This document shows, in pieces, positions 1 to 64,000 of a stretch of DNA of 64,000 bases (the first letter of the stretch is position 1; the number at the start of each line of letters is the position of its first letter). This stretch comes from an uncultured Clostridia bacterium (lineage in GTDB: Bacteria > Bacillota > Clostridia > Christensenellales > UBA1242). Both the position numbers and the translations under genes were made by a program. The stretch spans positions 16,856 to 80,855 of the forward strand of contig CAKVHI010000005.1 in NCBI GenBank assembly GCA_934747965.1, given 5' to 3'. Below the pieces are notes generated by a model that ran no database searches, had not been told where the DNA came from, and saw nothing but the letters and a program-made list of their open reading frames with translations.

Positions 1-1
1 C

Positions 2-349
2 CTAGGCGATTGCTTTAATAGTTTTGTAAAAATTGACTTGTTTGACAAAAGTGAAAACGATGTTGATTGTGTTCTTGGATATTTGTTTGGATATAACAAA
101 AATAATAATGTTCAACGAAACAAATTTGTTATAAGCACAGAAACTGATGCGACTCAAATAACAGGCGATAAAATTGCCATTGACCAATCTAACTGCGAAG
201 TAGAAAATCACAGTCAAGCAATGATTGATGAATTTAATTCTAATAATTCTTCATTTAATTTTGATTATGAATGGAGTTATGTATCAATTTATGAATTTAA
301 TGAAACAATAAAAATGACAATCGAAATAGGATTTAAAAAAATTTTATAA
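2..349 (+). CDS. C-terminal fragment of a hypothetical protein, open to the left window edge
   Basis: The frame is open from nt 2 with no in-frame stop upstream. The track start at 38 is only the first TTG. Stop TAA at 347-349. Lies 15 nt upstream of the sipW-like gene on the same strand. Confidence 0.4.
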   Translation, partial: LGDCFNSFVKIDLFDKSENDVDCVLGYLFGYNKNNNVQRNKFVISTETDATQITGDKIAIDQSNCEVENHSQAMIDEFNSNNSSFNFDYEWSYVSIYEFNETIKMTIEIGFKKIL

Positions 350-364
350 AAAAAGGAAGCAAAA

Positions 365-967
365 ATGAAACAATATAATTTCAAACTTGTTTATAAAAAA
401 TTTAATAGAAAGGCTAATATAATCAAAAATTGTGTTATATTGTTCTTTTTGTTGCTTTTTGCTGTTTTAACCATGTTTTATGCAATGGGTAAATTTCAAA
501 TTTTGCACATTCTTACAGGCAGTTCGGCACCTTATCATCCAGCGGGGTCCCTTGCGATTGAATATAAAGTTGATTTTGACAAATTGAAAGTTGGTGATTT
601 TATAACCTGGAGCAATAATGGGGGAAAGATGTTTGTAACTCATCAAATTGTTAGGGTAGACAAAGTAAACAAAACTGTTACTTGCAGTCAGCAACAAAAA
701 GATAGTCAAGGAAATATTTTGCCAATGGATGAATGGAATGAGGAAAATTTCGATGGCGTGCATACAGAGGACCAATATTATGGAAAAGTTTTGTTCTCTA
801 TTCCAAAATTGGGTTTATATCTAACAGGCATCAAAGACCTTGTTTTGTATAATAACAAACTAAATATTCTTGGAATTGTGTCTATTGTGCTTGCTTATTT
901 TGTTTATTACTTTTTTAGTAAGTTTCTTTACACACCAACTTATGTTTTATGGGAGAATAAAAATTGA
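365..967 (+). CDS. sipW: Signal peptidase I, SipW (archaeal/ER) type
   Basis: N-terminal TM anchor. 'LTGSSAPYHPAGSL' aligns to the SGSMxP catalytic-Ser box and 'VTHQIVRV' to the THRIV His box. C-terminal TM present. SD AAGGAAG lies 5 nt before the ATG. TasA-like substrates are encoded directly downstream. Confidence 0.7.
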   Translation: MKQYNFKLVYKKFNRKANIIKNCVILFFLLLFAVLTMFYAMGKFQILHILTGSSAPYHPAGSLAIEYKVDFDKLKVGDFITWSNNGGKMFVTHQIVRVDKVNKTVTCSQQQKDSQGNILPMDEWNEENFDGVHTEDQYYGKVLFSIPKLGLYLTGIKDLVLYNNKLNILGIVSIVLAYFVYYFFSKFLYTPTYVLWENKN

Positions 968-1542
968 CAAAAGCAAAAAATATAGAAAAATTTTTAATAG
1001 TTTTTTTAATTCTGATTGTTTTATCGCTTTCAGTTAGTTTTTCAGTAGCATTTTTTAAGTTTAGCAAACAATTCAATTCATCGGGCGACCTTCCAATACT
1101 TAACATAAACAAAATTGTTCAAGCAGATGAAAATGTTTTTGAAGATAACGGAAGTCATAAACTTAGATATAGTTTAAATGATGTAAATTTTAGTGTTAAA
1201 TTGACAACCGAAAATAACAATATTGACGGATATGTTAGGGTTTATGTTGTAACAAGTTGGGTTGACGGCTTAAGTAATACAGGGCGAAATAATGAAAATG
1301 TAGTTGTTCCTGTTTGTAAATTAAATTTTAATGAAGAAGTATGGGAAATTAAGGGTGATGAAATTAGTGGTTATCATTACTATTTAAAAAATAATGCAAA
1401 AATGCTTCCGAACGAAACTATTGAATTATTTTCTAGCATTAGTTTTGACAATGATTTTTCATCAAATTATTATAATAAAATGGTTGAAATAACTATTATC
1501 GCGGAAATTTGTCAAACTACAAATATTCCCGAAAATTGGTAG
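964..1542 (+). CDS. TasA/BsaA-like SipW-dependent secreted (matrix/fibre) protein, paralog 1
   Basis: TTG start overlaps the sipW stop (TTGA). K-rich n-region plus a hydrophobic core ending 'SVAFFKFS'. C-terminal motif 'VEITIIAEICQ...IPENW' is shared with four other ORFs in this window. Confidence 0.55.
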   Translation: MTKAKNIEKFLIVFLILIVLSLSVSFSVAFFKFSKQFNSSGDLPILNINKIVQADENVFEDNGSHKLRYSLNDVNFSVKLTTENNNIDGYVRVYVVTSWVDGLSNTGRNNENVVVPVCKLNFNEEVWEIKGDEISGYHYYLKNNAKMLPNETIELFSSISFDNDFSSNYYNKMVEITIIAEICQTTNIPENW

Positions 1543-1548
1543 GTAATT

Positions 1549-2130
1549 ATGAGTAAAAAATCTAGTTTTATAACAATAATAACTCTTTGTGTTGTTTCAA
1601 TGCTGTTATTAACACTTAACATAACTTTAGCACTGTTTGGCGACAAAATTGACAAAACAGGCATCGTGCAATTCAAACAACATAAACTTGATATTGAAAT
1701 TGTCGATAATGATACCATTGTGTTATCAAAAGAGGAATTAACTATCGGCACTCTAACAACGCGAAAAATAAATATAAAAAATCCAACAAATTCAACAAGT
1801 TGCGTGTTTAAAATTTGGCTAGAATTTTTTGTTGACGGAAATTTGGACAGCAATTATTTAATGCTTAATCTCGATGAAAATCTTTTTACAAAGTCAGAAG
1901 CGGGCGAATTGTTTTATAATGATGTTTTGTCTAGTGGCGGAAATTTATCTAATGTTGTTTTAACTTTTAAAGTAAATGAAAATGCCTTATCAAAAGACTA
2001 TGAAGGTAAAAAATACAATTTAAAATTGTGCATAGAGTCTATTCAATCAACAAAGATTGCTGTTCAAAATGAATGGAATAATAATTATCCTGTTAGTTGG
2101 TATGAAAAAGTTAAAAGCAAATTAGATTAA
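1549..2130 (+). CDS. TasA/BsaA-like SipW-dependent secreted protein, paralog 2
   Basis: Signal peptide ends 'TLALFGDKID', fitting the SipW-cognate pattern (..A.F.D). C-terminal 'LKLCIESIQS...NEW..YPVSW' matches the family motif seen at 26865, 27617 and 28250. Confidence 0.6.
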   Translation: MSKKSSFITIITLCVVSMLLLTLNITLALFGDKIDKTGIVQFKQHKLDIEIVDNDTIVLSKEELTIGTLTTRKINIKNPTNSTSCVFKIWLEFFVDGNLDSNYLMLNLDENLFTKSEAGELFYNDVLSSGGNLSNVVLTFKVNENALSKDYEGKKYNLKLCIESIQSTKIAVQNEWNNNYPVSWYEKVKSKLD

Positions 2131-2210
2131 AATTTATTAACTATAATTTGGATTATCAATAACTCAAAATAAATTTTCTAATACCATGTGAATAAAAAAT
2201 TTAAAATTAA

Positions 2211-2243
2211 TTAGATAGATTTTGTACTCTATCTAATTTTTTT
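2211..2243 (+). terminator. Rho-independent terminator after the sipW operon
   Basis: TTAGATAGA (2211-2219), 8-nt loop, TCTATCTAA (2228-2236), then T7. Confidence 0.75.
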
Positions 2244-2273
2244 AACTAAAAATATAAAAATAATTCTTTTTTG

Positions 2274-2282
2274 TGATATAAT
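2274..2282 (+). promoter_or_regulatory. Extended -10 promoter abutting the rmuC ATG (leaderless geometry)
   Basis: TGaTATAAT, with TATAAT at 2277-2282, then 6 nt (taacac), then ATG at 2289. No SD sequence. Confidence 0.55.
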
Positions 2283-2288
2283 TAACAC

Positions 2289-3569
2289 ATGGATAAAATA
2301 TTATTAATTTCTATTTTAATAATTTCAGTTTTAAGCATACTTGGAATTATTTTGACTAACATTATTTTTATTAAAAAAAACAAATCAAGCACGATTGTCA
2401 GCACAAGTAGTGAGGAAGTTAAAGCGTTAAACTTTGAAATTCAAAAATTGTCTAGCATGATACTAGCATACAATCAAACAGTAACTGAAATAATAAAAAG
2501 TTATAGTGAATCGACAATCAAAAGCTTGAATAGCATAAGTGAAAATCAGTTTGAAAGGCTAGAGAACTTAAACAAAAGAATTTTTGATTTAACTCAAAGT
2601 TTAGAGGCAAGACTTGAAAAAAATAGCAATGTTTTAGAAATGAGTTTGACTAATCTAAAGCAAAACAATGAACAGAAACTTGAGCAGATGAGATTGACAG
2701 TTGATGAAAAATTGAATGAAAGTTTGGAAAAACGCCTTAATGAAAGTTTTAACTTAATTTCCGAGCGTCTTGAAAATGTAAGTGCTGGCCTTGGAGAAAT
2801 GCGAAGTTTGGCAGGAAGTGTGGGCGACCTTAAAAAGGTATTAACAAATGTAAAAACACGAGGAACTTTTGGCGAAATTCAACTTGGCAATTTGCTTGAA
2901 CAGATGCTTGCGCCAAATCAATTTAAAGCGAATGTTCAAATTAAGGATGACAAACGAGTTGATTTTGCGATAATTCTTCCCGGAAAGGATGAAAGCGAAG
3001 TTTTGCTTCCGATTGATGCGAAATTTCCTATTGAAGATTACAACAAAATTTTGGATGCTGAAAGCGTTGGGGATAGCGTGGCTATTAACACTCTTCAAAA
3101 AGCCTTAGAAAGAAGAATAAAAGAAGAAGCAAAAAAAATTAATGAAAAATATATTGTTGTTCCCAAAACAACAGACTTTGCAATTATGTATTTGCCTTTA
3201 GAAGGCTTGTATGGCGAAGCCATAAAACGAACAGGCTTGATTGAAGAACTTCAACGAGATTACAGAATTATTGTTTGTGGACCAACAACTCTATCTGCAT
3301 TATTGAACAGTTTGCAAATGGGTTTTCAAACACTTGCTATTGAAAAACGCTCAAGTGAAATTTGGGCTTTATTATCGACATTTAAAAAAGAATTTGTAAC
3401 TTTTGTCGATTTGCTAACAAAAACTCAAAAGAAAATTGATGAGGCGAGTGGAACTATTAATGATGCAACCAAAAAAACTCAAAAAATTCAAAAGCAACTT
3501 GATAAGGTCGTTTTGCTTGATAATAATATCGAAATTTTAGATACACAAAAAAATGATGATAAAGATTAA
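2289..3569 (+). CDS. rmuC: DNA recombination protein RmuC
   Basis: N-terminal TM, long E/K/L/N-rich coiled coil, then the nuclease-like core 'VDFAIILPG...LPIDAKFP...AIMYLP...IVCGPTTL' typical of RmuC. Confidence 0.85.
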   Translation: MDKILLISILIISVLSILGIILTNIIFIKKNKSSTIVSTSSEEVKALNFEIQKLSSMILAYNQTVTEIIKSYSESTIKSLNSISENQFERLENLNKRIFDLTQSLEARLEKNSNVLEMSLTNLKQNNEQKLEQMRLTVDEKLNESLEKRLNESFNLISERLENVSAGLGEMRSLAGSVGDLKKVLTNVKTRGTFGEIQLGNLLEQMLAPNQFKANVQIKDDKRVDFAIILPGKDESEVLLPIDAKFPIEDYNKILDAESVGDSVAINTLQKALERRIKEEAKKINEKYIVVPKTTDFAIMYLPLEGLYGEAIKRTGLIEELQRDYRIIVCGPTTLSALLNSLQMGFQTLAIEKRSSEIWALLSTFKKEFVTFVDLLTKTQKKIDEASGTINDATKKTQKIQKQLDKVVLLDNNIEILDTQKNDDKD

Positions 3570-3674
3570 AATTTAAAAGAAGTCAAAAAGGAAATTAGAA
3601 CCTAATTGGCTTTTTTGTTTATTATTTAATAAAATTTTATATTTTTCACATACTAACCATAGGAGTATAAAATT

Positions 3675-5162
3675 ATGAAAACAAATAAAGTTATCAACAT
3701 TTTAGTTACTATTACATCTATAATTTTGGTTGTTTTGTTAATTGTTTTGTTTGCACAAACTTTGCAAAGCAACAAAGATAATAACCAATCATTTAAAAAT
3801 AATGTTGTCATTGGAGGAGTCAATGTTAAAGGACTAACGCGTTTGCAGGCTGAAAATAAAATAAACTCTTCTTTAAACGACAGAATTAAAAATTTGGTTA
3901 TAACACTAAAATATAAAGACAAACAATGGAAGTATAATTCGGAAGATTTAAAGGTTTCAAATAATATTCACACAGTTGTTGAACAGGCGTACAAATATAC
4001 TCAACTTCAAAATGATGCAAAAAATAATATAAAATTAATTTCAAGTCAAGGTTATAATTATGATATTGCTTTTAATCATATTTTTGTTGATTTTAAGGAT
4101 AAGGTTGAAGAAATTAAATCGGAAATTGAACAGCAACCTATTAATAGTGAAGTGGAATTTATGCCAAACACAAAACAAATTTTTAACATAACAAAATGTC
4201 ATAAAGGTTTAAAAATTGATGAAGAAAAACTTTATCAAGACATAGAAAATCAATTTAGCCAAACAAACGATATTATTGTTGAAATTAAAACAACAGAAGT
4301 AGAACCTGAAATTTGTGAAGATTACTATAATGATAAATTAAGTTTGCTTGGAGAATTTTCTACAGACCTATCAACAAGCAAGGGTGGAAGAAAGCATAAT
4401 GTTTCACTTGCGTTAAGCAAGTTTAATGGAAAGATTATAGAACCAAATGAACAGGTAAGTTTTAATGCTGTTACCGGTCCGCAGACCGAGCAAACTGGCT
4501 ATGAAAGTGCAATAGTGATTGTTAATGGTCAATATGTTGAAGGTGTTGGTGGCGGAATTTGTCAAGCATCAACAACCCTATATAATGCACTACTTTTAAG
4601 TGGAACAGAAATTGATGAAGTGCATAAACACACATTGCCTGTTGGTTATGTTGAACTAAGTTTGGATGCTATGGTTAATGAAGGCACAAGCGATTTAAGG
4701 TTTAAAAACATAAGTGATTCTCCTATATACATTCAAGCCTATGTTGAAGGGGATAGGGCATACGCAAAAGTTTATGGAAAACCCTTAGAAGAAGGAATTT
4801 CTTTTAAAAGAAGCGTTGAATATGTTAGAACAATTCCTCATAATGGCGACAAAGTTATTCAAGACACGAAAGGCGAATACGCAGGAAAGGTAACATATAA
4901 AGGTGAATATTACAGATTGAGTTATCCAAAAGAAGGTTACGAAGCAAAAGGATACCTAGAGAAATATATTAATGGTGAATTTGTTAGCAAAGAAATGGTA
5001 AGACATGAAATTTATGAACCTAAACAAGGAATTGTTATAGAAGGAGTTAAAGAACCACCTAAGGATGAAGAGGTAAATAGTGAAACTCAAATTATACCGC
5101 CTCAAATTGAAGTTGAATCATTTAATCAATTTAATTCATACTGCGCAGGTTTTGAACAATAA
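3675..5162 (+). CDS. VanW family protein with C-terminal G5-like domain
   Basis: N-terminal TM. VanW signature 'GGGICQASTTLYNALL'. C-terminal 'GEYAGKVTYKGEYYRLSYPKEGYEAKGY...IVIEGVK' resembles a G5 domain. SD GGAG upstream. Confidence 0.85.
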   Translation: MKTNKVINILVTITSIILVVLLIVLFAQTLQSNKDNNQSFKNNVVIGGVNVKGLTRLQAENKINSSLNDRIKNLVITLKYKDKQWKYNSEDLKVSNNIHTVVEQAYKYTQLQNDAKNNIKLISSQGYNYDIAFNHIFVDFKDKVEEIKSEIEQQPINSEVEFMPNTKQIFNITKCHKGLKIDEEKLYQDIENQFSQTNDIIVEIKTTEVEPEICEDYYNDKLSLLGEFSTDLSTSKGGRKHNVSLALSKFNGKIIEPNEQVSFNAVTGPQTEQTGYESAIVIVNGQYVEGVGGGICQASTTLYNALLLSGTEIDEVHKHTLPVGYVELSLDAMVNEGTSDLRFKNISDSPIYIQAYVEGDRAYAKVYGKPLEEGISFKRSVEYVRTIPHNGDKVIQDTKGEYAGKVTYKGEYYRLSYPKEGYEAKGYLEKYINGEFVSKEMVRHEIYEPKQGIVIEGVKEPPKDEEVNSETQIIPPQIEVESFNQFNSYCAGFEQ

Positions 5163-5218
5163 TTTAATTTAGTGTGTATGCAAACTAATGCATAAATATA
5201 ATTTTAAGTCAAAACAAA

Positions 5219-5235
5219 TGTGGATAAGTGGATAA
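5219..5235. promoter_or_regulatory. Two abutting DnaA boxes
   Basis: TGTGGATAA at 5219-5227 is a perfect reverse complement of TTATCCACA. AGTGGATAA at 5227-5235 has 1 mismatch. Confidence 0.6.
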
Positions 5236-5331
5236 TTCATGTATATAAATTAACAAAAATGCATAAAATCACATAAATTTCCGTTAATTTTATAAATATT
5301 CATTGAAATTAATAATTATTAAGTGTGTAAA

Positions 5332-5340
5332 TGTGGATAA
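5332..5340. promoter_or_regulatory. DnaA box
   Basis: TGTGGATAA, a perfect consensus box in the same orientation as the 5219 pair. Confidence 0.6.
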
Positions 5341-5471
5341 CTTATGTGATTTGCAAAAAAAGCCTTTAAAATAAACGCTTTTATAAAAATGTATAAAATT
5401 TCACAAAAAATCTTTATTCATTTTTTACAAAAATAAAATACTATTATAAAAATTTTTTATTTTTGTAAAAT

Positions 5472-5510
5472 AAAAAACATATTGAAAATGTAAATTCAAT
5501 ATGTTTTTTT
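5472..5510. terminator. Bidirectional terminator hairpin
   Basis: AACATATTGAA (5476-5486), 8-nt loop, TTCAATATGTT (5495-5505). Flanked by an A-run and a T-run. Directly downstream of the minus-strand hydrolase gene. Confidence 0.7.
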
Positions 5511-5514
5511 ATCC

Positions 5515-6441
5515 TTAAATATTCACAATATCACTATCTTTAATGTTTTTTAAATTTTCAATAAATTTCTTAAAAAACAAATCTCTATCTGTTTGTTCAA
5601 CGAAAGTAATGTTTCCATTTGGGTTTTCGGTTATTGTGGTTTTTCCGGGGTTGTCATTTAAGTCAACTTCAATATCGCATTTTGAGGTTTTAAATATTTC
5701 TGGATAAAGAAGATAAATAACTGCACTCAAATCGTTTGTTTCTGTAGCATTTAAAATTACATCGCTTTTATAGCCCTCAAACATTTTTGCCAAAAACTTG
5801 CCTGTTTTGTTGGTATTTTTTATTTCTTTAATTTGGTCGGAAGAAAAATATGCGTTATATCTTCCTATTTCGCTAGGCATAATTGTTTTTTTAACTTTTG
5901 ATTTCATAACGATATCGGCTGCCTCAGGGTCGCATGAGATGTTGAATGAAACATGAGGTTTTGTGTTAGGTCTTCCGTAAGGAGAGCCACCCTCAAAAAT
6001 AATTTCATTAATCATATCTTGCACTTCGGGGTGTTTTTCAAAAAGCAAACCTAAATTTGTTTGTGGGGCAAGTTCAAGAATTGTTATGTTGCCAGCATTT
6101 TGTTTTATTGTTTCAAACATAGTTTCAACAACATCTTCAGAGCAAGGTTTAAGATTTGTTTTTGTTGGAATAAAACCACCCAGTCCTTCTTCGCCATGAA
6201 CAGAGATTGCATTTTTGTTTTCTCTGAGAATTGGTTTTAAACTTCCTTTGCAAACTTGAATATCTTTTCCGAATTTTTCAACCAAAAACAACGCATTTCT
6301 TGTGGTTTTTTCAAGTCCTACATTGCCTGCTGTGGTTGTTATTAATTTTATGTCTAAATTTTTGTTAAACATAGCAAGGATTATAGCGGTTGCATCATCA
6401 ACTCCGGGGTCGGTGTCTATTATTAGGTTTATTGTTTTCAT
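5515..6441 (-). CDS. Inosine-uridine preferring nucleoside hydrolase family protein
   Basis: N-terminal 'IIDTDPGVDDATAIILAM' is the DxDxxxDD nucleoside hydrolase fingerprint. SD AAGGA upstream. Probably co-transcribed with the upstream MBL gene. Confidence 0.85.
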   Translation of the reverse strand: MKTINLIIDTDPGVDDATAIILAMFNKNLDIKLITTTAGNVGLEKTTRNALFLVEKFGKDIQVCKGSLKPILRENKNAISVHGEEGLGGFIPTKTNLKPCSEDVVETMFETIKQNAGNITILELAPQTNLGLLFEKHPEVQDMINEIIFEGGSPYGRPNTKPHVSFNISCDPEAADIVMKSKVKKTIMPSEIGRYNAYFSSDQIKEIKNTNKTGKFLAKMFEGYKSDVILNATETNDLSAVIYLLYPEIFKTSKCDIEVDLNDNPGKTTITENPNGNITFVEQTDRDLFFKKFIENLKNIKDSDIVNI

Positions 6442-6459
6442 AGTTTTGTCCTTTTGTTA

Positions 6460-7257
6460 TTATTTTTTTGAAATGTTAAAAATTGTTCCTATTTTGTATT
6501 GACTTGCCACATCAATAAAAATGTCTTTACCTTCAACAATATCTTTTTTGTTTAATTCTTTTTTAATATAATTATATGCAAGGCTTGGAGAATTGTTTTC
6601 TTCGCTTAAATGCGATAACACAACCTGACTAACCTTGTTATAAGTTAAGTTTTCAATAATTTCTTCGCAAGTTTTGTTGCTCAGATGTCCCTTATCGCCC
6701 AAAATTCTTCGTTTCAAAAAAACGGGATAATTTTGATTGTCTAAAAGCAAGTCAACATCGTGGTTCGATTCAAGATAAACGAGATTGCTATAGTCAAGAT
6801 GATTTATTATGTTTGAATCTGTTTTGCCCAAATCAGTAGAGATTGAAACTTTTGCATCTAAACTTTTAATCGAAAAGCCGTTGCAGTGCTTGCTGTCGTG
6901 GCTTTGCTTAAAGTTTTCTACTAGTAAATCATTAATTGATATATTTTCGTTGTCCTTAAAAGTTGTTACATTTTTAAGTGAGTTTTTTAATTTTTGATTT
7001 GCAGGGTTGATGCAATCATCGTGTATAAAAATTTTAGGATTATAATGTTTCAAAAAATTAACTAATCCCTTAATATGGTCATCATGTTCATGTGTTATAA
7101 ATATGGCATCAATATCGTTTGGGTTAATTTTCAACAATTCTAGTTTCGCCAACAATTCTTTTTCGCAAATTCCAAGGTCTACTAAAATTTTTGTTTTATC
7201 AGTTGAAATTAAGTAACTATTTCCTTTACTGCCACTTGCTAAACTTACTGCTTTCAT
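6460..7257 (-). CDS. MBL-fold metallo-hydrolase (YycJ/WalJ-like)
   Basis: 'ITHEHDDHIKG' carries the HxHxDH motif. N-terminal 'LASGSKGNSYLI' and C-terminal 'LSHLSEENN' are typical of the family. Confidence 0.8.
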   Translation of the reverse strand: MKAVSLASGSKGNSYLISTDKTKILVDLGICEKELLAKLELLKINPNDIDAIFITHEHDDHIKGLVNFLKHYNPKIFIHDDCINPANQKLKNSLKNVTTFKDNENISINDLLVENFKQSHDSKHCNGFSIKSLDAKVSISTDLGKTDSNIINHLDYSNLVYLESNHDVDLLLDNQNYPVFLKRRILGDKGHLSNKTCEEIIENLTYNKVSQVVLSHLSEENNSPSLAYNYIKKELNKKDIVEGKDIFIDVASQYKIGTIFNISKK

Positions 7258-7266
7258 AGGGAAATT

Positions 7267-7295
7267 ATTATATCAAAAAAATTGTAAAAAATCAA
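7267..7295 (-). promoter_or_regulatory. Sigma-A type promoter close to the MBL gene ATG
   Basis: On the minus strand: TTGATT (7295-7290), 17 nt, TGaTATAAT (TATAAT at 7272-7267), 9 nt, ATG at 7257. No SD. Confidence 0.5.
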
Positions 7296-7372
7296 CATTC
7301 AATAAATATTTTTTTTACATCAAAATATTTACAAAAATTTTTAAATATGATATACTAAATAAAGAGGTGAAT

Positions 7373-7762
7373 ATGTCAACAGTAAATAAAAAATTTGGCG
7401 ATGATGTTATTGTTCATTGGAAAGATAGAAAAAGAAATTTTGGAATGCCACTTTCTTTCACTCAATATTATATATTGGAAAAGGAAGGTGAATGGCTTAA
7501 ACTTTTTTGTGAAACAGGGTTTTTAAGTTCACATTTTGAAGAAGTGCAACTATATAAAGTTGAAGATTTTTCAATCAATCAAACCTTGGGCGACAAAATG
7601 TTTGGGGTTGGCACAATCACAGTAAAAAGCAGTGATAAAACAGCACCTGTGTTTAAAATTTTAAGAGTTAAACAGCCATATAAAGTTTATGATTTGATTG
7701 CAAAACTTGTTGCGCGAGATAGGCGGGATAGAAATTTCCGTTGGGGCGAATTTCAAGGTTAA
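7373..7762 (+). CDS. Bacterial PH-domain (YdbT/bPH_2-like) protein
   Basis: Small protein containing 'GVGTITVKSSDKTAPVFKILRVKQPYKVYDLI', which has a bPH-like beta-sandwich pattern. ATG at 7373 is preferred over the GTG at 7367 because of the SD AAAGAGG. Confidence 0.5.
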   Translation: MSTVNKKFGDDVIVHWKDRKRNFGMPLSFTQYYILEKEGEWLKLFCETGFLSSHFEEVQLYKVEDFSINQTLGDKMFGVGTITVKSSDKTAPVFKILRVKQPYKVYDLIAKLVARDRRDRNFRWGEFQG

Positions 7763-7772
7763 TATTTATTTT

Positions 7773-7805
7773 AAAAAAGAGCATATTGATTAATGCTCTT
7801 TTTTA
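7773..7805. terminator. Bidirectional terminator between convergent genes
   Basis: AGAGCAT (7778-7784), 8-nt loop, ATGCTCT (7793-7799). A6 before and T6 after. Confidence 0.75.
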
Positions 7806-7838
7806 ATTATTATTTTTTCACAAAACAAAGTGAACAAA

Positions 7839-8417
7839 TTAAATCAAATCATTTTCATTTGGTGGAATTATTTTAACTTCATCAAAATCATTACTGTTAT
7901 TACTATCTTCCAAACTTTGTTGAGAAACAATTTCTTTGCTTTCTTCTTCAAGTTTATGTTTTTCTTCCTCAATTTTTTGTTTTTGTGCTTTTTTTGCTTT
8001 AATGTTTTCAACCATAGTATTTACCGTTCTTGGCAATTTTCTTATCAATTTTAAAAGTGCATTAAAACAAGCCAAAACAAAACTTTCAAGCAACAATATG
8101 CTATAGCCAACTGTTAAATTGGCGTTTGTTGGAAGAAAGACTATTGCAGGAATCAAAAGCATAAAAAAGGCAATGAAACCTAAAAATTCTTGAATAGAAA
8201 CAAGTGTAAATTCGTTTTTAAACAAATTGAAAATTCCGATTGCTGAAATCAAAACCACACATACCGAAAAAATGACAATAGAAATAAAGTATAAAATTTT
8301 TAATAAAATTGTGGTTTCGCCAAAAAAATTGACATTAACAAATGGCAATATTAAAGTTATTAAACTTATTAATGCTAAACAAAACATAAAAGTGCTTAAA
8401 CATTTTTTATTATACAT
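7839..8417 (-). CDS. Hypothetical multi-pass membrane protein with K/E-rich C-terminal tail
   Basis: Four to five hydrophobic helices, then 'KAKKAQKQKIEEEKHKLEEESKE'. SD GAGGTG upstream. Confidence 0.5.
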   Translation of the reverse strand: MYNKKCLSTFMFCLALISLITLILPFVNVNFFGETTILLKILYFISIVIFSVCVVLISAIGIFNLFKNEFTLVSIQEFLGFIAFFMLLIPAIVFLPTNANLTVGYSILLLESFVLACFNALLKLIRKLPRTVNTMVENIKAKKAQKQKIEEEKHKLEEESKEIVSQQSLEDSNNSNDFDEVKIIPPNENDLI

Positions 8418-8624
8418 AACTGCACCTCGAATATAAAAAATAATCTATCACAATTAGCAAAAAAAATCAAGTTGCAACTAAGAAATTTTTATTTTAAATT
8501 AAAAAAGTTTAAAATATCTTAAAATTTTTAATTTAAAGCATTATTTTGCCATTATTTAATAGTTTTTTAAAATTTACAGAAATTTACTTATAAAATAAAT
8601 AAACTTTAAATTTGGTCTTTTTAA

Positions 8625-8653
8625 TTGACAAATATATATATGATATATATAAT
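8625..8653 (+). promoter_or_regulatory. Consensus sigma-A promoter of gyrB-gyrA
   Basis: TTGACA (8625-8630), 17-nt TA-rich spacer, TATAAT (8648-8653). ATG at 8676 preceded by AAGGAG. Confidence 0.65.
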
Positions 8654-8666
8654 ATTATATATATAA

Positions 8667-10604
<1,938 letters not shown>

Positions 10605-10613
10605 GAGTAAGTA

Positions 10614-13220
10614 ATGAAGAAGATAGATTATAGTGAAGAATTACTAAAAATTGAAGATAACACAAAAATAGAAAATATAGAAATAAAAGACACCTTAAAA
10701 GTTTCTTTTATGCAATATGCAAAAGCAGTTAACATTTCTCGTGCTATTCCAGATGTTCGAGATGGTTTAAAACCTGTTCAAAGACGAATTGTTTACGCAA
10801 TGGGTGAAATGGGTTTAACAAGTGATAAACCAACAAGAAAATGTGCAAAGATTGTCGGCGAAGTTTTGGGTAAGTATCACCCTCATGGTGATAGCTCGGT
10901 TTACGATGCTTTGGTGCGTCTTGCACAAGATTTTACTATAAATGAACCCCTAGTTTTTGGTCAAGGTAACTTTGGCTCGGTAGACGGCGATTCTGCGGCT
11001 GCTTATCGTTATACTGAAGCGAAATTAAGCAAAGTTGCTTATGAAATGCTAAGAGATATCGAAAAAGATACCGTAGATTTTAAAGACAACTTTGACGCAT
11101 CAGAGCGTGAACCCGTTGTCCTTCCAAGCAGATTTCCAAACATTTTGGTTAATGGAAGTGATGGTATTGCCGTTGGTATGGCAACAAATATTCCGCCACA
11201 TAACCTTAATGAAGTTATAAACGGCGTTATTGCACTGATTGATGATCCTGAAATAACAATAGATGATTTGATGACATATATTCCAGCCCCAGACTATCCA
11301 ACAAAGGCACTAATTATGGGCACAACGGCTTTAAGGCACGCCTACAAAACAGGTAGAGGCGGAATAATTTTAAGAAGTCGAACAGAAATTGAAGAATATA
11401 CTAACGGCAAAAGTCGTATTATCGTAACAGAACTTCCTTATCAAGTTAACAAGGCAAGATTAATAGAAACTATTGCAGGTCTTGTTAATGATAAGAAAAT
11501 TGAAGGTATTTCTAACCTTAATGATGAAAGCGATCGTAACGGAATGAGAATTGTAATTGATATCAAAAAAGATTATAACCCTCAAGTTATTCTAAATTAT
11601 TTGTTCAAACACACACAACTTCAAGTTTCAAACGGAATTATCTTTTTGGCTATTGTCAATGGTGCTCCAAAAATTTGCAATCTTAAAGAAATTTTGGAGT
11701 GTTATCTTGCTCATCAAAAAGAAATTATTGTAAGAAGAACAAAATACGACAAACAGCGTGCCGAAGAAAGAGCACATATTTTGGAAGGTTTGGTTATAGC
11801 CTTGGCAAGCATTGATGAAGTTATTGCACTAATCAAAGCATCTGGTGATAAGGTTGAAGCAAGCATAAAACTTCAAGAAACTTTTGGTTTAACTGAAATT
11901 CAAGCACAAGCAATTTTGGATATGCGACTTCAAAGATTGACGGGGTTGGAAGTGCAAAAAATTAAGGAAGAACTTGAAAACTTAAAAGTGGCTATCGCTG
12001 ATTTCATAGACATTCTATCACATGAAAGTCGTGTTCTTGACATAATAAAAACCGAACTTACAGAAATTAAAGAAAAATATGGAAATGAGAGAAAAACTGA
12101 AATTACTCTTGATTATTCAGATATAGACATTGCAGATTTGATTGAAAAAGAAGATGTTGTTATTTCTTTAACTCATCAAGGATATATTAAGCGTATCCCT
12201 GTAAATGAATATCGCAGTCAAAATCGTGGTGGAAGAGGAGTTTCAAGCCATAAAACAAAAGAAGAAGATTATGTAGAAAACATTTTTATTTCATCAACTC
12301 ATGATGATGTTATGTTCTTTACAAATCTTGGAAGAGTTTACAGAATCAAAGCGTATGAAATTCCTGAAGCAGGCAAAAGTGCAAAAGGAAGAGCAATGAT
12401 TAACTTATTGCAATTATCGGCAGGCGAAAGAGTTACAGCAACAATTCCTGTTAAAGAGAACAAAGAAGTTGGAACTTTGATTATGGCAACAAAAAATGGA
12501 CTAATCAAACGAACAAATGTCAGTGAATTTGCAAGCATCCGAAAGGTTGGTAAAATTGCAATAAAATTAAATGATAATGATGAATTAATTAATGTTCAAT
12601 ATAGCGAAGGCAATAGTGATGTTTTGTGTGCATCAAATCATGGAAAATGTATAAGATTTAATGAAAATGATGTTCGAGAAATGGGAAGAACGGCACAAGG
12701 CGTTAAATGTATGAACATTGCAAAAGATGATTATATTGTTGATATGATTGTTTTAAAAGAAGGATACGATATTTTAACTATTTCAAGTTTAGGATACGGA
12801 AAACGTAGTGATCCCGAAGATTATAGAACTCAAGGAAGAAACGGAAAAGGTGTTTTCGCTGGAATATTTAATGAAAAAACAGGCAACCTAGTTAACCTAA
12901 AACAAGTTAAAGACGATGAAGATATAATTCTTGTTACAGACCACGGAACATTAATAAAAATTCACGCAGACAAAATTTCTAAAATCGGAAGAACAACACA
13001 AGGTGTTAAAGTTATGAAACTTGCTGAACATGAAAAGATTGTGTCTATCACAACAGCACAGCGAGAAGAAGATGAAGAAACTTTGGATGAAAATGAAAGC
13101 TCTCAAAATTTGCAAGAAAATTCTAACACAGAAGATAAAAGCGTAGCAGACAGTGAAAATGATACTTTAACAAATCAAGAGGATTTGAATTTAGATAATA
13201 ATGATAAAGAAGGAGAATAA
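10614..13220 (+). CDS. gyrA: DNA gyrase subunit A
   Basis: 'RAIPDVRDGLKPVQRRI', 'HPHGDSSVYDALVRLAQ' (QRDR region) and 'AAAYRYTEAKL' (active-site Tyr). Acidic C-terminal tail. Confidence 0.98.
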   Translation: MKKIDYSEELLKIEDNTKIENIEIKDTLKVSFMQYAKAVNISRAIPDVRDGLKPVQRRIVYAMGEMGLTSDKPTRKCAKIVGEVLGKYHPHGDSSVYDALVRLAQDFTINEPLVFGQGNFGSVDGDSAAAYRYTEAKLSKVAYEMLRDIEKDTVDFKDNFDASEREPVVLPSRFPNILVNGSDGIAVGMATNIPPHNLNEVINGVIALIDDPEITIDDLMTYIPAPDYPTKALIMGTTALRHAYKTGRGGIILRSRTEIEEYTNGKSRIIVTELPYQVNKARLIETIAGLVNDKKIEGISNLNDESDRNGMRIVIDIKKDYNPQVILNYLFKHTQLQVSNGIIFLAIVNGAPKICNLKEILECYLAHQKEIIVRRTKYDKQRAEERAHILEGLVIALASIDEVIALIKASGDKVEASIKLQETFGLTEIQAQAILDMRLQRLTGLEVQKIKEELENLKVAIADFIDILSHESRVLDIIKTELTEIKEKYGNERKTEITLDYSDIDIADLIEKEDVVISLTHQGYIKRIPVNEYRSQNRGGRGVSSHKTKEEDYVENIFISSTHDDVMFFTNLGRVYRIKAYEIPEAGKSAKGRAMINLLQLSAGERVTATIPVKENKEVGTLIMATKNGLIKRTNVSEFASIRKVGKIAIKLNDNDELINVQYSEGNSDVLCASNHGKCIRFNENDVREMGRTAQGVKCMNIAKDDYIVDMIVLKEGYDILTISSLGYGKRSDPEDYRTQGRNGKGVFAGIFNEKTGNLVNLKQVKDDEDIILVTDHGTLIKIHADKISKIGRTTQGVKVMKLAEHEKIVSITTAQREEDEETLDENESSQNLQENSNTEDKSVADSENDTLTNQEDLNLDNNDKEGE

Positions 13221-13222
13221 TT

Positions 13223-13627
13223 ATGAAAAAATTAACATTACCTGTAATTTCTATTTTGTCAACTTTAGGCATATTTAATGCATTGGTGTTTTGCTTGTGC
13301 AAAAACCTTACAAATAACTTTTGGTGCGGTTATGTGTTTATAACACTTTCTCTTTTAATTGTGCTTTTAAGTTATATTATTTCAGCATTTCGTAAAAATC
13401 CTGATGTTGTTTCTGGCTTATCAATAAAAACATTAAGCATTTATTATTTTATTTATGAACTTGTTTTGGGAAGCAGTTTGATGTATTTTAACATAAGTTT
13501 AACGGCAGTTCTACTTCCTCAAATTATTAGTTTCTTTATATTTATTCCTATATATGCTTTGGCTATTTCAAAAATAGGAACAGAACAAACAAATGACAAA
13601 ACTGAACAAAAAAATGAAAATAAATAA
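13223..13627 (+). CDS. Hypothetical small membrane protein
   Basis: Four hydrophobic segments. Starts 2 nt after the gyrA stop with SD GAAGGAG. A strong terminator follows. Confidence 0.5.
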   Translation: MKKLTLPVISILSTLGIFNALVFCLCKNLTNNFWCGYVFITLSLLIVLLSYIISAFRKNPDVVSGLSIKTLSIYYFIYELVLGSSLMYFNISLTAVLLPQIISFFIFIPIYALAISKIGTEQTNDKTEQKNENK

Positions 13628-13635
13628 TGTTTAAC

Positions 13636-13667
13636 AAAAAACGCAGGCTGTTTGCCTGCGTTTTTTT
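13636..13667 (+). terminator. Rho-independent terminator of the gyrBA operon
   Basis: ACGCAGGC (13641-13648), 5-nt loop, GCCTGCGT (13654-13661), then a T-run. Confidence 0.85.
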
Positions 13668-13872
13668 GTTTTAAATGTGGTTAAAAACTTTTGTTAATAA
13701 TTTTAATATCTATGCTTTCTAAATCATTTTTAAATTTAAAATGTGTGAAAATAATTTTGCTTGATGTTTAAATGCTAATTGTAAGCCCTTTAACGCTCCG
13801 ATATCTTTGCAAAAATGAAAACCTAAAACATTGTTATCTCCTAGATTTTGATAATACAATAAATATCAAAAT

Positions 13873-14715
13873 CTATATTTCAGTTTTATCGGGGGTTTCA
13901 ACCTTGTGTGCCAAAATTGGCTTACCTTTTTGCTTTTTGTTTTTAATTAATGCGATTATAAACAAAATTATTACTAAAACGACAGTTGATATTAGTGCAA
14001 TAACATACCAATTTACGGGCTTAAATTGAATTGTGTAGGTGCTAATTTCTTGATCAGCATCCAAAATATCCCATTCATGATAGTGTATTCCATCTATTTC
14101 ATAATGATAAGTTGCGTTTGAATGCAATTTGCTTTCTGGAGTTGCAAAAACATACGATAATTCAGCATCATCTTCAGAAAAATTGTTTCTAAAGTATTCA
14201 ATAAAACTGTTAGTTAAATATTTAGCATCTTCGGTTGAAAAAATAGTTTTGCCTTTTGTTGTGTTTTTGTTAAACAAAAATTCTTTTTCTGTGTCAGAAT
14301 TGTTGTTGCTTTCACTGTCTTCTTCTAAGTGCAAGCCGTAAAAATATTTAAAAGCACTGTAGTTTTTGAAAGTTAAACTTGCAATGATATAATTGTCTTT
14401 TTCATCAACACTTCCAATAACATTGTTTTTAACTGCAATTTTTTGAATTTCCAAAAGATTGTCATTTCTGTCATCAAAGGCTTTAAAAATAGCATTAATA
14501 TAAACATTCATCTTTGATTTTATATCTTTTTTTACTTGAGCTATTTTAAACCCAGCATTAACTATTTTATCTTCATCAAGTTTAACCGCTAAGGCATCTA
14601 TTATTGTTCCGTCATTGTAAATAACTCGTTGATATTGAACTTTAGCACAACCAGTCAATGCTAGAATGGTTACTAAGCATACCACGCAAACAGCCATTTT
14701 CTTTAATATTTTCAT
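13873..14715 (-). CDS. Hypothetical lipoprotein with C-terminal TM anchor
   Basis: Signal peptide with lipobox 'LALTGC'. C-terminal hydrophobic helix 'WYVIALISTVVLVIILFIIALI' followed by KNKKQKGK. Confidence 0.6.
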   Translation of the reverse strand: MKILKKMAVCVVCLVTILALTGCAKVQYQRVIYNDGTIIDALAVKLDEDKIVNAGFKIAQVKKDIKSKMNVYINAIFKAFDDRNDNLLEIQKIAVKNNVIGSVDEKDNYIIASLTFKNYSAFKYFYGLHLEEDSESNNNSDTEKEFLFNKNTTKGKTIFSTEDAKYLTNSFIEYFRNNFSEDDAELSYVFATPESKLHSNATYHYEIDGIHYHEWDILDADQEISTYTIQFKPVNWYVIALISTVVLVIILFIIALIKNKKQKGKPILAHKVETPDKTEI

Positions 14716-14853
14716 ACATATAATATATTACAAGCAAAACTAAAATAAAACAAGTTTTTTGTGCCAAAAAAATATTTTTTGTCTTTTTAATCAAATTTTT
14801 TAATATGTAATCTAAAATTAACATTTTAATAATGTTTTATATTCATTTTGCAT

Positions 14854-14888
14854 TTAAAAAAAGAAACACTACCGAAATAATGTTTCCT
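14854..14888 (-). terminator. Terminator downstream of the rubrerythrin gene
   Basis: On the minus strand: GAAACA, 12-nt loop, TGTTTC, followed by T7. Confidence 0.55.
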
Positions 14889-14894
14889 ATTTTT

Positions 14895-15587
14895 CTACTT
14901 TTTTGCTTTTAAATCTTTGCAAGAAGTACACTCACAATTTTTTGTTTTCAAATTTTTTGTGTCCATATCACTAACAACACAATCTTTTAAAGTTTTTCCC
15001 GTTTCAAAAGGAACTTCAACATATCCTTGAGGCATACTGCATAAATCGCAAACTTTCCAAGCCTTATTTTGTGTGTGCTCATTTCCACAATTAGAACACT
15101 TCCACTTTATCGGTGTTTTTGATTCATACAAAGTTTTGTTGTTTAATCCTTCATAAATTTGTTTTACAAGCATGTAATGACAGTTTTCAACGCTTGCCAC
15201 TCTATCAAAAATTTCAGCAACATCCTCAAAGCCCTCTTTTCTTGCCACATCGGCAAAACTTGGATAAATTTTATCTGCTTCTAGTTTTTCATCTTCCATA
15301 GTATATTTAAAGTGTTCAATTAGTGTTCCAAACTTAAAAGGATAGCCTGCGTTTATGTCTATGTTTGTAACAACCTTGCTAGAATTGTTAACTATTTGGT
15401 CAAAAAATGTTTTTGCGTGTGCCATTTCATTTTTTGCCAACGTTTTTACGGTGTTAGACAAAAAGTTATAACCTTCATTCAAACATTGTTTGCTCAAAAA
15501 TTGATACCTTGCACCTGCTTGACATTCGCCAGCAAAACCTCGTGCTAAATTTTTGTATGTTTCACTTTTTTCAAATTTTATGCTCAT
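14895..15587 (-). CDS. rbr: Rubrerythrin with a Cys-rich C-terminal extension
   Basis: Diiron four-helix-bundle motifs 'NLARGFAGECQAGARYQF' and 'EMAHAK'. Rubredoxin-like 'CSNCG...CDLC'. An extra ~35-aa tail carries 'CECTSC'. SD GGGGGA. Confidence 0.85.
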   Translation of the reverse strand: MSIKFEKSETYKNLARGFAGECQAGARYQFLSKQCLNEGYNFLSNTVKTLAKNEMAHAKTFFDQIVNNSSKVVTNIDINAGYPFKFGTLIEHFKYTMEDEKLEADKIYPSFADVARKEGFEDVAEIFDRVASVENCHYMLVKQIYEGLNNKTLYESKTPIKWKCSNCGNEHTQNKAWKVCDLCSMPQGYVEVPFETGKTLKDCVVSDMDTKNLKTKNCECTSCKDLKAKK

Positions 15588-15643
15588 ATTTTCCCCCTTG
15601 ATGTTAAATTTTTGGCAAAAGAAAAGATTTTATACAAAAATAT

Positions 15644-15672
15644 TTGTAAAAAATTTTAATATAAGATAAAAT
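15644..15672 (+). promoter_or_regulatory. Promoter abutting the CYTH gene ATG (leaderless geometry)
   Basis: TTGTAA (15644-15649), 17 nt, TAAAAT (15667-15672), 6 nt, ATG at 15679. No SD. Confidence 0.55.
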
Positions 15673-15678
15673 ATTACT

Positions 15679-16431
15679 ATGAGAAATATTCAAGGTCAAG
15701 AAGAAGAAAAGTTTTATTTGAGTGAAGAAAATCAATACTCAAAGATTTATGACATATTAACGCATATGCCAAACTTTGTGTTGTCGAATGAAACTCAAGA
15801 GTATTATTGTGACTATTTTTATGACACTCCCGATAAATTCTTAGAACAAAACCGAGCAACAGTCAGGGTTAGAAAACTTGATGACAAGCAAATTTTGTCG
15901 ATTAAATATATAAGCTCAAATGCTCTTCAGCAAGAAAAAGTGCGTGAAGCTTATTTGGATATGCCCCTAGATGCCGATTTGCCATCATATCGAGAAGCAC
16001 AACTTTTTTTGTCTAACAAAATAAACGATGTGTATGCAAGTTATTTAGATATAGATTTGGTAAGAAAAATGCGAGATCTAAAAGTCTTTTTGGTGATTTA
16101 CACTGACCGCACAAAGATTGAAATGAAAAATAACCGTGAAACAATTATTTTTGTTAATTTTGACAGATTAAATTATCAATCAAAATTTTTAAAAGGCGAA
16201 GATAGCACTGTTAAATTTGTTTTAGCAAACTATCCCGACCAAACAAATTTAGAGATTTTTCATCATTTTATTAAAGAAATTAATAAACGCGTTTATATTA
16301 TAAACGATAATGAAAGCAAATTTGAAGCGGGAAAACGAATCTTTAATTATGACAGATTTAACAAAAAACCTGTTGAAGAAGAGTATGATGAAGAAGACGA
16401 AAGCGATACAGATGATAACAAGAAAGAATAA
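15679..16431 (+). CDS. CYTH-domain protein (CyaB/thiamine-triphosphatase superfamily) with acidic tail
   Basis: N-terminal 'QEEEKFYL' matches the ExExK CYTH signature. 'ATVRVRKL' follows. C-terminal 'EEEYDEEDESDTDD'. Confidence 0.7.
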   Translation: MRNIQGQEEEKFYLSEENQYSKIYDILTHMPNFVLSNETQEYYCDYFYDTPDKFLEQNRATVRVRKLDDKQILSIKYISSNALQQEKVREAYLDMPLDADLPSYREAQLFLSNKINDVYASYLDIDLVRKMRDLKVFLVIYTDRTKIEMKNNRETIIFVNFDRLNYQSKFLKGEDSTVKFVLANYPDQTNLEIFHHFIKEINKRVYIINDNESKFEAGKRIFNYDRFNKKPVEEEYDEEDESDTDDNKKE

Positions 16432-16475
16432 ATTTGCCCTTGGAATATCTTAAAAAAAACTTATTTAAACTTAAG

Positions 16476-16508
16476 CCTTACACTAAAAACTAATGTGTAA
16501 GGTTTTTG
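16476..16508 (+). terminator. Rho-independent terminator
   Basis: CCTTACAC (16476-16483), 11-nt loop, GTGTAAGG (16495-16502), then TTTTT. Confidence 0.8.
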
Positions 16509-16650
16509 TTTCTTTAGAATTTAGTTATAAAACAAAAAAAATGCAAATATAAATATTTTAGAATTTGATTTTTGACAAAAAAAGTAAAATTAAAACAAAT
16601 TTCTTTTGTGAAAATTAAAATAAAATAATATAAAATTAAAGGTGGGATAT

Positions 16651-17418
16651 ATGCATTTTGTAGTTGTAAAAATGAAATCTCTTATAATGTTTGTGGCTGT
16701 AATGCTCACTATTGTTATGCTGTCAGTAAGCATAAACGGAAATACTGCGGCGTCTGTCTATTTTGGAAATAGTTTCAGAAAAGTGCCTATTTACAATGTA
16801 AAGACAGATGAAAAAGTTGTTGCAATCAGTTTTGATGCAGCTTGGGGTGCTGACAAAACAGAAAAAATTATGGAAATTTTGAAAGAATATGATGCAAACG
16901 CAACATTTTTCTTAGTTGGTTTTTGGGTTGAAAATTATCCAGAAATTGCAAAAAAAATTTCTGAAAATGGCTTTGAAATAGGCACACATTCTAACACACA
17001 TCCAGACATGGTTAAACTTGACAGTGATCAAATGAAGTTAGAACTTGAAACAAGCATAAAAATAATTGAAAACACAACTCAAGCCAAAGTTGAATTGTTT
17101 AGACCTCCGTATGGAAGTTATAATAACAATTTAATTGATGTTGCTGAAAGCCTAAATCTTAAAACAATTCAGTGGGATGTTGACAGTTTAGACTGGAAAG
17201 GAATTAGTGCGGTAGACATCACAACTCGAATTTTAAACAAAGTGTTTAATGGCTCAATCATACTTTGTCATAACAATTCTGACCATATCCTTGATGCTCT
17301 TCCAATAGTTTTGGATAGACTAAACAAACGAGGATATAAAGTTAAATGCATCGGCGACATAATCTATAAGGATAACTACACAATAAATAATCAAGGCACA
17401 CAACTAAAAAATGCATAA
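16651..17418 (+). CDS. Polysaccharide deacetylase (NodB homology), sporulation PdaB-like
   Basis: N-terminal TM. 'ISFDAAWG', 'ATFFLVG', 'GTHSNTHPDM' and 'FRPPYGSYN' are NodB motifs, and the FDxxWG variant is as in PdaB. The exact start (16642, 16651 or 16672) is uncertain. Confidence 0.75.
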   Translation: MHFVVVKMKSLIMFVAVMLTIVMLSVSINGNTAASVYFGNSFRKVPIYNVKTDEKVVAISFDAAWGADKTEKIMEILKEYDANATFFLVGFWVENYPEIAKKISENGFEIGTHSNTHPDMVKLDSDQMKLELETSIKIIENTTQAKVELFRPPYGSYNNNLIDVAESLNLKTIQWDVDSLDWKGISAVDITTRILNKVFNGSIILCHNNSDHILDALPIVLDRLNKRGYKVKCIGDIIYKDNYTINNQGTQLKNA

Positions 17419-17442
17419 AGAAAAACTTAAGGAGAATTTTAT

Positions 17443-18114
17443 ATGAATTACGAATTATTGCAAAATAACGAGGTGCAACTTTGGGGCAAAATCGCATCAA
17501 GCCCTGTTTATAGCCACACGGTTATCGACGAAAAGTTTTATGAATTTAATTTGGATGTTCCAAGACTTAGCGATTCAAGTGATATAATTCCAATAACTAT
17601 ATCCGAAAAATTATTATTAAACAAAGATTTTTCTTTAAATTCAGTTGTGGCTTTAACAGGACAATTTAGAAGTTACAACAAGGTTGTTGACGGAAAAAGC
17701 AAACTTATGCTAACAGTTTTTGTTAGGGAAGTGTGCGACGTAGACACAAATAAAAATCCAAACTTAATAACATTAAAGGGGTTTTTATGCAAAGAACCAA
17801 TTTTCAGAACAACACCTTTTAAAAGAGAAATTACAGATATTTTGCTTGCAGTAAACAGGGCTTATAACAAAAGCGATTATATTCCTGCCATTGCCTGGGG
17901 AAGAAATGCTCGGTTTGTTAAAGATTTGCCTGTAGGAACAAAACTTGAAATTGAAGGAAGAATACAATCAAGAATTTATCAAAAAAAATTAAGTGAAACC
18001 CAAACTGAACAAAGAACGGCTTATGAAATTTCAATTTCACAACTAAAAATTATAGAAAACGAACCAATTACAACTGCAGAACTTACAAGACAGAGCAATC
18101 AGGCTATAGAATAA
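17443..18114 (+). CDS. OB-fold, SSB-like protein (two tandem OB halves)
   Basis: Two repeats of an 'N.V.L.G.I...P....' / 'V.L.G.FRSYN...GKSKL.L.VFV' type pattern. SD AAGGAG. The family call is from pattern only. Confidence 0.45.
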   Translation: MNYELLQNNEVQLWGKIASSPVYSHTVIDEKFYEFNLDVPRLSDSSDIIPITISEKLLLNKDFSLNSVVALTGQFRSYNKVVDGKSKLMLTVFVREVCDVDTNKNPNLITLKGFLCKEPIFRTTPFKREITDILLAVNRAYNKSDYIPAIAWGRNARFVKDLPVGTKLEIEGRIQSRIYQKKLSETQTEQRTAYEISISQLKIIENEPITTAELTRQSNQAIE

Positions 18115-18143
18115 TTTAAAATATTAAAAACATAAAAAAGATT

Positions 18144-18175
18144 AAAAAAACTGCTAAAACTAAGCAGTTTTTTTA
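18144..18175 (+). terminator. Rho-independent terminator
   Basis: ACTGCT, 7-nt loop, AGCAGT, flanked by A7 and T7. Confidence 0.7.
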
Positions 18176-18212
18176 ATGTAAAAAATTGTCAACCTTAAAT
18201 TTTTTAAAATTA

Positions 18213-18241
18213 TAGACAAAATAAAAATTTTAGGTTATAAT
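18213..18241 (+). promoter_or_regulatory. Promoter of rnpB
   Basis: TAGACA (18213-18218), 17 nt, TATAAT (18236-18241). The RNA 5' end is predicted about 7 nt downstream. Confidence 0.55.
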
Positions 18242-18247
18242 AATGTT

Positions 18248-18571
18248 GTTAGTTATCCAGACAAACGCGTGATTTTATCACGAGGAAAGTCCGAGCATCG
18301 CAGAACAGGGTGCTGGAGAAATCCCAGTGAGGGTGACCTTAAGGAAAGTGCAACAGAAAATAACCGCCACTTTGTGGTAAGGGTGAAAAAGTGAGGTAAG
18401 AGCTCACTAAGGTTAGGGTGATCTAGCCGTTGTGTAAACCCCACCTGATGCAAGGTAATGACTTTTGTGGGTTGTTCGCTCCATAGTCTATACACCGCTT
18501 GAACTTAATGGTAACATTAAGTCTAGATAGATGTTTGTCCAATACAGAACTCGGCTTACAGAATAACTAAC
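18248..18571 (+). ncRNA. rnpB: RNase P RNA (ribozyme subunit)
   Basis: P1 pairing GTTAGTTAT (18248-18256) with ATAACTAAC (18563-18571). Universally conserved 'GAGGAAAGTCCG' and 'ACAGAACTCGGCTTACAG'. Locally GC-rich. The 80-aa minus-strand ORF here is an artefact. Confidence 0.9.
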
Positions 18572-18575
18572 TTTT

Positions 18576-18598
18576 GCAAGGTTTTCCTTGCTTTTTTT
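18576..18598 (+). terminator. Terminator of rnpB
   Basis: GCAAGG, loop TTTT, CCTTGC, then T7. Confidence 0.8.
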
Positions 18599-18885
18599 AA
18601 TGTTATTTTTTATTAAATGCTATCACAACTTGGTTACTATATAATTTTTATTAGTTTTATTAATTTATTAAATATTATGTAATTTCTTTTTTATTTATAA
18701 ATTTTTATTGTTTCACGATCAACAAAATCACAAAAAACAAAGTTAAAATATTTTATGCAACTACTGTTGTAAAAAATTGTAACATCAACATTAAATTGGT
18801 TTATAATTTAAAAATTATATATTTTGATGAATATAAAACATTAAGCGGACGTTATTAATAAAACATAAAATGTTAAAATTAACTC

Positions 18886-18914
18886 TTGACAAACAATTCT
18901 ACTTGATGTATAAT
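18886..18914 (+). promoter_or_regulatory. Perfect consensus sigma-A promoter ahead of a ~160-nt leader
   Basis: TTGACA (18886-18891), 17 nt, TATAAT (18909-18914). Confidence 0.65.
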
Positions 18915-19079
18915 ACTAACATACAACATATCATTTCGACCATTCCGATATGTTTTGACTGGAGATTTCTTCTTTAGAATGGCAAAGAAACAAAGCAAAG
19001 TTAATTTGGCTGTGTTAATTTGCATTTTAAAGGAGGTTTTTTATATTACAGCTAAAAAATAATTTAAGGAGTATAAAAA

Positions 19080-19610
19080 ATGAAAGTATTAATTGGAACA
19101 AAAAATCCCGGCAAGATTGAGGGTGCAAAACAAGCGTTTGAAAAATTTTTTGAAAATGTTGAAATTGAAGGTGTTAAGGTTGATTCTAATGTGAGTGAAC
19201 AACCATTGAATGATGAAATTTATTTGGGGGCGAAAAATAGAGTCAATAATCTTATAGATTATGCAAAGAATAATAACATAGAAGCCGATTTTTATATTTC
19301 GGTTGAATCTGGCATAACAAATAAGTTTAATAAGTGGATGATAACAAATATTGCCGTAATTAAAAACAATTTTGGCTATGAGAGTGTTGGAACAAGTGCA
19401 AGTTTTCCTGTTCCTGAAAAATATGTTAATGAAATTTTAAGCACAGATTTAGGAAAAGTTATGGATAAACTTTTTGACAAAACAGATTTGCATAATTCAA
19501 CGGGCGGAGTTGGGCTTTTAACGCATGGGGTTGTAACAAGAATAGATCTTAATTTTTCGGCTTTCGTTATGGCACTAACTCAATTTGTTAATTCAAATTG
19601 GAAAAACTAA
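19080..19610 (+). CDS. Inosine/xanthosine triphosphatase (YjjX / DUF84 non-canonical purine NTPase)
   Basis: 'KVLIGTKNPGKIEGAKQAF', 'SNVSEQPLNDEIYLGAKNR' and 'YISVESGI' match the YjjX family pattern. SD AAGGAG 8 nt upstream. Confidence 0.75.
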   Translation: MKVLIGTKNPGKIEGAKQAFEKFFENVEIEGVKVDSNVSEQPLNDEIYLGAKNRVNNLIDYAKNNNIEADFYISVESGITNKFNKWMITNIAVIKNNFGYESVGTSASFPVPEKYVNEILSTDLGKVMDKLFDKTDLHNSTGGVGLLTHGVVTRIDLNFSAFVMALTQFVNSNWKN

Positions 19611-19642
19611 GTTTGCGTGTTTCAAAATGATTTAATAATTGC

Positions 19643-19670
19643 AAAAGAAAGATATATTCTTTCTTTTTTT
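19643..19670 (+). terminator. Rho-independent terminator
   Basis: AGAAAGA, loop TATA, TTCTTTCT, then a T-run. Confidence 0.65.
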
Positions 19671-19797
19671 ATAATTAAGTTATCAAAATTAAAAAATTAT
19701 AACAAGTTATGTTTTCTTTTGTCGAATGGCTATAAAACTTTTTTAAAATTCTTTACTTAATTTTTTGTTTTTTTATAATAAAAAATAGAGGTGTTTT

Positions 19798-20589
19798 ATG
19801 GCAAGAAAAATAGTATTCACAAGTGGAAAAGGTGGTGTTGGCAAAACCACAATTTGTGCAAATCTGGGGGTAAAACTTGCAAAAATGGGTCAAAGAGTGG
19901 TTATGATTGACTTGGATATTGGTTTAAACAACCTTGATGTTGTGATGGGAATAGAAAACAAAATCGTTTTTGATATTATAGATTGTTTGGAAAACAAATG
20001 TAGGGTTAGGCAAGCATTGGTGCAAGACATGAGATATCCAAATTTATATGTTCTTCCAAGCAGTCATTTGTTTGCTTCAAACAATGTTAATGCTCACTCA
20101 TTAAAACTTATTATAGACAGTTTAGGTTTTACTTTTGACTATGTTTTGATTGATTGCCCTGCAGGAATTGATATTGGCTTTCATCGTGCTGTGTTTTGTG
20201 CCGATGAAGCATTAGTTGTTACAACGCCACACATTTCGGCAATTCGAGATGCAGATAAAGTTTTGAGTGTGCTTAAAAGTTATAATCTTGTAAGCACAAA
20301 ACTTGTTGTGAACCGAATTAGAGGCGATTTGGTGTTAAACGGCGAAATGGTTGAAGCGGGCAGAATTTCGAACTTGTTAAAAACCGAACTTTTGGGTGTG
20401 GTTGATGAAGATGACAAACTTGGAATAAAACTTGCAGGAACAAACTTAAAAAATGATTTTAAACATTTGTCTAGCATAGATGTTTTAGGGCTTAATTTGC
20501 ATAATGGAACAAATTATATTTACGACTACATGGCAAAGTATAGAGGTTTGTTTGGAAATATTAAGCGAAGTTTAAGGAGAAAACTATGA
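19798..20589 (+). CDS. minD: Septum site-determining ATPase MinD
   Basis: Deviant Walker A 'GKGGVGKTT'. 'LIDCPAGI'. C-terminal amphipathic membrane-targeting helix 'GLFGNIKRSLRRKL'. Confidence 0.95.
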   Translation: MARKIVFTSGKGGVGKTTICANLGVKLAKMGQRVVMIDLDIGLNNLDVVMGIENKIVFDIIDCLENKCRVRQALVQDMRYPNLYVLPSSHLFASNNVNAHSLKLIIDSLGFTFDYVLIDCPAGIDIGFHRAVFCADEALVVTTPHISAIRDADKVLSVLKSYNLVSTKLVVNRIRGDLVLNGEMVEAGRISNLLKTELLGVVDEDDKLGIKLAGTNLKNDFKHLSSIDVLGLNLHNGTNYIYDYMAKYRGLFGNIKRSLRRKL

Positions 20590-20816
20590 TGAATGAAGCC
20601 GAAGAAAGGTTAAGTAAAGCATTAATACTTGAGAAACATTTCAATCCCGAAAAAATCCGAAATGTTATTAAAAGCGATATTTTTAGTGTGTTAAAAAATT
20701 ATGGAGAAATTGAAGCCGAAGGTCTTGATTTTGACATTGAAATTTTGGATGATCTAAATTATCAAATTTCGTTTAAAGCAAAACTAAAATCTATTAAAGT
20801 TTTCAAAACATTTTAA
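20586..20816 (+). CDS. minE: Cell division topological specificity factor MinE (short N-terminus)
   Basis: ATGA overlap with minD. 'AEERLSKALILEK' and 'IKSDIFSVLKNYGEIEAEGLDFDI' fit the MinE anti-MinCD and topological-specificity regions. Confidence 0.6.
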   Translation: MMNEAEERLSKALILEKHFNPEKIRNVIKSDIFSVLKNYGEIEAEGLDFDIEILDDLNYQISFKAKLKSIKVFKTF

Positions 20817-20839
20817 ACATATATAATGCTATTTGATAA

Positions 20840-20845
20840 TATAAT
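20840..20845 (+). promoter_or_regulatory. -10 hexamer abutting the spoIVFA-like ATG
   Basis: TATAAT (20840-20845), 6 nt (atacaa), ATG at 20852. No SD and no clear -35. Confidence 0.4.
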
Positions 20846-20851
20846 ATACAA

Positions 20852-21448
20852 ATGAAAAATATTTTTGTAACGGTAAAAAAATCAAAAATTATAGTTGTTT
20901 TGTTGTGTTTGCTGGTTATATTTTCGCATTTTTTGTTGTATTTTAATATATTGGAATACAAAAATGTTGTTGACAGTTTAAGCAACAAAATTTTTAATGG
21001 TTTTAACAAAAAATCTAGTGAGTTTGAATATAACGAAAATGATAGTAATATTTATTTTGTCTCAAATTCTATGGAATATAAAATTTTGGGAAATAAACTT
21101 CCTGTTCTTTTTTTGCCATCAAATGAAGAATATCAACTAGAAAACGGTGTGTTTAAGTTTAAAATCACAACAAATCTTGTTGTAAAGTCGGCAGGCGAAG
21201 GGATTATCAAATCAGTAGGATACCTTGATAATGGACTAAAATATGTTGAGATAAGACACTCTGGAAATATTATAACAAGATATGAAAACTTAAAGATTGT
21301 TGGTGTTGGAACGAATTTTTTAGTAAAAAATATCCATGTTATAGGGTCAAGCGAACAAAATCAAGAAGTTGTTTTTAAAATTATGAAAAATGGTAAAATT
21401 TTGGATAATTTTGAACTTGTTAGCGGTGAAATAAAATGGCAAAATTAA
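20852..21448 (+). CDS. SpoIVFA-like membrane protein with degenerate M23/LytM domain
   Basis: N-terminal TM. C-terminal 'AGEGIIKSVGYLDNGLKYVEIRHSGNIITRYENL' is LytM-like but lacks the full HxxxD/HxH set. Overlaps the downstream S2P gene by 13 nt. The order minD -> spoIVFA -> spoIVFB is as in B. subtilis. Confidence 0.55.
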   Translation: MKNIFVTVKKSKIIVVLLCLLVIFSHFLLYFNILEYKNVVDSLSNKIFNGFNKKSSEFEYNENDSNIYFVSNSMEYKILGNKLPVLFLPSNEEYQLENGVFKFKITTNLVVKSAGEGIIKSVGYLDNGLKYVEIRHSGNIITRYENLKIVGVGTNFLVKNIHVIGSSEQNQEVVFKIMKNGKILDNFELVSGEIKWQN

Positions 21449-22287
21449 AAATAAAATTTCATCCGCTTTTTTGGGTGTTTCTAATTATTTTGTTGTTTTC
21501 AAACAATTTTTTAAGTTTGTTTAGTTATATTTTGTGCGTTTTTTTGCATGAACTTGGCCATGCTTTTATGGCAAATTGTTTGGGCTATAAACTTAACAAA
21601 ATCACTTTTTTGCCTTTTGGGGCAAGTTTATCATTAAAGGAAAATGTTTTTTACAAACCTAAGCACGAAATATTAGTTGCAATTTCAGGCCCAGTCGTAA
21701 ACTTAATTTTGGTAGTTGTGTCAACGGCACTTTTTTGGACAATCCCTCAATCTTACTTTTTTTTGGAAGATTTTTATTTTGCAAATTTAATAACTTTCTT
21801 TTTTAATCTTTTTCCAGTTTTTCCTCTTGACGGCGGAAGAGTTTTAAATGCCATGATAAAAACAAAACATTCTGCAAAAACAAGTTATAAGATTGTTAAG
21901 GTTGTGGGAATTATTTTTTCTTCTTTTTTGTTTGTTTTGTTTGTTGTTTCAAGTTTTTTCAAAATCAATTTTACTCTAGGTTTAACTTCAATATTTTTGA
22001 TTGCAGGACTATTTTTTGAAGATAATTCTAGTTATTATGTAACAAATTTTAATTTAACCAACAAATCAAAAAAGTTATATTCAGGATTAGAAACAAATGT
22101 TTTAACAATAAGTGAAGAAGCAAACCTATATTTTTTGTTGCGAAAACTTAATAAATATAAATATAATCTTGTTAATGTTGTGAGCAAAAATGGGTTTAAT
22201 AACAAAACATTATGTGAAGAAAAAATATATCAGATGTTTGTTGAAAACAATTTGTCCTCTAAAATAAAAGATTGCATAAAAGAATAA
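21436..22287 (+). CDS. Site-2 (M50) intramembrane metalloprotease, SpoIVFB-like
   Basis: 'HELGHAFMA' carries the HExxH motif within a TM helix. 'NLFPVFPLDGGRVL' carries the NxxPxxxLDG motif. C-terminal soluble domain present. Confidence 0.8.
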   Translation: MAKLKIKFHPLFWVFLIILLFSNNFLSLFSYILCVFLHELGHAFMANCLGYKLNKITFLPFGASLSLKENVFYKPKHEILVAISGPVVNLILVVVSTALFWTIPQSYFFLEDFYFANLITFFFNLFPVFPLDGGRVLNAMIKTKHSAKTSYKIVKVVGIIFSSFLFVLFVVSSFFKINFTLGLTSIFLIAGLFFEDNSSYYVTNFNLTNKSKKLYSGLETNVLTISEEANLYFLLRKLNKYKYNLVNVVSKNGFNNKTLCEEKIYQMFVENNLSSKIKDCIKE

Positions 22288-22315
22288 AATAAAATTTTGT
22301 GTTAATAATTTTTTT

Positions 22316-22828
22316 GTGAAACAAGTTTTGAAATATATTTATTCAGTATTAACCGAAAATGTAAAATTTGCCGAAAGCAAACACAGCATTTTGATTGCCT
22401 TAAATGGTGTGCTGATTGTTTTTTTAAGTGGATACCTAAGCAAAAATTCGATAATTATAAAGTTTTTAACTTGTGTGATAATAGTTTTTGCTCTTCTTAG
22501 TTTATTTTTCAATTTTATGGCACTTTTATCTCGAAAAATCAGATATAAACGCAACATTAATATTAAAAGAGATGGGCTTAATCTTATATACTACAAACAC
22601 ATAATAAATTTTAGTTATGAACAATATCTGGAGGAAATAAAAAAGTATTACAATTTTCCAGCGGATTACGAATTTGATGGTTTAGATTACGATTTAAGCA
22701 AACAGATAATTGCAATAAGTGATGTTACAAACCTTAAATTTACTTATTTCAACATAAGTTTGATTTTTTTGTTTGTCGAACTATTGCTAACAATTTTGGA
22801 TATTTCACTTGTAGGACTTTTGTTTTAA
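22316..22828 (+). CDS. Hypothetical 3-TM protein, reminiscent of small TM effector modules (Pycsar/DUF5706-like pattern)
   Basis: GTG start with no SD. 'VKFAESKHSILIALNGVLIVFL' is followed by a second TM, a ~75-aa soluble region ('NLIYYKHIINFSYEQYLEEI...LSKQIIAISDVTNLKF') and a C-terminal TM. Confidence 0.5.
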   Translation: MKQVLKYIYSVLTENVKFAESKHSILIALNGVLIVFLSGYLSKNSIIIKFLTCVIIVFALLSLFFNFMALLSRKIRYKRNINIKRDGLNLIYYKHIINFSYEQYLEEIKKYYNFPADYEFDGLDYDLSKQIIAISDVTNLKFTYFNISLIFLFVELLLTILDISLVGLLF

Positions 22829-23181
22829 TGAAAAATTTTTATAAAGAATTTATTTCATATATGTCGGGATTAATTGAGGATGACCCGATTCCTTATGAAA
22901 TTAAAAGCTTAGTGTTTTATATTAACAGCCATAACGAAATCGGCTTTAGTGCAACAGAAAAAGAAGAGGTTAAAACGGTAGACTTGTTTTTTTATTTCCC
23001 CTTAGAGGCAGAATTTTTTTATTGCCCGAAGTTAACAGAAATTATGGTTAAAAACACAAAAATTAAAAATCTTGAAATTTTAAAGTTATTGCTAGTTAAT
23101 CTAAAAAAAGATGATTATTTTAAAAAATTCAATATTTTTTATGGATATTTATTTGAAAAAGCACATAAAATCAAAAACTAA
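22828..23181 (+). CDS. Hypothetical small cytoplasmic protein, translationally coupled partner
   Basis: The ATG overlaps the upstream stop (TAATG). 117 aa, no TM, no recognisable motif. Confidence 0.5.
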   Translation: MKNFYKEFISYMSGLIEDDPIPYEIKSLVFYINSHNEIGFSATEKEEVKTVDLFFYFPLEAEFFYCPKLTEIMVKNTKIKNLEILKLLLVNLKKDDYFKKFNIFYGYLFEKAHKIKN

Positions 23182-23330
23182 ATATTTTGGCGTAAATTTT
23201 TAAACTTTTGTTAGTGTAATATTTTGAAGAAAAAAATAACAAGCAAAAATTAAAAGATTTGATAAAAAGTTTTTAAAAAATGTTATATATTCAAAATTTT
23301 TATCATATATTTTACCATAATGGAGGAATT

Positions 23331-24806
23331 ATGATAAGCGATAATATTTATAAAGATATTGCAAAACGCTCTAATGGCGATATTTATCTTGGAATTGTTG
23401 GTCCAGTAAGAACAGGCAAAAGCACATTTATATCTAATTTTGTTAATAAATTAGTTTTACCTAATATTGTAAACGAATATGACAGGGAACGCAATTTTGA
23501 CGAACTGCCACAAAGCGCAAATGGCAAAATGGTAATGACAACTCAGCCTAAATTTATTCCATCGCAAGCAGTAAAAATTAATGTTTCTGATGTCGAAATG
23601 AAAGTAAGGCTTGTAGATTGTGTTGGCTATATGATTGACGGCGCTAAAGGCGACAGTGATGAAGATATTCCAAGAATGGTTAAAACCCCTTGGAGTGATG
23701 AAGAAATGCCATTCAATGAAGCGGCAGAAATTGGCACAAAAAAGGTTATAACTGACCATTCAACAATAGCGGTTATGGTTACTTGTGATGGAAGTTTTTC
23801 TTCTCTACCGCGTGAAAATTATGTTAAGGCTGAAGAAGAAGTAGTTAGTGAACTTAAAAAATCAAACAAACCTTTCTGCATAGTTTTGAACAGTGCTAAT
23901 AAAGACAGCGAAGAAACTACAAAACTAGCACAAAGTTTGAGCGAAAAATACGATGCTCCTGTTGTGCCAATAGATTGTTTAAATCTTGATGAAAATGATG
24001 TTAGTTTAATTATGGAAGAAGTTTTGAAACAATTTCCAATAGAAAGCATTGAAGTTAAACTTCCAAAATGGATGGAAGCTTTAGATTTTGAAGATGAACT
24101 TATTAAAGAAGTTATAGATGAAATCAAAAATCTTGTTGATGTTGACGATAAGATTGGAGATTTTAAACTTAATGGTGTTTTGTTTGAAAACAGTGAAAAT
24201 TTTGAAAGTTTAACTGACGCAAAGGTCAAACTTGATGAAGGCACTATAAACATAAAAGTAGAACCAAAACCTGAATTATTCTATAAAGTTTTGTCAAAAC
24301 AATGCAATTTAGAAATTAATGATGATTATACATTGATTAATTATTTAAAAGAATTAACCTATGCGAAAGCAGAATTTGACAAAGTTAAAGAAGCGTTAGA
24401 AAGCGTAAATGAAACTGGTTATGGAGTCGTTTATCCAAAGCAAGAAGATATTGTTTTGGAAGAACCTGTGCTTACAAAACAAAGCGGAAAATATGGTGTT
24501 AAAATCAAAGCTAAAGCACCATCTCTTCACATAATGCGTGTTGATGTTGATGCCGAAATTAGCCCTATTGTTGGCACTCAAAATCAAAGTGAGGATTTAA
24601 TTAAATTTTTAAAAGAAGAGCAAGATGTAAATCCTAACGGAATTTGGGAAACTAACTTGTTTGGAAAAAGTTTGCAAAGTTTGATTAATGATGGTGTTAA
24701 TTCAAAAATCACTTTAATGCCACAAGATGCTCAAAAGAAAATGCGCAGAACTTTGACTAGAATTGTAAATGAAGGAAAAGGCGGAATAATCTGTATTTTG
24801 TTGTAG
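23331..24806 (+). CDS. spoIVA: Stage IV sporulation protein A (spore coat basement-layer ATPase)
   Basis: 'IYKDIAKRSNGDIYLGIVGPVRTGKSTFI' contains the Walker A motif. The C-terminal 'RRTLTRIVNEGKGGIICILL' is the conserved SpoIVA end. The start at 23331 is chosen for the SD GGAGGA, so the track start at 23280 is rejected. Confidence 0.93.
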   Translation: MISDNIYKDIAKRSNGDIYLGIVGPVRTGKSTFISNFVNKLVLPNIVNEYDRERNFDELPQSANGKMVMTTQPKFIPSQAVKINVSDVEMKVRLVDCVGYMIDGAKGDSDEDIPRMVKTPWSDEEMPFNEAAEIGTKKVITDHSTIAVMVTCDGSFSSLPRENYVKAEEEVVSELKKSNKPFCIVLNSANKDSEETTKLAQSLSEKYDAPVVPIDCLNLDENDVSLIMEEVLKQFPIESIEVKLPKWMEALDFEDELIKEVIDEIKNLVDVDDKIGDFKLNGVLFENSENFESLTDAKVKLDEGTINIKVEPKPELFYKVLSKQCNLEINDDYTLINYLKELTYAKAEFDKVKEALESVNETGYGVVYPKQEDIVLEEPVLTKQSGKYGVKIKAKAPSLHIMRVDVDAEISPIVGTQNQSEDLIKFLKEEQDVNPNGIWETNLFGKSLQSLINDGVNSKITLMPQDAQKKMRRTLTRIVNEGKGGIICILL

Positions 24807-24810
24807 ACAA

Positions 24811-24857
24811 AAAAAAGTTAATATAAGGTGCCAAAGCATTTTTATATTAACTTTTTT
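24811..24857. terminator. Bidirectional terminator between spoIVA and the DUF1540 gene
   Basis: AAAGTTAATATAA (24814-24826), 15-nt loop, TTATATTAACTTT (24842-24854), flanked by A and T runs. Confidence 0.75.
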
Positions 24858-24886
24858 ATAAAATATTTGTAGTTTTTTAATTTTTT

Positions 24887-25216
24887 TTATTTTTCTATTT
24901 GTGTAACACAAACAGGAGTGTTATTATCGTTCGAACTTTCAAGAACAGTTATTCCGTTTGCAGAGCATAGACCCTCACGATTAAACAAACATTTGGCATC
25001 ACAATAAATTTTTGCTTCTTTGTTTGAAACATGAGAATTTAGACCGCTTGAAATTTCAAACATATTTTTTGCTGTTTGTTGTTTTAAATCTTGTGCCTTT
25101 GCTTCTGAAAATTCATAGGTTTCACAATCAACACCATTTCCAACTTTTATTTTTCCAGCAGTGCAACAGCAAAATTTGTTGTGGGCACATTCACATTTTT
25201 TGCATTTTATATCCAT
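24887..25216 (-). CDS. DUF1540 domain protein (two repeats)
   Basis: Two Cys-rich units, 'KCECAHNKFCCCTAGKIKVG' and 'YCDAKCLFNREGLCSANGITV', fit the DUF1540 pattern common in spore formers. SD AAGGAGA. Confidence 0.75.
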   Translation of the reverse strand: MDIKCKKCECAHNKFCCCTAGKIKVGNGVDCETYEFSEAKAQDLKQQTAKNMFEISSGLNSHVSNKEAKIYCDAKCLFNREGLCSANGITVLESSNDNNTPVCVTQIEK

Positions 25217-25272
25217 AAAAAATCTCCTTTATTAAAAAATTATTTCAAAAAAAATTAATTTTAAACAAAAAT

Positions 25273-25301
25273 TTGACAACTCTTAAAATTTTTCTTAAAA
25301 T
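25273..25301 (+). promoter_or_regulatory. Promoter of rplI
   Basis: TTGACA (25273-25278), 17 nt, TAAAAT (25296-25301). Confidence 0.6.
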
Positions 25302-25319
25302 ATGAAAAAGGAGTTAATT

Positions 25320-25766
25320 ATGTTAGTTATATTACTTGAAGATGTTAAAGGCACAGGCAAAAAAGGCGAAGTTAAAAAAGTCAGCGATGGTTATGCGAAA
25401 AACTTTTTGCTTAAAAACAAAAAAGCCGTAATTGCAGACAGCGTAAATCTTAATGTTAATGCACAAAAAAAATCAGCAGATGCTTTTCATGAACAAGAAA
25501 GAGTTAAAGAATTTACTTTAATGAAGGAAGAATTGAAAGATAAAACTTTTAACATTTCTGTTAAGGTTGGGGGAAATGGAAAATTGTTTGGAGCAATCAC
25601 AACAAAAGAGATTGCCGATGAAATTACAAAAAGTTTTGGTAAAAAAATTGACAAACGCCAAGTAGTTTTGCCTGAGCCTATAAAAACAGTTGGGCAAAAT
25701 AGGGTGGAAATAAAATTGTATAAAAATATTTCGACTTTTGTTAATATTTTGATAAGTAAAAAATAA
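25320..25766 (+). CDS. rplI: 50S ribosomal protein L9
   Basis: '[30 protein letters not shown]' is the canonical L9 N-terminus. ATG at 25320 lies 6 nt after GGAG, so the track start at 25302 is rejected. Confidence 0.93.
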
Positions 25767-25782
25767 TAAATTGTAAAAAAAA

Positions 25783-25811
25783 TTGATTTTTTAGAATATT
25801 TGTAATATAAT
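25783..25811 (+). promoter_or_regulatory. Sigma-A promoter of the small membrane protein gene
   Basis: TTGATT (25783-25788), 17 nt, TATAAT (25806-25811). Confidence 0.55.
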
Positions 25812-25841
25812 AAGAATATATTAATTTAGGAGGAAATTTTT

Positions 25842-26069
25842 ATGGCAAAAAGATCATCTAAAGATTACTTTGGCTTGGGCAGAGTTTTGAGTATAATTCT
25901 TGCAATTATTCCTATAACTGCTTGGCTATGTGGCGCAATCACAAGATTTAAAGAAGGTAAACTTGTTGCTGGCTTAATCAGATTGATTTTTGGTTTTACA
26001 ATCGTTTGGATTATTGACTTAGTATTAATGATTTTAGACGGCAGAATTTTAAGACTTTTGAATGTATAA
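25842..26069 (+). CDS. Hypothetical small (75 aa) two-TM membrane protein
   Basis: Strong SD TAGGAGGA, its own promoter and its own terminator. Two hydrophobic helices. Confidence 0.6.
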   Translation: MAKRSSKDYFGLGRVLSIILAIIPITAWLCGAITRFKEGKLVAGLIRLIFGFTIVWIIDLVLMILDGRILRLLNV

Positions 26070-26078
26070 AAGTTTTTA

Positions 26079-26117
26079 AAAGCATAAATTAAAATTTGAA
26101 TTTATGCTTTTTTTTAC
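26079..26117. terminator. Bidirectional terminator
   Basis: AGCATAAATT (26081-26090), 8-nt loop, AATTTATGCT (26099-26108), then T8. Confidence 0.8.
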
Positions 26118-26157
26118 TAAAAATATCAAAAAAATATCAAAAAAATATCAAAATGAT

Positions 26158-26700
26158 TTAATTATCTCTAAAAATATAATTAAAATTTATATCTCCCATT
26201 TTAACTATATAATCTTTATTTTCAAGTTTTCCTTTAAAATAGAATTTATCAGTTTTTATCTTGCCATTCATATCCACATATTTAATATCATAAAAATTAT
26301 AACCAAGGATGTTCAAGAAAGGGTTTATATAAAACAAATCGTTTTTTGTGTATACAATTCCTATCAAGAACAAAATTAACAAAAATATAACAAACATACT
26401 TATTTTTTCAAGTTCAAAGGTTAAAGCAAACAAAACAAAAAGTGAAAAATAGCCTAAAAAGTGTTGCTGAGTTATGCAATTTTTTTGTATTATTCTTATT
26501 TTAATAACCTGATTATTGTTTCTATTTTCCAAAATAAGTCCTAAAATTCCAAGCAATATCAAAAGAAGTAGCAAACACAGTGAAAACGAATTTAAAACAT
26601 TAAAAGTTAAATTATTGTTTATAATTTCAATCAAAATTTTAATTATTATTAAACAATATAAAGGAATGAATGCACTCAAATATAAAAAAACTTTTTTCAT
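26158..26700 (-). CDS. Hypothetical multi-pass membrane protein
   Basis: Four hydrophobic helices, then a ~60-aa soluble C-terminus. No SD. Preferred over the overlapping plus-strand ORF at 26104-26379, which is low-complexity. Confidence 0.5.
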   Translation of the reverse strand: MKKVFLYLSAFIPLYCLIIIKILIEIINNNLTFNVLNSFSLCLLLLLILLGILGLILENRNNNQVIKIRIIQKNCITQQHFLGYFSLFVLFALTFELEKISMFVIFLLILFLIGIVYTKNDLFYINPFLNILGYNFYDIKYVDMNGKIKTDKFYFKGKLENKDYIVKMGDINFNYIFRDN

Positions 26701-26835
26701 ATAAATATTATGTATAAAAAATTAAATTTTATAATTTTTGGATATTTAAAATGCTAAAAAATATATAAACTCTTGCTTTTATTTCTTACAAAACCCATTT
26801 TAATGCTATTGTGTTTTAAATGGTAATAAAAAAAT

Positions 26836-26866
26836 AATAAAAAAAAGTGCTTAATGCACTTTTTTT
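26836..26866 (-). terminator. Terminator of the major TasA-like gene
   Basis: On the minus strand, TAA is followed by AAAAAAGTGC, loop ATTAA, GCACTTTTTT. Confidence 0.7.
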
Positions 26867-27512
26867 AAGCACCTGTTCCGTAAGTAGTAGTCCATTCTTC
26901 AGGGGCAGTAGTCCAAACTTCACTAGCTGCACCATTAGCATATTGAATAGCTTCAACTTGGAAAGTTACAGTATAAACTTTGTTAGCATCAGTGTTTGTT
27001 AAACTTTTTGGAATAGTAATTTCTGTACAGAAATCAACACTATCACCAGCGTTTACAGAGCCGTTGTAATAATAGTAATCATCATCGGCTTTAACCCACT
27101 TATCGCTTGTTGTTGCAGTGATAGGTGTTCCAGCTTCGCCAGTGTTTGTTAAAGTTAGTTTGCATCTTAAAACAGATTTGCTAGTGTTTTGAGGAACGCT
27201 AACACCAATCGCTTGAGTGTATTTTGTTCCTGGCATAGCAGTACCGCTAAATGTTAACGATTCAACGCTTGCACCACCTTGAGTGATGTTGATGTTTACT
27301 GGGTCGCCAAGCGTAATGTTACCAGTTGCTGTTTGGTTTGCACTAAAAAATGCTGCAGTTAATCCAAGAATTAAACTTAAACCTAAAAGCACAGATAGTG
27401 TTATAATTGCAACTGTAGATGCACCTCGATTTTTTCGTGCATTGACTGCAACGACTTTTTTGTTGTCCCCAGTTTTTTTAACAGGGGCTGGTTTGTTACT
27501 GTTATTGTCCAT
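26865..27512 (-). CDS. TasA/BsaA-like SipW-dependent secreted protein, paralog 3 (probable major subunit)
   Basis: Strong SD AAGGAGGG. Signal region ends 'LTAAFFSANQTATGNITLG'. C-terminal 'TVTFQVEAIQYANGAASEVWTTAPEEW'. T/G/A-rich and noticeably more GC-rich than its neighbours. Confidence 0.65.
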   Translation of the reverse strand: MDNNSNKPAPVKKTGDNKKVVAVNARKNRGASTVAIITLSVLLGLSLILGLTAAFFSANQTATGNITLGDPVNINITQGGASVESLTFSGTAMPGTKYTQAIGVSVPQNTSKSVLRCKLTLTNTGEAGTPITATTSDKWVKADDDYYYYNGSVNAGDSVDFCTEITIPKSLTNTDANKVYTVTFQVEAIQYANGAASEVWTTAPEEWTTTYGTGA

Positions 27513-27616
27513 TTTTCCCTCCTTTTTTATTGTTAATTTTAGTTTTGCAAATTTTAAAAAAAATATGCAAAAAAATTCTGTATTTATTTTCAGTTTTAAC
27601 GAATAATATCTATATA

Positions 27617-28183
27617 ATGAATAACATAGCTAATAAAAAAGATAGCAAAACAATAATGATTGTGGTGCTTGCATCACTAATCTTTTTTATAGAAATAATA
27701 ACACTGTCTGTTGCATATTTCGACCAAAGTAAAAAAGCTGGTGGAGAAATTAGACTTGGAGAGTTAGATTTTAATATTCTTACCGAAATTTCTAATAGCA
27801 ACGAAATTTTGCCCGGGGATGATGTCGAAATGAAAATTTCTGTTCAAAATTACGCTCAAAACAAACAAAATTTAGTGCCGTTTTATTTTAGATTTAAAAT
27901 TTTGAACAATGATGAAGAATACGATAAAAATTTAATTACATTTTTTGATGAAAATGACTTTGTTTATTCAAATGGATATTATTATTTTAAGCAAAAACTA
28001 GATTTTAATAAGATATGTAAATTAACAAAAAGCATAAAAATTTCGCCAGAATTATCACAAAAACAAAGCGAAGAGTTTGATTTAAAAATTTTGGTTGATG
28101 CTGTTCAAAGTGAATATGGGGCATATAAAGATGTGTTTTTTGATGCACCTCAAGAGTGGATTAGTATTATAGAAAATGGCTAA
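27617..28183 (+). CDS. TasA/BsaA-like SipW-dependent secreted protein, paralog 4
   Basis: 'LSVAYFDQSKKAGGEIRLGELDF' is a SipW-class signal junction. C-terminal 'LKILVDAVQSEYGAYKDVFFDAPQEW'. The ATG at 27617 has no SD but has TAATAT 7 nt upstream. The track start at 27530 is rejected. Confidence 0.55.
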   Translation: MNNIANKKDSKTIMIVVLASLIFFIEIITLSVAYFDQSKKAGGEIRLGELDFNILTEISNSNEILPGDDVEMKISVQNYAQNKQNLVPFYFRFKILNNDEEYDKNLITFFDENDFVYSNGYYYFKQKLDFNKICKLTKSIKISPELSQKQSEEFDLKILVDAVQSEYGAYKDVFFDAPQEWISIIENG

Positions 28184-28249
28184 AATCGCTTTACTTTAGA
28201 TATTTTTTTATATATAATTATAGAAACATAAGATAAAATAGGGGGTTTT

Positions 28250-29296
28250 ATGGAAAATAGCGAACAAAAAAAACCTGTTAAAAATTTAGATGAAAAAGCA
28301 AAGCCTGTGGCAAAAAAAACCACACCTAAACCTCAAGCCTCAAAGCCTTCAACAGCAAAAAGTGAAAAAACGCTAACAAAAAAACCTGATGTTAAAAAGG
28401 CTGAAAGCACAGGTCCTGCAAAAAGTTCGACACCTAAACCACAGCCTTTGGGTGCAAAACCTGTTGTAAACAACAATCTAGGCTCAAGTAAAATGCCGAA
28501 TTCGGCACTAAAAACAGATAAATTAAATGCGGGAATAAAAAACCCTAACATAAAGCCAACTGCAAAACCGAGTGTTTCACCAGTTGCACAAAAAGTTGCT
28601 TCTAAACCTGTGAAGGAAGTGGGTGATCGACCTAACATAAAAACTGTTGATGCAAAAAATATAGAAGCAAAAACAGATAATACTGAAAATAAAAAGAAAA
28701 AGCGCAGACTTTTGCTTTTGCTATTGTTGTTACTCTTAATAGGAATTGGTGTTGGCACGGCTATTTATTTTATAACAAAAATTCCTAAAACAGAAATTAG
28801 ATTTTCGGTTGTTGTTGAACAGAAATTTAACAACACAAAAATAGATTCCGCTGGGGAAGAAGTTGAGTTACCACCTTATGTTCCGGGCGACCAAATGGAG
28901 TTTAAAGAATTAAAATTTCGAATAATTAACAACAAAGGGGCAATCACTGATTCTGAAAGAGTTTTTTTAAGATTTAAAATAGAAATTCTTTCAAACGAAA
29001 ACTATTTTGGTGGTTTATTAGACCCTGATTTTGAAAATCCTGATGATTGGGTTTATCATGAAGGCGATAATTATTACTACTACAAATATTTTTGCTATGG
29101 AAATGAAGCGCTTGAACCATTTAAACAAATGGATTTTGTCGCAGACAGAAATAATAATGCTTTGAACGGGCAAAAAGGCAAAATTGTGATTACTGTTGAA
29201 ATTTTGGAAGGAAACTATTCAGCAATCAGTTCAGAGTGGAATACGGCACCAGATTCTAAAGTTTGGAAAGCTGTAAAAAAGCAAAATAATGGGTAA
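28250..29296 (+). CDS. TasA-like domain protein with ~160-aa K/P/A-rich N-terminal extension and a poly-Leu TM
   Basis: SD AGGGGG. The N-terminus is a low-complexity 'KPxxKK/TPKPQ' region, then 'KKKRRLLLLLLLLLLIGIGVGTAIYF'. The C-terminal domain ends 'IVITVEILEGNYSAISSEWNTAPDSKVW', matching the family motif. Confidence 0.6.
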   Translation: MENSEQKKPVKNLDEKAKPVAKKTTPKPQASKPSTAKSEKTLTKKPDVKKAESTGPAKSSTPKPQPLGAKPVVNNNLGSSKMPNSALKTDKLNAGIKNPNIKPTAKPSVSPVAQKVASKPVKEVGDRPNIKTVDAKNIEAKTDNTENKKKKRRLLLLLLLLLLIGIGVGTAIYFITKIPKTEIRFSVVVEQKFNNTKIDSAGEEVELPPYVPGDQMEFKELKFRIINNKGAITDSERVFLRFKIEILSNENYFGGLLDPDFENPDDWVYHEGDNYYYYKYFCYGNEALEPFKQMDFVADRNNNALNGQKGKIVITVEILEGNYSAISSEWNTAPDSKVWKAVKKQNNG

Positions 29297-29301
29297 TTAA
29301 A

Positions 29302-30660
29302 ATGAAAAAAATATTAAAAGTTGTTTGTTGTTTAATATTTTTAATTAGTGGTTCACTAATTGTTTTTGCTTGTAAAAATGATGTAATTTTATTGCAAAAA
29401 CCGATAACTCTTAGTTTTGTGAACGCGGGTGATAGAGATGAAACAACGGGAGAAACAATAAATAATAAGTTTTTGCTTGTAACTGACAAAAATCGTTACG
29501 CAAGTGGTTATAAGTTTTTTTTAACTGATAACCAAGATTATGAAAACAGAGAAAATTATATTGCTTTAAAAGTTGTTCAAGATAATTTTGTTAATGTAAC
29601 AAATTTAATAGACAGGCAAAAACAATATCATTTTTTCGTTCAATATATAGGTTCAAAAAGGTATAAAGATTCTGAATTTTCAGATATAAAAACTATAGAG
29701 CCCGAAAAAACACAAGTGGCCACGCCTTCTCTTCAAATGGTTGACACAAAACTATTTTGGTTCAGAATTCAAAATGCAACAGGCTATGAAATTTATGAAA
29801 CAAAACTAGATAAAAATGATAATGTTCTTTCTAAAACAAAAATAGCTGATGTTGGAGAAAATGTTTTTGAATTTGACTTTTCATCAAGACTAGAAAACAA
29901 AAATGCACCATATTATAAATTTAGTTATCAGATAAAAGCAAAGGCAAGTGGAAATTATTTGGCGTCATCCTTAAGTGAGGTTAAAGACAACTTAACTTAT
30001 ATCAAAAAAGTTAATTTGGAAACGCCTAAAAATTTGACTTTTAATTTTGAAACAAAAATTTTGACTTTTGATGCTGTTGATTATGTTACAAAATATAGTA
30101 TAAAAGTAAACAAAACAGGATATGAAAAAATAATCACAACAAGCAATAATTCGATAGACCTTGAAGCTTCTGGCGTTGATTTTTCAGACCACACAACATA
30201 TAGTTTTTCTGTATCAAGTGTGGATAGCGATGTTGTTAAATTTATTAGTAGCAAAGAAAGCGACACACTAAAAAAGGATTATACAACAAATTTTTCAAAA
30301 CCGTCAAACATTCAAGTTTCACACGATGTTAACGGCTTAATCATTTCTTTCGATAAATCTGAAGTGGTAGATGCCGGAAGTTATGTTGAAGCACAAAGTT
30401 ATTGTTTGATTATAGGTTATGACGGAGTACAAGAAGAATTTGTAATTCCAAGATCAAAAATTGATGGAACAACAAAATTAACTTTGTCTGTAAAATTTAA
30501 ACTTGATATTTTTAAAAATTTGACTGATGAAGAAATTAATAATAAGGAAATTACAATAAAAATTAAGGCACAAAATCTTAACCAATATATTTTGGAAAGC
30601 GAATTTTCTGGTTATGTAAATTCTGATAATCAATCAGATAAATATGTTATAAATCTTTAA
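29302..30660 (+). CDS. Lipoprotein with FN3-like repeats
   Basis: Lipobox 'LIVFAC'. Repeated 'P..L......L.W..V..A..Y.I' style units, for example 'ATPSLQMVDTKLFWFRIQNATGYEIYE' and 'TPKNLTFNFETKILTFDAVDYVTKYSIKV'. Starts 5 nt after the preceding gene. Confidence 0.6.
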   Translation: MKKILKVVCCLIFLISGSLIVFACKNDVILLQKPITLSFVNAGDRDETTGETINNKFLLVTDKNRYASGYKFFLTDNQDYENRENYIALKVVQDNFVNVTNLIDRQKQYHFFVQYIGSKRYKDSEFSDIKTIEPEKTQVATPSLQMVDTKLFWFRIQNATGYEIYETKLDKNDNVLSKTKIADVGENVFEFDFSSRLENKNAPYYKFSYQIKAKASGNYLASSLSEVKDNLTYIKKVNLETPKNLTFNFETKILTFDAVDYVTKYSIKVNKTGYEKIITTSNNSIDLEASGVDFSDHTTYSFSVSSVDSDVVKFISSKESDTLKKDYTTNFSKPSNIQVSHDVNGLIISFDKSEVVDAGSYVEAQSYCLIIGYDGVQEEFVIPRSKIDGTTKLTLSVKFKLDIFKNLTDEEINNKEITIKIKAQNLNQYILESEFSGYVNSDNQSDKYVINL

Positions 30661-30662
30661 AT

Positions 30663-30701
30663 AAAAAATATCTTAAAGAATTACTTTAAGATATTTTTTT
30701 T
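30663..30701. terminator. Bidirectional terminator between convergent genes
   Basis: ATATCTTAAAG (30668-30678), 5-nt loop, CTTTAAGATAT (30684-30694), flanked by A6 and T8. Confidence 0.8.
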
Positions 30702-30704
30702 AAA

Positions 30705-31796
30705 CTATACATTAAATCTGAAAAGCACAACATCATCATCTTGAATAACATAATCTTTGCCTTCCATTCTAACTTTTCCTTTTTCTTTTGCTTTAACAAA
30801 ATTGCCTGCTTCCATAAGGTCAGAATAACTAACAATTTCGGCTTTTATAAAACCCTTTTCAAAATCTGTATGTATTTTGCCTGCTGCTTGTGGGGCTTTT
30901 GTTCCTTTTTTAATAGTCCACGCACGCACTTCTTTTTCTCCTGCTGTTAAGTAACTAAACAAACCTAAAGTGTCATAACTTGTTTTAACAAGTTTATCAA
31001 GTCCGCTTTCTTTAATTCCAAGTTCTTCCGAAAAAACAGCCTTATCTTCATCACTCAAACTAGCAAGTTCTTCTTCAATTTTAGCACACAAAACAATCAT
31101 TTTTGAATTTTGTGATTTTGCGATTTTTTCAACTTCCAAAACATAATTGTTATAATCTTTTCCAATATCATTTTCACTTATATTCGCAACATAGATGACT
31201 GGTTTTGATGTTAACAGAAAGAAACTTTTAACTATCTCATTTTCTTCATCTGTAAAATTTAAAAGCCTTACTGGCTTTCCTTCATCAAGGCAACTTTTAA
31301 TTCTTCTTAACAAATTAAGTTCAAGTTCTGTTCCAGCACCACCGACTTTTGCATTTTTTTCGGCTTTTTCAAGTCGTTTTTCAACAGTTTCAAGGTCGGC
31401 ATAAATAAGTTCGTATTCAATAATTTCAATATCTCTTTTTGGGTCAACACTGTTTTCAACATGTAAAATTTCAGCATTGTCAAAGCACCTAACAACATGG
31501 CAAATTGCATCAACTTCTCGGATGTGACTTAAAAATTTGTTTCCAAGTCCATCGCCCTTGCTTGCTCCTTTAACTAGTCCAGCAATATCAACAAATTCAA
31601 TAACAGCAGGAGTTATTTTTGAACAATTATATAATTTTGCTAAATTTTCTAGTCTATAATCTGGCACGCTTACCATTCCAACATTTGGTTCTATTGTGCA
31701 GAACGGATAGTTTGCACATTCTGCTCCAGCCTTTGTAATTGCGTTAAAAAGAGTACTTTTACCGACATTTGGTAAACCAACCACACCTAATTTCAT
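30705..31796 (-). CDS. ychF: Ribosome-binding ATPase YchF (Obg family)
   Basis: 'MKLGVVGLPNVGKSTLFNAIT', 'ANYPFCTIEPNVG', 'DIAGLVKGAS' and the C-terminal TGS-type 'GKDYVIQDDDVVLFRFNV'. Confidence 0.95.
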   Translation of the reverse strand: MKLGVVGLPNVGKSTLFNAITKAGAECANYPFCTIEPNVGMVSVPDYRLENLAKLYNCSKITPAVIEFVDIAGLVKGASKGDGLGNKFLSHIREVDAICHVVRCFDNAEILHVENSVDPKRDIEIIEYELIYADLETVEKRLEKAEKNAKVGGAGTELELNLLRRIKSCLDEGKPVRLLNFTDEENEIVKSFFLLTSKPVIYVANISENDIGKDYNNYVLEVEKIAKSQNSKMIVLCAKIEEELASLSDEDKAVFSEELGIKESGLDKLVKTSYDTLGLFSYLTAGEKEVRAWTIKKGTKAPQAAGKIHTDFEKGFIKAEIVSYSDLMEAGNFVKAKEKGKVRMEGKDYVIQDDDVVLFRFNV

Positions 31797-31942
31797 AATT
31801 AATTCTCCTAATTAAAACTTAGGATATTTTACATCTATTTTAAAATTTTGTCAAATAATAATCTAATGCAAAAATTTTTAATTAATGTAAAAAGGTAAAA
31901 ATTATTTATTAAAATATTAAATCTTTTGTCTGCTTTGTTTAT

Positions 31943-31970
31943 TAAAAAAATTCTCTTGAAAGAATTTTTT
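31943..31970. terminator. Weak terminator hairpin downstream of the MarR-like gene
   Basis: ATTCT, 6-nt loop, AGAAT, flanked by A7 and T6. Confidence 0.45.
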
Positions 31971-31992
31971 GAAGTATATTAAATTTATGATT

Positions 31993-32406
31993 TTAATTTA
32001 AAATTTGAATAAGAGTTGAAATAATATCGTTAATTTCTTGATTTTTGTTTTTATAGTCTAATACACCACTTGCATTGCTTGCAAGAGTTTTAACAATCAT
32101 GTTTGCTTTTTGTGCGCCCAAATCTGTTAGGGCATAGTTTATTAAGCGTTTGTCTAAATTATCTTTTTGCTTTTTTATTAAGTTTAAAGATAATAATTCG
32201 CTTGAAATTAATGCTAGATTTGTTTTTGCAATTCCCAAAAATTCAATTAATTGACGAGGGGACTTTTCTCCGTCAAGCAAAAAAACAAGAAACTTGTCCT
32301 TAAGCGTAAAATTATATTTTTTGTTTAAAAACACAGGGTCAAACCCTTCAATTAAACTTGATAATTTTGAAGTTAATTTTAAGAAATTTATAACATTCAA
32401 TTCCAT
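31993..32406 (-). CDS. MarR-family winged-helix transcriptional regulator
   Basis: 'SPRQLIEFLGIAKTNLALISSELLSLNLIKKQKDNLDKRLINYALTDLG' fits the HTH-plus-wing pattern. Start set at 32406 (MELNV...) because a complete promoter abuts it. The track start at 32466 is rejected. Confidence 0.6.
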   Translation of the reverse strand: MELNVINFLKLTSKLSSLIEGFDPVFLNKKYNFTLKDKFLVFLLDGEKSPRQLIEFLGIAKTNLALISSELLSLNLIKKQKDNLDKRLINYALTDLGAQKANMIVKTLASNASGVLDYKNKNQEINDIISTLIQILN

Positions 32407-32412
32407 GATAAT

Positions 32413-32441
32413 ATTATATATTACATTTTTATTTTTTGCAA
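32413..32441 (-). promoter_or_regulatory. Promoter abutting the MarR-like ATG (leaderless geometry)
   Basis: On the minus strand: TTGCAA (32441-32436), 17 nt, TATAAT (32418-32413), 6 nt, ATG at 32406. No SD. Confidence 0.6.
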
Positions 32442-32505
32442 ATATTATTAAAAGTTTAATTGACAAATTTTACTTTTAAGTTTAAAATATAAAAATAAAT
32501 AGCAA

Positions 32506-32581
32506 TGGAGTGTAGCCAAGCGGTAAGGCATCGGATTCTGATTCCGACATTTCGTGGGTTCAAGTCCTACCACTCCAACCA
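32506..32581 (+). tRNA. tRNA-Gln (anticodon CTG), CCA encoded
   Basis: Acceptor stem TGGAGTG/CACTCCA with the U1-A72 pair typical of tRNA-Gln. Anticodon arm TCGGA-TTCTGAT-TCCGA. T arm GTGGG-TTCAAGT-CCTAC. Discriminator A plus CCA. 76 nt. Confidence 0.92.
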
Positions 32582-32590
32582 AATAAAATG

Positions 32591-32615
32591 AAAAGTCTTA
32601 AAAAGACTTTTTTTA
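32591..32615 (+). terminator. Terminator after the tRNA
   Basis: AAAAGTCTT, short loop, AAGACTTTT, then a T-run. Confidence 0.65.
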
Positions 32616-32759
32616 AAATAAATTTTATGAAAATTGATTATGACACAATAAAATATATTAAATGCGCTTATTTTATGAGGAATACACATTTTTATAATAA
32701 ATTTAGAAAATGTTACGCTTTTTGCTAATTTTGTGATAGCGTTATACACTTATTTAAAT

Positions 32760-34151
32760 TTAAAACAATTTAGTTCTTGCATTATGTTCAAAAATTTTTT
32801 CAAAATTTATATTTAGGTCGTTATTTTTTTCTCTTAAAACATTTCCGTTTAATAATTTCGTTGATAAAAATGCTTTATTGTTTTTTATTGAACAAACATT
32901 TTGATTTATATCAATAAAAATTTTAAAACCTATCTCTTCAAGTTTGTTGTAATAGTTATTATTTTTATTTTTTTCAAATGATGAAAAATAAGTGTTTAAG
33001 TTTCCAAATATAGGCACAAGTGTTTCTTTGATAAAGTTTAAGTTTTCGTCAAGGTTGACTTCAAAATTTTTGTCAAAATTTCCATATCCAAAACTGTATC
33101 CTAAAAGTTTCAATTTTTGAACGACTTTTTTTAAATTTGAAGCGTTGTTGGGTGCATTCGGATTATTTTTGTTAATGTTGTATCCCAAAATTCCGCCACG
33201 GGAATCAATCGTAACTAAACTGCGTGCATTGTTAAAAGAAAAATCGTTGTGGCTTGCGATAAAAGATTCTAAAATTGGGATGAAATCTGTGTTGTACGAT
33301 ATTTGATTTTTCTCGGTCTGTTTTGAATTGTAGCACGCTATCTCATCTTTTCCGTCAATAATAAATTTTTCAACAAAGTAAGGCTCATTTTCAAAATAAT
33401 TTATATTATTAAAAATTAATATTATTGGGGTTTTGTTGAGTGGTAAATATAAATCTTTAATACAAACTTTGCTCTCAATGATTTCTATTATGTCTGAAAT
33501 GTTAATCAAAATATAGTCATTATTATATAATTCTTGCAAAAAGTTTTGAAATTCTTTGCTTGTTAAATAATAATTGTCTAGGTCATCTTTTTGTGTATTC
33601 TCATCGCAAAAAGCAAGATTAGGGTAAGCAATTAATTTGTTTATGGCAACAATTTTTGGCGTTTTTTCATAATAAAAAAGTCCGTCTTTGATAAAAAACT
33701 TTGAATAATAAGAAATTAAAGAGTTTATTGTCGTTTTATCTTTAAAAAGTTCACTTTTGCTTTCCAAAAATTCTACGGCATTTTTAAATTCCTTGTTGTT
33801 TGCCATATCTCGGGCTTTCAAAATTATATTATTTCTGTAGTTATCCATTAATTTCTCAAGTTTTTCAATGTTGTAGGAAAAAAATTGTGTGTTTTCATGG
33901 CAAACAATGTCAAGATATTTGTAAATCTTTTCAATTTCTTCATCAAATTCTTCGCTATTTTGAAGTTTAATCAATAACTTTTCTGCAAGATTTATTTGAT
34001 TTAAAGTGTTTTCGGGCGAAGCAAAAATAACAAACTTTGCATTTGTTATTGTAATAGAAAAAATCATAATAAAACAAATTAAAAGGATATTAAAAAACTT
34101 TTTCACGATTTTATTATTTGTTAAAAACAAAATTAAATTTAAAAAAAACAA
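32760..34151 (-). CDS. Hypothetical membrane-anchored protein, possibly a degenerate NodB/polysaccharide-deacetylase-like fold
   Basis: N-terminal TM. 'SKEFQNFLQELYNNDYILINISDI...LPLNKTPIILIFNNINY...DFIPILESFIASHNDFSF' follows the deacetylase layout, but the DD of 'TFDDG' is replaced by NN. Confidence 0.4.
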   Translation of the reverse strand: MFFLNLILFLTNNKIVKKFFNILLICFIMIFSITITNAKFVIFASPENTLNQINLAEKLLIKLQNSEEFDEEIEKIYKYLDIVCHENTQFFSYNIEKLEKLMDNYRNNIILKARDMANNKEFKNAVEFLESKSELFKDKTTINSLISYYSKFFIKDGLFYYEKTPKIVAINKLIAYPNLAFCDENTQKDDLDNYYLTSKEFQNFLQELYNNDYILINISDIIEIIESKVCIKDLYLPLNKTPIILIFNNINYFENEPYFVEKFIIDGKDEIACYNSKQTEKNQISYNTDFIPILESFIASHNDFSFNNARSLVTIDSRGGILGYNINKNNPNAPNNASNLKKVVQKLKLLGYSFGYGNFDKNFEVNLDENLNFIKETLVPIFGNLNTYFSSFEKNKNNNYYNKLEEIGFKIFIDINQNVCSIKNNKAFLSTKLLNGNVLREKNNDLNINFEKIFEHNARTKLF

Positions 34152-34215
34152 AAAAAGTTATTTTTCTATTAAAATATATATATTTTTAAAGTAAAATTAT
34201 GTTATTTTGTTGAAT

Positions 34216-35265
34216 ATGGAAAAAAAGTTGTATAAAAATTTGAAAACTATAATTTTGGAAGAAAATGTTCTTCAAAAATTAAATGAAATACTTGAAAGCA
34301 TGGTGTTAAATTGCAAAGTTTTGGTGATTGTTGATTTTTTAACTTTTCAAAAATATAATCATAAACTTGAAGAGATTAAATCTTGTGCCCTTAATTGTTT
34401 GGAAATCAAGGTTTTAAGTGTATTCAGCAAAATAGATGAAATTTGTCTTGACGAAAGCGTTGGCTTTGTTGTTGGAATTGGTGAAAATCAAACATTAAAA
34501 ACCGTTTCTGATTTTGCCATAAAAAATAATATAAGTTATGGTTTGGTTAACTTATTTTTGTTAAAAAGTGATATTTTGATGCAAAAAAACGGCAATTTAG
34601 ACAGTTTTTTGCCAAATTTTGTGTTAATAGAGAAAAATAATTTAAGTTTGAAAGATAAATTTTTTATGTTTTGCGACTTGTTTTCTTATTCTAAGTTTTT
34701 GTTAGAAAATAGTTTTAATTTTGAAAATCTAAAATTAAAAGAATTTTGTAAGCAATATGTTTTGCTTTTGCAAAATTTTGTCGATGTTAAAGACGAATTT
34801 GATGATGAGTTTTTTTACAAAAAATTTATAGCACATATTTTGTTAGTGCATAAATATAACATTGTTTGCAAAAAAAAGTATAAAAATGATTATAAAAATT
34901 TTGTAAGTAATTTTTTTCTTGTTTTGTGTTACAAAAATATTTTTTTAAGTTTGAATTGCAAAAATTTAAATAAGGCAAATGCGAAAAGTTTAGACAAAAT
35001 TTTGCTTGATAACTACGATCAATTTGATTTTTCGTTTTACAAAACATATCTGATTAATTTTAAACAAAAATTTTTAAGCAGAATTAATTTGTCGTTAAAT
35101 TTCAATTTAAAACTTTTAAATTTTTTGAAAGAAAATTATTTTAGTGTTTATTATGAAAATGTAAAAAGCTTACAACAAATCGAATTAAACAAAGATTTGT
35201 TTGAAAATACATTTTTGAAAAAAATGAGTTATTTTGAATTATTCAACAAGGTTTTAAAAATATAA
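34216..35265 (+). CDS. Hypothetical protein (K/N/F-rich)
   Basis: Long uninterrupted ORF. ATG at 34216 is preferred over the TTG at 34207. No SD and no confident motif. Confidence 0.45.
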   Translation: MEKKLYKNLKTIILEENVLQKLNEILESMVLNCKVLVIVDFLTFQKYNHKLEEIKSCALNCLEIKVLSVFSKIDEICLDESVGFVVGIGENQTLKTVSDFAIKNNISYGLVNLFLLKSDILMQKNGNLDSFLPNFVLIEKNNLSLKDKFFMFCDLFSYSKFLLENSFNFENLKLKEFCKQYVLLLQNFVDVKDEFDDEFFYKKFIAHILLVHKYNIVCKKKYKNDYKNFVSNFFLVLCYKNIFLSLNCKNLNKANAKSLDKILLDNYDQFDFSFYKTYLINFKQKFLSRINLSLNFNLKLLNFLKENYFSVYYENVKSLQQIELNKDLFENTFLKKMSYFELFNKVLKI

Positions 35266-35300
35266 GTTTAAACTAACAAAATTGTGTTTATCATTTATGC

Positions 35301-35786
35301 ATGAAAAAATTTATACTTATGTTTATATTTTTGTTTCTTATTTTGTTTACATACAGTTTTAAACCAATTTTGTTCGATGCTTTTTCTGTAAAAAATTTAG
35401 TGTTTGGCGACATAGAATACTCAATTTATTGCAAAGACATTGAAGAAAATATTGAAAATTCAACGATTATTGATAATGGTAACAGTTATATAATAAAAAC
35501 AAATATTAACAATGCAAAAAATGTTAAAGGTAAAAGTAATTACATTTTAGGAGAAAGTGTGAGGTTTAAAAGCACAATTAATGGTGTTGAAAAACTAATC
35601 AAATTTTATGACGCAAATGTTGTTAAAACAGAATGTGTTGAAAATATTGTTTGTGTTTATGCTTTCAGTGAAAAATTGTCGACCAAAAAGTTTATTGAAA
35701 TTGATAATCAGAAAATCAACTTACAAATTGCTTTTAGTAATAATTTTTTAACAATAGGAACTCCGATTATTTTGGGAGATTATTAA
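35301..35786 (+). CDS. Hypothetical secreted/membrane-anchored protein
   Basis: N-terminal hydrophobic signal/anchor 'FILMFIFLFLILFTY'. No SD. Confidence 0.45.
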   Translation: MKKFILMFIFLFLILFTYSFKPILFDAFSVKNLVFGDIEYSIYCKDIEENIENSTIIDNGNSYIIKTNINNAKNVKGKSNYILGESVRFKSTINGVEKLIKFYDANVVKTECVENIVCVYAFSEKLSTKKFIEIDNQKINLQIAFSNNFLTIGTPIILGDY

Positions 35787-35853
35787 CAAAAATTTTTTTA
35801 AAAAAATGTTTAGAAAATTTATTTTAGTTAATAATCTTGCTAAGGAGGATAAT

Positions 35854-36420
35854 ATGAAAGAAAAATTTATTAAAGGATTAAAAAAATATAGAGGTTACTT
35901 ATATTCAGTTTTGGCAGTTGTTTTGGTGGCATTGATTTTAACTTTATCACTAGCGGCTTCAAAACCTAAACAAGAAGGAGAAGTTGTGGTAAATACAGAC
36001 CCAATAAAATTTGCAATGCCAATTAGTAATGCAACAATTTTGATGGGCTATGATGCAGAAGAGCCTCAATATATTAAAGATCTTAATTGTTGGGAAATTC
36101 ACAAAGGCTTAGATTTGCTTGCATCTGTTGGTGATGAGGTTTTGGCTTGTTATGATGGAACAGTTACTAAAATTTCAAATAATTATCTTGACGGAACAAT
36201 AATTGAAATTACTCATAAAGATGGAATTGTAAGTGTTTATAAAGGTCTAAGTAACGAAACTAAAGTTAAAGTGAATGATGTTGTAACACTTGGTCAAGCT
36301 ATCGGTACTGTTGGCGATGCTAACGAAAGTGAAACTGGCTCGCATGTTCATTTTGAAATTATCAAAGACAATGAAAAGATTGATCCGCTAAGTTATATTG
36401 AAATTTCTGGCAAAGATTAA
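35854..36420 (+). CDS. M23 family peptidase, membrane anchored (SpoIIQ/LytM-like)
   Basis: SD AAGGAGG before the ATG at 35854. N-terminal TM. 'HKGLD' carries the HxxxD motif. 'GQAIGTVGDANESETGSHVHFEI' carries the HxH motif. Confidence 0.8.
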   Translation: MKEKFIKGLKKYRGYLYSVLAVVLVALILTLSLAASKPKQEGEVVVNTDPIKFAMPISNATILMGYDAEEPQYIKDLNCWEIHKGLDLLASVGDEVLACYDGTVTKISNNYLDGTIIEITHKDGIVSVYKGLSNETKVKVNDVVTLGQAIGTVGDANESETGSHVHFEIIKDNEKIDPLSYIEISGKD

Positions 36421-36491
36421 TTGTTGAAATTTGCTTTACTTTTGTTTGAAAAAGTGATAAAATAGCCCTGTATCTTAATAGGAGGACGCTT

Positions 36492-36722
36492 ATGACTTTT
36501 GAAAAAGTAAGAAATATAATTTGCAACCAACTAGGAAAATCTGAAGACAAAGTTACATTAGAATCAAGTATTGTTGAAGATTTGGGCGCTGATTCGCTTG
36601 ATGTTGTTGAAATGCTTATGGCTATGGAAGAAGAATTTGATATGACTCTTCCTGATGAAGCGTGTGCAGATTTAAAAACAGTTAATGACATTGTAACTTT
36701 TATTGATGCTCATAAAAAGTAA
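36492..36722 (+). CDS. acpP: Acyl carrier protein
   Basis: 'EDLGADSLDVVEMLMAMEEEFD' contains the phosphopantetheine-attachment Ser in DSL. 76 aa. SD AGGAGG. Confidence 0.93.
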   Translation: MTFEKVRNIICNQLGKSEDKVTLESSIVEDLGADSLDVVEMLMAMEEEFDMTLPDEACADLKTVNDIVTFIDAHKK

Positions 36723-36746
36723 AAAAGTTTATTATTTAAACAAATT

Positions 36747-36775
36747 AAAGATATGTTTTAGCATATCTTTTTTTA
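36747..36775 (+). terminator. Terminator after acpP
   Basis: AAGATATG, 6-nt loop, CATATCTT, then T6. Confidence 0.7.
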
Positions 36776-36908
36776 TAGAAAATTTATTTTAAACAAAAAT
36801 TTAATATAAGTCAAAAATCTTTTGTGTTTAAGCATAAATCAATATATCAACTTGTTTTTTGTAACAAAATGTTGTATAATTTTATAATAAATAATGGGAG
36901 AAGAACAA

Positions 36909-38750
36909 ATGGGAAGTAAAATAATAAAAAAAGATAGAAAAAAATCTAAAAAATTAGTTTACGGAATTGTTTGCCTAGTTTTGGTTGTTTTGTTGGCTGG
37001 TTTTGGAATTTTTTATTGCATAAAATGGAAAGGTTACAAAAATTTGCCACGAAATTATACATTAACACAAACTTTGGCACCTAACGATAGGTTGATAAAA
37101 GATGTTAATCCTACCACAAGTTCTAATGTTTGGTATGATTATACCGCAGATATAGAAATCACTTCTAACAGTTTAATTGTTTCTTTAGGAATTGAAAATG
37201 AAGATGATGAATATTATGATGATAATAATCCTTATGATAAGGCAAAAATTGGGTCATTTTTTTACAAATTAGATGTTAAAGCAAGTGGTAAATATTATTA
37301 TGAAAAAGTTATGAAAGACCGAAAAGAGAGATTTTCTGACAAAAATGAAGAAGAGTTATCACTTGAAAATCATCCTCTTTTTGTTCCTTTCATTGATTGC
37401 ACTTATACTGACAGCATTAATCCATTTGATGACGGATCAGAAATGACATATTACATTCGTCATTACACAATAAAAGTCTATTGTGATGATGCGGGCGATA
37501 GTGTAAGGTATGCAAATCAAAAAATTGAGATAGGGTTGCCAGATTGGTTTAAATATAAAAATATTTCTGTTAGTGCAAAAAATGGTTTTCAACTTAAAAA
37601 ATCTATTGATGTTGAAAATATTAATGTTGAAGGTGTTAAAAACAGATTTGTTTCTGTTTGTGGTTTAGAAAATCAAACAAAACCAACAAATTTAACAGTA
37701 AAAGCAGAAAATAGCACAATAAGTTTAAGCGAAAGTGAAAATGGCGGTTGGGGAGATTATGATACTATAACAATTAACAATTCAAAAAAGAGCACAATAA
37801 AACTTGCCTCAAAAAAGAAATTGAATGTTAAAAATGATATTATTTTGAACGGCGATGAGATGACTGTTTTGGTTGAAAATCAAATTGCATACACATCATA
37901 TTCTCCAAATTTAACAATAAATGCAACAAAAAGTTTAAAATTTTCCGCAAGCAACAAATGTAGCGGTCTTTCTTCAAATTTCATTTTTAATAGTCCTGTT
38001 ATTGATTTGGATGATTTTACAGGTGGCATGATGAGTTGCAAAATAGTGTGCAACAATTTAAGATATAATAGTGACTTAATAAGTTTTAGAAACTTAGAGA
38101 TTAGTGCTGATAAAATAGATTTAAAATGTAATGAATTTGGGTTATATTCTAAAGAATTTGATTGTAATTTAAAAGTTAAAACAGGTAACATAAATTTAGG
38201 CGAAATATACAGAAATGTAAAAATAGAAACTGATAATGCGAAAATTGTTATTGATAGAGTTTACTACGGAAAAGCTGATTTAGACATCGTGTTTAATCAA
38301 AATGCAGATTTAAAAATAAATAATTTAGGTAGCTGGGCAAAATTTAATTTAACTTGCAAGGCAAATGGAAACTGCGAAATCAACAATGTTGCATCAATCC
38401 ACAGAGATTCTTCTAGTTATCCATTACAACAACATAAATTTGACTTAGGAAACTGTAAAGCAAAGATTAGTTTTGATAATAATGGGGGGCAAGTTAACTA
38501 TATCAGAGGAATGATTTTTGATGACAGGGCTTCAGTAAATTTAATTAACAGAAGCAGTCAAGACTTATTAAACGAAAAACTTTTAATTGAAAACGAAAAC
38601 AGAAAATATTCTATGCTTTCAAATGATGGCACAACCTATTTTGAACCGGATATAGTTTTTGTTGGAAGTGGAAATTACACCGTAACGCTAGAACTTGCAA
38701 AATCATTTTCGTATAGAGCATATTTAAGAGAAATCACAATAACTAATTAA
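36909..38750 (+). CDS. Hypothetical N-terminally anchored protein with beta-helix-like C-terminal repeats
   Basis: K-rich N-terminus plus TM 'LVYGIVCLVLVVLLAGFGIFYCI'. The C-terminal half has repeated short beta-strand units ('NINVEG..', 'LTVKAENSTISL', 'KIDLKCNEF', 'NIKIETDNAKIVI', 'DLKINNLGS'). The start could be 36894 or 36909. Confidence 0.55.
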   Translation: MGSKIIKKDRKKSKKLVYGIVCLVLVVLLAGFGIFYCIKWKGYKNLPRNYTLTQTLAPNDRLIKDVNPTTSSNVWYDYTADIEITSNSLIVSLGIENEDDEYYDDNNPYDKAKIGSFFYKLDVKASGKYYYEKVMKDRKERFSDKNEEELSLENHPLFVPFIDCTYTDSINPFDDGSEMTYYIRHYTIKVYCDDAGDSVRYANQKIEIGLPDWFKYKNISVSAKNGFQLKKSIDVENINVEGVKNRFVSVCGLENQTKPTNLTVKAENSTISLSESENGGWGDYDTITINNSKKSTIKLASKKKLNVKNDIILNGDEMTVLVENQIAYTSYSPNLTINATKSLKFSASNKCSGLSSNFIFNSPVIDLDDFTGGMMSCKIVCNNLRYNSDLISFRNLEISADKIDLKCNEFGLYSKEFDCNLKVKTGNINLGEIYRNVKIETDNAKIVIDRVYYGKADLDIVFNQNADLKINNLGSWAKFNLTCKANGNCEINNVASIHRDSSSYPLQQHKFDLGNCKAKISFDNNGGQVNYIRGMIFDDRASVNLINRSSQDLLNEKLLIENENRKYSMLSNDGTTYFEPDIVFVGSGNYTVTLELAKSFSYRAYLREITITN

Positions 38751-38809
38751 AAAAATTGTCATAAATTGTAATATTTACTCATATTTTATTCTACAAAGGG
38801 GAATAAAGT

Positions 38810-39061
38810 ATGGGTAAAAATGAAATAATAAATATTGCAAATTATATTTTTGATAATAAATTAACGATTCGTGCAGGAGCAAAAATTTTTAATGTTCCAA
38901 AAAGCACGCTTCACTATAATGTGTCGAAAAAATTAATAAATATTGATTATGGTTTGTATTTAAAACTTCACAATTATCTTCAAGAAAATTTTAATGAGAA
39001 ACATTTGCGCGGTGGAGAAGCAACCAAACAAAAATATAAAAAATACCATAAAAAACAATAA
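38810..39061 (+). CDS. spoIIID: Sporulation transcriptional regulator SpoIIID
   Basis: 'LTIRAGAKIFNVPKSTLHYNVSKKL' is the HTH region. 'FNEKHLRGGEATKQKY' matches the conserved SpoIIID C-terminal basic region. 83 aa. Confidence 0.85.
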   Translation: MGKNEIINIANYIFDNKLTIRAGAKIFNVPKSTLHYNVSKKLINIDYGLYLKLHNYLQENFNEKHLRGGEATKQKYKKYHKKQ

Positions 39062-39111
39062 TTTATGTTTAGTTTCGCTTGATTTGTTCAAAAATTATGC
39101 GAAAAAATGCA

Positions 39112-39147
39112 AAAAAAGAGCACATTTTAAGTATGTGTTCTTTTTTT
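39112..39147. terminator. Bidirectional terminator
   Basis: AGAGCACAT, 7-nt loop, ATGTGTTCT (one G:T pair), flanked by A7 and T7. Confidence 0.7.
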
Positions 39148-39171
39148 ATATTGAGTTTATAGTCATATTTG

Positions 39172-39726
39172 CTATTTTTTAAGTTGTTTATTATAGGCAT
39201 TTTCTAGGCCTTCTAAAGATTTGCTTAATGAAAAAAGATAATCACGCTTAAGATTTTTTTTGCTCTTCAAATAATTTATTGTTCTTATTTGCTCATACTC
39301 ATTCAGATATTGGGCTTTGCACAGAGCCTCTTGTGCGTTTTGACGAGTTTTATAAAATTTATATTTATTTATGTTGGTCAAAATTAATTTATTTTCTTTT
39401 ATATTTGTTTTAAAAAATAAAGCCAAATCTCCAAAATAGGCAACACGAATATAAATGTCGCCGTTATCAACTTTTTCGATTTTATACTCTGTATCATCCA
39501 AAACACATTTTTTGAAAAATTCTTTTACTGTTATAAAAGTTTTAGTGTTTAAATTTTCGGTTATATCAATTTTTTTTATAATGATTTTATTATTTTTGGT
39601 GTAAGAGTATGCTTCAACATATTCTTTTTTAGCATCCAAAATATAAACTGGCTCGTTAAAATTTTCTTTGTCGACAAAGAGAGTGTTTATAACAAAATTT
39701 TTCTTTAATTTGTTTAAATATTTCAT
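39172..39726 (-). CDS. Hypothetical cytoplasmic protein
   Basis: 184-aa ORF with SD AAAGGAA. No recognisable motif. Confidence 0.5.
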   Translation of the reverse strand: MKYLNKLKKNFVINTLFVDKENFNEPVYILDAKKEYVEAYSYTKNNKIIIKKIDITENLNTKTFITVKEFFKKCVLDDTEYKIEKVDNGDIYIRVAYFGDLALFFKTNIKENKLILTNINKYKFYKTRQNAQEALCKAQYLNEYEQIRTINYLKSKKNLKRDYLFSLSKSLEGLENAYNKQLKK

Positions 39727-39834
39727 ATAATTTGTTCCTTTAATGTTAATTATTTTTTTGTTTTTAATAAAATTGACTAGTTATTGTTTTATAACTTATT
39801 TTTGCGTTATGCGTTGATATTTTTGATTTAAAAT

Positions 39835-40569
39835 TTACTTTTTATTTTTGCTTTGAAAATATTTATCATAAAGATTATAACTTTCTGGACTTGTTATTGC
39901 ACGGAATGTTCGGTCGATAGAAATAGGTATATCTTTTTTGATTTGTTTTAGCAAATTTTTTATAAATTCTCGTTGAGTTTTGTGATTTGCTGGACAGCAA
40001 TTAAAAAACACGGGCATAGTTTTAGATTCATTTATAGTTTCATGTTCATCAATAAAAATCATTGGTCTTATAACTGTTAAATTTATGTTGGATAGATGCA
40101 TGATAGGGGCAAAAGTCGAAAGTCTGCCTTCATAAAACATACTCAAAAAGAATGTTTCTATCAAATCATCTTTTGTGTGTCCTAGTGCCACCTTGTTACA
40201 ACCCAATTCTTTTGCTTTTGTGTTTAAAATTCCTCTTCTTAATTTTGCACATAATGAACAAGGATTTTTTTCTTTTCTTTCAGCAAAAACAATGTCATAT
40301 ATTTGGCTTTTTATAACCTTAAACTCAACATTCAAACTTTCACAATATTTTTGAACTTTGCTGTAGTCGCTCTTTCCGTCAAAAAGGTCAACAGATAGGG
40401 CAATTAAATCGAATTTTTGTGGTGAAAAACGCCTATAATTTGCAAGAAGTGTTAGCAAAACAAGACTATCTTTTCCGCCAGATAAACCAACTGCAATTTT
40501 GTCATTATCTTCAATTAAATTGTATGTTTCAACGCATTTTCTGAATTTGCTTAAAAGTTTTTGTAGCAT
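39835..40569 (-). CDS. PP-loop ATPase, TtcA-like tRNA thiolation enzyme
   Basis: 'VGLSGGKDSLVLL' is the SGGxDS PP-loop. 'NPCSLCAKLRRG' and 'FNCCPANH' are Cys motifs of the TtcA family. Confidence 0.75.
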   Translation of the reverse strand: MLQKLLSKFRKCVETYNLIEDNDKIAVGLSGGKDSLVLLTLLANYRRFSPQKFDLIALSVDLFDGKSDYSKVQKYCESLNVEFKVIKSQIYDIVFAERKEKNPCSLCAKLRRGILNTKAKELGCNKVALGHTKDDLIETFFLSMFYEGRLSTFAPIMHLSNINLTVIRPMIFIDEHETINESKTMPVFFNCCPANHKTQREFIKNLLKQIKKDIPISIDRTFRAITSPESYNLYDKYFQSKNKK

Positions 40570-40575
40570 GAAGAT

Positions 40576-40604
40576 ATTTTAATCAAAATTGTTGAATTTG
40601 TAAA
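40576..40604 (-). promoter_or_regulatory. Promoter abutting the TtcA-like ATG (leaderless geometry)
   Basis: On the minus strand: TTTACA (40604-40599), 17 nt, TAAAAT (40581-40576), 6 nt, ATG at 40569. No SD. Confidence 0.55.
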
Positions 40605-40647
40605 GAAATTTTTTAGGGTTTTTAATTTTTAATATCTTTAAATTTGT

Positions 40648-40677
40648 TTGACAAAAATCGCCTATTAATTTTATAAT
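40648..40677 (+). promoter_or_regulatory. Promoter of the giant lipoprotein gene
   Basis: TTGACA (40648-40653), 18 nt, TATAAT (40672-40677). About 70-nt 5' UTR, then SD GAGAGGA (40744-40750). Confidence 0.55.
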
Positions 40678-40755
40678 TATATAAATTATAATATAATTGT
40701 GAATTTATGTTATAAAACTTGCAATTATAAACAAAATAATTTTGAGAGGAAATTT

Positions 40756-43700
40756 ATGAAATTAAAAAAAATTTTAACAATTTTGGTATTTTCAGTTTTG
40801 GCTTTTACAGGCGCTGTTTTTGGGTGCAAAGATAAATATGCAAATTTCAGTATTCAAGTTAATGGTCAAAATGAAATTACATTAAGAGCGGGCGACTATG
40901 CAACTGATGAATACCCTAACTCAAGAGAAATTGAAATTTTAATCAAAAATGCGCCAAACAATAATTGTCGTAATATTTCATATTCTGTTTCTCAAAATAA
41001 TATTGTTTCGATTGAAGAAATTTCATCTACAAGTAAGGATATTAAAAGGTACAAAATAACGGCACTAGACAATATTTCGGCTTTTGAGCCTTCAACAGTT
41101 ATAACTTTCAAAACTTCAGAGGGAAACAAAAGTTGTGATTTGAAAGTTAATGTTCAAATTCCTCTTCAATCTATTTCGGCAAATTTGGCTTACAATTCTT
41201 TTGTTGTAAGCGATAATAAGCCTTATTATATTGACGCTTCAAAGGCACTTACTTATTTTCCTAAAAACACAACAGATAGAGATGTTGAGTTTAGTTTAGT
41301 TGAAGGCCTTATTGATGGTGTAACTTTAACTTTAAACGGCGAGATTAAAGTTGATGAAGAAAAATATTTTGGTCAAGAAAATATTTCTGGCAAAATAAAA
41401 GTTAGAGCAACAAGCAAAACAAAAAGTGAAAGTTATGCTGATTTTTATGTTTCAGTTTTAAGAGATATTAAATTGAGTGATTTAACACTAGGTTATGACT
41501 TAAATGGCGTTAAATATTCTTACAGTGGGGATGTAAGTGAAGAAGAAGAGAATTATGAAAATTCTATTTCGTTTTTAACAAAAAATGGAATAACTTTATC
41601 TAGCAATGTAAATGAACTTAAAAATGCAAATTTTAGTGTTAAAATTAATGAGTCATTTGGCTTAAATTTTGAACAAATTGAAACTAAATTTGAAAGTTTA
41701 ATTCTATCAAATATTTTGGTGGAATCTAATTACTCAAAAGATGACAATAACACAAAAAATTACATAATTTACACAAAAAATCCCGGAAAAGATGTTTTGA
41801 ATATTACAATAAAATATAAAAGTGTTGAAAATTATTCAAAAGAAATTCAAATTCCGGTAACCGTGCTTGAATATCCAACATCACTTGTTGTTAATAACAA
41901 TGCTGGCGAAAGATATGATATTTTTGATTACTACAAAAACAATGTAAGAGGTCAAGAGTTTGCTGTAAGCATTTCTCAAATCGGTGCTTACAATGATAAG
42001 TTTAAAGTTTTGATTTCAGAAGAAGATTTTAATTTTGTTGAAATAAGATACCAAGATGAATTGTTAGGTTATAATGAATTGACAAGCAGAGCATTTGCGA
42101 ATAACTCTAGTTTGTTTGTTATTGCTAAAGAAATTCAAAACGAAACCAAAGAAATTAAGTTAACATTTTATTCGGATATATTGAAAGATAAAAATTTAGA
42201 AGAAATTACAGATGATTTTAACAAAAAATTAATCAAAGAAATTTCTTTAAATTTGGTGCCAGGGGTTAGAAGTTTGAGTTTTGAAACTCAAATTAATCAA
42301 AAAGAAACTTTTTATCTTGAAAAGTCAAACAAAGAGTTTAATGTTCCTTTTGTTGTAAATAACTCAACAAATGGAATTAAATCCTTAAATGAATTTATTA
42401 ACCTTGAAATTGTTAGTGGCGAAGACTTGGTTGAAATTTCAAAAGATGTAGATCAAGGCAAATTTGTTTTGAAAAGCAAAAATAAAACAGGGCTAGTTGA
42501 GTTTTATTTGAAAAGTCAAAATGGAATTGAAACAGCTCATAAAAAATTGCTTATTTATTCTGGACTTGATGACAGTCAAACAAATCCTTTTGAATTTGTT
42601 TTGTCAAGTAGCAACATAAAAACAGTTGTTAATGAAAACAACGAAACAAAATATTACATTGGCTCGACTTACGGCAAAAACTCAGCAAACTTTAATGTTT
42701 TAAACAAATATGATGCAACTATTTATAACGCAGAAATTAAAAGCAGTAATAATGCTGTTAAAGCAACAGTGCTTGATGCTGAAAACTTATTATTTAATTT
42801 GTATGCAAGCGAAAATATTGAAGAAAAAGTTACAATTACTGTAACAATTTGGGTTTATAATGATTTTGATAAAGTAAACGAAGACGGCAATTTATGCAAA
42901 AAAATTGAAATAGATTTTGATATTTATACTTATGAACCTTTACAATCTGTTAAATTTAACAATGGTCAGTTGTTTGACAGAATTACTTTAACAGACGGCG
43001 AAGGTCTTGATGTGGATAGCTTAAACAACAAACTTAATATGCTTGACTTGAATAAACTTATAAACATTCAAGGGACAACAACAAATGTTACAAAAAAAGT
43101 GATTTTTCCTTCTGAATTAATCGAAGGTGCAGACTATGATGTTGAAAACAAAGATGAATTGTTTGATGCAATATATTTTCATGTTTACAAAAATCATCAA
43201 AATAAATTCATTGATGGAAAATTTGTTTTTGGATTGACGATTGAAGTTTATGATTTGGTAGGAAGCAATGAGTCTTATAGACTAACACTAACAGTTGAAC
43301 TAAAAGAACAAACAAAGCCCGAAAAAGTTGTGATTAAGAATAACGGCGGATTTGTTTATTTAGATAATCTTGGAAATGGACTATCTCAAATTGAAGCCGA
43401 GGTTGTTGGTGAAAATCGAAAGGAAGCAACCAACAAAAACTTATACTTTAAGATAGTTGACGGAAACAGCATTGTTTTGGATAATAACACAGGTGTTGTT
43501 ACTGCTCAATCTGCGGGTATAACAAAAATTAGGGTTTATGCAAAAGCAAGTAAATATTCATCTAGTGGCGACTATTCAATTTTTAGCGATGTTTATGTTG
43601 TTAGTGCAGACGGAAGCAAAAGTTTTCCTTACATTTTGCAAAATAATCAATTTATTGAAAATAGTTATTACACACTAAATGAAAATGTCGTGTTAAATTC

Positions 43701-46700
43701 TAGTCTTTCTTTGAATATAAAAGGAATTGACGGAAAGTTTAGATATGCAAAATATTCAAATCTTTATGATGAAAATGCAACTTATAGTTTGATTTTTAAT
43801 GGAACAGGTAGTGTTTTTGAAAAAGAAGAATTTGTTGGAGAATTAGAAAACTTAAATGTTATTTATAACAAAAATTCAATCACAATAAATTCCAAAAATT
43901 TTGGGCTTATTGCCTCTAAAAATTCGGGAACTATAAAAAATGTCAATTTGATTGTAAACAGTCTAACAATTCATAACAACGCAGAAAATAATAACATTGG
44001 CTTGTATTTTGCCGAAAATGTTGGCAACATTGAGAACTGTACTATAAGCTCTGCTGAAAGCGACTATGCAAGTATTTTGATTGACGGAAAAGGAGCAAAT
44101 TTTGGTGGTTTTGTTGCAATAAACAAAAAAGATGGCGATAAGTGTGGAAGCATAACATCGGGCTTTGACTTTTTAAAAACTAACAACCACAGTGTGGCAA
44201 GATTAAGAATTATTGACCTTACAAGTGCTCAAGACCATTGCGTTGCTGGCTTAGTTTCAGAAAACAGCGGAAATATATCAGGTGTTCAAATTGAAGCAAA
44301 AATTGAAAGTAATGCAAAATTTGTTGGGGGAATTGTTGGTAAAATTGTCAGTGAAAACATTAAATATAAAAACTTACACTTTAACGGAAGCCTAATATCA
44401 AAAAATGCAAACTCTGTTGTTGGCGGGATAAGTGCCTATGTTTCAAGCAATTTTAGTGAAGATGGCACAGATTTTAATTTAATTTTTGTTGAATTTACAG
44501 AAAGCATTGCTGATAATAGCACACACTTTTCTGGTCATACAGTTGGTGGATTGTTTGGAAGTGTTAATTTTGGTGGTCAAAACAGAACTAATGTAAAATA
44601 TGCTTATGCTCAAAATTTTGCAAAAGTTGGTCAAAATTCATCAAATTTGAAAGGCGATGTTGTTGGAGGTCTTGTTGGAACAAATGCAAGTTTGTTGAAC
44701 ATAACCGCTGTTTATAGTGATGTTAAAATTTTGTGTGAAAAAGATGCAAAAGGTGCTTTTGTTGGTGCTATGAAAGCGAATACTGAAATAGACAATGCTT
44801 ACAGTTATGTTACAGGTGTTGACAGTTTGTTTGGCGAAAGAGAAGAAAACAAGATTTTAAAACTTGTAAAAATTTATTCAACAACTTCTAAGCAAGAGAA
44901 ACTTTCAAATGATAATTTTGTTAGTTTCTTTGATAAAGATAATTATGCTAGTGTTTTAACTTTAAAAAATGGAAATGGTGAATTTGTTTTTAACGACAAC
45001 AAATATTTTGCTTGCTTTAGCGCTCAAAATGGTGGCTTACCTTATCTTGTATATAATGAAACTGACGGCTTTAAAAAGTTGATGACGGTTGTTGCAACAA
45101 GTATTAATGCAAGATTTGTTGTTAAAAATGCGGTTGAAAACAGTAATAATGAATATGTGTATGGAAATGCTGAAAACATTATTGTTGTTAAGGATGATGA
45201 ACTTAATAAGGCAGTGATTTATTTTAACAAAAATTTGCAATTTAATGTTGAAGATATTTTAAATATAACCACAACTCCTTATGATGCAAACAAAAATTTT
45301 GAGTTTAGAAGTTTGAATAATAATGTTTTGTCTATCGTTAATGGAAAACTTATCATTAATTCTGTAGGAAATGCAACAGTTGAAATTTCTTCTAAATATA
45401 ACACTAATGTTAAGACTTATGCTTATATTTCGGTGGTTGATAAGATTGAAACTTTTGAAGTTGAGAATAAAATTGTTATTGCAAATGGAAAAACTAAAGA
45501 AGTTAATGCAAAAATTTTGCCAAAAACCGCAAATAATGGTTTGTATTTTGTGGTTACATCTGACCTTGCTGATAAAATTTTGATTAACAACAAACAAGTG
45601 CAAGAGAATGTTGTTTATCACTTAGATTCAAGAACAGTAATCACAGCACTTGACACCTGCAAGGGAATAATTAAAGTTTATCCTCTAACAATGGTTAAAT
45701 TTGGCGAACAAGACTATGTGTTTATTGATTTCGTAAACAAAAAAGAAATAGATTTTAGCGTTATTAATAGTGCAAAGAGTGTTGTGGCATCAGTTAATTC
45801 AATTATTGTTCCTGAAAACGAGAAATTGGAATTTGAAGTTTATGTCGATTGCACAGAAAGTGAGAACGACCAACAACTAAAATTTGATGACATAGAAAAT
45901 CTTACAAAATATTTTGAGATTGATGCTAGCAAAATAGAAGTAGGCTTAAATTCAACAAAATTTGTGGTTAGCGTTAAGGCTAAAGATTTGGCACTTTCAC
46001 AGGACCAACCTTTCACATTTATTATTCATCATGTTTTAAGTGGCGAAATATCCGATGCTTTTGCAAAAGTAGATGTTGTGCTAAAAAGCTCTAAACTTCA
46101 AAGTGTTGAACTAAATCATTTCTCAAGCAGTGTTACTTATTACAAAGACTACGATATTATAAACAAAGAAACTATTCCTAATTTTAACATCGTTAAAGGC
46201 AATTATGGTGTTCTTAGCATAAATTTATACCCAAGTTATGCTAATGTAACAAACATTGATGTAACAAGCTCTATTCAAAATGGACACAGAATTAACTTTT
46301 CACAACTAAAACTTGAAAGCGAAAATAAACTTACAGTAACTTCATGTAAAGACACATTGTGGACAGGTATAAAACTTAATGTAGACCGAGATGAAATAAA
46401 AGAAAATGGCGGAAACTTGTTTGTTGCAACCCTTCTTACAACAGATATTTTAGATGACACAGTTTTCACTATTACAGTTACTTGCTATAACTCACTTGGT
46501 CAAAAATATGAGCCAGTTTCTATCAATTTGAAAGCCAAGGCATTAACAACTTTAATGCTAACAAACCCTAATGGGAGTGATGAATTTTTTGCTCCAAGAG
46601 GTGGCGAACTAAAAATTGATGTAAATCCTATTAATATGGATGAAGATTTTAAGATTGGTGCTGAAAACTTTGAATTTACCATTGAAGATAGGAATTTAAA

Positions 46701-49700
46701 TCAAGTTACATTTAATGGAAATGTAACCGAAAAGAACGGATTTAACTTTTTGTATGATAAAGAAACAAAGTCTTTGTTTGGTTATAAAATTGAAAATGGG
46801 CAACTTGTTGTTTTGAGTGATCTTCAAAACAAACGAAACACAATTTTGAAAATCACACCTAAGTATAAGTCTTTTGTTTATGGTAAAGAAACAGAAAGCG
46901 TGGGTGCAAGCATTGAGGTTAAAGTTGTAGATTTCTTTGTTGAAGGAATTTCAGTTTCTGATAGTAGTGATAATATATTGAAAAATTCTTTAGGCAATTC
47001 AACAATTTTGAAAGCAGATTTGTTGGTTAACAGTTGCAAAGAATTTAAATATTTGGATTCTAATTCAAACGAAATTTCTGGCTTTAGTTATGAAGGCGGA
47101 CAAGTAATTTTTGATAATTTATCTCGAGAACTTGAATTGTCAAATATAAATTTAAGCATAGAATCATTAACAAATTCCATTTCAAAATCTAACTATTCTT
47201 GGAACTTAATCACACAAAATTCAAGTGGAAATTTGATTTATAACAACATAAAAGAAAACACAACATACACAAATTTCTTGGTAAACAAAGATGATAGCGG
47301 ATTCTATTATGTGATTGGTAAAAATGTTTCAGAAAACAGGATGATTGTTAAAGCAAATTTAAGTTATGAAAATGGTCAAGTTTTGTTAAAACAAAATTCA
47401 GATTATGAAATTTCATCCGAATTTATGCTTGACATCAAAACTCAATCAAGTTTAGATAATCCTCTTCCTATATATTCTGCAAATGATTTTTCACAAATGC
47501 TTGCGGGTGGTGATTACATTTTGATGAATGATATTACTCTTGATGAAAACTTTGCTGGAATAGATACTGAAATTTCAAGTTTTGACGGAAATAATAAAAC
47601 AATTAACATTCAATCTTTCTTGATTTCAAGCACAAACCAAACCAATTTAGGTTTGTTTAACGAGATTAAAGAAAACACAATAATTAAAAACTTAAAAGTT
47701 AATATTTTGCCTTCTCTATGTTATGCTGAAAATGATTATTTCTATGGTTTAAATATTAATGCTCAAATGCTAAATAGTTTAAACTTTGGTGTTATTTGTG
47801 GCGTAAACAAAGGCGTTATTACAAATTGTAAGGTTGTTAACAACAATTTCAAAATCGTTAATAATGCAAATGTGTTTGGTGAACTTAAAATTTTTGTTAA
47901 TGTAAACGAAAACATAGAAGCCTTTGTTGGTGGCCTTGTTGGTGTGAATGAGGGTTATATAACAAATTGTGGCGTTGGATTGAATAGCAATGATTATAGC
48001 AATTCAATGATTATTGAATCTAAAGCTCAAATGGGTGGTCTTGTTTCTGTAAACAGCAAAAAAATTGCTGGAAGTTATGTTTTGAACACAGCAATTTATA
48101 ATAATTCTTTAAGCAAAATCACAGGCGGATTTGTGTCTGAAAACCAAAATGGCGCTGTTATTTCAACAAGTTATGTTCAAGGTTACAGCGAAAAACCTTT
48201 GGAAATCCATGAATCTTTGAAAGATGGTGGAATTTTTGCAAATGGCAATGTCGGCGGTTTTGTTGCAATAAATGAAGGTAATGTTAAAGATTGCTATTCT
48301 AATATATTGATAAGCACAAATAAACGCTCAAGTGGATTTGTTTATGACAATTCTAACGGCTATGTAGAAACTTGTATAAGTCTTTCTAATTCATCAAGTA
48401 AAACACAAAGTTTTAGACCTTTCACAGGAAATGATGAAGAAAATATAAGTTTAAACAACTACGGCATAAAATATTGTTACTATAAATCTGAAGAAAGTGA
48501 TTTGAATGGTGGCGAAGGCGAGTTTGATGAACCAGCAAATGGAATTATGAATTTTTCAGATGCAAGTTATTTTGAAGGCTTTATTTGTGATGACACAGAA
48601 AGCTCAATTTGGTCATTTAACAAAAACTTAATGCCAAGACTTGTTGATGCTGATAAAAATATTGTTTGCGAGCGAGAACTTATAAATTCTGTTTCTAGTC
48701 AAACAGAAAAGTATCAGTATATATATATTAATAATAATATAGGAATCTTAAATAATCCTATAGTAGTTAGCACTACAGAACAATTCTTTGACGCTTTAAC
48801 AAACGAAAATAATTTGTATTCTTATTATTTTAATGGAAAAATTAGAAAAACTAACATAAATTACAATTATATTAGCATTGTTAAAGATTTAGATTTATCA
48901 AAAATAATTGATAAAAACAACAATGAAACAAACACAACAAATGAAGTGCAAAAATTGCAAGATATAATTTTTGCTGGTAATTTGAATGGAAATAGCATGC
49001 TTTTAGAAAATATCACTATTACCGCTAAAAATGATAAACTAAAATATTCTTCATTTGGATTGTTTAAACAAATTGGTGTTGAATTAACTTACGATAATAG
49101 TTTAAAAATTGGTAATGAAAAATTAGATAAAGATAACTGTTCGGTTATTAAAAATGCTTACTTTGAAATTGACGGTATTTCGGCAACTATTACAAAAACT
49201 GTTGGAACACTAAGTGGTGAAGTGATAAACTCAAAACTATATAACATTAATATTTACAACAATAATAATGTTGTGGTTACTGGAAACAACATTGTTGGTG
49301 GTGTTGCAGGAAGAATAAGTGGAAACAGTTTCGTTAAAGGCGTAAGCAGTAATTTAAGCGTTAAAGCAACATTTGAAAATAAAACTTCAAACTATGACTA
49401 TTTAGTAGCAAATTCTAAAAAAGTTTATAGATATGCTTATAATAGTGTTGAAGATAACATAAACGAAAACGCAAATATTGTTGGTGGTATATTTGGCGTT
49501 GTTGATATTTATCAAACGCAAATCAAAAATTTTACACAACATTCTGACGGCTCATCTTATTATCTTGATGCTGAAATTACAAGGGATAATGACTACTTGT
49601 TTGATAATGCTAATATTCAGTTTACTCAAGTCAGCGGAAATGTTCAGTTAACTGGAGATATCGTTGGCGGATTGTTTGGTTATGTTTTAAATGGAAGCAA

Positions 49701-52700
49701 AATTTATGACGCTAAATTCGTTCTTAACGAATCAAACACTCAAAATTTAATTGCGGGTTATGCAGTTGGTGGTGTTGCTGGCATAAACAAAGGTTTAATT
49801 TCTTATGCGACTGTTGAAACACAACTTTTAAGACAAAGAGTTATAGACAAAACAAGTCAAGATGGTTATTTAACAAGTTATTTGTTTAGTAATGCAAACA
49901 ACAAAGCTTATTTTGTTGGCGGACTTGTTGGCGTTTTACAAAACGGAGTGTTAAATTATTCATACAGCAAAGCAAACATAACAGCAAAAAACAGTAGGTT
50001 TGTTGGGTCATCTGTTGGGGCATTTATCAATTCAAGAATAGAATATGTTTATGCAAATTCTTATCTTGAAGCACAAGATGAAGATGTTCAAAATGGAGTT
50101 ATCCTTACTCAAAAAGGATACGCCGGATTTATTGGAACAATTACTGATTTCTCTAACTCAAGTCGAATAAGTCATGCTGTTTCAATAATAAGAAACACTA
50201 AAAATTCAAATAAGTTTAATCTTTCAAAATTTGTTGGATATAATCAATGCAAAAATATTGACGGCAGTAAAATAAACTTTGAATATTCAAACGATGTTGA
50301 AGAAATTGATGTTGTCGGTGGAAATAGTTTTGAAAACAACGGCGTTGGTTATTCTTATAACAAATATATAACCTACGATTCGGGAACATTTAATGGCTAT
50401 AGCAATTCTGATTGCTTTGTAAGAATAATAAATAAAGACACTTTCTTTAGATTGACATATAACAAAAAAGGCTCAGTAACAGAAATTAATAATGAAAATG
50501 ATCTTAGAAATATGTTTTCTAATGGTGAATGTGTTTTAACAAAAGATATTTATTTAACTTCTCCTTGGGAGCCTATTAGTGAATTCAAAGGTAGTTTCTA
50601 TAGTGCAAAAAGAGAAAACAGACAAGAAGGTCAAAGTGAGTACTACAAAATTTACAACCTAACGATAAACGAAAAATCAAAAAATGTTGCAAACAATGTT
50701 GGTTTCTTTGCTTCAACAAGTGGTGCAACAATAAGTAACATAACTTTTGTTGTTGGCTCTAATTTTGTTGATCCGGGAGATGGTCAAGACCCAACAGAAA
50801 CTGATCCTAATTGGGGTAGTGATAATTCCAAAGATAAAATTAGGCGAGGCATTAATATCATAAATACTAATGTTGAAAGAAGTTATGCTTTAGGAATTTT
50901 AAGTGCTCAAGATAACGGCTCAAAAATAACAAACATAACACTAGAATTTAGTGAAATTAATGATAGCACTGACACAAATGTAATTTTGACAAATTTAAAT
51001 TATGTTGGTGGTTTGATTGGAAAAGCTGTTGACACAAATATTGACGGTGTTACAATCAAAAATTTAAGTTTGAAACGAACAACAACTAAAAATTTTGATG
51101 CTTATGTTGGCGGTTTAATTGGATATGTTAAAAACACCAATAGTGAAGATATTAAAAACATATCATTTGTTGGAAATAATAATGTTTATAATCTTCAAGG
51201 AAAAGAAAATGAGCGTAGTTATGTTGGTGGTTTGTTTGGTCAAATTATAAATTCGAAAATAGATGGCTTTAGTGTTTTGAAAGAAGATTCAAAACTAAGT
51301 GTAACTCACAACGCAAACGGAGTGTCAGGTGCTAGAAGCAATGTTCATGTTGGTGGCGTTGCTGGAAATATCCAAAATGTTGCTCTTTCTAAAATTATAT
51401 TGAACGAAACTAGCGTAGAGTTTACAAACACTTATAACAATCTTAACAGCGTATATGCTGGCGGTGTTGCAGGTTATGCACAAGAAGCAAACTATGAAGA
51501 TATTATTGTTCCAACATCTTCAAGTGTAGTTGTTTTAGATAACTCACAAACAAGCACATCATCAAACTTTGTTGGTGGTTTGTTCGGACAATCTGTTGGT
51601 GGAACACTTAAAAATGTTCTTTGCAGTGCAGAAGTAAGTTTGGAAGCAATTTCATCAAATGGTCAAACTAATGTTGGTGGTTTGATTGGCAGAAACGGTA
51701 ATAAAAATAATGACAAGTTTATTAAAGGAACAACATTAAACAATATAATCTGTCGAGGCACGATTATTGTTAAAGACAAAGGTAAAAGTGATTGCTGTAT
51801 TGGTGGCTTAATTGGTTATAACATTGAGGCAGATATGCAAGATTCTGTGTTCCTAGGCAGTGTTAAATATTTCGTTCAAAAATTAGAAAATATTGGTGGA
51901 CTTGTTGGTGCTAATAAAAATCGTTATAAAAATGAAAATGGCTTTGATTTAGATGGTAAAGATAACAATAATAAAAACTTTAATGGCTGTTTCTTTGTTG
52001 AGGACCTTGCATTATTGCCTGCAAGGAATGTAGAGTATGCTGAATATAGCATTGATAATAAAGGAATTGTTAGTTGTGTGGGCGTTGTTAAATATGCTGA
52101 TTTCGTGGATGAAAGCAACAAGATTTTGACAAACCGAAATAATGATAAAATTAGTTGTCTTGACAAAGTTAGAAGTATTTTAAACAACATTTCTTCAATA
52201 GAAAATTTTGAGGATATATCTGAAATCAATGGGGAAACTATAACCTTTAAAGAAGGAAGTGTGTTTAATCCTTACATTATTTCTAGCGAAGAAAATCTAA
52301 AAGATTATAAAGAAGATAAATATCATTTGATTAAAAAAGATGATTTACAAATTTCAACAACTATAAACAAAGTTGATGAAAATGGCATAAGTTTAGATTT
52401 TAATGCAATTATTATTGGTAATGGTAATAAAATCATTTTAAATAGCACATCTTTTGCACAGAAAATAGCGAAAAATGGCGTTATTAGTGGTGTTCAATTT
52501 GAACTTGCAGGAACAGATAAAACAACATTTAATGGCAATGAATTTGTAAATAATGTAAGTTTTATTATTGCAAATGAAAATAGCGGTGTTATTTATAACT
52601 GTGCAATAAAAGGCAATATGTATGTTGATAACAAATCAGTTGCTCCTGTTGTGATTAAAAATGCAGGAATCATTAATGTTGTTTCAAGTATGTCGCATAT

Positions 52701-55700
52701 TGTTGTGAAAGGGTTAACTATAGATAACACTTATGCTTCTGGGTTTGTAATAAAAAACAGTGGTGCGATTTACAACTCTATTACAACAGGAAATATTGAA
52801 TTTATTGATAACAATTATAATATCGCTAGTGTCAACACCGAAACATCAAAAATATTTGGCTTTGTACAAGAAAATTCAGATACAATCGTAAATTGTATTT
52901 CTGCTCAAACCTTGCCTTTAACTTCAGATTTAGGCTCAAATTCACAACCTCATGCTTCATTTGGCGGTGTTAATGCTACAGGCAAATTTGCAAACTGCTA
53001 TGTTGATATGTTGGCAAATGGATATTTCAGCGGAAGAAATATTCCAAATGGACAAAGTTATGTTGATTTTAACAGTATGTTTAATAAAGAAAACGGTTAT
53101 ATAAGAAAAGGCTCTTTATCTAACCTTTGGTCTGAAAACGATGCTCAAGTTATGTATGGATATGCTTATCCTTGCATTTCTAGTTACAAAAATACTTTTG
53201 CAATATTATTTAACACAAAAACAAATGAAGGTTATTATAAAGTTAACAATCTAAGTGCATTTAATTTTGTTATTGATTCTTTGAATAATAACAATGATGT
53301 TACATCAATAAACATTAAACAAATTGCTTCATTTATGGGTGGAGTTTCAAAAATCACACTTAGTGGAACGACTGATGCTTATGTTCAGAAACCTATTGAG
53401 CTTAAGAAATCACTAAAATATGATGGAAACAATTTTGCAATTAATTTGTTACATTTATCTTCAAATTTAATTGAAAGTGAAGGCATAAAAAACAGTTACA
53501 CAGGCTTATTCTATACTCTTTCAGAAAATGTTAACATAACAATAAACAATGTTGCATTGTTAAATGCAAAATTTGATATTGTGTTTGCTGAAAACAAAAA
53601 GAATAACGAGTTAAGCAATGTTGCAAACAACATTTATGCAGGAGCTTTTGTTGCCTTAAATAAAAATGGCATAACGAAAATATCAAATTGTTATGTTGAA
53701 GGAACAATGAAAACAATTCAGGCTTCAAGCCCTAACTTTTCAACTGCTAAAGTTATGTGCGTTGGCGGATTTGTTGGATTGTCTGGAGATAAAGAAGGAA
53801 ATAAAATTTCATCTTGTGTAAGCAAATTGAATATTAATTTAGATTATTTAACAGCAACTAAGTCGTTTAATAAAGAAACGGCTAACGAAATTGGCTATGC
53901 AAGTTTTGTTGGTGGCTTTGTTGGTAAATTAGAAAAAGGAACAATCACAAACAACTTTAACTTTGCAGATGTAACTTGTGCAAGCTCAAAAACTGCAAGT
54001 GTTGGCGGAATTGTTGGCGCAATCAATGCTGGAGCAATAACAAAGAATGTTATGTTTGGTGTTGTGTCTTATAAAGGTGCTTATTTAAGTTACTACAAAA
54101 ATAACAATAACAACAAGTTAAACTATAATATTAATGCAATAGCGGGCGACATTGGTGCAGGGTGCACTACTGAAGACAGCGGAATTAAAAATCAATATAA
54201 TAATCTTTTAAATTTGGTTGGTGATTTAAATATAACTGAAACAAGTTTAACAGTCTTAATGGATTATGTTGATGCAAACCTTAATAATGTTAATAATTTT
54301 GCTGTCGAAAACTCAGAAACCAAAGTTTTTGAGAAACCTGAATATGAGGTTGTAAATAGCAATAATTTAACACTTGAAAGCAATAAAAACTATATTGTAA
54401 ATCATAGTGGTGAAATCAATATTTCTTTAAAAGATGAAAATTTAGAGAAGAATTTGACAAATACAAAAGTTTTGTTTGCTTCTGAATGCACTGTTACAGT
54501 AACTGAAAACTTGTTTAACAAACTAGAAAATTGTGTTATATCAAATCTAAAAATTGTGAGTGAACAAAACTTAACAACTGTAAGTTTGGCAAAAGAAATT
54601 GTAAACACCAAACTTTACAAAATAACTGTTTCTAACATTTGTTTTGATAGGAATGGTAATGATGTTAAAAACGATAATAATCTGGGTAATATTGTGGCGG
54701 TTGGTGGTGTTGTTGACATTGCTAGGTCATCAATATTAAAATCTGTTAAAGTAGAAAACGGTAGAGTTAAATTTGATGCTCAAAATGCTGGAAACACTAA
54801 TGCTGATTATGCTTGTATTGGTGGTGTTGCTGGATATGCAATTTCAACATTGTTTGAAGATTGTCAAAACACTGCAACCATAACTACTGAGCATTCAACG
54901 CAAAATTATAGCACACTTAAAACTGCGGGCATACTTGGATTATCGCAAAACGGATATTTGTTTAAATGCATTAATAGTGGTCTTGTTTATGCTAAAAATG
55001 GAAATAAGAATGCAACAACACAAAATTATGTTGCCGGAATTGTTAATGCATTTAATTCTTCAAATGTGATTTCTTTCTGTAAAAATGAAAACACAGTTAA
55101 AGGTGTTAATAATAAAGTATCAAATGATGAAGGAAATTGTGTTGGCGGAATTTCAACCAATGGTACAGTTTTATTCTCTATTAACAAATCAAATGTTTTG
55201 AGCATTGCAGCAAGCAATAATGAATACATTCAATCAGCGGGCATTATGGCAAGTGAAGATAAATCAGGCAGTGTTATGTATAGTTATCAACTAGGCAGTG
55301 TTATGAGCCAAAAGAATGCCTATGCAATAACTCCTGCTCAGGCAAATTATTGCTATAGCATTGGCGGTGGATTTACTGTTAATGGCACATTAAATTTGAA
55401 TGGTAACAAAACAAATAATTGCTACACTTATAAAGATATCATTGAAAATAAAGATAATTGGTTTAATGATTTCACTGATATTTCAGACTTTGTGGTGGAC
55501 ACAGAGCAAGATATAAAACTTCCAAGAATTAAATTGCTTGATGAAACTGCCTTTACACTTACTGAAACAATTTATAAAGATGAAGATACTAACACAGAAA
55601 AGATAGCATATAAAATTTCAAATGCATTTGAATTGTGGTATTGGTCTGTTTATAAAAGTGCTGACGGTAAAAGCGTTTCAATCGTTGATGACATTGATAT

Positions 55701-58700
55701 GACAGGTTACACTTATTTCACACCTATATGTGGAGAGAATATAACAATTGACGGAAACTTCCACACAATTTCTAACCTAAAAATTGTTGAAACAACTGAT
55801 GGAACTAATAAATATTGGGGATTTGTTGGAAAAAATGCAGGGACAATTCAAAATATTAACTTTGAAAATCCAAGAATAACTATTGACAATATTTCGCAAC
55901 AATCTTCAACAACACAATCTTCAACAACAAGTGGAGAAAGTACGACTAGTGAGAATACAATTTTTGAAGATAACAATTATATTTCTATTGTAGCTGGTCT
56001 AAACTTGGGCAAAATAGACAATATTACTGTTGGTCAGGTTGGCGACACATCATCATTTATTAACATTAACTTTATAACTTCAGACATGAAAAGGCAATAC
56101 ACTAAAATTTATATTGGCACAGTGTCTGGACAAAGTAGTGGTACCGTTTCTAATTGTAATGTTATAAATCTAAGTCTTCAAGCAATAGACTCTTCAATAA
56201 CGCAAACGGCAAATTCTGGATTTATGTTTAGTTTTGAAGGCTTAAACATAGAAAATTATGTTGGCGGAATTGTGGGCTGTAATGATAACACAATTTCAAA
56301 TTGCAATTTTATCTCAAAAATAAAATCTCATTTAACCAACATGCATACATTTGGTATGGGAACAACTGTAAGTGCTGGAGAAACTAATGTTGATATAGAT
56401 TTATATAGGATTTGTTCAGATGCAAAACAATATGTTGGTCAAATTGTTGGAAAAGGCACTTGTGCTAACGATTGTTATTCGCCTAAAACAATTAACTTAA
56501 TTGACATGTTCACAAAAAACAATTATGGCGAAGAAAAATATTCTAGTGAAAGTAGCTCTTATACTGTACCGATTATGGATTTCGATATGAGTAAATTTGG
56601 TGCTGTTCTTGCTAGTGGTGCAATAAAAGGAGCAAAGAGTTTCGGACTTGGGGCGATTGTTGAAATTACCAAACAAGCAACTGTGTCTGCAATCAATAAA
56701 GGAACAATAGAAAGTGTGTTTAATAATTCAGGCTTGAGAGAAACAGCCCCTGGGTCCTTTGTTGAAATTAGAATAGATAGTGTTGAAAATCCTAATCCTA
56801 ATTATATTTACATTAGCCCTTATGTTTCTGGCTTTGAAAATTCAAGCCCTTACATTGCCTTGATGAATGGCACAGATAATAGTAAATTTGGAAAATTGCC
56901 ATATAACGAAAATTTCCTATCTTTAAGTCAATCTAAAAAAGCGCCAAAAAGCGAAAATGGTAATTATTATATTTACGATATCAATGAACTTGCTTATGCA
57001 CTAAGTGAATATTCAAACAAAACCCTTGTGCTTATGGACAACATTGACATGACACGAAAGGTTTGGGATGTTAATACATTAAATAAGAACACAATCATTG
57101 ACAACGGATTTAAGATTGTTTATGGGTCTAATACTGGTTTTAAGGATAAGTTTGAAACGATCTTTGGTGAAGATTTTGCAACTAACATTTTGACTTGTGA
57201 AACATCGAGTGCAAATGAATATGGTAAATTTGAAACACTAACTAAAAACCCAACTGAAATTGCCTACGAAAACTTTATTGAAAGGTTTAAAAAAGTTTGG
57301 AAAGCAGAATATAGTAAAACAAACAATGTGACACCTGCTGGCTTGGATTCGAAATTTAATGAATTAGGAAATAATGAAACAACTTTTGTTGTTCAATATT
57401 CTTCTCAACTTGAAGTGATTGCTGATGCAATGGCAGAGTATACCGCTTGCGGACGTCTTCATAAAGGTATTAACTTTACTGGCAAAACAATCATTATTGA
57501 TAACAATGTTGAATTAACAGAGAATTTATTGTCTTTGGATAGATATAACTATGACAAAAACGATAATAAAGCCCCAAATTTTGTAACAGAAGGTATGTTT
57601 GACGATGACACGACAATTAAATATGGCGAAAACATTGAAAATATTTACCAAACATTTAATGGAACAATTAAAAGCCGAGATGGAAAAAATTATTCTATTA
57701 AATTGACCAATAACAAACAATGCTTGTTGCAAGTTTTAGGCCACAGCGGAAAAATTAAAAACTTAACTTTAAATGCTGAAGCAATAAAAGATATAAATGT
57801 TGATAGCAATTCAAATACATCTTCTTTGGGTGTTGTTGAGAACTATGGCGAAATTAATAACTTTAATGTTGTTAGTGCTAATGCTTTGACAATTTCAAGA
57901 AAAATTAACTTTATTGACCACTTTGTTGGTGTAGACACAGACAACTCAAAACTTTATTCTTCTGCTTGTTTAATCTTTGGCTTGTATTGTGGTTATAATG
58001 CTGGAACAATTCAAAATTGTAATTTCACAAATAGAAATTTGACTATCCAAATAGAAACCACTGTTGTTTATTTTGATGAAAATATAATAACAATTAATAA
58101 TAATGGAACAAACACAGAGGTCAATATTGACACTCATGAAACTTATTCTGGTTATAACCGCATAACTACTGCAACAAATTATGTTGGTGTTGTTAGTGGA
58201 TTAAATATTAATAATATTTGTGATATTAAAATTAATAGTGCAACGCTTACAATTAATTCAACCGCTGAAAATGAAAATTTGAAAGATGGCAAAACTTCTG
58301 AGATTGAATGTGGTTTGGGTGCGGGTTTTGTTAGTGGAATGAATAATTTTATAAAAGATTACACAACAAGTTATACTGATTCTGAAACTAAAGAAAAGAA
58401 AAACATAAATTTGAGAAACATTTTAGTGTTTGAAAGTGAAATTCAAGCGAACGACTTAAGTTATGTTTCGGCTGGTTTAATTTCGGGTGTTTCTGAGTTG
58501 GGATTTTCTGGCTGCAAAGTTTTAGATTCAAATATTACAACAAATATTGCCGATAATGAAAATGTAACAACTGGTGCGATTTCGGGACGTTTGATGCCAA
58601 AAGTTTATAAAACTACCGAAAAATACGAAAGTGTGGAAGTTTACACATCATATTTACCTGAAGTTGAAAGCTGTGTTTCTAGCAATATCAATTTGTTCGG

Positions 58701-59547
58701 ACGAATTAACAGTATAACAATTAGTGAATATAGTAACAAACACGATGGTAAAACATATTCAAGTTCATTCAGTTTTATGTATTACGATTACGTTACCAAT
58801 AATGAAAGTAATAATAGTCCGTTTGGTTATTGTGCTTATTATTGTTCATTTGACAAGGATGGTAATTTAATCAAATGTGAAAACAAAGAAGGTAGTTATA
58901 CAATTAATTTGCCTGAGAACATAAAAGATAGTTTGCAAACTGTTACAAGCAAGGCTTATTATGAACATCATGTTATAGATGGAGAGAATAATGACATTAT
59001 TATTCCAAATGTTGAGTCTGATAAATTAGCAAATTTAAGAATGAAATTAACTTTAAAAGAAGATACAGAAATTTGCTTTACTCTTGTTGACGGAAGTGAA
59101 ATTTACAAAACAAATGATATTGTGTTGAAGAATTTATTTACAATTAGTCTGGTCAAAGAAATTAAAGATGAAAATGGTAAAATAATTGATTATGAAGAAG
59201 TTGAAACTTCAACAGGTTATGAAGACCAAATTATAACCATAAACGGTCAAGAATTTGTTGGCAAAATTACTTTTGGCAAAGATGCTAAAGAAAATATAAG
59301 TAGTGAAGAAGATTTAATTTTAGGTTTTAAATTTAAAGTTACTTATTCAAATCTTAGTATTAATCTTAACATGGTAGTGGGTAACACACTTGGACAAATA
59401 TCTTTGCCAACAGGCTTTAGTTTTGTTGAAAGTTTAGACACTGAAATTACAGAAAATGGAACATATCATGTAAATTATAAATTTCCGGTTGACGGCGTAG
59501 AATACGAAATTAAAAATATTACTCTTAAAAACACAACAAACGGATAA
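40756..59547 (+). CDS. Giant surface lipoprotein (6,263 aa) with Ig-like (Big_2-type) modules and multiple GLUG-type beta-helix repeat blocks
   Basis: Uninterrupted 18,792-nt ORF. Start set at ATG 40756 (SD GAGAGGA 5 nt upstream), not the track GTG at 40699. Signal peptide 'MKLKKILTILVFSVLAFTGAVFGC' has a lipobox Cys at residue 24. Big_2-like 'NLYFKIVDGNSIVLDNNTGVVTAQSAGITKIRVYA'. Dozens of 'VGG[LIV][VFAI]G..N.G.I.N' units. Stop TAA at 59545-59547. Confidence 0.9.
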   Translation: MKLKKILTILVFSVLAFTGAVFGCKDKYANFSIQVNGQNEITLRAGDYATDEYPNSREIEILIKNAPNNNCRNISYSVSQNNIVSIEEISSTSKDIKRYKITALDNISAFEPSTVITFKTSEGNKSCDLKVNVQIPLQSISANLAYNSFVVSDNKPYYIDASKALTYFPKNTTDRDVEFSLVEGLIDGVTLTLNGEIKVDEEKYFGQENISGKIKVRATSKTKSESYADFYVSVLRDIKLSDLTLGYDLNGVKYSYSGDVSEEEENYENSISFLTKNGITLSSNVNELKNANFSVKINESFGLNFEQIETKFESLILSNILVESNYSKDDNNTKNYIIYTKNPGKDVLNITIKYKSVENYSKEIQIPVTVLEYPTSLVVNNNAGERYDIFDYYKNNVRGQEFAVSISQIGAYNDKFKVLISEEDFNFVEIRYQDELLGYNELTSRAFANNSSLFVIAKEIQNETKEIKLTFYSDILKDKNLEEITDDFNKKLIKEISLNLVPGVRSLSFETQINQKETFYLEKSNKEFNVPFVVNNSTNGIKSLNEFINLEIVSGEDLVEISKDVDQGKFVLKSKNKTGLVEFYLKSQNGIETAHKKLLIYSGLDDSQTNPFEFVLSSSNIKTVVNENNETKYYIGSTYGKNSANFNVLNKYDATIYNAEIKSSNNAVKATVLDAENLLFNLYASENIEEKVTITVTIWVYNDFDKVNEDGNLCKKIEIDFDIYTYEPLQSVKFNNGQLFDRITLTDGEGLDVDSLNNKLNMLDLNKLINIQGTTTNVTKKVIFPSELIEGADYDVENKDELFDAIYFHVYKNHQNKFIDGKFVFGLTIEVYDLVGSNESYRLTLTVELKEQTKPEKVVIKNNGGFVYLDNLGNGLSQIEAEVVGENRKEATNKNLYFKIVDGNSIVLDNNTGVVTAQSAGITKIRVYAKASKYSSSGDYSIFSDVYVVSADGSKSFPYILQNNQFIENSYYTLNENVVLNSSLSLNIKGIDGKFRYAKYSNLYDENATYSLIFNGTGSVFEKEEFVGELENLNVIYNKNSITINSKNFGLIASKNSGTIKNVNLIVNSLTIHNNAENNNIGLYFAENVGNIENCTISSAESDYASILIDGKGANFGGFVAINKKDGDKCGSITSGFDFLKTNNHSVARLRIIDLTSAQDHCVAGLVSENSGNISGVQIEAKIESNAKFVGGIVGKIVSENIKYKNLHFNGSLISKNANSVVGGISAYVSSNFSEDGTDFNLIFVEFTESIADNSTHFSGHTVGGLFGSVNFGGQNRTNVKYAYAQNFAKVGQNSSNLKGDVVGGLVGTNASLLNITAVYSDVKILCEKDAKGAFVGAMKANTEIDNAYSYVTGVDSLFGEREENKILKLVKIYSTTSKQEKLSNDNFVSFFDKDNYASVLTLKNGNGEFVFNDNKYFACFSAQNGGLPYLVYNETDGFKKLMTVVATSINARFVVKNAVENSNNEYVYGNAENIIVVKDDELNKAVIYFNKNLQFNVEDILNITTTPYDANKNFEFRSLNNNVLSIVNGKLIINSVGNATVEISSKYNTNVKTYAYISVVDKIETFEVENKIVIANGKTKEVNAKILPKTANNGLYFVVTSDLADKILINNKQVQENVVYHLDSRTVITALDTCKGIIKVYPLTMVKFGEQDYVFIDFVNKKEIDFSVINSAKSVVASVNSIIVPENEKLEFEVYVDCTESENDQQLKFDDIENLTKYFEIDASKIEVGLNSTKFVVSVKAKDLALSQDQPFTFIIHHVLSGEISDAFAKVDVVLKSSKLQSVELNHFSSSVTYYKDYDIINKETIPNFNIVKGNYGVLSINLYPSYANVTNIDVTSSIQNGHRINFSQLKLESENKLTVTSCKDTLWTGIKLNVDRDEIKENGGNLFVATLLTTDILDDTVFTITVTCYNSLGQKYEPVSINLKAKALTTLMLTNPNGSDEFFAPRGGELKIDVNPINMDEDFKIGAENFEFTIEDRNLNQVTFNGNVTEKNGFNFLYDKETKSLFGYKIENGQLVVLSDLQNKRNTILKITPKYKSFVYGKETESVGASIEVKVVDFFVEGISVSDSSDNILKNSLGNSTILKADLLVNSCKEFKYLDSNSNEISGFSYEGGQVIFDNLSRELELSNINLSIESLTNSISKSNYSWNLITQNSSGNLIYNNIKENTTYTNFLVNKDDSGFYYVIGKNVSENRMIVKANLSYENGQVLLKQNSDYEISSEFMLDIKTQSSLDNPLPIYSANDFSQMLAGGDYILMNDITLDENFAGIDTEISSFDGNNKTINIQSFLISSTNQTNLGLFNEIKENTIIKNLKVNILPSLCYAENDYFYGLNINAQMLNSLNFGVICGVNKGVITNCKVVNNNFKIVNNANVFGELKIFVNVNENIEAFVGGLVGVNEGYITNCGVGLNSNDYSNSMIIESKAQMGGLVSVNSKKIAGSYVLNTAIYNNSLSKITGGFVSENQNGAVISTSYVQGYSEKPLEIHESLKDGGIFANGNVGGFVAINEGNVKDCYSNILISTNKRSSGFVYDNSNGYVETCISLSNSSSKTQSFRPFTGNDEENISLNNYGIKYCYYKSEESDLNGGEGEFDEPANGIMNFSDASYFEGFICDDTESSIWSFNKNLMPRLVDADKNIVCERELINSVSSQTEKYQYIYINNNIGILNNPIVVSTTEQFFDALTNENNLYSYYFNGKIRKTNINYNYISIVKDLDLSKIIDKNNNETNTTNEVQKLQDIIFAGNLNGNSMLLENITITAKNDKLKYSSFGLFKQIGVELTYDNSLKIGNEKLDKDNCSVIKNAYFEIDGISATITKTVGTLSGEVINSKLYNINIYNNNNVVVTGNNIVGGVAGRISGNSFVKGVSSNLSVKATFENKTSNYDYLVANSKKVYRYAYNSVEDNINENANIVGGIFGVVDIYQTQIKNFTQHSDGSSYYLDAEITRDNDYLFDNANIQFTQVSGNVQLTGDIVGGLFGYVLNGSKIYDAKFVLNESNTQNLIAGYAVGGVAGINKGLISYATVETQLLRQRVIDKTSQDGYLTSYLFSNANNKAYFVGGLVGVLQNGVLNYSYSKANITAKNSRFVGSSVGAFINSRIEYVYANSYLEAQDEDVQNGVILTQKGYAGFIGTITDFSNSSRISHAVSIIRNTKNSNKFNLSKFVGYNQCKNIDGSKINFEYSNDVEEIDVVGGNSFENNGVGYSYNKYITYDSGTFNGYSNSDCFVRIINKDTFFRLTYNKKGSVTEINNENDLRNMFSNGECVLTKDIYLTSPWEPISEFKGSFYSAKRENRQEGQSEYYKIYNLTINEKSKNVANNVGFFASTSGATISNITFVVGSNFVDPGDGQDPTETDPNWGSDNSKDKIRRGINIINTNVERSYALGILSAQDNGSKITNITLEFSEINDSTDTNVILTNLNYVGGLIGKAVDTNIDGVTIKNLSLKRTTTKNFDAYVGGLIGYVKNTNSEDIKNISFVGNNNVYNLQGKENERSYVGGLFGQIINSKIDGFSVLKEDSKLSVTHNANGVSGARSNVHVGGVAGNIQNVALSKIILNETSVEFTNTYNNLNSVYAGGVAGYAQEANYEDIIVPTSSSVVVLDNSQTSTSSNFVGGLFGQSVGGTLKNVLCSAEVSLEAISSNGQTNVGGLIGRNGNKNNDKFIKGTTLNNIICRGTIIVKDKGKSDCCIGGLIGYNIEADMQDSVFLGSVKYFVQKLENIGGLVGANKNRYKNENGFDLDGKDNNNKNFNGCFFVEDLALLPARNVEYAEYSIDNKGIVSCVGVVKYADFVDESNKILTNRNNDKISCLDKVRSILNNISSIENFEDISEINGETITFKEGSVFNPYIISSEENLKDYKEDKYHLIKKDDLQISTTINKVDENGISLDFNAIIIGNGNKIILNSTSFAQKIAKNGVISGVQFELAGTDKTTFNGNEFVNNVSFIIANENSGVIYNCAIKGNMYVDNKSVAPVVIKNAGIINVVSSMSHIVVKGLTIDNTYASGFVIKNSGAIYNSITTGNIEFIDNNYNIASVNTETSKIFGFVQENSDTIVNCISAQTLPLTSDLGSNSQPHASFGGVNATGKFANCYVDMLANGYFSGRNIPNGQSYVDFNSMFNKENGYIRKGSLSNLWSENDAQVMYGYAYPCISSYKNTFAILFNTKTNEGYYKVNNLSAFNFVIDSLNNNNDVTSINIKQIASFMGGVSKITLSGTTDAYVQKPIELKKSLKYDGNNFAINLLHLSSNLIESEGIKNSYTGLFYTLSENVNITINNVALLNAKFDIVFAENKKNNELSNVANNIYAGAFVALNKNGITKISNCYVEGTMKTIQASSPNFSTAKVMCVGGFVGLSGDKEGNKISSCVSKLNINLDYLTATKSFNKETANEIGYASFVGGFVGKLEKGTITNNFNFADVTCASSKTASVGGIVGAINAGAITKNVMFGVVSYKGAYLSYYKNNNNNKLNYNINAIAGDIGAGCTTEDSGIKNQYNNLLNLVGDLNITETSLTVLMDYVDANLNNVNNFAVENSETKVFEKPEYEVVNSNNLTLESNKNYIVNHSGEINISLKDENLEKNLTNTKVLFASECTVTVTENLFNKLENCVISNLKIVSEQNLTTVSLAKEIVNTKLYKITVSNICFDRNGNDVKNDNNLGNIVAVGGVVDIARSSILKSVKVENGRVKFDAQNAGNTNADYACIGGVAGYAISTLFEDCQNTATITTEHSTQNYSTLKTAGILGLSQNGYLFKCINSGLVYAKNGNKNATTQNYVAGIVNAFNSSNVISFCKNENTVKGVNNKVSNDEGNCVGGISTNGTVLFSINKSNVLSIAASNNEYIQSAGIMASEDKSGSVMYSYQLGSVMSQKNAYAITPAQANYCYSIGGGFTVNGTLNLNGNKTNNCYTYKDIIENKDNWFNDFTDISDFVVDTEQDIKLPRIKLLDETAFTLTETIYKDEDTNTEKIAYKISNAFELWYWSVYKSADGKSVSIVDDIDMTGYTYFTPICGENITIDGNFHTISNLKIVETTDGTNKYWGFVGKNAGTIQNINFENPRITIDNISQQSSTTQSSTTSGESTTSENTIFEDNNYISIVAGLNLGKIDNITVGQVGDTSSFININFITSDMKRQYTKIYIGTVSGQSSGTVSNCNVINLSLQAIDSSITQTANSGFMFSFEGLNIENYVGGIVGCNDNTISNCNFISKIKSHLTNMHTFGMGTTVSAGETNVDIDLYRICSDAKQYVGQIVGKGTCANDCYSPKTINLIDMFTKNNYGEEKYSSESSSYTVPIMDFDMSKFGAVLASGAIKGAKSFGLGAIVEITKQATVSAINKGTIESVFNNSGLRETAPGSFVEIRIDSVENPNPNYIYISPYVSGFENSSPYIALMNGTDNSKFGKLPYNENFLSLSQSKKAPKSENGNYYIYDINELAYALSEYSNKTLVLMDNIDMTRKVWDVNTLNKNTIIDNGFKIVYGSNTGFKDKFETIFGEDFATNILTCETSSANEYGKFETLTKNPTEIAYENFIERFKKVWKAEYSKTNNVTPAGLDSKFNELGNNETTFVVQYSSQLEVIADAMAEYTACGRLHKGINFTGKTIIIDNNVELTENLLSLDRYNYDKNDNKAPNFVTEGMFDDDTTIKYGENIENIYQTFNGTIKSRDGKNYSIKLTNNKQCLLQVLGHSGKIKNLTLNAEAIKDINVDSNSNTSSLGVVENYGEINNFNVVSANALTISRKINFIDHFVGVDTDNSKLYSSACLIFGLYCGYNAGTIQNCNFTNRNLTIQIETTVVYFDENIITINNNGTNTEVNIDTHETYSGYNRITTATNYVGVVSGLNINNICDIKINSATLTINSTAENENLKDGKTSEIECGLGAGFVSGMNNFIKDYTTSYTDSETKEKKNINLRNILVFESEIQANDLSYVSAGLISGVSELGFSGCKVLDSNITTNIADNENVTTGAISGRLMPKVYKTTEKYESVEVYTSYLPEVESCVSSNINLFGRINSITISEYSNKHDGKTYSSSFSFMYYDYVTNNESNNSPFGYCAYYCSFDKDGNLIKCENKEGSYTINLPENIKDSLQTVTSKAYYEHHVIDGENNDIIIPNVESDKLANLRMKLTLKEDTEICFTLVDGSEIYKTNDIVLKNLFTISLVKEIKDENGKIIDYEEVETSTGYEDQIITINGQEFVGKITFGKDAKENISSEEDLILGFKFKVTYSNLSINLNMVVGNTLGQISLPTGFSFVESLDTEITENGTYHVNYKFPVDGVEYEIKNITLKNTTNG
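43606..45060 (+). repeat. GLUG-type beta-helix repeat block 1 (protein-level repeats)
   Basis: Opens with 'ADGSKSFPYILQNNQF'. Contains 'NFGLIASKNSGTIKNV', 'VAGLVSENSGNISGV', 'FVGGIVGKI', 'VVGGISAYV', 'TVGGLFGSV' and 'VVGGLVGTN'. Closes with '...NGGLPYLVYNE'. Confidence 0.6.
47461..58700 (+). repeat. Series of about nine further GLUG-type beta-helix blocks (protein-level repeats)
   Basis: Block-opening heads lie at about 47461, 48760, 50471, 52261, 53231, 55601, 56960 and 57380. Each is followed by many 'VGG.(V/F/A)G' and 'N.G.I.N(C/S)' units. Boundaries are approximate. Confidence 0.5.
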
Positions 59548-59556
59548 ACTAAAAAA

Positions 59557-59600
59557 TATTTTGCCCTACCAAATTTTTGGTGGGGGCAAAAATAATTTTT
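59557..59600 (+). terminator. Terminator after the giant gene
   Basis: TATTTTGCCCTACCA, loop, TGGTGGGGGCAAAATA (imperfect GC-rich stem), followed by ATTTTT. Confidence 0.55.
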
Positions 59601-59816
59601 AATTTAAAATTAAATTTGATATAATTAAGTAAATTTATTGCAAAAACTAAAAAATATAAATAAACATAAACTTTATGAAAAAAAACAAAATAAACGAAAA
59701 AATATTAAAAAAACATGGGAAAAATTTAAAAAAATTTAAAAAAAATTCTGAACAAAAGAAATTTTAGTTAAAGTTAAATTAAAAACAAATTTTAACAAAA
59801 ACTAATAGGAGAAACT

Positions 59817-62800
59817 ATGAAATTAAAAAGAGTTGTTCTTACAGTTTTAATAATGATTCTTGGGCTTTGCGGCTCGCTTTTTGGGTGCAAAGAAAAACCA
59901 TTAAAACTCTCTATAAAAGAAGGTGAAGAAGAAGTAACTAAAATTTCTTTAAGTTTGGATGAAATCAAAAAGTCTGAAAATTCTCAATCGCAAGAAAGTG
60001 AAGAAAATACTACAAATGAAAGTACGGAAAATGAAGAAATTGTTGACTTAAGTCAAAAAACGATTTATGTTTTTGCAGAAAATGCAAATCAAATGTTCAA
60101 AAATGGTTTATTAATAAGTTTTAGCGAGCAGAATGTTGTTAAATGTACGCTAAATGCAAGCGAAACAAATAAGTTTGCTGATTGTTATGCATTCGACATC
60201 AAAGCGATTCAACCAAAAAATGTAGTTATTACATTTGAAACTTACGATAAAAAAACTAACATAACATTGCTTGTTGAAGTTTCACAAGATTGCGAAAAAA
60301 TTGAAAAAAACATTCATAGTGAAAATTTTGTGATTATGCATGAAGATAAGCAACTATCAAACAATATAGTTAAATATACTCCACAAACAACAACAAACAC
60401 ATCTATTTTGTTTAAACTAGCAAAAGAATATGCTGGTCTAAATTTAACTGAAACTGGTTTGCTTACATTCGCTGATGACTTTGATGAAAGTTTGACAGAA
60501 TTTTATGTTAATGTTTATCACAAAAATTACGATGAGAGTGATGACACAATAAAATCAAATTATGTTGTTGAAAATATAAGATTTGACATTTTAAGGAAAA
60601 TTGATGAAATTGTTGCGACAAAAGATGGCGTTAAGCAAACAACTTTAGAATTTGCAACAAACAAGGGAGATGGTCTTGATTATCAAACAATAGAATTTAA
60701 AAAAGTTGTCAACACTATAAGTGGAGTAAGTTATGAAGATATTGATAATTCTTACGAACTCGTTTACTATTTAAAATCTAACAATAATTTAGTAAACATA
60801 AAGCCCGATGAACAAAACAATTTTAAAATAACAATTTCTCAAAATGGTCGTGATGGAAGCGATGTTTTGGTTGCAAAAATTCAAAACAAAACATGGAAAT
60901 CTTATTTTTCTAAAGAAATTGAAATTGCAATCAACATAAAAACATATCCAAATTCAATTTATGTTAATGATTCTAAAACGCTAAGCGAATTTGTTATTTA
61001 CGATAACTTGCAAAAGAAAGAACTTGAAATAAAAATAAATGAAGGTTTTAATACTGATTTTAAGATTACTGACTATCAATCAAACTTAATCAATTTGACA
61101 TTTGAAAATGGCGACACTGTTTGGCCCGGTGCTCTTATTAAAAGTCGAACCAAAATTTTCTTATCTTGTGATGAATTTATAAATTTTGGCACAGAAAATG
61201 AGAAAAACGCATATTTCACAATTCAATCTGTTGGAAATCAAGACCTTACTAAAACAATAAATGTGAGAATCATTAAAAGCATTGTTGATGTTAGCATTTA
61301 TAACGACAACAAAGAAATTTCAAATCAAATTGAAATTTGCAAGATTAATCTTAATGGCGAAAGTACGGTTACTAAATTTGATATTAAAACAGATAGTAAA
61401 TTGATTATACCTAGTTTTGAAATTGAAATTGAAAATACGAATATTGTTAAACTCGAAAGTGTTGTAAACAAAACAAATCAAAAGAGTTTTAGTTTAATGG
61501 CTTTAACAACTGGTCAAACTTTGGTTACTTGCAAATTCGATAACGGACTTGTTAAATATTTTACTGTAAAAGTTTATGCCGGTATCAAAAATTTTGATGT
61601 TAAGTTTGCTAATCTAGTTAATATTGGAAAAACCGATAAAACAACTATATCTGACAACGGAACAGAATTTGAAGTGTTTAAATATTACATAAAAAATCAA
61701 ACAGTTTCATCTTTATATTTTGAGGCAACAGATATTAACAATAGGATTGTTTATGACAGTTATATTATCAGCAACAACTATGAAATTATAAACAATGAAG
61801 CAAACATTGCTTTGTCTAACGCTGATAACAAACTTTATGCTTTAAAATCTACAAACAAAAGTCAACTTTTAACCATAAAAGCCCAAATATTAGCAATGGT
61901 ATTTGATGAAAATAGTAACAAGTATGAACAAAAAACATTAACAAAAATCTTTTGTGTTGAAGTTTACGAACCTATAAAAAATTTAAGTTTAAGCAAAAAC
62001 TACGTTGAATTGTTTGCCAAAGATTCATTAGGCTATGAAGATTATGCTAAAAGTGAAAGTGAAATAGAAATTTTAGTTTCTCCAGAAAACGCAACCGAGT
62101 TTAATTTTTCAAACATAAGTTTTGTTTGTTACTCTGATGGGAATAGTGTTAGTCTTGATTTTGTTGGAGCGACCAAAAATGGTACAGATAGCGAAAATAA
62201 CCAGATTTATAAACTTTCAGGCAACAAATTAAAGATTACGGCTGAAAAATTAGATAACAAAACAACAGATACAGCAACGATAAGTTTTTCTGTTCAAGAT
62301 TATGTTGGGGCACTTTTCACAACAAAAATAACAGTTAAAGTTACAAAGGCAATAACGCCTGAAAAAATAATTGTTGAAAACGTCCAAAAAATTTCTGATA
62401 GCAGTGAAGAAAAAGATTATTTATATTTTAATTTGAATTTAGACGATAAGCAACAAGGCGTAAATATTAATCCAACAGTTTATCCTTTAAACAGTTTAAA
62501 TTCAGATTATGATTTTGAAATTATAAATGATGATGAAAACGATGAAGAAGATATAATCACATTCGATAAAGCAAAAGGCGTAGTTTCGCCTTTAAAAGCG
62601 GGCAAAGGCCGACTTATCTTAACTCCAAAAGGCTCTATCTCAAAAGATGATGCTGGTAACAAAATATATAAAAATCAAAAAGTAATTTACATAACTGTTG
62701 CAGACGGAGAAAAAATTCCATACAGCATTTCATCTAAACAAGAATTGTTAAATTTGTGCAAAGAACAAGAGATAGACGAAAGTAATAAAGATAAATTTAT

Positions 62801-64000
62801 TGAAAGATTCTCAAAAAGTTATGTTCTAACAAAAGATATTGATTTGAGTGGTGAAAGCATTGTGCCTATTGGAATTTATAGGTTGAAAACAAAAACTGAT
62901 TCTCAAATAACAAAACAAGCATTTACAGGAAGTTTTAGTGGATTATTTGTTCTTGATGGAACAAAACAAAAATATTCTATAACTGGCATTAAAATTGACA
63001 TAAACAGCATATATTTATCAATTTCTAAAGATATGTATTTAGGATTATTTGCTGAAAATAACGGAAATATTTCTGATTTAACAATTCAATATTCTGTTAT
63101 CAATATGTTTATGTCAGCAACACAAAATCCTGAAAATTCTCAAAGTGTTAATAAAAATTATTCGTTATATTTTGGTGGAGTTAGTGCAATAAACAAAAAA
63201 ACCATTGAAAATTGTAATGTTCAAATCAATTCTTGTGGTATAGAAACATATTTTGGTAACAATTTTATTGGTGCAGTAGTTGGTAAAAACCAAACAACAG
63301 AAAACGAAACAACAAAAGCAAATGTAAAAAATTGTTTTGCAAGTGGAAACATAAATGTTGTTGACGGATACAATAAAAACGAAATAAAATCGAATTTGTT
63401 TGTTGGTGGAATTGCCGGGGAAAATGCACAAGATTCTATAATTTCTGGCGAATTTAATATTTATGACAACAAAAATGAAATTTTCAATAAAAATATTTTT
63501 AATGTAACACTAAATTTATCTTCAATTTTAAACGGCGAACTTTCAGCATATTCACAAGATAGTGCTTTTGGTGGAATAGTTGGCTTGAATAATGGCACAG
63601 TTACTAACATGGCTTGTTACGGAAAAATATTTGCTCATCAAAATGTTGGTGGCGTTGCAGGAATAAACAACGGAACAGTTGGTGGAGAAGAAAACACTAA
63701 AAGTTTGGGATGTTTTAGTGCAAGTATTATTTATGCAAATAATGTTGCTGGTGGTTTGATTGGTAAAAACACAGGAGTTGTAAACTATAACAGCGTAATG
63801 CTTGTTGATGATGAAGAAAATTTTGAAAAAAACGGTATTATTTCAAAAATTTATGCAAATAGCGATGTTGGCGGATTGATTGGAGTTTATGAAAAAGGCT
63901 CAATTTCTAAAAACTTTGTTAGAAGTTATGTTCAAAAGGCCGATAACTATTTTGATATTTATGTTGAAAAAGCAACAGAGAATTTATCAAATTTTGGTGG
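59817..64000 (+). CDS. Second giant lipoprotein, colinear paralog of 40756-59547 (5' part; continues beyond the window)
   Basis: Not in the supplied track because it has no stop in the window. I translated nt 59817-63998 by hand and found 1,394 codons with no stop. SD AGGAG 5 nt before the ATG. 'MKLKRVVLTVLIMILGLCGSLFGC' has a lipobox Cys24. Ig-like modules run to about 62700, then 'ADGEKIPYSISSKQELLNL', then GLUG units ('YFGGVSAIN', 'FIGAVVGKN', 'FVGGIAGEN', 'FGGIVGLN', 'VGGVAGIN', 'VAGGLIGKN', 'VGGLIGVY'). Confidence 0.85.
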   Translation, partial: MKLKRVVLTVLIMILGLCGSLFGCKEKPLKLSIKEGEEEVTKISLSLDEIKKSENSQSQESEENTTNESTENEEIVDLSQKTIYVFAENANQMFKNGLLISFSEQNVVKCTLNASETNKFADCYAFDIKAIQPKNVVITFETYDKKTNITLLVEVSQDCEKIEKNIHSENFVIMHEDKQLSNNIVKYTPQTTTNTSILFKLAKEYAGLNLTETGLLTFADDFDESLTEFYVNVYHKNYDESDDTIKSNYVVENIRFDILRKIDEIVATKDGVKQTTLEFATNKGDGLDYQTIEFKKVVNTISGVSYEDIDNSYELVYYLKSNNNLVNIKPDEQNNFKITISQNGRDGSDVLVAKIQNKTWKSYFSKEIEIAINIKTYPNSIYVNDSKTLSEFVIYDNLQKKELEIKINEGFNTDFKITDYQSNLINLTFENGDTVWPGALIKSRTKIFLSCDEFINFGTENEKNAYFTIQSVGNQDLTKTINVRIIKSIVDVSIYNDNKEISNQIEICKINLNGESTVTKFDIKTDSKLIIPSFEIEIENTNIVKLESVVNKTNQKSFSLMALTTGQTLVTCKFDNGLVKYFTVKVYAGIKNFDVKFANLVNIGKTDKTTISDNGTEFEVFKYYIKNQTVSSLYFEATDINNRIVYDSYIISNNYEIINNEANIALSNADNKLYALKSTNKSQLLTIKAQILAMVFDENSNKYEQKTLTKIFCVEVYEPIKNLSLSKNYVELFAKDSLGYEDYAKSESEIEILVSPENATEFNFSNISFVCYSDGNSVSLDFVGATKNGTDSENNQIYKLSGNKLKITAEKLDNKTTDTATISFSVQDYVGALFTTKITVKVTKAITPEKIIVENVQKISDSSEEKDYLYFNLNLDDKQQGVNINPTVYPLNSLNSDYDFEIINDDENDEEDIITFDKAKGVVSPLKAGKGRLILTPKGSISKDDAGNKIYKNQKVIYITVADGEKIPYSISSKQELLNLCKEQEIDESNKDKFIERFSKSYVLTKDIDLSGESIVPIGIYRLKTKTDSQITKQAFTGSFSGLFVLDGTKQKYSITGIKIDINSIYLSISKDMYLGLFAENNGNISDLTIQYSVINMFMSATQNPENSQSVNKNYSLYFGGVSAINKKTIENCNVQINSCGIETYFGNNFIGAVVGKNQTTENETTKANVKNCFASGNINVVDGYNKNEIKSNLFVGGIAGENAQDSIISGEFNIYDNKNEIFNKNIFNVTLNLSSILNGELSAYSQDSAFGGIVGLNNGTVTNMACYGKIFAHQNVGGVAGINNGTVGGEENTKSLGCFSASIIYANNVAGGLIGKNTGVVNYNSVMLVDDEENFEKNGIISKIYANSDVGGLIGVYEKGSISKNFVRSYVQKADNYFDIYVEKATENLSNFG
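62700..64000 (+). repeat. GLUG-type beta-helix repeat block of the second giant gene
   Basis: See the units listed for the CDS. The block starts about 961 codons from the start codon, versus about 950 codons in the first gene. Confidence 0.55.

Follow-up and report, generated by a model that had tools for sequence, protein, structure and literature searches.

Fibrillar adhesins typically carry a single terminal adhesive domain on a stalk of near-identical repeats. Those of Gram-positive bacteria are very long, surface-anchored, all-β and fast-evolving proteins, in which an Ig-like stalk lies ahead of other modules and the anchor is a C-terminal LPxTG motif, and β-solenoid adhesive domains are present in predicted fibrillar-adhesin-like proteins (Monzon and Bateman; PMC9210967). 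The GLUG domain (PF07581), represented by Bacteroides ovatus BACOVA_03286 (3n6z) and the IgA1 metalloproteases (6xjb/7uvk), is a right-handed β-helix with a defined head and GG-turn coils, and in the IgA1 protease of S. pneumoniae the homologous β-helix has no catalytic role and touches the Fab of IgA1 (PMC7695701). A single-chain right-handed β-helix with a Gly-rich motif per coil also underlies adhesion or self-association in E. coli Ag43, Lactobacillus reuteri SRRP and the chlamydial Pmps, the latter with GGA(I/L/V)/FxxN repeats (PMC11166332). In gut methanogens such as Methanobrevibacter smithii and Methanosphaera stadtmanae, adhesin-like proteins combine several right-handed β-helices, with up to seven β-helix repeats, with Ig-like ‘Big’ domains (PMC11532034). 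Giant proteins predicted from metagenomes include Omnitrophota sequences of >30,000 aa that carry SecA-like domains and numerous transmembrane segments, and repetitive surface-type proteins of gut Clostridia with RCC1, Listeria-Bacteroides repeat or dockerin modules (bioRxiv 10.1101/2023.11.21.568195).

Here we describe a giant gene (gene A) and its downstream paralogue (gene B) in a 64,000-nucleotide window, the whole stretch of DNA analysed, from an uncultured, endospore-forming, low-GC gut member of the Clostridia that is Christensenellales-like by the labels of related metagenome-assembled genomes (MAGs). No specific account turned up in literature searches on ‘GLUG’ and on giant Christensenellales proteins. 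The features of the locus, all on the plus strand, are as follows.

40648..40677, +, sigma-70/sigma-A-type promoter-like site, TTGACA-18 nt-TATAAT (consensus match only)
40744..40750, +, Shine-Dalgarno-like GAGAGGA, 5 nt 5' of the ATG (read from sequence)
40756..59547, +, gene A, putative giant lipoprotein gene, 6,263 codons plus stop
40756..40827, +, predicted lipoprotein signal peptide, aa 1-23, with lipobox V-F-G-C and Cys24 (sequence)
40828..43590, +, N-terminal run, aa 25-945, proposed stalk of tandem β-sandwich (Ig-like) modules (AlphaFold/Foldseek)
43591..45105, +, β-helix block 1, aa ~946-1450, head ‘PYILQNN...’ (head profile, GLUG turns)
45106..47442, +, middle run, aa 1451-2229 (a single match to a Big_2-like motif, aa 1519)
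47443..48708, +, β-helix block 2, aa 2230-2651, canonical head, GLUG coils and C-terminal cap (model, profiles)
48748..50355, +, β-helix block 3, aa 2665-3200 (AlphaFold, head profile)
50476..51975, +, β-helix block 4, aa 3241-3740 (GLUG turns, head profile, Pfam Glug)
52243..58575, +, distal array of ~5 further β-helix blocks, aa ~3830-5940 (head profile, GLUG turns, Pfam Glug tiles 7-9)
58576..59544, +, C-terminal region, aa 5941-6263 (homologous among orthologues)
59550..59601, +, terminator-like hairpin behind the gene A stop, GC core 59563-59587 with A-run and T-run flanks
59817..64000, +, gene B, second, paralogous putative giant lipoprotein gene (MKLKRVVLTVLIMILGLCGSLFGC...), still open where the window ends (≥1,394 aa)

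Reading frame and assembly integrity

Gene A is a real single gene under selection. Its translation (window 40756-59547, plus strand) proceeds without interruption to a single terminal stop, as a sequence-only reading of this DNA had claimed, and at its base composition a stop-free run of this length would be expected by chance with a probability of ~1e-252. The same call of 6,263 aa is present on ENA contig ERZ27287290:k141_611755. The mature product is computed to have 6,240 aa, a mass of 689 kDa and a pI of 4.9. That reading had also assigned the gene its own expression signals, and the putative promoter and ribosome-binding site are borne out as sequence matches: the site at 40648-40677 agrees with the consensus at 12/12 positions and is the sole perfect match in 40400-60000 (19.6 kb), and GAGAGGA is present ahead of the start codon. 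The claimed terminator stands in part, as the hairpin behind the stop is stable (dG -19.6 kcal/mol, z -3.3) and has a 3' tail of A5TAAT5, but a consensus terminator scan made no call there.

An assembly chimera, a collapsed repeat or a decaying pseudogene might be suspected in a k141 contig from a short-read metagenome assembly whose product is repetitive at the level of protein motifs. However, no DNA repeat >57 nt occurs in the gene A region and the internal protein repeats are only 21-33% identical. An identical neighbouring protein is found on three contigs, and numerous independent MAGs, assembled in separate studies, carry orthologues that are intact and collinear with gene A. Given the lack of repeats >57 nt, the divergence of the internal repeats and the intact homologues, gene A is not regarded as an artefact, for which the chance is practically negligible.

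Lipoprotein signal and search for other anchors

The gene A product begins with MKLKKILTILVFSVLAFTGAVFGC, which includes Cys24, and the layout MKLKK-ILTILVFSVLAFTGA-VFG-C24 provides the basic n-region, hydrophobic h-region and lipobox cysteine of a lipoprotein, in agreement with the lipobox signal peptide proposed earlier. The signal segment is the only hydrophobic stretch in the whole protein. A signal peptide and lipobox cysteine start most family representatives >2,500 aa, full-length ones included, the exceptions mostly beginning mid-protein, and the cysteine is kept in all orthologous loci. Together, these features suggest that the gene A product is a lipid-anchored membrane surface protein. 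The sequence-only reading had reported no HExxH, LPxTG, wall-binding or catalytic motif, and this was upheld: motif searches found neither HExxH nor LPxTG anywhere in the protein, and Pfam, NCBIfam and orthologue profiles against PDB sequences returned no SLH, choline-binding, CW_binding, catalytic or toxin family, the NCBIfam scan giving noise only.

Ig-like regions

An Ig-like N-terminus of ~950 aa had been read from the sequence. The AlphaFold model of aa 20-1219 (alignment of four sequences) is nearly all-β and resembles tandem β-sandwich arrays, but its mean pLDDT is 54. Foldseek searches with this low-confidence model retrieved tandem Ig-like arrays at E values from 1e-21 to 1e-9, the S-layer protein SbsC among them, and a profile search against PDB sequences gave a weak 60-residue similarity (aa ~890-950, E 0.0025) to a domain of the B. 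anthracis S-layer protein Sap. The label ‘Big_2-like’ did not hold for gene A, where Big_2 (PF02368) scores 12.5 bits at aa ~886-931 (E 0.15), below the gathering score of 22.8 bits; among six orthologues, a single one scores E 0.0023, and a distant relative (P0031) exceeds the gathering score with 28.9 bits. An assignment of aa 25-945 to tandem β-sandwich stalk modules may thus be made from the model with low to moderate confidence.

The middle run (aa 1451-2229), proposed in the same reading as a second Ig-like run, contains one match to a Big_2-like motif, with 0.02 expected, and gave no Pfam or PDB match, also with an orthologue profile; hhalign detected no similarity between it and the N-terminal run. 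The C-terminal region (aa 5941-6263), likewise proposed to be Ig-like and in which no anchor or toxin motif and no Pfam or PDB match was found, is alignable among orthologues, with a common G.Y...Y..I..I pattern.

GLUG β-helix blocks

The remainder of the protein is dominated by β-helix blocks. The GLUG β-helix architecture proposed from the sequence is supported by Pfam Glug scores, by a confident model and by the structures to which that model is closest. When the protein was scanned in 660-aa tiles, Pfam Glug (PF07581) exceeded its gathering score of 20.5 bits in tiles 4, 6 and 9 (26.9, 30.9 and 22.8 bits) and was sub-threshold in tiles 5, 7, 8 and 10; it reached 34.6 bits when the C-terminal third was scanned as a single piece. 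The motif GG[LIVFAM][VFAILT]G has 23 matches in ~8 groups. AlphaFold predicts aa 2230-2580 of block 2 with pLDDT 85-95, and the top Foldseek matches of this block are 3n6z, 6xjb and 7uvk, each with probability 1.0, with a target-normalised TM of 0.50 for 3n6z and an identity to these GLUG matches of only 11-15%. Other right-handed β-helices follow at lower probability, among them the adhesins Ag43 and SRRP (0.08-0.21). Block 3 is modelled with pLDDT 65-88 (aa 2660-3140) and has a head probability of 99%. As modelled, blocks 2 and 3 resemble GLUG β-helix domains; the AlphaFold and Foldseek test of the fold covered these two blocks of nine, with partly good confidence over 1,200 of the 6,263 aa.

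Block 1 has a head profile probability of 96.5%, GLUG turns at aa 1189-1327 and a short-strand pattern at residues 990-1160 of the low-confidence AlphaFold model. GLUG turns are most closely packed in block 4 (aa 3415-3738), whose Pfam Glug score is the one of tile 6. In the distal array, heads lie near aa 3830, 4222, 4945, 5400 and 5650, with a Ser/Thr-rich linker at aa 5047-5068. Profiles thus place nine head caps in the protein, the other four near aa 950, 2230, 2665 and 3244, and the ‘about ten’ blocks counted by eye were roughly right. The head consensus written down in the same reading is fair as a consensus, but as an exact regular expression it matches nowhere, and its looser variants match at most a handful of sites in the gene A protein; heads were located by profile methods because regular expressions matched too little. 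The blocks are very unequal, and they cannot be regarded as uniform since a cap profile search matched the canonical C-terminal cap in no block but block 2. Columns that do not vary among homologues hold structural residues almost throughout (Gly, Asn, Phe, Ile and Val), and a conserved cluster of acidic or basic residues was not observed.

Family, locus and rate of evolution

A phmmer search with aa 2200-3399 retrieved at least 174 related clusters (50% identity) at E ≤ 0.001, with the giant lipoprotein family itself on top; many of these clusters are 3,000-6,800 aa long, and every relative with an available source name is annotated as a hypothetical protein. Word-indexed searches with pieces of 1,000-1,200 aa gave 10, 2 and 1 matches and missed the full-length orthologues that the exhaustive search found. 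Searches of PDB sequences by phmmer with the gene A protein and with orthologue profiles gave nothing useful beyond the weak Sap match, and Pfam, NCBIfam and PDB offer no coverage of the family beyond the GLUG motif. The statement that this is not a described system is correct in that no named relative carries a functional name, but it overlooks a family that numbers at least 174 clusters and has orthologues at a conserved locus. Gene A belongs to this small, previously unstudied family. The accompanying view that GLUG goes with a catalytic domain was too narrow, as 3n6z, a 339-residue chain, aligns with the block over nearly its full length and single GLUG head domains are found across many phyla, methanogenic archaea included; Methanosarcinales genomes (loci L042 and L044) encode GLUG head domains that are related to block 2.

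A dozen or more Christensenellales-like MAGs from gut samples carry intact homologues of 5,400-6,800 aa at this SpoIIID-TtcA site. Intact orthologues in other MAGs measure 6,265-6,698 codons, and intact homologous ORFs of 5,406-6,698 codons are present at loci L004, L005, L007-L011, L013 and L017; the homologues at L016, L019 and L020 exceed 6,600 codons and run off their loci, and that at L006 is cut at its 5' end. SpoIIID lies ~1.7 kb upstream of gene A in every relative examined, with TtcA between them, and the SpoIIID-TtcA pair remains divergent and upstream even where TtcA identity falls to 45-53%. One related locus adjoins homologues of YpeB, SleB and SpoIIR. Gene B is collinear with gene A at 24% identity and has a representative of 3,399 aa (P0034) as its closest family member; a lipoprotein gene follows the gene A homologue at seven related loci. 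A phage tailspike or prophage origin was rejected in view of the conserved chromosomal synteny and the lack of any tblastn match of block 2 to phage genomes; a megablast search of gyrB-gyrA against plasmids likewise found no match. A polymorphic toxin or contact-dependent inhibition protein was rejected too, as the C-termini are homologous and what follows gene A is no small immunity gene but its giant lipoprotein paralogue.

Gene A is 35-55% identical between genomes in which the neighbouring TtcA is 82-87% identical. Against seven orthologues, conservation is highest at aa 2200-3100, with a peak at aa 2700-2900 in block 3 (mean identity 0.69-0.73), and lowest in the distal array (aa ~3830-5940; 0.21-0.44), which is the fastest-evolving part. 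Low conservation of the membrane-distal half is as expected for a part predicted to be exposed at the surface, and the place of the conserved core, in the middle of the protein and not at the tip, may speak for a part in structure or in partner binding, as opposed to the binding of a ligand.

Comparison with described systems

The blocks share with the GLUG proteins of known structure the same head, GG-turn coils and right-handed β-helix, whereas gene A encodes ~nine such domains per chain instead of one and no metalloprotease, G5 or LPxTG part. An IgA1 protease/Zmp (M26) was rejected, there being no HExxH or LPxTG motif and no Pfam match to Peptidase_M26 or G5. With the Gram-positive fibrillar adhesins the gene A product shares great length, a predicted surface anchor, all-β composition and fast evolution, and an Ig-like stalk ahead of other modules is also modelled, at low confidence, in gene A; great length together with a predicted lipid anchor agrees with the class, for which this type of anchor is atypical. 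The polarity is reversed, because the predicted anchor is an N-terminal lipid rather than a C-terminal LPxTG motif; the modules are highly diverged, and there are many rods instead of one tip domain. Ag43, SRRP and the Pmps reach the surface by type V or SecA2 and LPxTG routes and have one helix each, in contrast to the array in gene A. The methanogen proteins, also from gut anaerobes, are alike in having several right-handed β-helix domains in one chain, but they belong to another domain of life, are anchored differently and are much smaller. Like the giant proteins from metagenomes, the gene A product is very long, from an uncultured organism and little annotated, but it lacks their transmembrane, SecA-like, RCC1, Listeria-Bacteroides and dockerin features.

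Proposed function and alternatives

We favor, with a probability of about 0.55, the reading that the gene A product, with its downstream paralogue, is a lipid-anchored, non-enzymatic fibrillar adhesin or surface fibre. The preprotein would be exported by Sec, and Cys24 would be diacylglycerol-modified and the signal peptide removed (Lgt/Lsp), which would leave the N-terminus attached to the cytoplasmic membrane on its outer side. The ~900 aa of β-sandwich modules would then serve as a stalk through the wall and beyond, and the remainder would consist of ~nine rigid, right-handed GLUG-type β-helix rods, short linkers and one more module run. If extended, such a fibre would measure on the order of 100-200 nm. 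It may bind or coat, with glycans, host material or other microbes as targets of an adhesin, and may act jointly with the paralogous lipoprotein from gene B. Lipidation, surface exposure, extended shape and adhesive function are all inferred, and the high divergence of the modules, the lack of an identified distinct tip domain in the gene A protein and the mid-protein position of its most conserved part argue against an adhesin.

A surface coat or S-layer-like envelope, in which the products of genes A and B would protect the cell as a dense, lipid-anchored layer or sheath around it, in place of specific adhesion, is unlikely. It would be consistent with the retention of both genes at one chromosomal site throughout the clade, with the perfect sigma-A-type match, which may suggest constitutive expression, with a conserved mid-protein core and variable periphery, with the absence of any other wall-anchoring domain in the Pfam scan and with the resemblance of the N-terminal model and of one sequence match to SbsC and Sap; yet known S-layer proteins are far smaller, SLH- or CWB2-anchored (lipid in archaea) and lattice-forming, no SLH or CW_binding match was obtained from Pfam, and a 689-kDa subunit would be costly for a bulk layer. 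It is quite unlikely that genes A and B specify a previously unrecognised, clade-defining, lipid-anchored, megadalton fibre layer that replaces the S-layer and mediates a physical partnership with other gut microbes or host mucus, with hydrogen-consuming methanogens, whose adhesin-like proteins likewise combine β-helices with Ig modules, as a candidate partner, the core at aa 2200-3100 as the interaction site and the distal half as an immune or phage decoy.

The β-helix is also a common enzyme scaffold, in which a cryptic catalytic site is conceivable, and some blocks of a multi-module carbohydrate-active enzyme tethered at the cell surface could be polysaccharide lyases, hydrolases or epimerases for glycan foraging in the gut, from which the relatives come. 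This is very unlikely: the PL6 alginate lyases, fucoidan lyase, polygalacturonases, tailspike depolymerases and C5-epimerases in the Foldseek list have probabilities of 0.08-0.5, as against 1.0 for the GLUG domains, no lyase or hydrolase family appeared in Pfam or NCBIfam even at E up to 5, the structural nature of the invariant columns, without a charged cluster, speaks against it, and no CAZyme or transporter gene was found among the flanking genes examined, several of which have no family match. A fibre of the spore surface (exosporium or coat-associated) made in sporulation would suit the sporulation genes of the organism, the constant proximity of SpoIIID and the one locus near YpeB, SleB and SpoIIR, but it is highly improbable, as a vegetative, sigma-A-type site is the sole strong promoter-like match and the linkage to SpoIIID may be one of position only, since TtcA, a housekeeping tRNA-modification enzyme, intervenes. 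Moreover, a lipobox tethers a protein to the membrane of the producing cell, and known exosporium fibres attach otherwise.

Significance

Gene A reveals no new mechanism, and its function as a fibrillar adhesin or surface fibre is putative. It clearly exemplifies a giant protein with a predicted N-terminal lipid instead of a sortase anchor, and one in which β-helix GLUG domains are used as serial building blocks without a detectable enzyme. Defining the family would lead to better annotation for hundreds of MAG proteins, since Pfam, NCBIfam and PDB cover only the GLUG motif. Christensenellales-type bacteria are widespread in animal and human guts, and many of their lineages, this one apparently among them, are known from metagenomes only. 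In the genome studied here, the two giant lipoprotein genes take up ~29 kb, with 18.8 kb for gene A and, should gene B encode ~3,400 aa like its nearest relative, about 10 kb for the latter, and, because the site is fixed across the clade, this locus is probably a major cell-surface determinant of these bacteria.

The giant lipoprotein gene and its chromosomal locus

The giant lipoprotein gene (gene A) forms one uninterrupted ORF of 6,263 codons on the forward strand of the window (40756-59547), ending in TAA, where a stop would be expected about every 11 codons at the base composition of the window and an ORF of this length would escape a stop with a probability of about 1e-252. The automatic ORF list places its 5' end at a GTG (40699) upstream of the ATG at 40756. 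The latter is the credible start because GAGAGGA lies 5 nt before it, the resulting N-terminus is MKLKKILTILVFSVLAFTGAVFGC, and the orthologues begin alike. A perfect TTGACA-18-TATAAT at 40648-40677 is the sole 12/12 match within 19.6 kb of AT-rich sequence. The single ORF proposed by the sequence-only reading was borne out, with its Shine-Dalgarno sequence and a promoter-like site. Where that reading placed a terminator, a stable terminator-like hairpin lies 3' of the stop (dG -19.6 kcal/mol, z -3.3; 3' tail A5TAAT5); this hairpin was not called by a consensus terminator scan.

The DNA repeats in the gene A region are all 57 nt or shorter, with only trivial tandem repeats, and the internal repeats of the protein share only 21-33% identity, making repeat collapse or expansion during assembly implausible. 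Gene calls for ENA metagenome assembly ERZ27287290 (contig k141_611755, 112.9 kb) include this 6,263-aa gene, and an identical copy of a neighbouring protein was found on 3 contigs. Intact collinear homologues occur in the related loci L004, L005, L007, L008 and L009 (6,349, 6,270, 6,368, 6,265 and 6,698 codons, respectively) and in L010, L011, L013 and L017 (5,406-5,691 codons), and those in L016, L019 and L020 exceed 6,600 codons and run off the end of the locus; the L007 homologue aligns with gene A end to end at 44.6% identity. Given these short repeats and the intact collinear homologues in many independent MAGs, an artefactual ORF is hardly credible.

The window has a GC content of about 28-30% and a cumulative GC skew that rises steadily along its length. 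It is taken to be chromosomal DNA of an endospore-forming Bacillota because it carries the following genes.

Marker genes in the window
8676-13220, gyrB and gyrA
23280-24806, spoIVA
35806-36420, M23 peptidase with SpoIIQ-like similarity
38810-39061, spoIIID

The order SpoIIID, TtcA (divergent, upstream) and giant gene is kept even where TtcA identity is only 45-53%. Six sizeable ORFs of 184-618 aa (28250-30660, 32760-35265, 36894-38750 and 39172-39726) gave no NCBIfam match, nor did any of the five also scanned with Pfam match there; the 184-aa ORF adjoining TtcA shows 54-56% identity in L004, L005 and L007.

Downstream of gene A, a paralogous ORF (gene B, MKLKRVVLTVLIMILGLCGSLFGC...) starts at 59817 on the same strand and exceeds the window. 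Its 1,394 visible residues are collinear with the gene A protein at 24% identity, and the family representative nearest to it has 3,399 aa. Wherever the sequence of a relative extends far enough downstream (seven MAG loci), a second lipoprotein gene directly follows the giant gene. The gene B product carries an acidic Ser/Glu/Asn-rich tract directly past its lipobox. Within the 270-nt spacer, an A-rich 10-nt tandem repeat of about seven copies (AAAAAAATTA, 59678-59747) lies upstream of the gene B start and could affect its promoter or DNA curvature.

Lipid anchor and domain architecture

The sole hydrophobic segment of the gene A protein is an N-terminal signal peptide ending in the lipobox V-F-G-C24, and by its sequence the protein qualifies as a lipoprotein. 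A signal peptide with a lipobox Cys, as a rule preceding (K/G)D.Y, also opens most of the family representatives above 2,500 aa; those without such a start are mostly sequences that open mid-protein, as expected of truncated gene calls. Motif, Pfam and hydrophobicity searches of the gene A protein found no LPxTG, C-terminal hydrophobic segment, SLH or choline-binding repeat. Given the single hydrophobic segment, the conserved lipobox and the absence of these other anchor motifs, the predicted N-terminal lipid anchoring is well supported on sequence grounds, as the sequence-only reading had proposed for Cys24.

The only Pfam family detected was the GLUG motif, which exceeded the gathering score when the C-terminal third was scanned and in three of the 660-aa tiles, and fell below it in four tiles. 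A home-made profile identified 29 strong GG-turns in eight clusters (aa 1189-5193), with weaker ones to aa 5821. Alignment with ten homologues gave a block consensus composed of a head, 'NP.PI..F..M..G..YILMNDI.L...SFDGNNK.I.I..F', a repeated coil, 'GGFV..N.G.I..SY', and a C-cap, 'F..F...IW......P.LV'; the regular expression earlier offered for the head matches nowhere in its exact form. Using the ten-homologue alignment, AlphaFold predicted short strands throughout, with pLDDT 85-95 at aa 2230-2580 and 65-88 over most of aa 2660-3140, the model being unreliable at aa 3140-3399. Among PDB entries, Foldseek ranked highest (probability 0.75-1.0) B. ovatus 3n6z (target-normalised TM 0.50) and the Gram-positive IgA1 proteases 6xjb, 7uvk and 6xja, followed at low probability by other right-handed beta-helices (lyases, tailspikes, Ag43, SRRP); a viral library agreed with this, one of its matches being a phage protein annotated 'putative IgA1 protease'. 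The protein contains genuine GLUG-type beta-helix domains, and structure prediction of blocks 2 and 3 upheld the fold suggested for them. Comparison of a head profile with a six-orthologue alignment profile (hhalign) located nine heads, close to the roughly ten blocks of the sequence-only reading.

Block heads in the gene A protein (approximate position, hhalign probability)
aa 950, 96.5%
aa 2230, 99.4%
aa 2665, 99.0%
aa 3244, 98.7%
aa 3830, 97.1%
aa 4222, 92%, partial match
aa 4945, 98.3%
aa 5400, 87.6%, partial match
aa 5650, 95.4%, partial match

The blocks differ greatly from one another, and a canonical C-cap is detectable in block 2 (aa 2230-2651) only. Within the block starting near aa 4945, a Ser/Thr/Gln-rich low-complexity tract (SQQSSTTQSSTTSGESTTSENT; aa 5047-5068, 55894-55959) coincides with a 15-nt tandem repeat (55899-55929); it may serve as a linker, flexible or glycosylated. 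Stand-alone units comprising a head and GLUG, about 300 aa long and with 25-30% identity to block 2, were found in Bacteroidales, Spirochaetia, Kiritimatiellae, Deferribacteraceae and methanogenic archaea (loci L023-L059, mostly MAGs, including the Methanosarcinales MAG L042 and Methanimicrococcus hongohii L044), which points to a building block shared across domains of life. Together with 3n6z, the many single-domain matches show that the earlier statement tying GLUG to a catalytic domain was too narrow.

The N-terminal region (aa 20-1219), modelled by AlphaFold with an alignment depth of only three other sequences, is almost wholly beta, with strands of 5-11 residues. At a mean pLDDT of 54, this model matched long tandem beta-sandwich arrays in Foldseek (E 1e-21 to 1e-9), including a Dictyostelium nuclear pore complex chain, protocadherins, S-layer SbsC and C3b MG domains. 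With an orthologue profile, a single sequence match was obtained, a weak one to the S-layer protein Sap of B. anthracis (E 0.0025) at about aa 890-950. Big_2 was sub-threshold at the same place (E 0.15), and membership of the protein itself in this family was rejected; one orthologue gave E 0.0023 and the distant relative P0031 exceeds the threshold. Of the Ig-like/Big_2-like modules read here from sequence, the tandem beta-sandwich character was supported in part, by the low-confidence all-beta model, and Big_2 was not. On the low-pLDDT model, the tandem-array matches and the weak Sap and Big_2 similarity, a beta-sandwich stalk is plausible, with at most moderate support. Residues 1451-2229 had no match in Pfam, the PDB or elsewhere in the protein, and contain one Big_2-like motif (aa 1519).

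Distribution and evolution of the family

An exhaustive phmmer search with aa 2200-3399 against 1.84 billion representatives, in a library carrying no protein names, returned 174 proteins at E <= 0.001, of which 60 reached E <= 1e-30. Three length classes were apparent: five full-length proteins of 6,224-6,681 aa (45-62% identity) with shorter entries starting mid-protein, proteins of mainly 4,700-5,600 aa (about 31-36%), and a third class with lengths of roughly 3,200-3,500 aa. Where the matched protein is full-length, the aligned part almost always sits near its residue 2,100-2,600, indicating that the first ~3,300 aa represent the conserved core architecture, past which the gene A protein has a distal extension of ~3,000 aa. 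Word-indexed searches returned relatives with no functional name or precomputed Pfam domain; these searches never returned the query or the 6,000-aa orthologues that the exhaustive search recovered, and very long proteins may be under-recovered in this way. All close relatives, sharing 50-67% identity across aa 2200-3399, come from MAGs carrying the labels Christensenella, Catabacter, Christensenellales or Clostridia, whose stated sources are all gut (Hadza people, a human gut catalogue genome, goat caecum). Consecutive large genes without Pfam match were seen in the distant relatives L002 (ENA ERZ28615137 scaffold_742; 4,118, 1,056, 1,501 and 1,773 aa) and L003 (Logan SRR29050539_72348; 1,832 and 1,325 aa), either because family members were divided or duplicated in these lineages, as may be the case, or because gene calls are fragmented.

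Gene A identity is 35-55% between genomes with TtcA identity of 82-87%. A comparison of eight orthologues shows the strongest conservation at aa 2200-3100 (0.51-0.73). The 2,200 aa N-terminal to this stretch are less conserved (0.34-0.55), and the part from aa 3400 onward is the least conserved (0.21-0.44).

Proposed role of the gene A protein

Searches with Pfam at a lenient E-value, NCBIfam and the orthologue profile against PDB sequences found no catalytic, toxin or wall-binding family, in line with the lack of catalytic motifs noted at the outset, and nearly every position that does not vary between homologues holds Gly, Asn, Phe, Ile or Val. The protein lacked the features sought for an IgA1 protease/Zmp, a beta-helix enzyme or an S-layer protein. 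The C-termini of the orthologues are homologous to one another, which argues against a swappable toxin tip, and a polymorphic toxin was likewise rejected.

Following Sec export and lipidation at Cys24, the N-terminus of the protein would be tethered to the membrane; the beta-sandwich modules would form a stalk, and nine beta-helix rods would reach outward with linkers between them, such as the Ser/Thr tract. An Ig-like module spans about 4 nm and a beta-helix coil 0.48 nm, from which we infer an extended length of the order of 100-200 nm.

The favoured reading (probability roughly 0.55) is that of a fibrillar adhesin or surface fibre, by analogy with the homologous, non-catalytic beta-helix of pneumococcal IgA1 protease that contacts the substrate Fab (PMC7695701), the beta-solenoid domains predicted as adhesive modules in fibrillar-adhesin-like proteins (PMC9210967), and the adhesin-like proteins of gut methanogens, with up to seven beta-helix repeats per protein plus Big domains (PMC11532034). 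The faster divergence of the membrane-distal half also speaks for this role and fits exposure to hosts, phages or competitors. A surface coat is a possible but clearly weaker candidate. A cryptic carbohydrate-active enzyme is unlikely, as the Pfam, NCBIfam and PDB profile searches yielded no catalytic family, and a spore-surface fibre is less probable still. Although proposed to work like fibrillar adhesins, the gene A protein would differ from them in its predicted N-terminal lipid anchor, and hence reversed polarity, in modules that are diverged rather than identical, and in serial beta-helix rods with no tip domain found. The gut Clostridia architectures in a survey of giant proteins also differ from it (bioRxiv 10.1101/2023.11.21.568195). 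Gene A is notable for its size, its absence of annotation and its two-gene locus conserved in an uncultured gut clade, in which the function we infer for its product would be that of a fibrillar adhesin or surface fibre.

Follow-up and report, generated by a model that had tools for sequence, protein, structure and literature searches.

A second very large predicted lipoprotein gene in tandem with a giant paralogue: a conserved gene pair of uncultured gut Clostridia

Gene 2 and its surroundings

The window, that is, the whole stretch of 64,000 nucleotides that was analysed, ends in two consecutive forward-strand genes (Table 1): a large one, gene 1, and directly downstream a second one, gene 2, which is cut by the window end. 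Read from the ATG at 59817-59819 (+), which follows the Shine-Dalgarno sequence AGGAG at 59807-59811 with a 5-nt spacer, positions 59817-64000 form one frame of 1,394 codons with zero stops, exactly as the original prediction had described. With 28% GC, about 8% of the codons in a random frame should be stops, and by our own arithmetic a frame of this length would stay open by chance with a probability of about 1e-52; the other frames across the region hold a single ORF of at least 60 aa (88 aa, minus strand). Gene 2 had rightly been noted as missing from the ORF track; the omission arises because the list leaves out ORFs running off the sequence end. The two genes occupy 18,792 and 4,184 nt, respectively, and the previously given total of 22,976 nt (35.9% of the window) is correct.

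Orthologues of gene 2 share 57% (P0001), 50% (P0017), 49% (P0004) and 43% (P0019) protein identity with it, and gene 2 is a genuine gene that encodes a second very large protein, by prediction lipid-anchored at the cell surface. The label "giant" held only in part: it is unprovable from the window itself, and the complete orthologues comprise 3,390-4,060 aa, roughly half of gene 1. Gene 2 is therefore expected to reach about half the size of gene 1 and not to equal it; its expected full length, taken from orthologues that differ among themselves, is about 3,400-4,100 aa, with the 3' end beyond the window. Accordingly, the annotation of the window is corrected to include a gene of about 10-12 kb starting at 59817, and the biological start of gene 1 is placed at the ATG at 40756 instead of the mechanical GTG at 40699. 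We regard this as a solid annotation that introduces no new kind of biology.

Table 1. Positions of the two genes and of the features of gene 2 in the window (residue numbers refer to the encoded protein)
Feature	Position	Strand	Details
Gene 1 promoter-like site	40648..40677	+	TTGACA, 18-nt spacer, TATAAT; 12/12 consensus positions
Gene 1, large paralogue	40756..59547	+	6,263-aa predicted lipoprotein (Cys24); stop TAA
Hairpin right after gene 1 stop	59559..59591	+	Stable, terminator-like; followed by U-tract 59596-59600
Gene 2 extended -10 element TTGATATAAT (TGnTATAAT)	59616..59625	+	Invariant in window, L001, L006 and L008
A-rich leader, ~190 nt	59626..59806	+	Degenerate AAAAAAATTA tandem run at 59678-59747
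Gene 2 lipoprotein signal peptide, residues 1-24	59817..59888	+	Lipobox LFGC; acceptor Cys24 codon 59886-59888
Gene 2 stalk, residues 25-960	59889..62696	+	Predicted all-beta; ~8-9 Ig-like beta-sandwich domains of 85-130 aa each
Acidic Ser/Glu/Asn-rich low-complexity linker, residues ~50-75	59964..60041	+	From gene 2 sequence and profile alignment
Junction VADGEKIPYSIS and two predicted helices (residues ~974-999)	62697..62816	+	Canonical GLUG module start
First GLUG beta-solenoid module, residues ~1000-1394	62817..64000	+	Six GG[ILV]xG motifs; cut by window end

The hairpin behind gene 1 recurs at the same place in four related loci (L001, L006, L008 and L009) with a different stem sequence in each, and is stable throughout (dG -18 to -26 kcal/mol, z -3.6 to -6.0). 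Scans for consensus promoters and terminators called neither a promoter for gene 2 nor a terminator after gene 1. Conservation of the gene 2 leader is limited to its last ~25 nt (CAAAAACTAATAGGAGAAACT), and no Rfam family matched the leader. Judged from conservation only, a promoter of its own seems to precede gene 2, with TTGATATAAT placed after the conserved hairpin, and the two genes are probably transcribed separately. Just 22 nt separate the two genes in L010, so separate transcription of the pair is not universal.

Between the window and L004, the N-terminus of gene 1 retains 37% identity, and the flanking genes for a PP-loop ATPase and an ACP retain 82-84%; such fast evolution would be typical of surface proteins. 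In L004, the gene 1 homologue carries a frameshift.

Anchor, stalk and GLUG module

Both proteins begin with a predicted lipoprotein signal peptide (MKLKRVVLTVLIMILGLCGSLFGC in gene 2, MKLKKILTILVFSVLAFTGAVFGC in gene 1), and the lipobox cysteine is residue 24 in both, as predicted, when gene 1 is read from its corrected start. As lipobox we accepted a positive n-region and a hydrophobic core followed by [LIVMFWSTAG]2-[LIVMFYSTAGCQ]-[AGS]-C, with the cysteine within about 35 residues of the start. Both genes match this PROSITE-type pattern by regular expression, as do 13 of 14 full-length relatives (cysteine at residues 17-25), and ...LFGC is kept across the family. None of the full-length members carries a C-terminal LPXTG motif or transmembrane segment (isolated internal matches only), and a C-terminal LPXTG with hydrophobic stretch and charged tail is absent from gene 1 and from the complete gene 2 orthologues P0017, P0019, P0022 and P0023. 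SLH domains were not matched in gene 1, the gene 2 fragment, P0017 or P0019. The acidic linker behind the anchor is specific to gene 2 within the pair, gene 1 showing a gap there in the profile alignment.

The AlphaFold model of the gene 2 fragment (pLDDT 85.6, from a 34-sequence alignment) runs from a string of Ig-like beta-sandwiches through a helical cap into a beta-solenoid. By our own reading of the DSSP string and of V-x-V motifs, the stalk domains are bounded near residues 160, 262, 378, 490, 590, 720, 848 and 961. The best Foldseek matches in PDB and BFVD were arrays of the Ig, cadherin and S-layer type (NUP210, protocadherin, SbsB/SbsC/Sap), with E-values down to 3e-19. Pfam detected no significant Ig-like family on the stalk (sub-threshold Ig_NUP210_3rd, E=0.04; Big_5, E=1.8). 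The proposal of an Ig-like stalk is thus backed by a confident model and by the array matches, although Pfam does not see it.

The stalk ends, as claimed, at a near-identical junction, ITVADGEKIPYSI at residues 959-971 of gene 2 and VVSADGSKSFPYI at residues 948-960 of gene 1, with the motif itself at residues 962 and 951. Across the relatives, the motif V-ADG-x(2-3)-PY-I lies at residues 927-970 in gene 2-type and 931-964 in gene 1-type proteins, with P0002 (1007) as the single outlier. Module starts of a comparable form (GSG..DPY.I.t.eqL) occur in the canonical GLUG protein P0006. GLUG turns do follow the junction, at residues 1119, 1196, 1251, 1277, 1311 and 1351 of gene 2 and at 1116, 1190, 1222, 1263 and 1303 of gene 1. 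Membership of gene 2 in Glug (PF07581) is marginal by Pfam: residues 962-1394 scanned alone score 24 bits over three stretches (gathering cut-off 20.5, E=4.5e-5), and the family is not listed at E<=0.1 when the whole 1,394-aa fragment is scanned. In the AlphaFold model, the solenoid region consists of regular short strands with pLDDT mostly >90. The orthologue fragments P0004 and P0005 run 237 aa further, into another Ig-like segment; in gene 1, the stalk reaches to about residue 950 and GLUG beta-solenoid modules then alternate with Ig-like segments.

An old tandem duplication kept in related genomes

Gene 1 and gene 2 share about 20% identity, a relationship invisible to plain BLAST, and are readily connected by profiles. 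Aligned with hhalign, they match with E=2.5e-18, and profiles of the stalks alone match with a probability of 99% and E=5e-18 over 787 collinear columns (reversed and column-shuffled control profiles, E=0.007-0.8). The full-length family profiles are collinear from residues 1-3011 (gene 2-type) and 1-3081 (gene 1-type) with E=7e-128, and in BLASTP searches gene 1-type proteins match the gene 2 N-terminus with E-values down to 4e-12. The N-terminal regions are hence homologous, and non-homology there, which had been named as grounds for rejecting the relationship, does not apply. Measured per module, as had been proposed, pairwise identity stays near 20% in all modules (11-24%) and reaches 37.5% in the signal peptide. 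With the domain order the same and the junction at 962 versus 951, the description of strongly diverged sequence with conserved architecture is borne out.

The same order of a large and then a smaller gene as in the window (gene 1 end 59547, gene 2 start 59817) was found in five further loci (L001, L006, L008, L009 and L010), and complete gene 2 orthologues always lie directly downstream of a gene 1-type gene of 5,000-6,700 aa. rpoB-rpoC follow immediately downstream of the pair in L006 and L010. Gene 1 likewise has orthologues (P0012, 51% identity; P0013, P0014 and P0016), and in a neighbour-joining tree the gene 1-type and gene 2-type proteins form separate clades. The positional conservation of the pair implies that the duplication is ancient, and the suggestion of an old duplication maintained by selection agrees with positional orthologues of both paralogues in the five other loci and with their separate clades. 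The other suggestion, an antigenic or adhesive variant family, gained no support: the pair is fixed and syntenic, and blastn between the two gene copies finds no DNA similarity, so there was no recent gene conversion. From these comparisons, gene 2 is an old, strongly diverged tandem copy of gene 1, and low-GC uncultured gut Clostridia of a Christensenellales-like clade keep the two genes in this arrangement.

A search with the family profile returned 75 representatives among 1.84 billion proteins, all matched from the N-terminus; the members are predicted lipoproteins of 3,300-6,700 aa. P0017, the closest complete orthologue, is the only one with a Transglut_core domain at the C-terminus (E=1.7e-10). 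We found nothing in the literature on these proteins, little on GLUG function and no characterised family member; the analysis thus defines a small family of paired giant lipoproteins that is, as far as could be found, uncharacterised. Two public assemblies end at the same point inside a gene 2 orthologue. Assemblies repeatedly break at genes of the pair, a point of consequence for how complete metagenome-assembled genomes (MAGs) are in the region of the rpoBC marker genes.

Relation to known surface proteins and possible function

With GLUG motif-containing proteins (PF07581), gene 2 shares the G..PY.I start, the helical cap and the repeated GG[ILV]xG turns, and a distant family member, P0027, bears the NCBI name "GLUG motif-containing protein". 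Typical GLUG proteins (P0006-P0011) comprise 320-780 aa and have only the motif in common with gene 2 (E=1e-8 to 5e-4); compared with them, the gene 2 family adds the N-terminal lipobox, the Ig-like stalk of ~940 aa, a size of 3,300-6,700 aa and the fixed tandem pair. LPXTG-anchored fibrillar adhesins (MSCRAMM, SasG/Aap-type) present a distal binding region on a long stalk of tandem beta-sandwiches. The stalk plan of gene 1 and gene 2 is alike, whereas the polarity is opposite, the anchor here being the N-terminal lipobox. Giant1-5 of Apilactobacillus kunkeei, compared by the description given in PMC12863079, are likewise encoded by consecutive genes in a small Firmicute genome and are extracellular proteins of 3,000-8,000 aa with elongated repeats, beta-solenoid domains, paralogy and fast divergence. 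In that description, the beta-solenoid of the A. kunkeei proteins is N-terminal and resembles the binding regions of serine-rich-repeat adhesins, whereas here a lipid anchor and an Ig-like stalk make up the N-terminus and the solenoids lie distally. The giant genes there are reported to recombine prominently, both with one another and internally (PMC12863079), in contrast to the copies without DNA similarity here.

Taken together, we consider the following overall reading probable: gene 2 is a real gene, likely with its own promoter, and the smaller of two anciently paired giant lipoprotein genes, whose likely function is that of a lipid-anchored surface fibre or adhesin. The sequence pattern suggests that a Sec/Lsp-type signal peptide would be cut before Cys24 and that the lipidated cysteine would tether the N-terminus on the outside of the membrane. 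According to the model and the comparison of the paralogues, the ~940 residues of Ig-like beta-sandwich, a length conserved in both, would then act as a fairly rigid spacer. Past the junction VADG..PY.I, GLUG beta-solenoid modules alternate with further Ig-like segments, and this distal part, displayed far from the membrane, could serve as an interaction surface, presumably for binding; some orthologues carry an extra, transglutaminase-like domain at the C-terminus. Christensenellales are health-associated, heritable gut bacteria whose surface structures seem, to our knowledge, to be little known. The gene 1 and gene 2 proteins would be their foremost candidates for surface fibres, for aggregation and for contact with host or partners.

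The two products may also together form a surface coat. Read more strictly, the paralogues would be obligate partners in an S-layer-like coat or sheath and not independent adhesins, with the stalk length setting the height of the layer. The retention of the large-then-small pair in six loci, in a housekeeping neighbourhood by rpoBC, is consistent with this, as is a junction position constant within ~5% despite ~20% identity. The S-layer proteins SbsB (4aq1), SbsC (5ftx) and Sap (6hhu/9g93) are also among the Foldseek matches of the stalk model (E=1e-14 to 3e-10), but this likeness is one of generic beta-sandwich strings, and equal or better scores go to cadherins and NUP210. Compared with these S-layer proteins, those of gene 1 and gene 2 are 5-10 times larger and lack an SLH domain, Pfam finding no other known S-layer anchoring domain either. 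Nothing supports an interaction of the two proteins, and the rapid divergence and variable C-termini suit adhesins better than a lattice-forming protein; we consider this stricter reading unlikely. Slightly less likely still is its furthest version, in which the Ig-like stalks would be matched rulers and the obligate partners would co-assemble into an undescribed lipid-anchored fibrillar envelope layer, core to the clade. It draws on the stalk length, which stays at ~930-970 residues in almost every member of the two lineages although identity is ~20%; if true, it would explain why ~31 kb of a small genome are kept as a fixed pair beside rpoBC.

A mainly enzymatic role seems to us improbable. 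In it, the stalk would only provide reach, and the solenoids together with the C-terminal domains would break down or alter polymers (polysaccharide, peptidoglycan or protein) of other cells or on host glycans. Right-handed beta-helices are common in glycan-active enzymes, and the C-terminal domain of P0017 is cysteine-protease-like. A preprint (bioRxiv 10.1101/2023.11.21.568195) outlines a link between giant proteins of predatory bacteria and the degradation of cell walls. The transglutaminase-like domain is, however, accessory, because P0019 and P0022 lack it while being otherwise collinear with P0017 to residue ~3,500; neither gene 1 nor the part of gene 2 inside the window yielded a catalytic family, and no catalytic function has been assigned to the GLUG motif.

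Lastly, the view that the gene 2 frame is artefactual, or a copy of gene 1 decaying as a pseudogene, as its truncation by the window end, the common end point of the two assemblies and the frameshifted homologue in L004 might suggest, is largely refuted and hardly credible given the 1,394 stop-free codons in AT-rich DNA, the complete orthologues at the same position in several genomes, the conserved signal peptide, Shine-Dalgarno sequence and promoter elements, and a protein conservation of 43-58% alongside diverged DNA, which indicates purifying selection.

Coding capacity and paralogy of gene 2

Gene 2 is a real gene. The original prediction described an ATG preceded by a Shine-Dalgarno sequence and a stop-free frame reaching the window end, and both were recovered (Table), with 1,394 codons translated. 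At the 27-29% GC of the window DNA about one random codon in 12 is a stop, so that such a frame is no chance event; the longest ORF among its five alternative frames measures 88 aa. Its absence from the supplied ORF track is explained by the listing, which drops ORFs running past the source end. Together, the two genes span 22,976 nt (35.9% of the window, predicted as about 36%). With gene 1 read from its biological start instead of the mechanical one, the lipobox cysteine occupies residue 24 in both proteins, as had been claimed, and the near-identical junction peptides are found at residues 959-971 (gene 2) and 948-960 (gene 1). Judging from the sequences of complete orthologues, gene 2 is expected to be about half the size of gene 1; the proposed second giant is a paralog, though probably not one of equal size.

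Plain BLASTP is nearly blind to this relationship: gene 2 yielded a single weak match to gene 1, spanning the junction (25% identity in 552 aa, E=6e-5), its first 820 residues had no BLASTP match in gene 1, and gene 1-type proteins were not returned by a database-wide sequence search with gene 2. We therefore gathered orthologues for both genes and worked with profiles built from them. In hhalign, gene 2 with its orthologue P0001 aligned to gene 1 with P0002 and P0003 from the gene 1 family at a probability of 99% (E=2.5e-18), over 983 collinear columns from residue 1. Profiles restricted to the stalk (residues ~25-940, six sequences per family, with the signal peptide and any GLUG sequence left out) matched across 787 columns with E=5e-18; with the template reversed E was 0.007, and with five column-shuffled templates it was 0.2-0.8, so that compositional bias is not the cause of this match. 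Homology of the N-terminal regions, on which the prediction had declared itself open to refutation, thus held. Full-length family profiles aligned over 2,680 collinear columns (residues 1-3011 of the gene 2-type paired with 1-3081 of gene 1, E=7e-128). Gene 2-type proteins are thus the counterpart of a gene 1-type N-terminal half, beyond which gene 1-type proteins carry ~3,200 extra residues of similar modules.

The strong divergence under a kept architecture that had been noted amounts to 11-24% identity per module and ~20% overall within the window pair; over the same N-terminal region each window protein shares 58-61% identity with its nearest orthologue. The two genes share no blastn similarity. 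There is accordingly no sign of recent gene conversion, a variant cassette system is rejected, and the suggested antigenic or adhesive variant family finds no support.

Stalk, junction and GLUG modules

The gene 2 stalk is built of beta-sandwich domains, has a conserved length and is homologous to the gene 1 stalk. Its designation as Ig-like is supported by predicted fold and not by sequence family: Pfam found no Ig-like family in the stalk, and the whole gene 2 fragment scanned with Pfam and NCBIfam gave no match. An AlphaFold model of residues 195-1394, for which a 34-sequence family alignment was needed (pLDDT 85.6, compared with an unusable 45.5 from five sequences), contains seven beta-sandwich domains in a row, reaching residue ~965, and two helices at ~974-999, followed by a run of short, regular strands of the kind that make up beta-solenoids (mostly at pLDDT above 90). 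Foldseek matched this model to strings of Ig-like domains in the PDB (NUP210, protocadherins, contactin and the S-layer proteins SbsB, SbsC and Sap, E down to 3e-19) and likewise to viral Ig-array proteins.

GLUG modules had been proposed to follow the stalk, and Pfam Glug does score above its cut-off (24 bits versus 20.5), solely when residues 962-1394 are scanned alone. The GLUG module has no match in the PDB by sequence; the beta-solenoid is a fold predicted from two sources, the AlphaFold model and Pfam. All 20 N-termini examined have kept the junction motif V-ADG-x(2-3)-PY-I, at residues 927-970 in gene 2-type and 931-964 in gene 1-type proteins (except P0002, at 1007), and at 868-938 in a more distantly related clade. 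An acidic Ser/Glu/Asn-rich low-complexity linker lies shortly behind the lipobox in gene 2 and in its orthologues and is missing from gene 1-type proteins.

A conserved tandem pair

The tandem order of a large and then a small gene is conserved across related loci (Table). At two of them rpoB-rpoC follows directly, and the same genes are expected downstream of gene 2, past the window end. In a neighbour-joining tree built from the first 1,400 residues, the gene 1 clade stands apart from the gene 2 clade. As the window, CABRQW and L008 each have members in both clades (L006 is represented by its small gene only), the duplication is older than these species; the old duplication proposed at the outset is borne out, and the original observation and its main interpretation were correct.

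Locations of features in the window and at related loci, with gene order and gene 2-type proteins
Locus	Feature	Coordinates	Details
Window	ORF without Pfam match	36894-38750 (+)	618 aa, between ACP and SpoIIID-like genes
Window	Gene 1 promoter-like site	40648-40677	Perfect TTGACA-18-TATAAT
Window	Gene 1 mechanical ORF start	40699	GTG
Window	Gene 1	40756-59547 (+)	ATG start (MKLKKILT...), GAGAGG before; 6,263 aa
Window	Hairpin after gene 1 stop	59559-59591	
Window	U-tract	59596-59600	
Window	Extended -10 element TTGATATAAT	59616-59625	
Window	Hairpin and TTGATATAAT region	59559-59625	
Window	Gene 2 Shine-Dalgarno	59807-59811	AGGAG
Window	Gene 2	59817 (+) to beyond window end	ATG start
Window	Low-complexity linker	59964-60041	
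L001 (CABRQW010000001, MAG labelled uncultured Catabacter)	Hairpin and TTGATATAAT region	9700-9780	Large 6,681 aa, small P0001 cut at contig end
L006	Hairpin and TTGATATAAT region	9736-9815	Large 6,368 aa, small P0017 (4,060 aa, 50% identity), rpoB, rpoC
L006	Transglut_core of P0017	~21440-21750	Residues 3814-3917
L006	rpoB-rpoC	22419-29783	Directly after the pair
L008	Hairpin and TTGATATAAT region	9694-9775	Large 6,489 aa, small P0019 (3,511 aa, 43% identity), 822-aa gene cut at contig end
L009	Tandem pair		Large 6,260 aa, small P0022 (3,390 aa, 37% identity), YhhN
L010	rpoB-rpoC	20132-27437	Large 5,021 aa, small P0027, rpoB, rpoC, L7Ae, rpsL, rpsG
L004	Frame change in gene 1 homologue	10766-10835	Frame 3 to frame 2
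	Gene 2-type P0023		3,399 aa, 35% identity

In the distant clade P0026-P0036, the large P0028 (5,036 aa) clusters with small copies (P0027 and others, ~3,260-3,460 aa) instead of joining either the gene 1 or the gene 2 clade, which hints at independent duplication, concerted evolution or distance saturation. L010 (GCA_050178795.1, JBFXFT010000002.1) is labelled 'Spirochaetales bacterium' at NCBI; its gene order and its pair resemble Christensenellales-like loci, and the label may be a misclassification. Two independent public assemblies, L001 and L002, both break off inside the first GLUG module of the gene 2 orthologue, at exactly residue 1,104: these giant genes fragment short-read assemblies.

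A stable hairpin lies directly after the gene 1 stop and recurs at the same place in L001, L006, L008 and L009, where its stem sequence differs from locus to locus (four folded, -18 to -26 kcal/mol, z-scores -3.6 to -6.0). About 25 nt further on, the extended -10 element does not vary between the window, L001, L006 and L008, and is followed by an A-rich leader of ~190 nt, conserved in its last ~25 nt only, in which Rfam found no family. Simple promoter and terminator scans called neither the hairpin nor the -10 element, so that conservation is the basis for both; the succession of the two suggests that gene 2 may be transcribed from its own promoter after gene 1 termination. In L010, merely 22 nt separate the large and small genes.

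Upstream of the pair, the window genes YchF, M23 peptidase, ACP, SpoIIID and PP-loop ATPase are syntenic with L004, a JGI metagenome contig. Such housekeeping neighbours (YchF, ACP, SpoIIID and PP-loop ATPase, with rpoBC in relatives) reject a mobile-element or prophage origin. Between window and L004, identity is 82-84% for the PP-loop ATPase and ACP and 37% for the gene 1 N-terminus, which shows that the giant genes evolve fast, a frequent trait of surface proteins. The L004 homologue of gene 1 changes frame near residue 1,400 and is called as two genes, which points to an error in sequencing or to a pseudogene. L004, although otherwise syntenic, lacks a counterpart of the 618-aa window ORF.

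Family, predicted membrane anchor and proposed role

Searching 1.84 billion representatives with the stalk profile returned 75 proteins at E<=1e-3, all aligned from their own N-terminus. Gene 1-type members include P0012 (6,681 aa, with 51% identity to gene 1 along its entire length), P0013, P0014 and P0016; the gene 2-type P0017, P0019 and P0022 are collinear as far as residue ~3,500. The fragments P0004 (named as coming from the MAG of a Christensenellales bacterium) and P0005 can be aligned as far as the last residue of the gene 2 fragment and run 237 residues further, into another Ig-like segment, like gene 1 at the same place. We found no experimental study of any family member in the literature, and searches for GLUG itself returned next to nothing.

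The gene 2 signal peptide is of the lipoprotein type. Full-length family members have neither a C-terminal LPXTG motif nor a hydrophobic C-terminal tail, which rejects LPXTG anchoring and leaves the N-terminal lipid as sole predicted anchor; SLH anchoring was rejected by domain scans of gene 1, the gene 2 fragment, P0017 and P0019. We propose that the gene 2 product would be lipidated at Cys24, that its beta-solenoid modules would project tens of nanometres off the membrane and that it would be a fibre or adhesin of the cell surface, perhaps one that builds a coat together with the gene 1 product. A role in a co-assembling structural layer seems unlikely. Less probable still is an enzyme platform, a reading prompted by the transglutaminase-like domain (E=1.7e-10) in a ~550-residue extension of P0017, the closest complete gene 2 orthologue; P0019 and P0022 are without this C-terminal extension. 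A pseudogene or artefact is essentially excluded, since complete orthologues exist.

The gene 2 product qualifies as a GLUG motif-containing protein, the name NCBI gives to its relative P0027, and resembles fibrillar Gram-positive adhesins and the tandem Giant1-5 genes of Apilactobacillus kunkeei (PMC12863079). From these it differs by its predicted N-terminal lipid anchor, its proximal Ig-like stalk with distal solenoids and a fixed two-gene arrangement that in relatives adjoins rpoBC.
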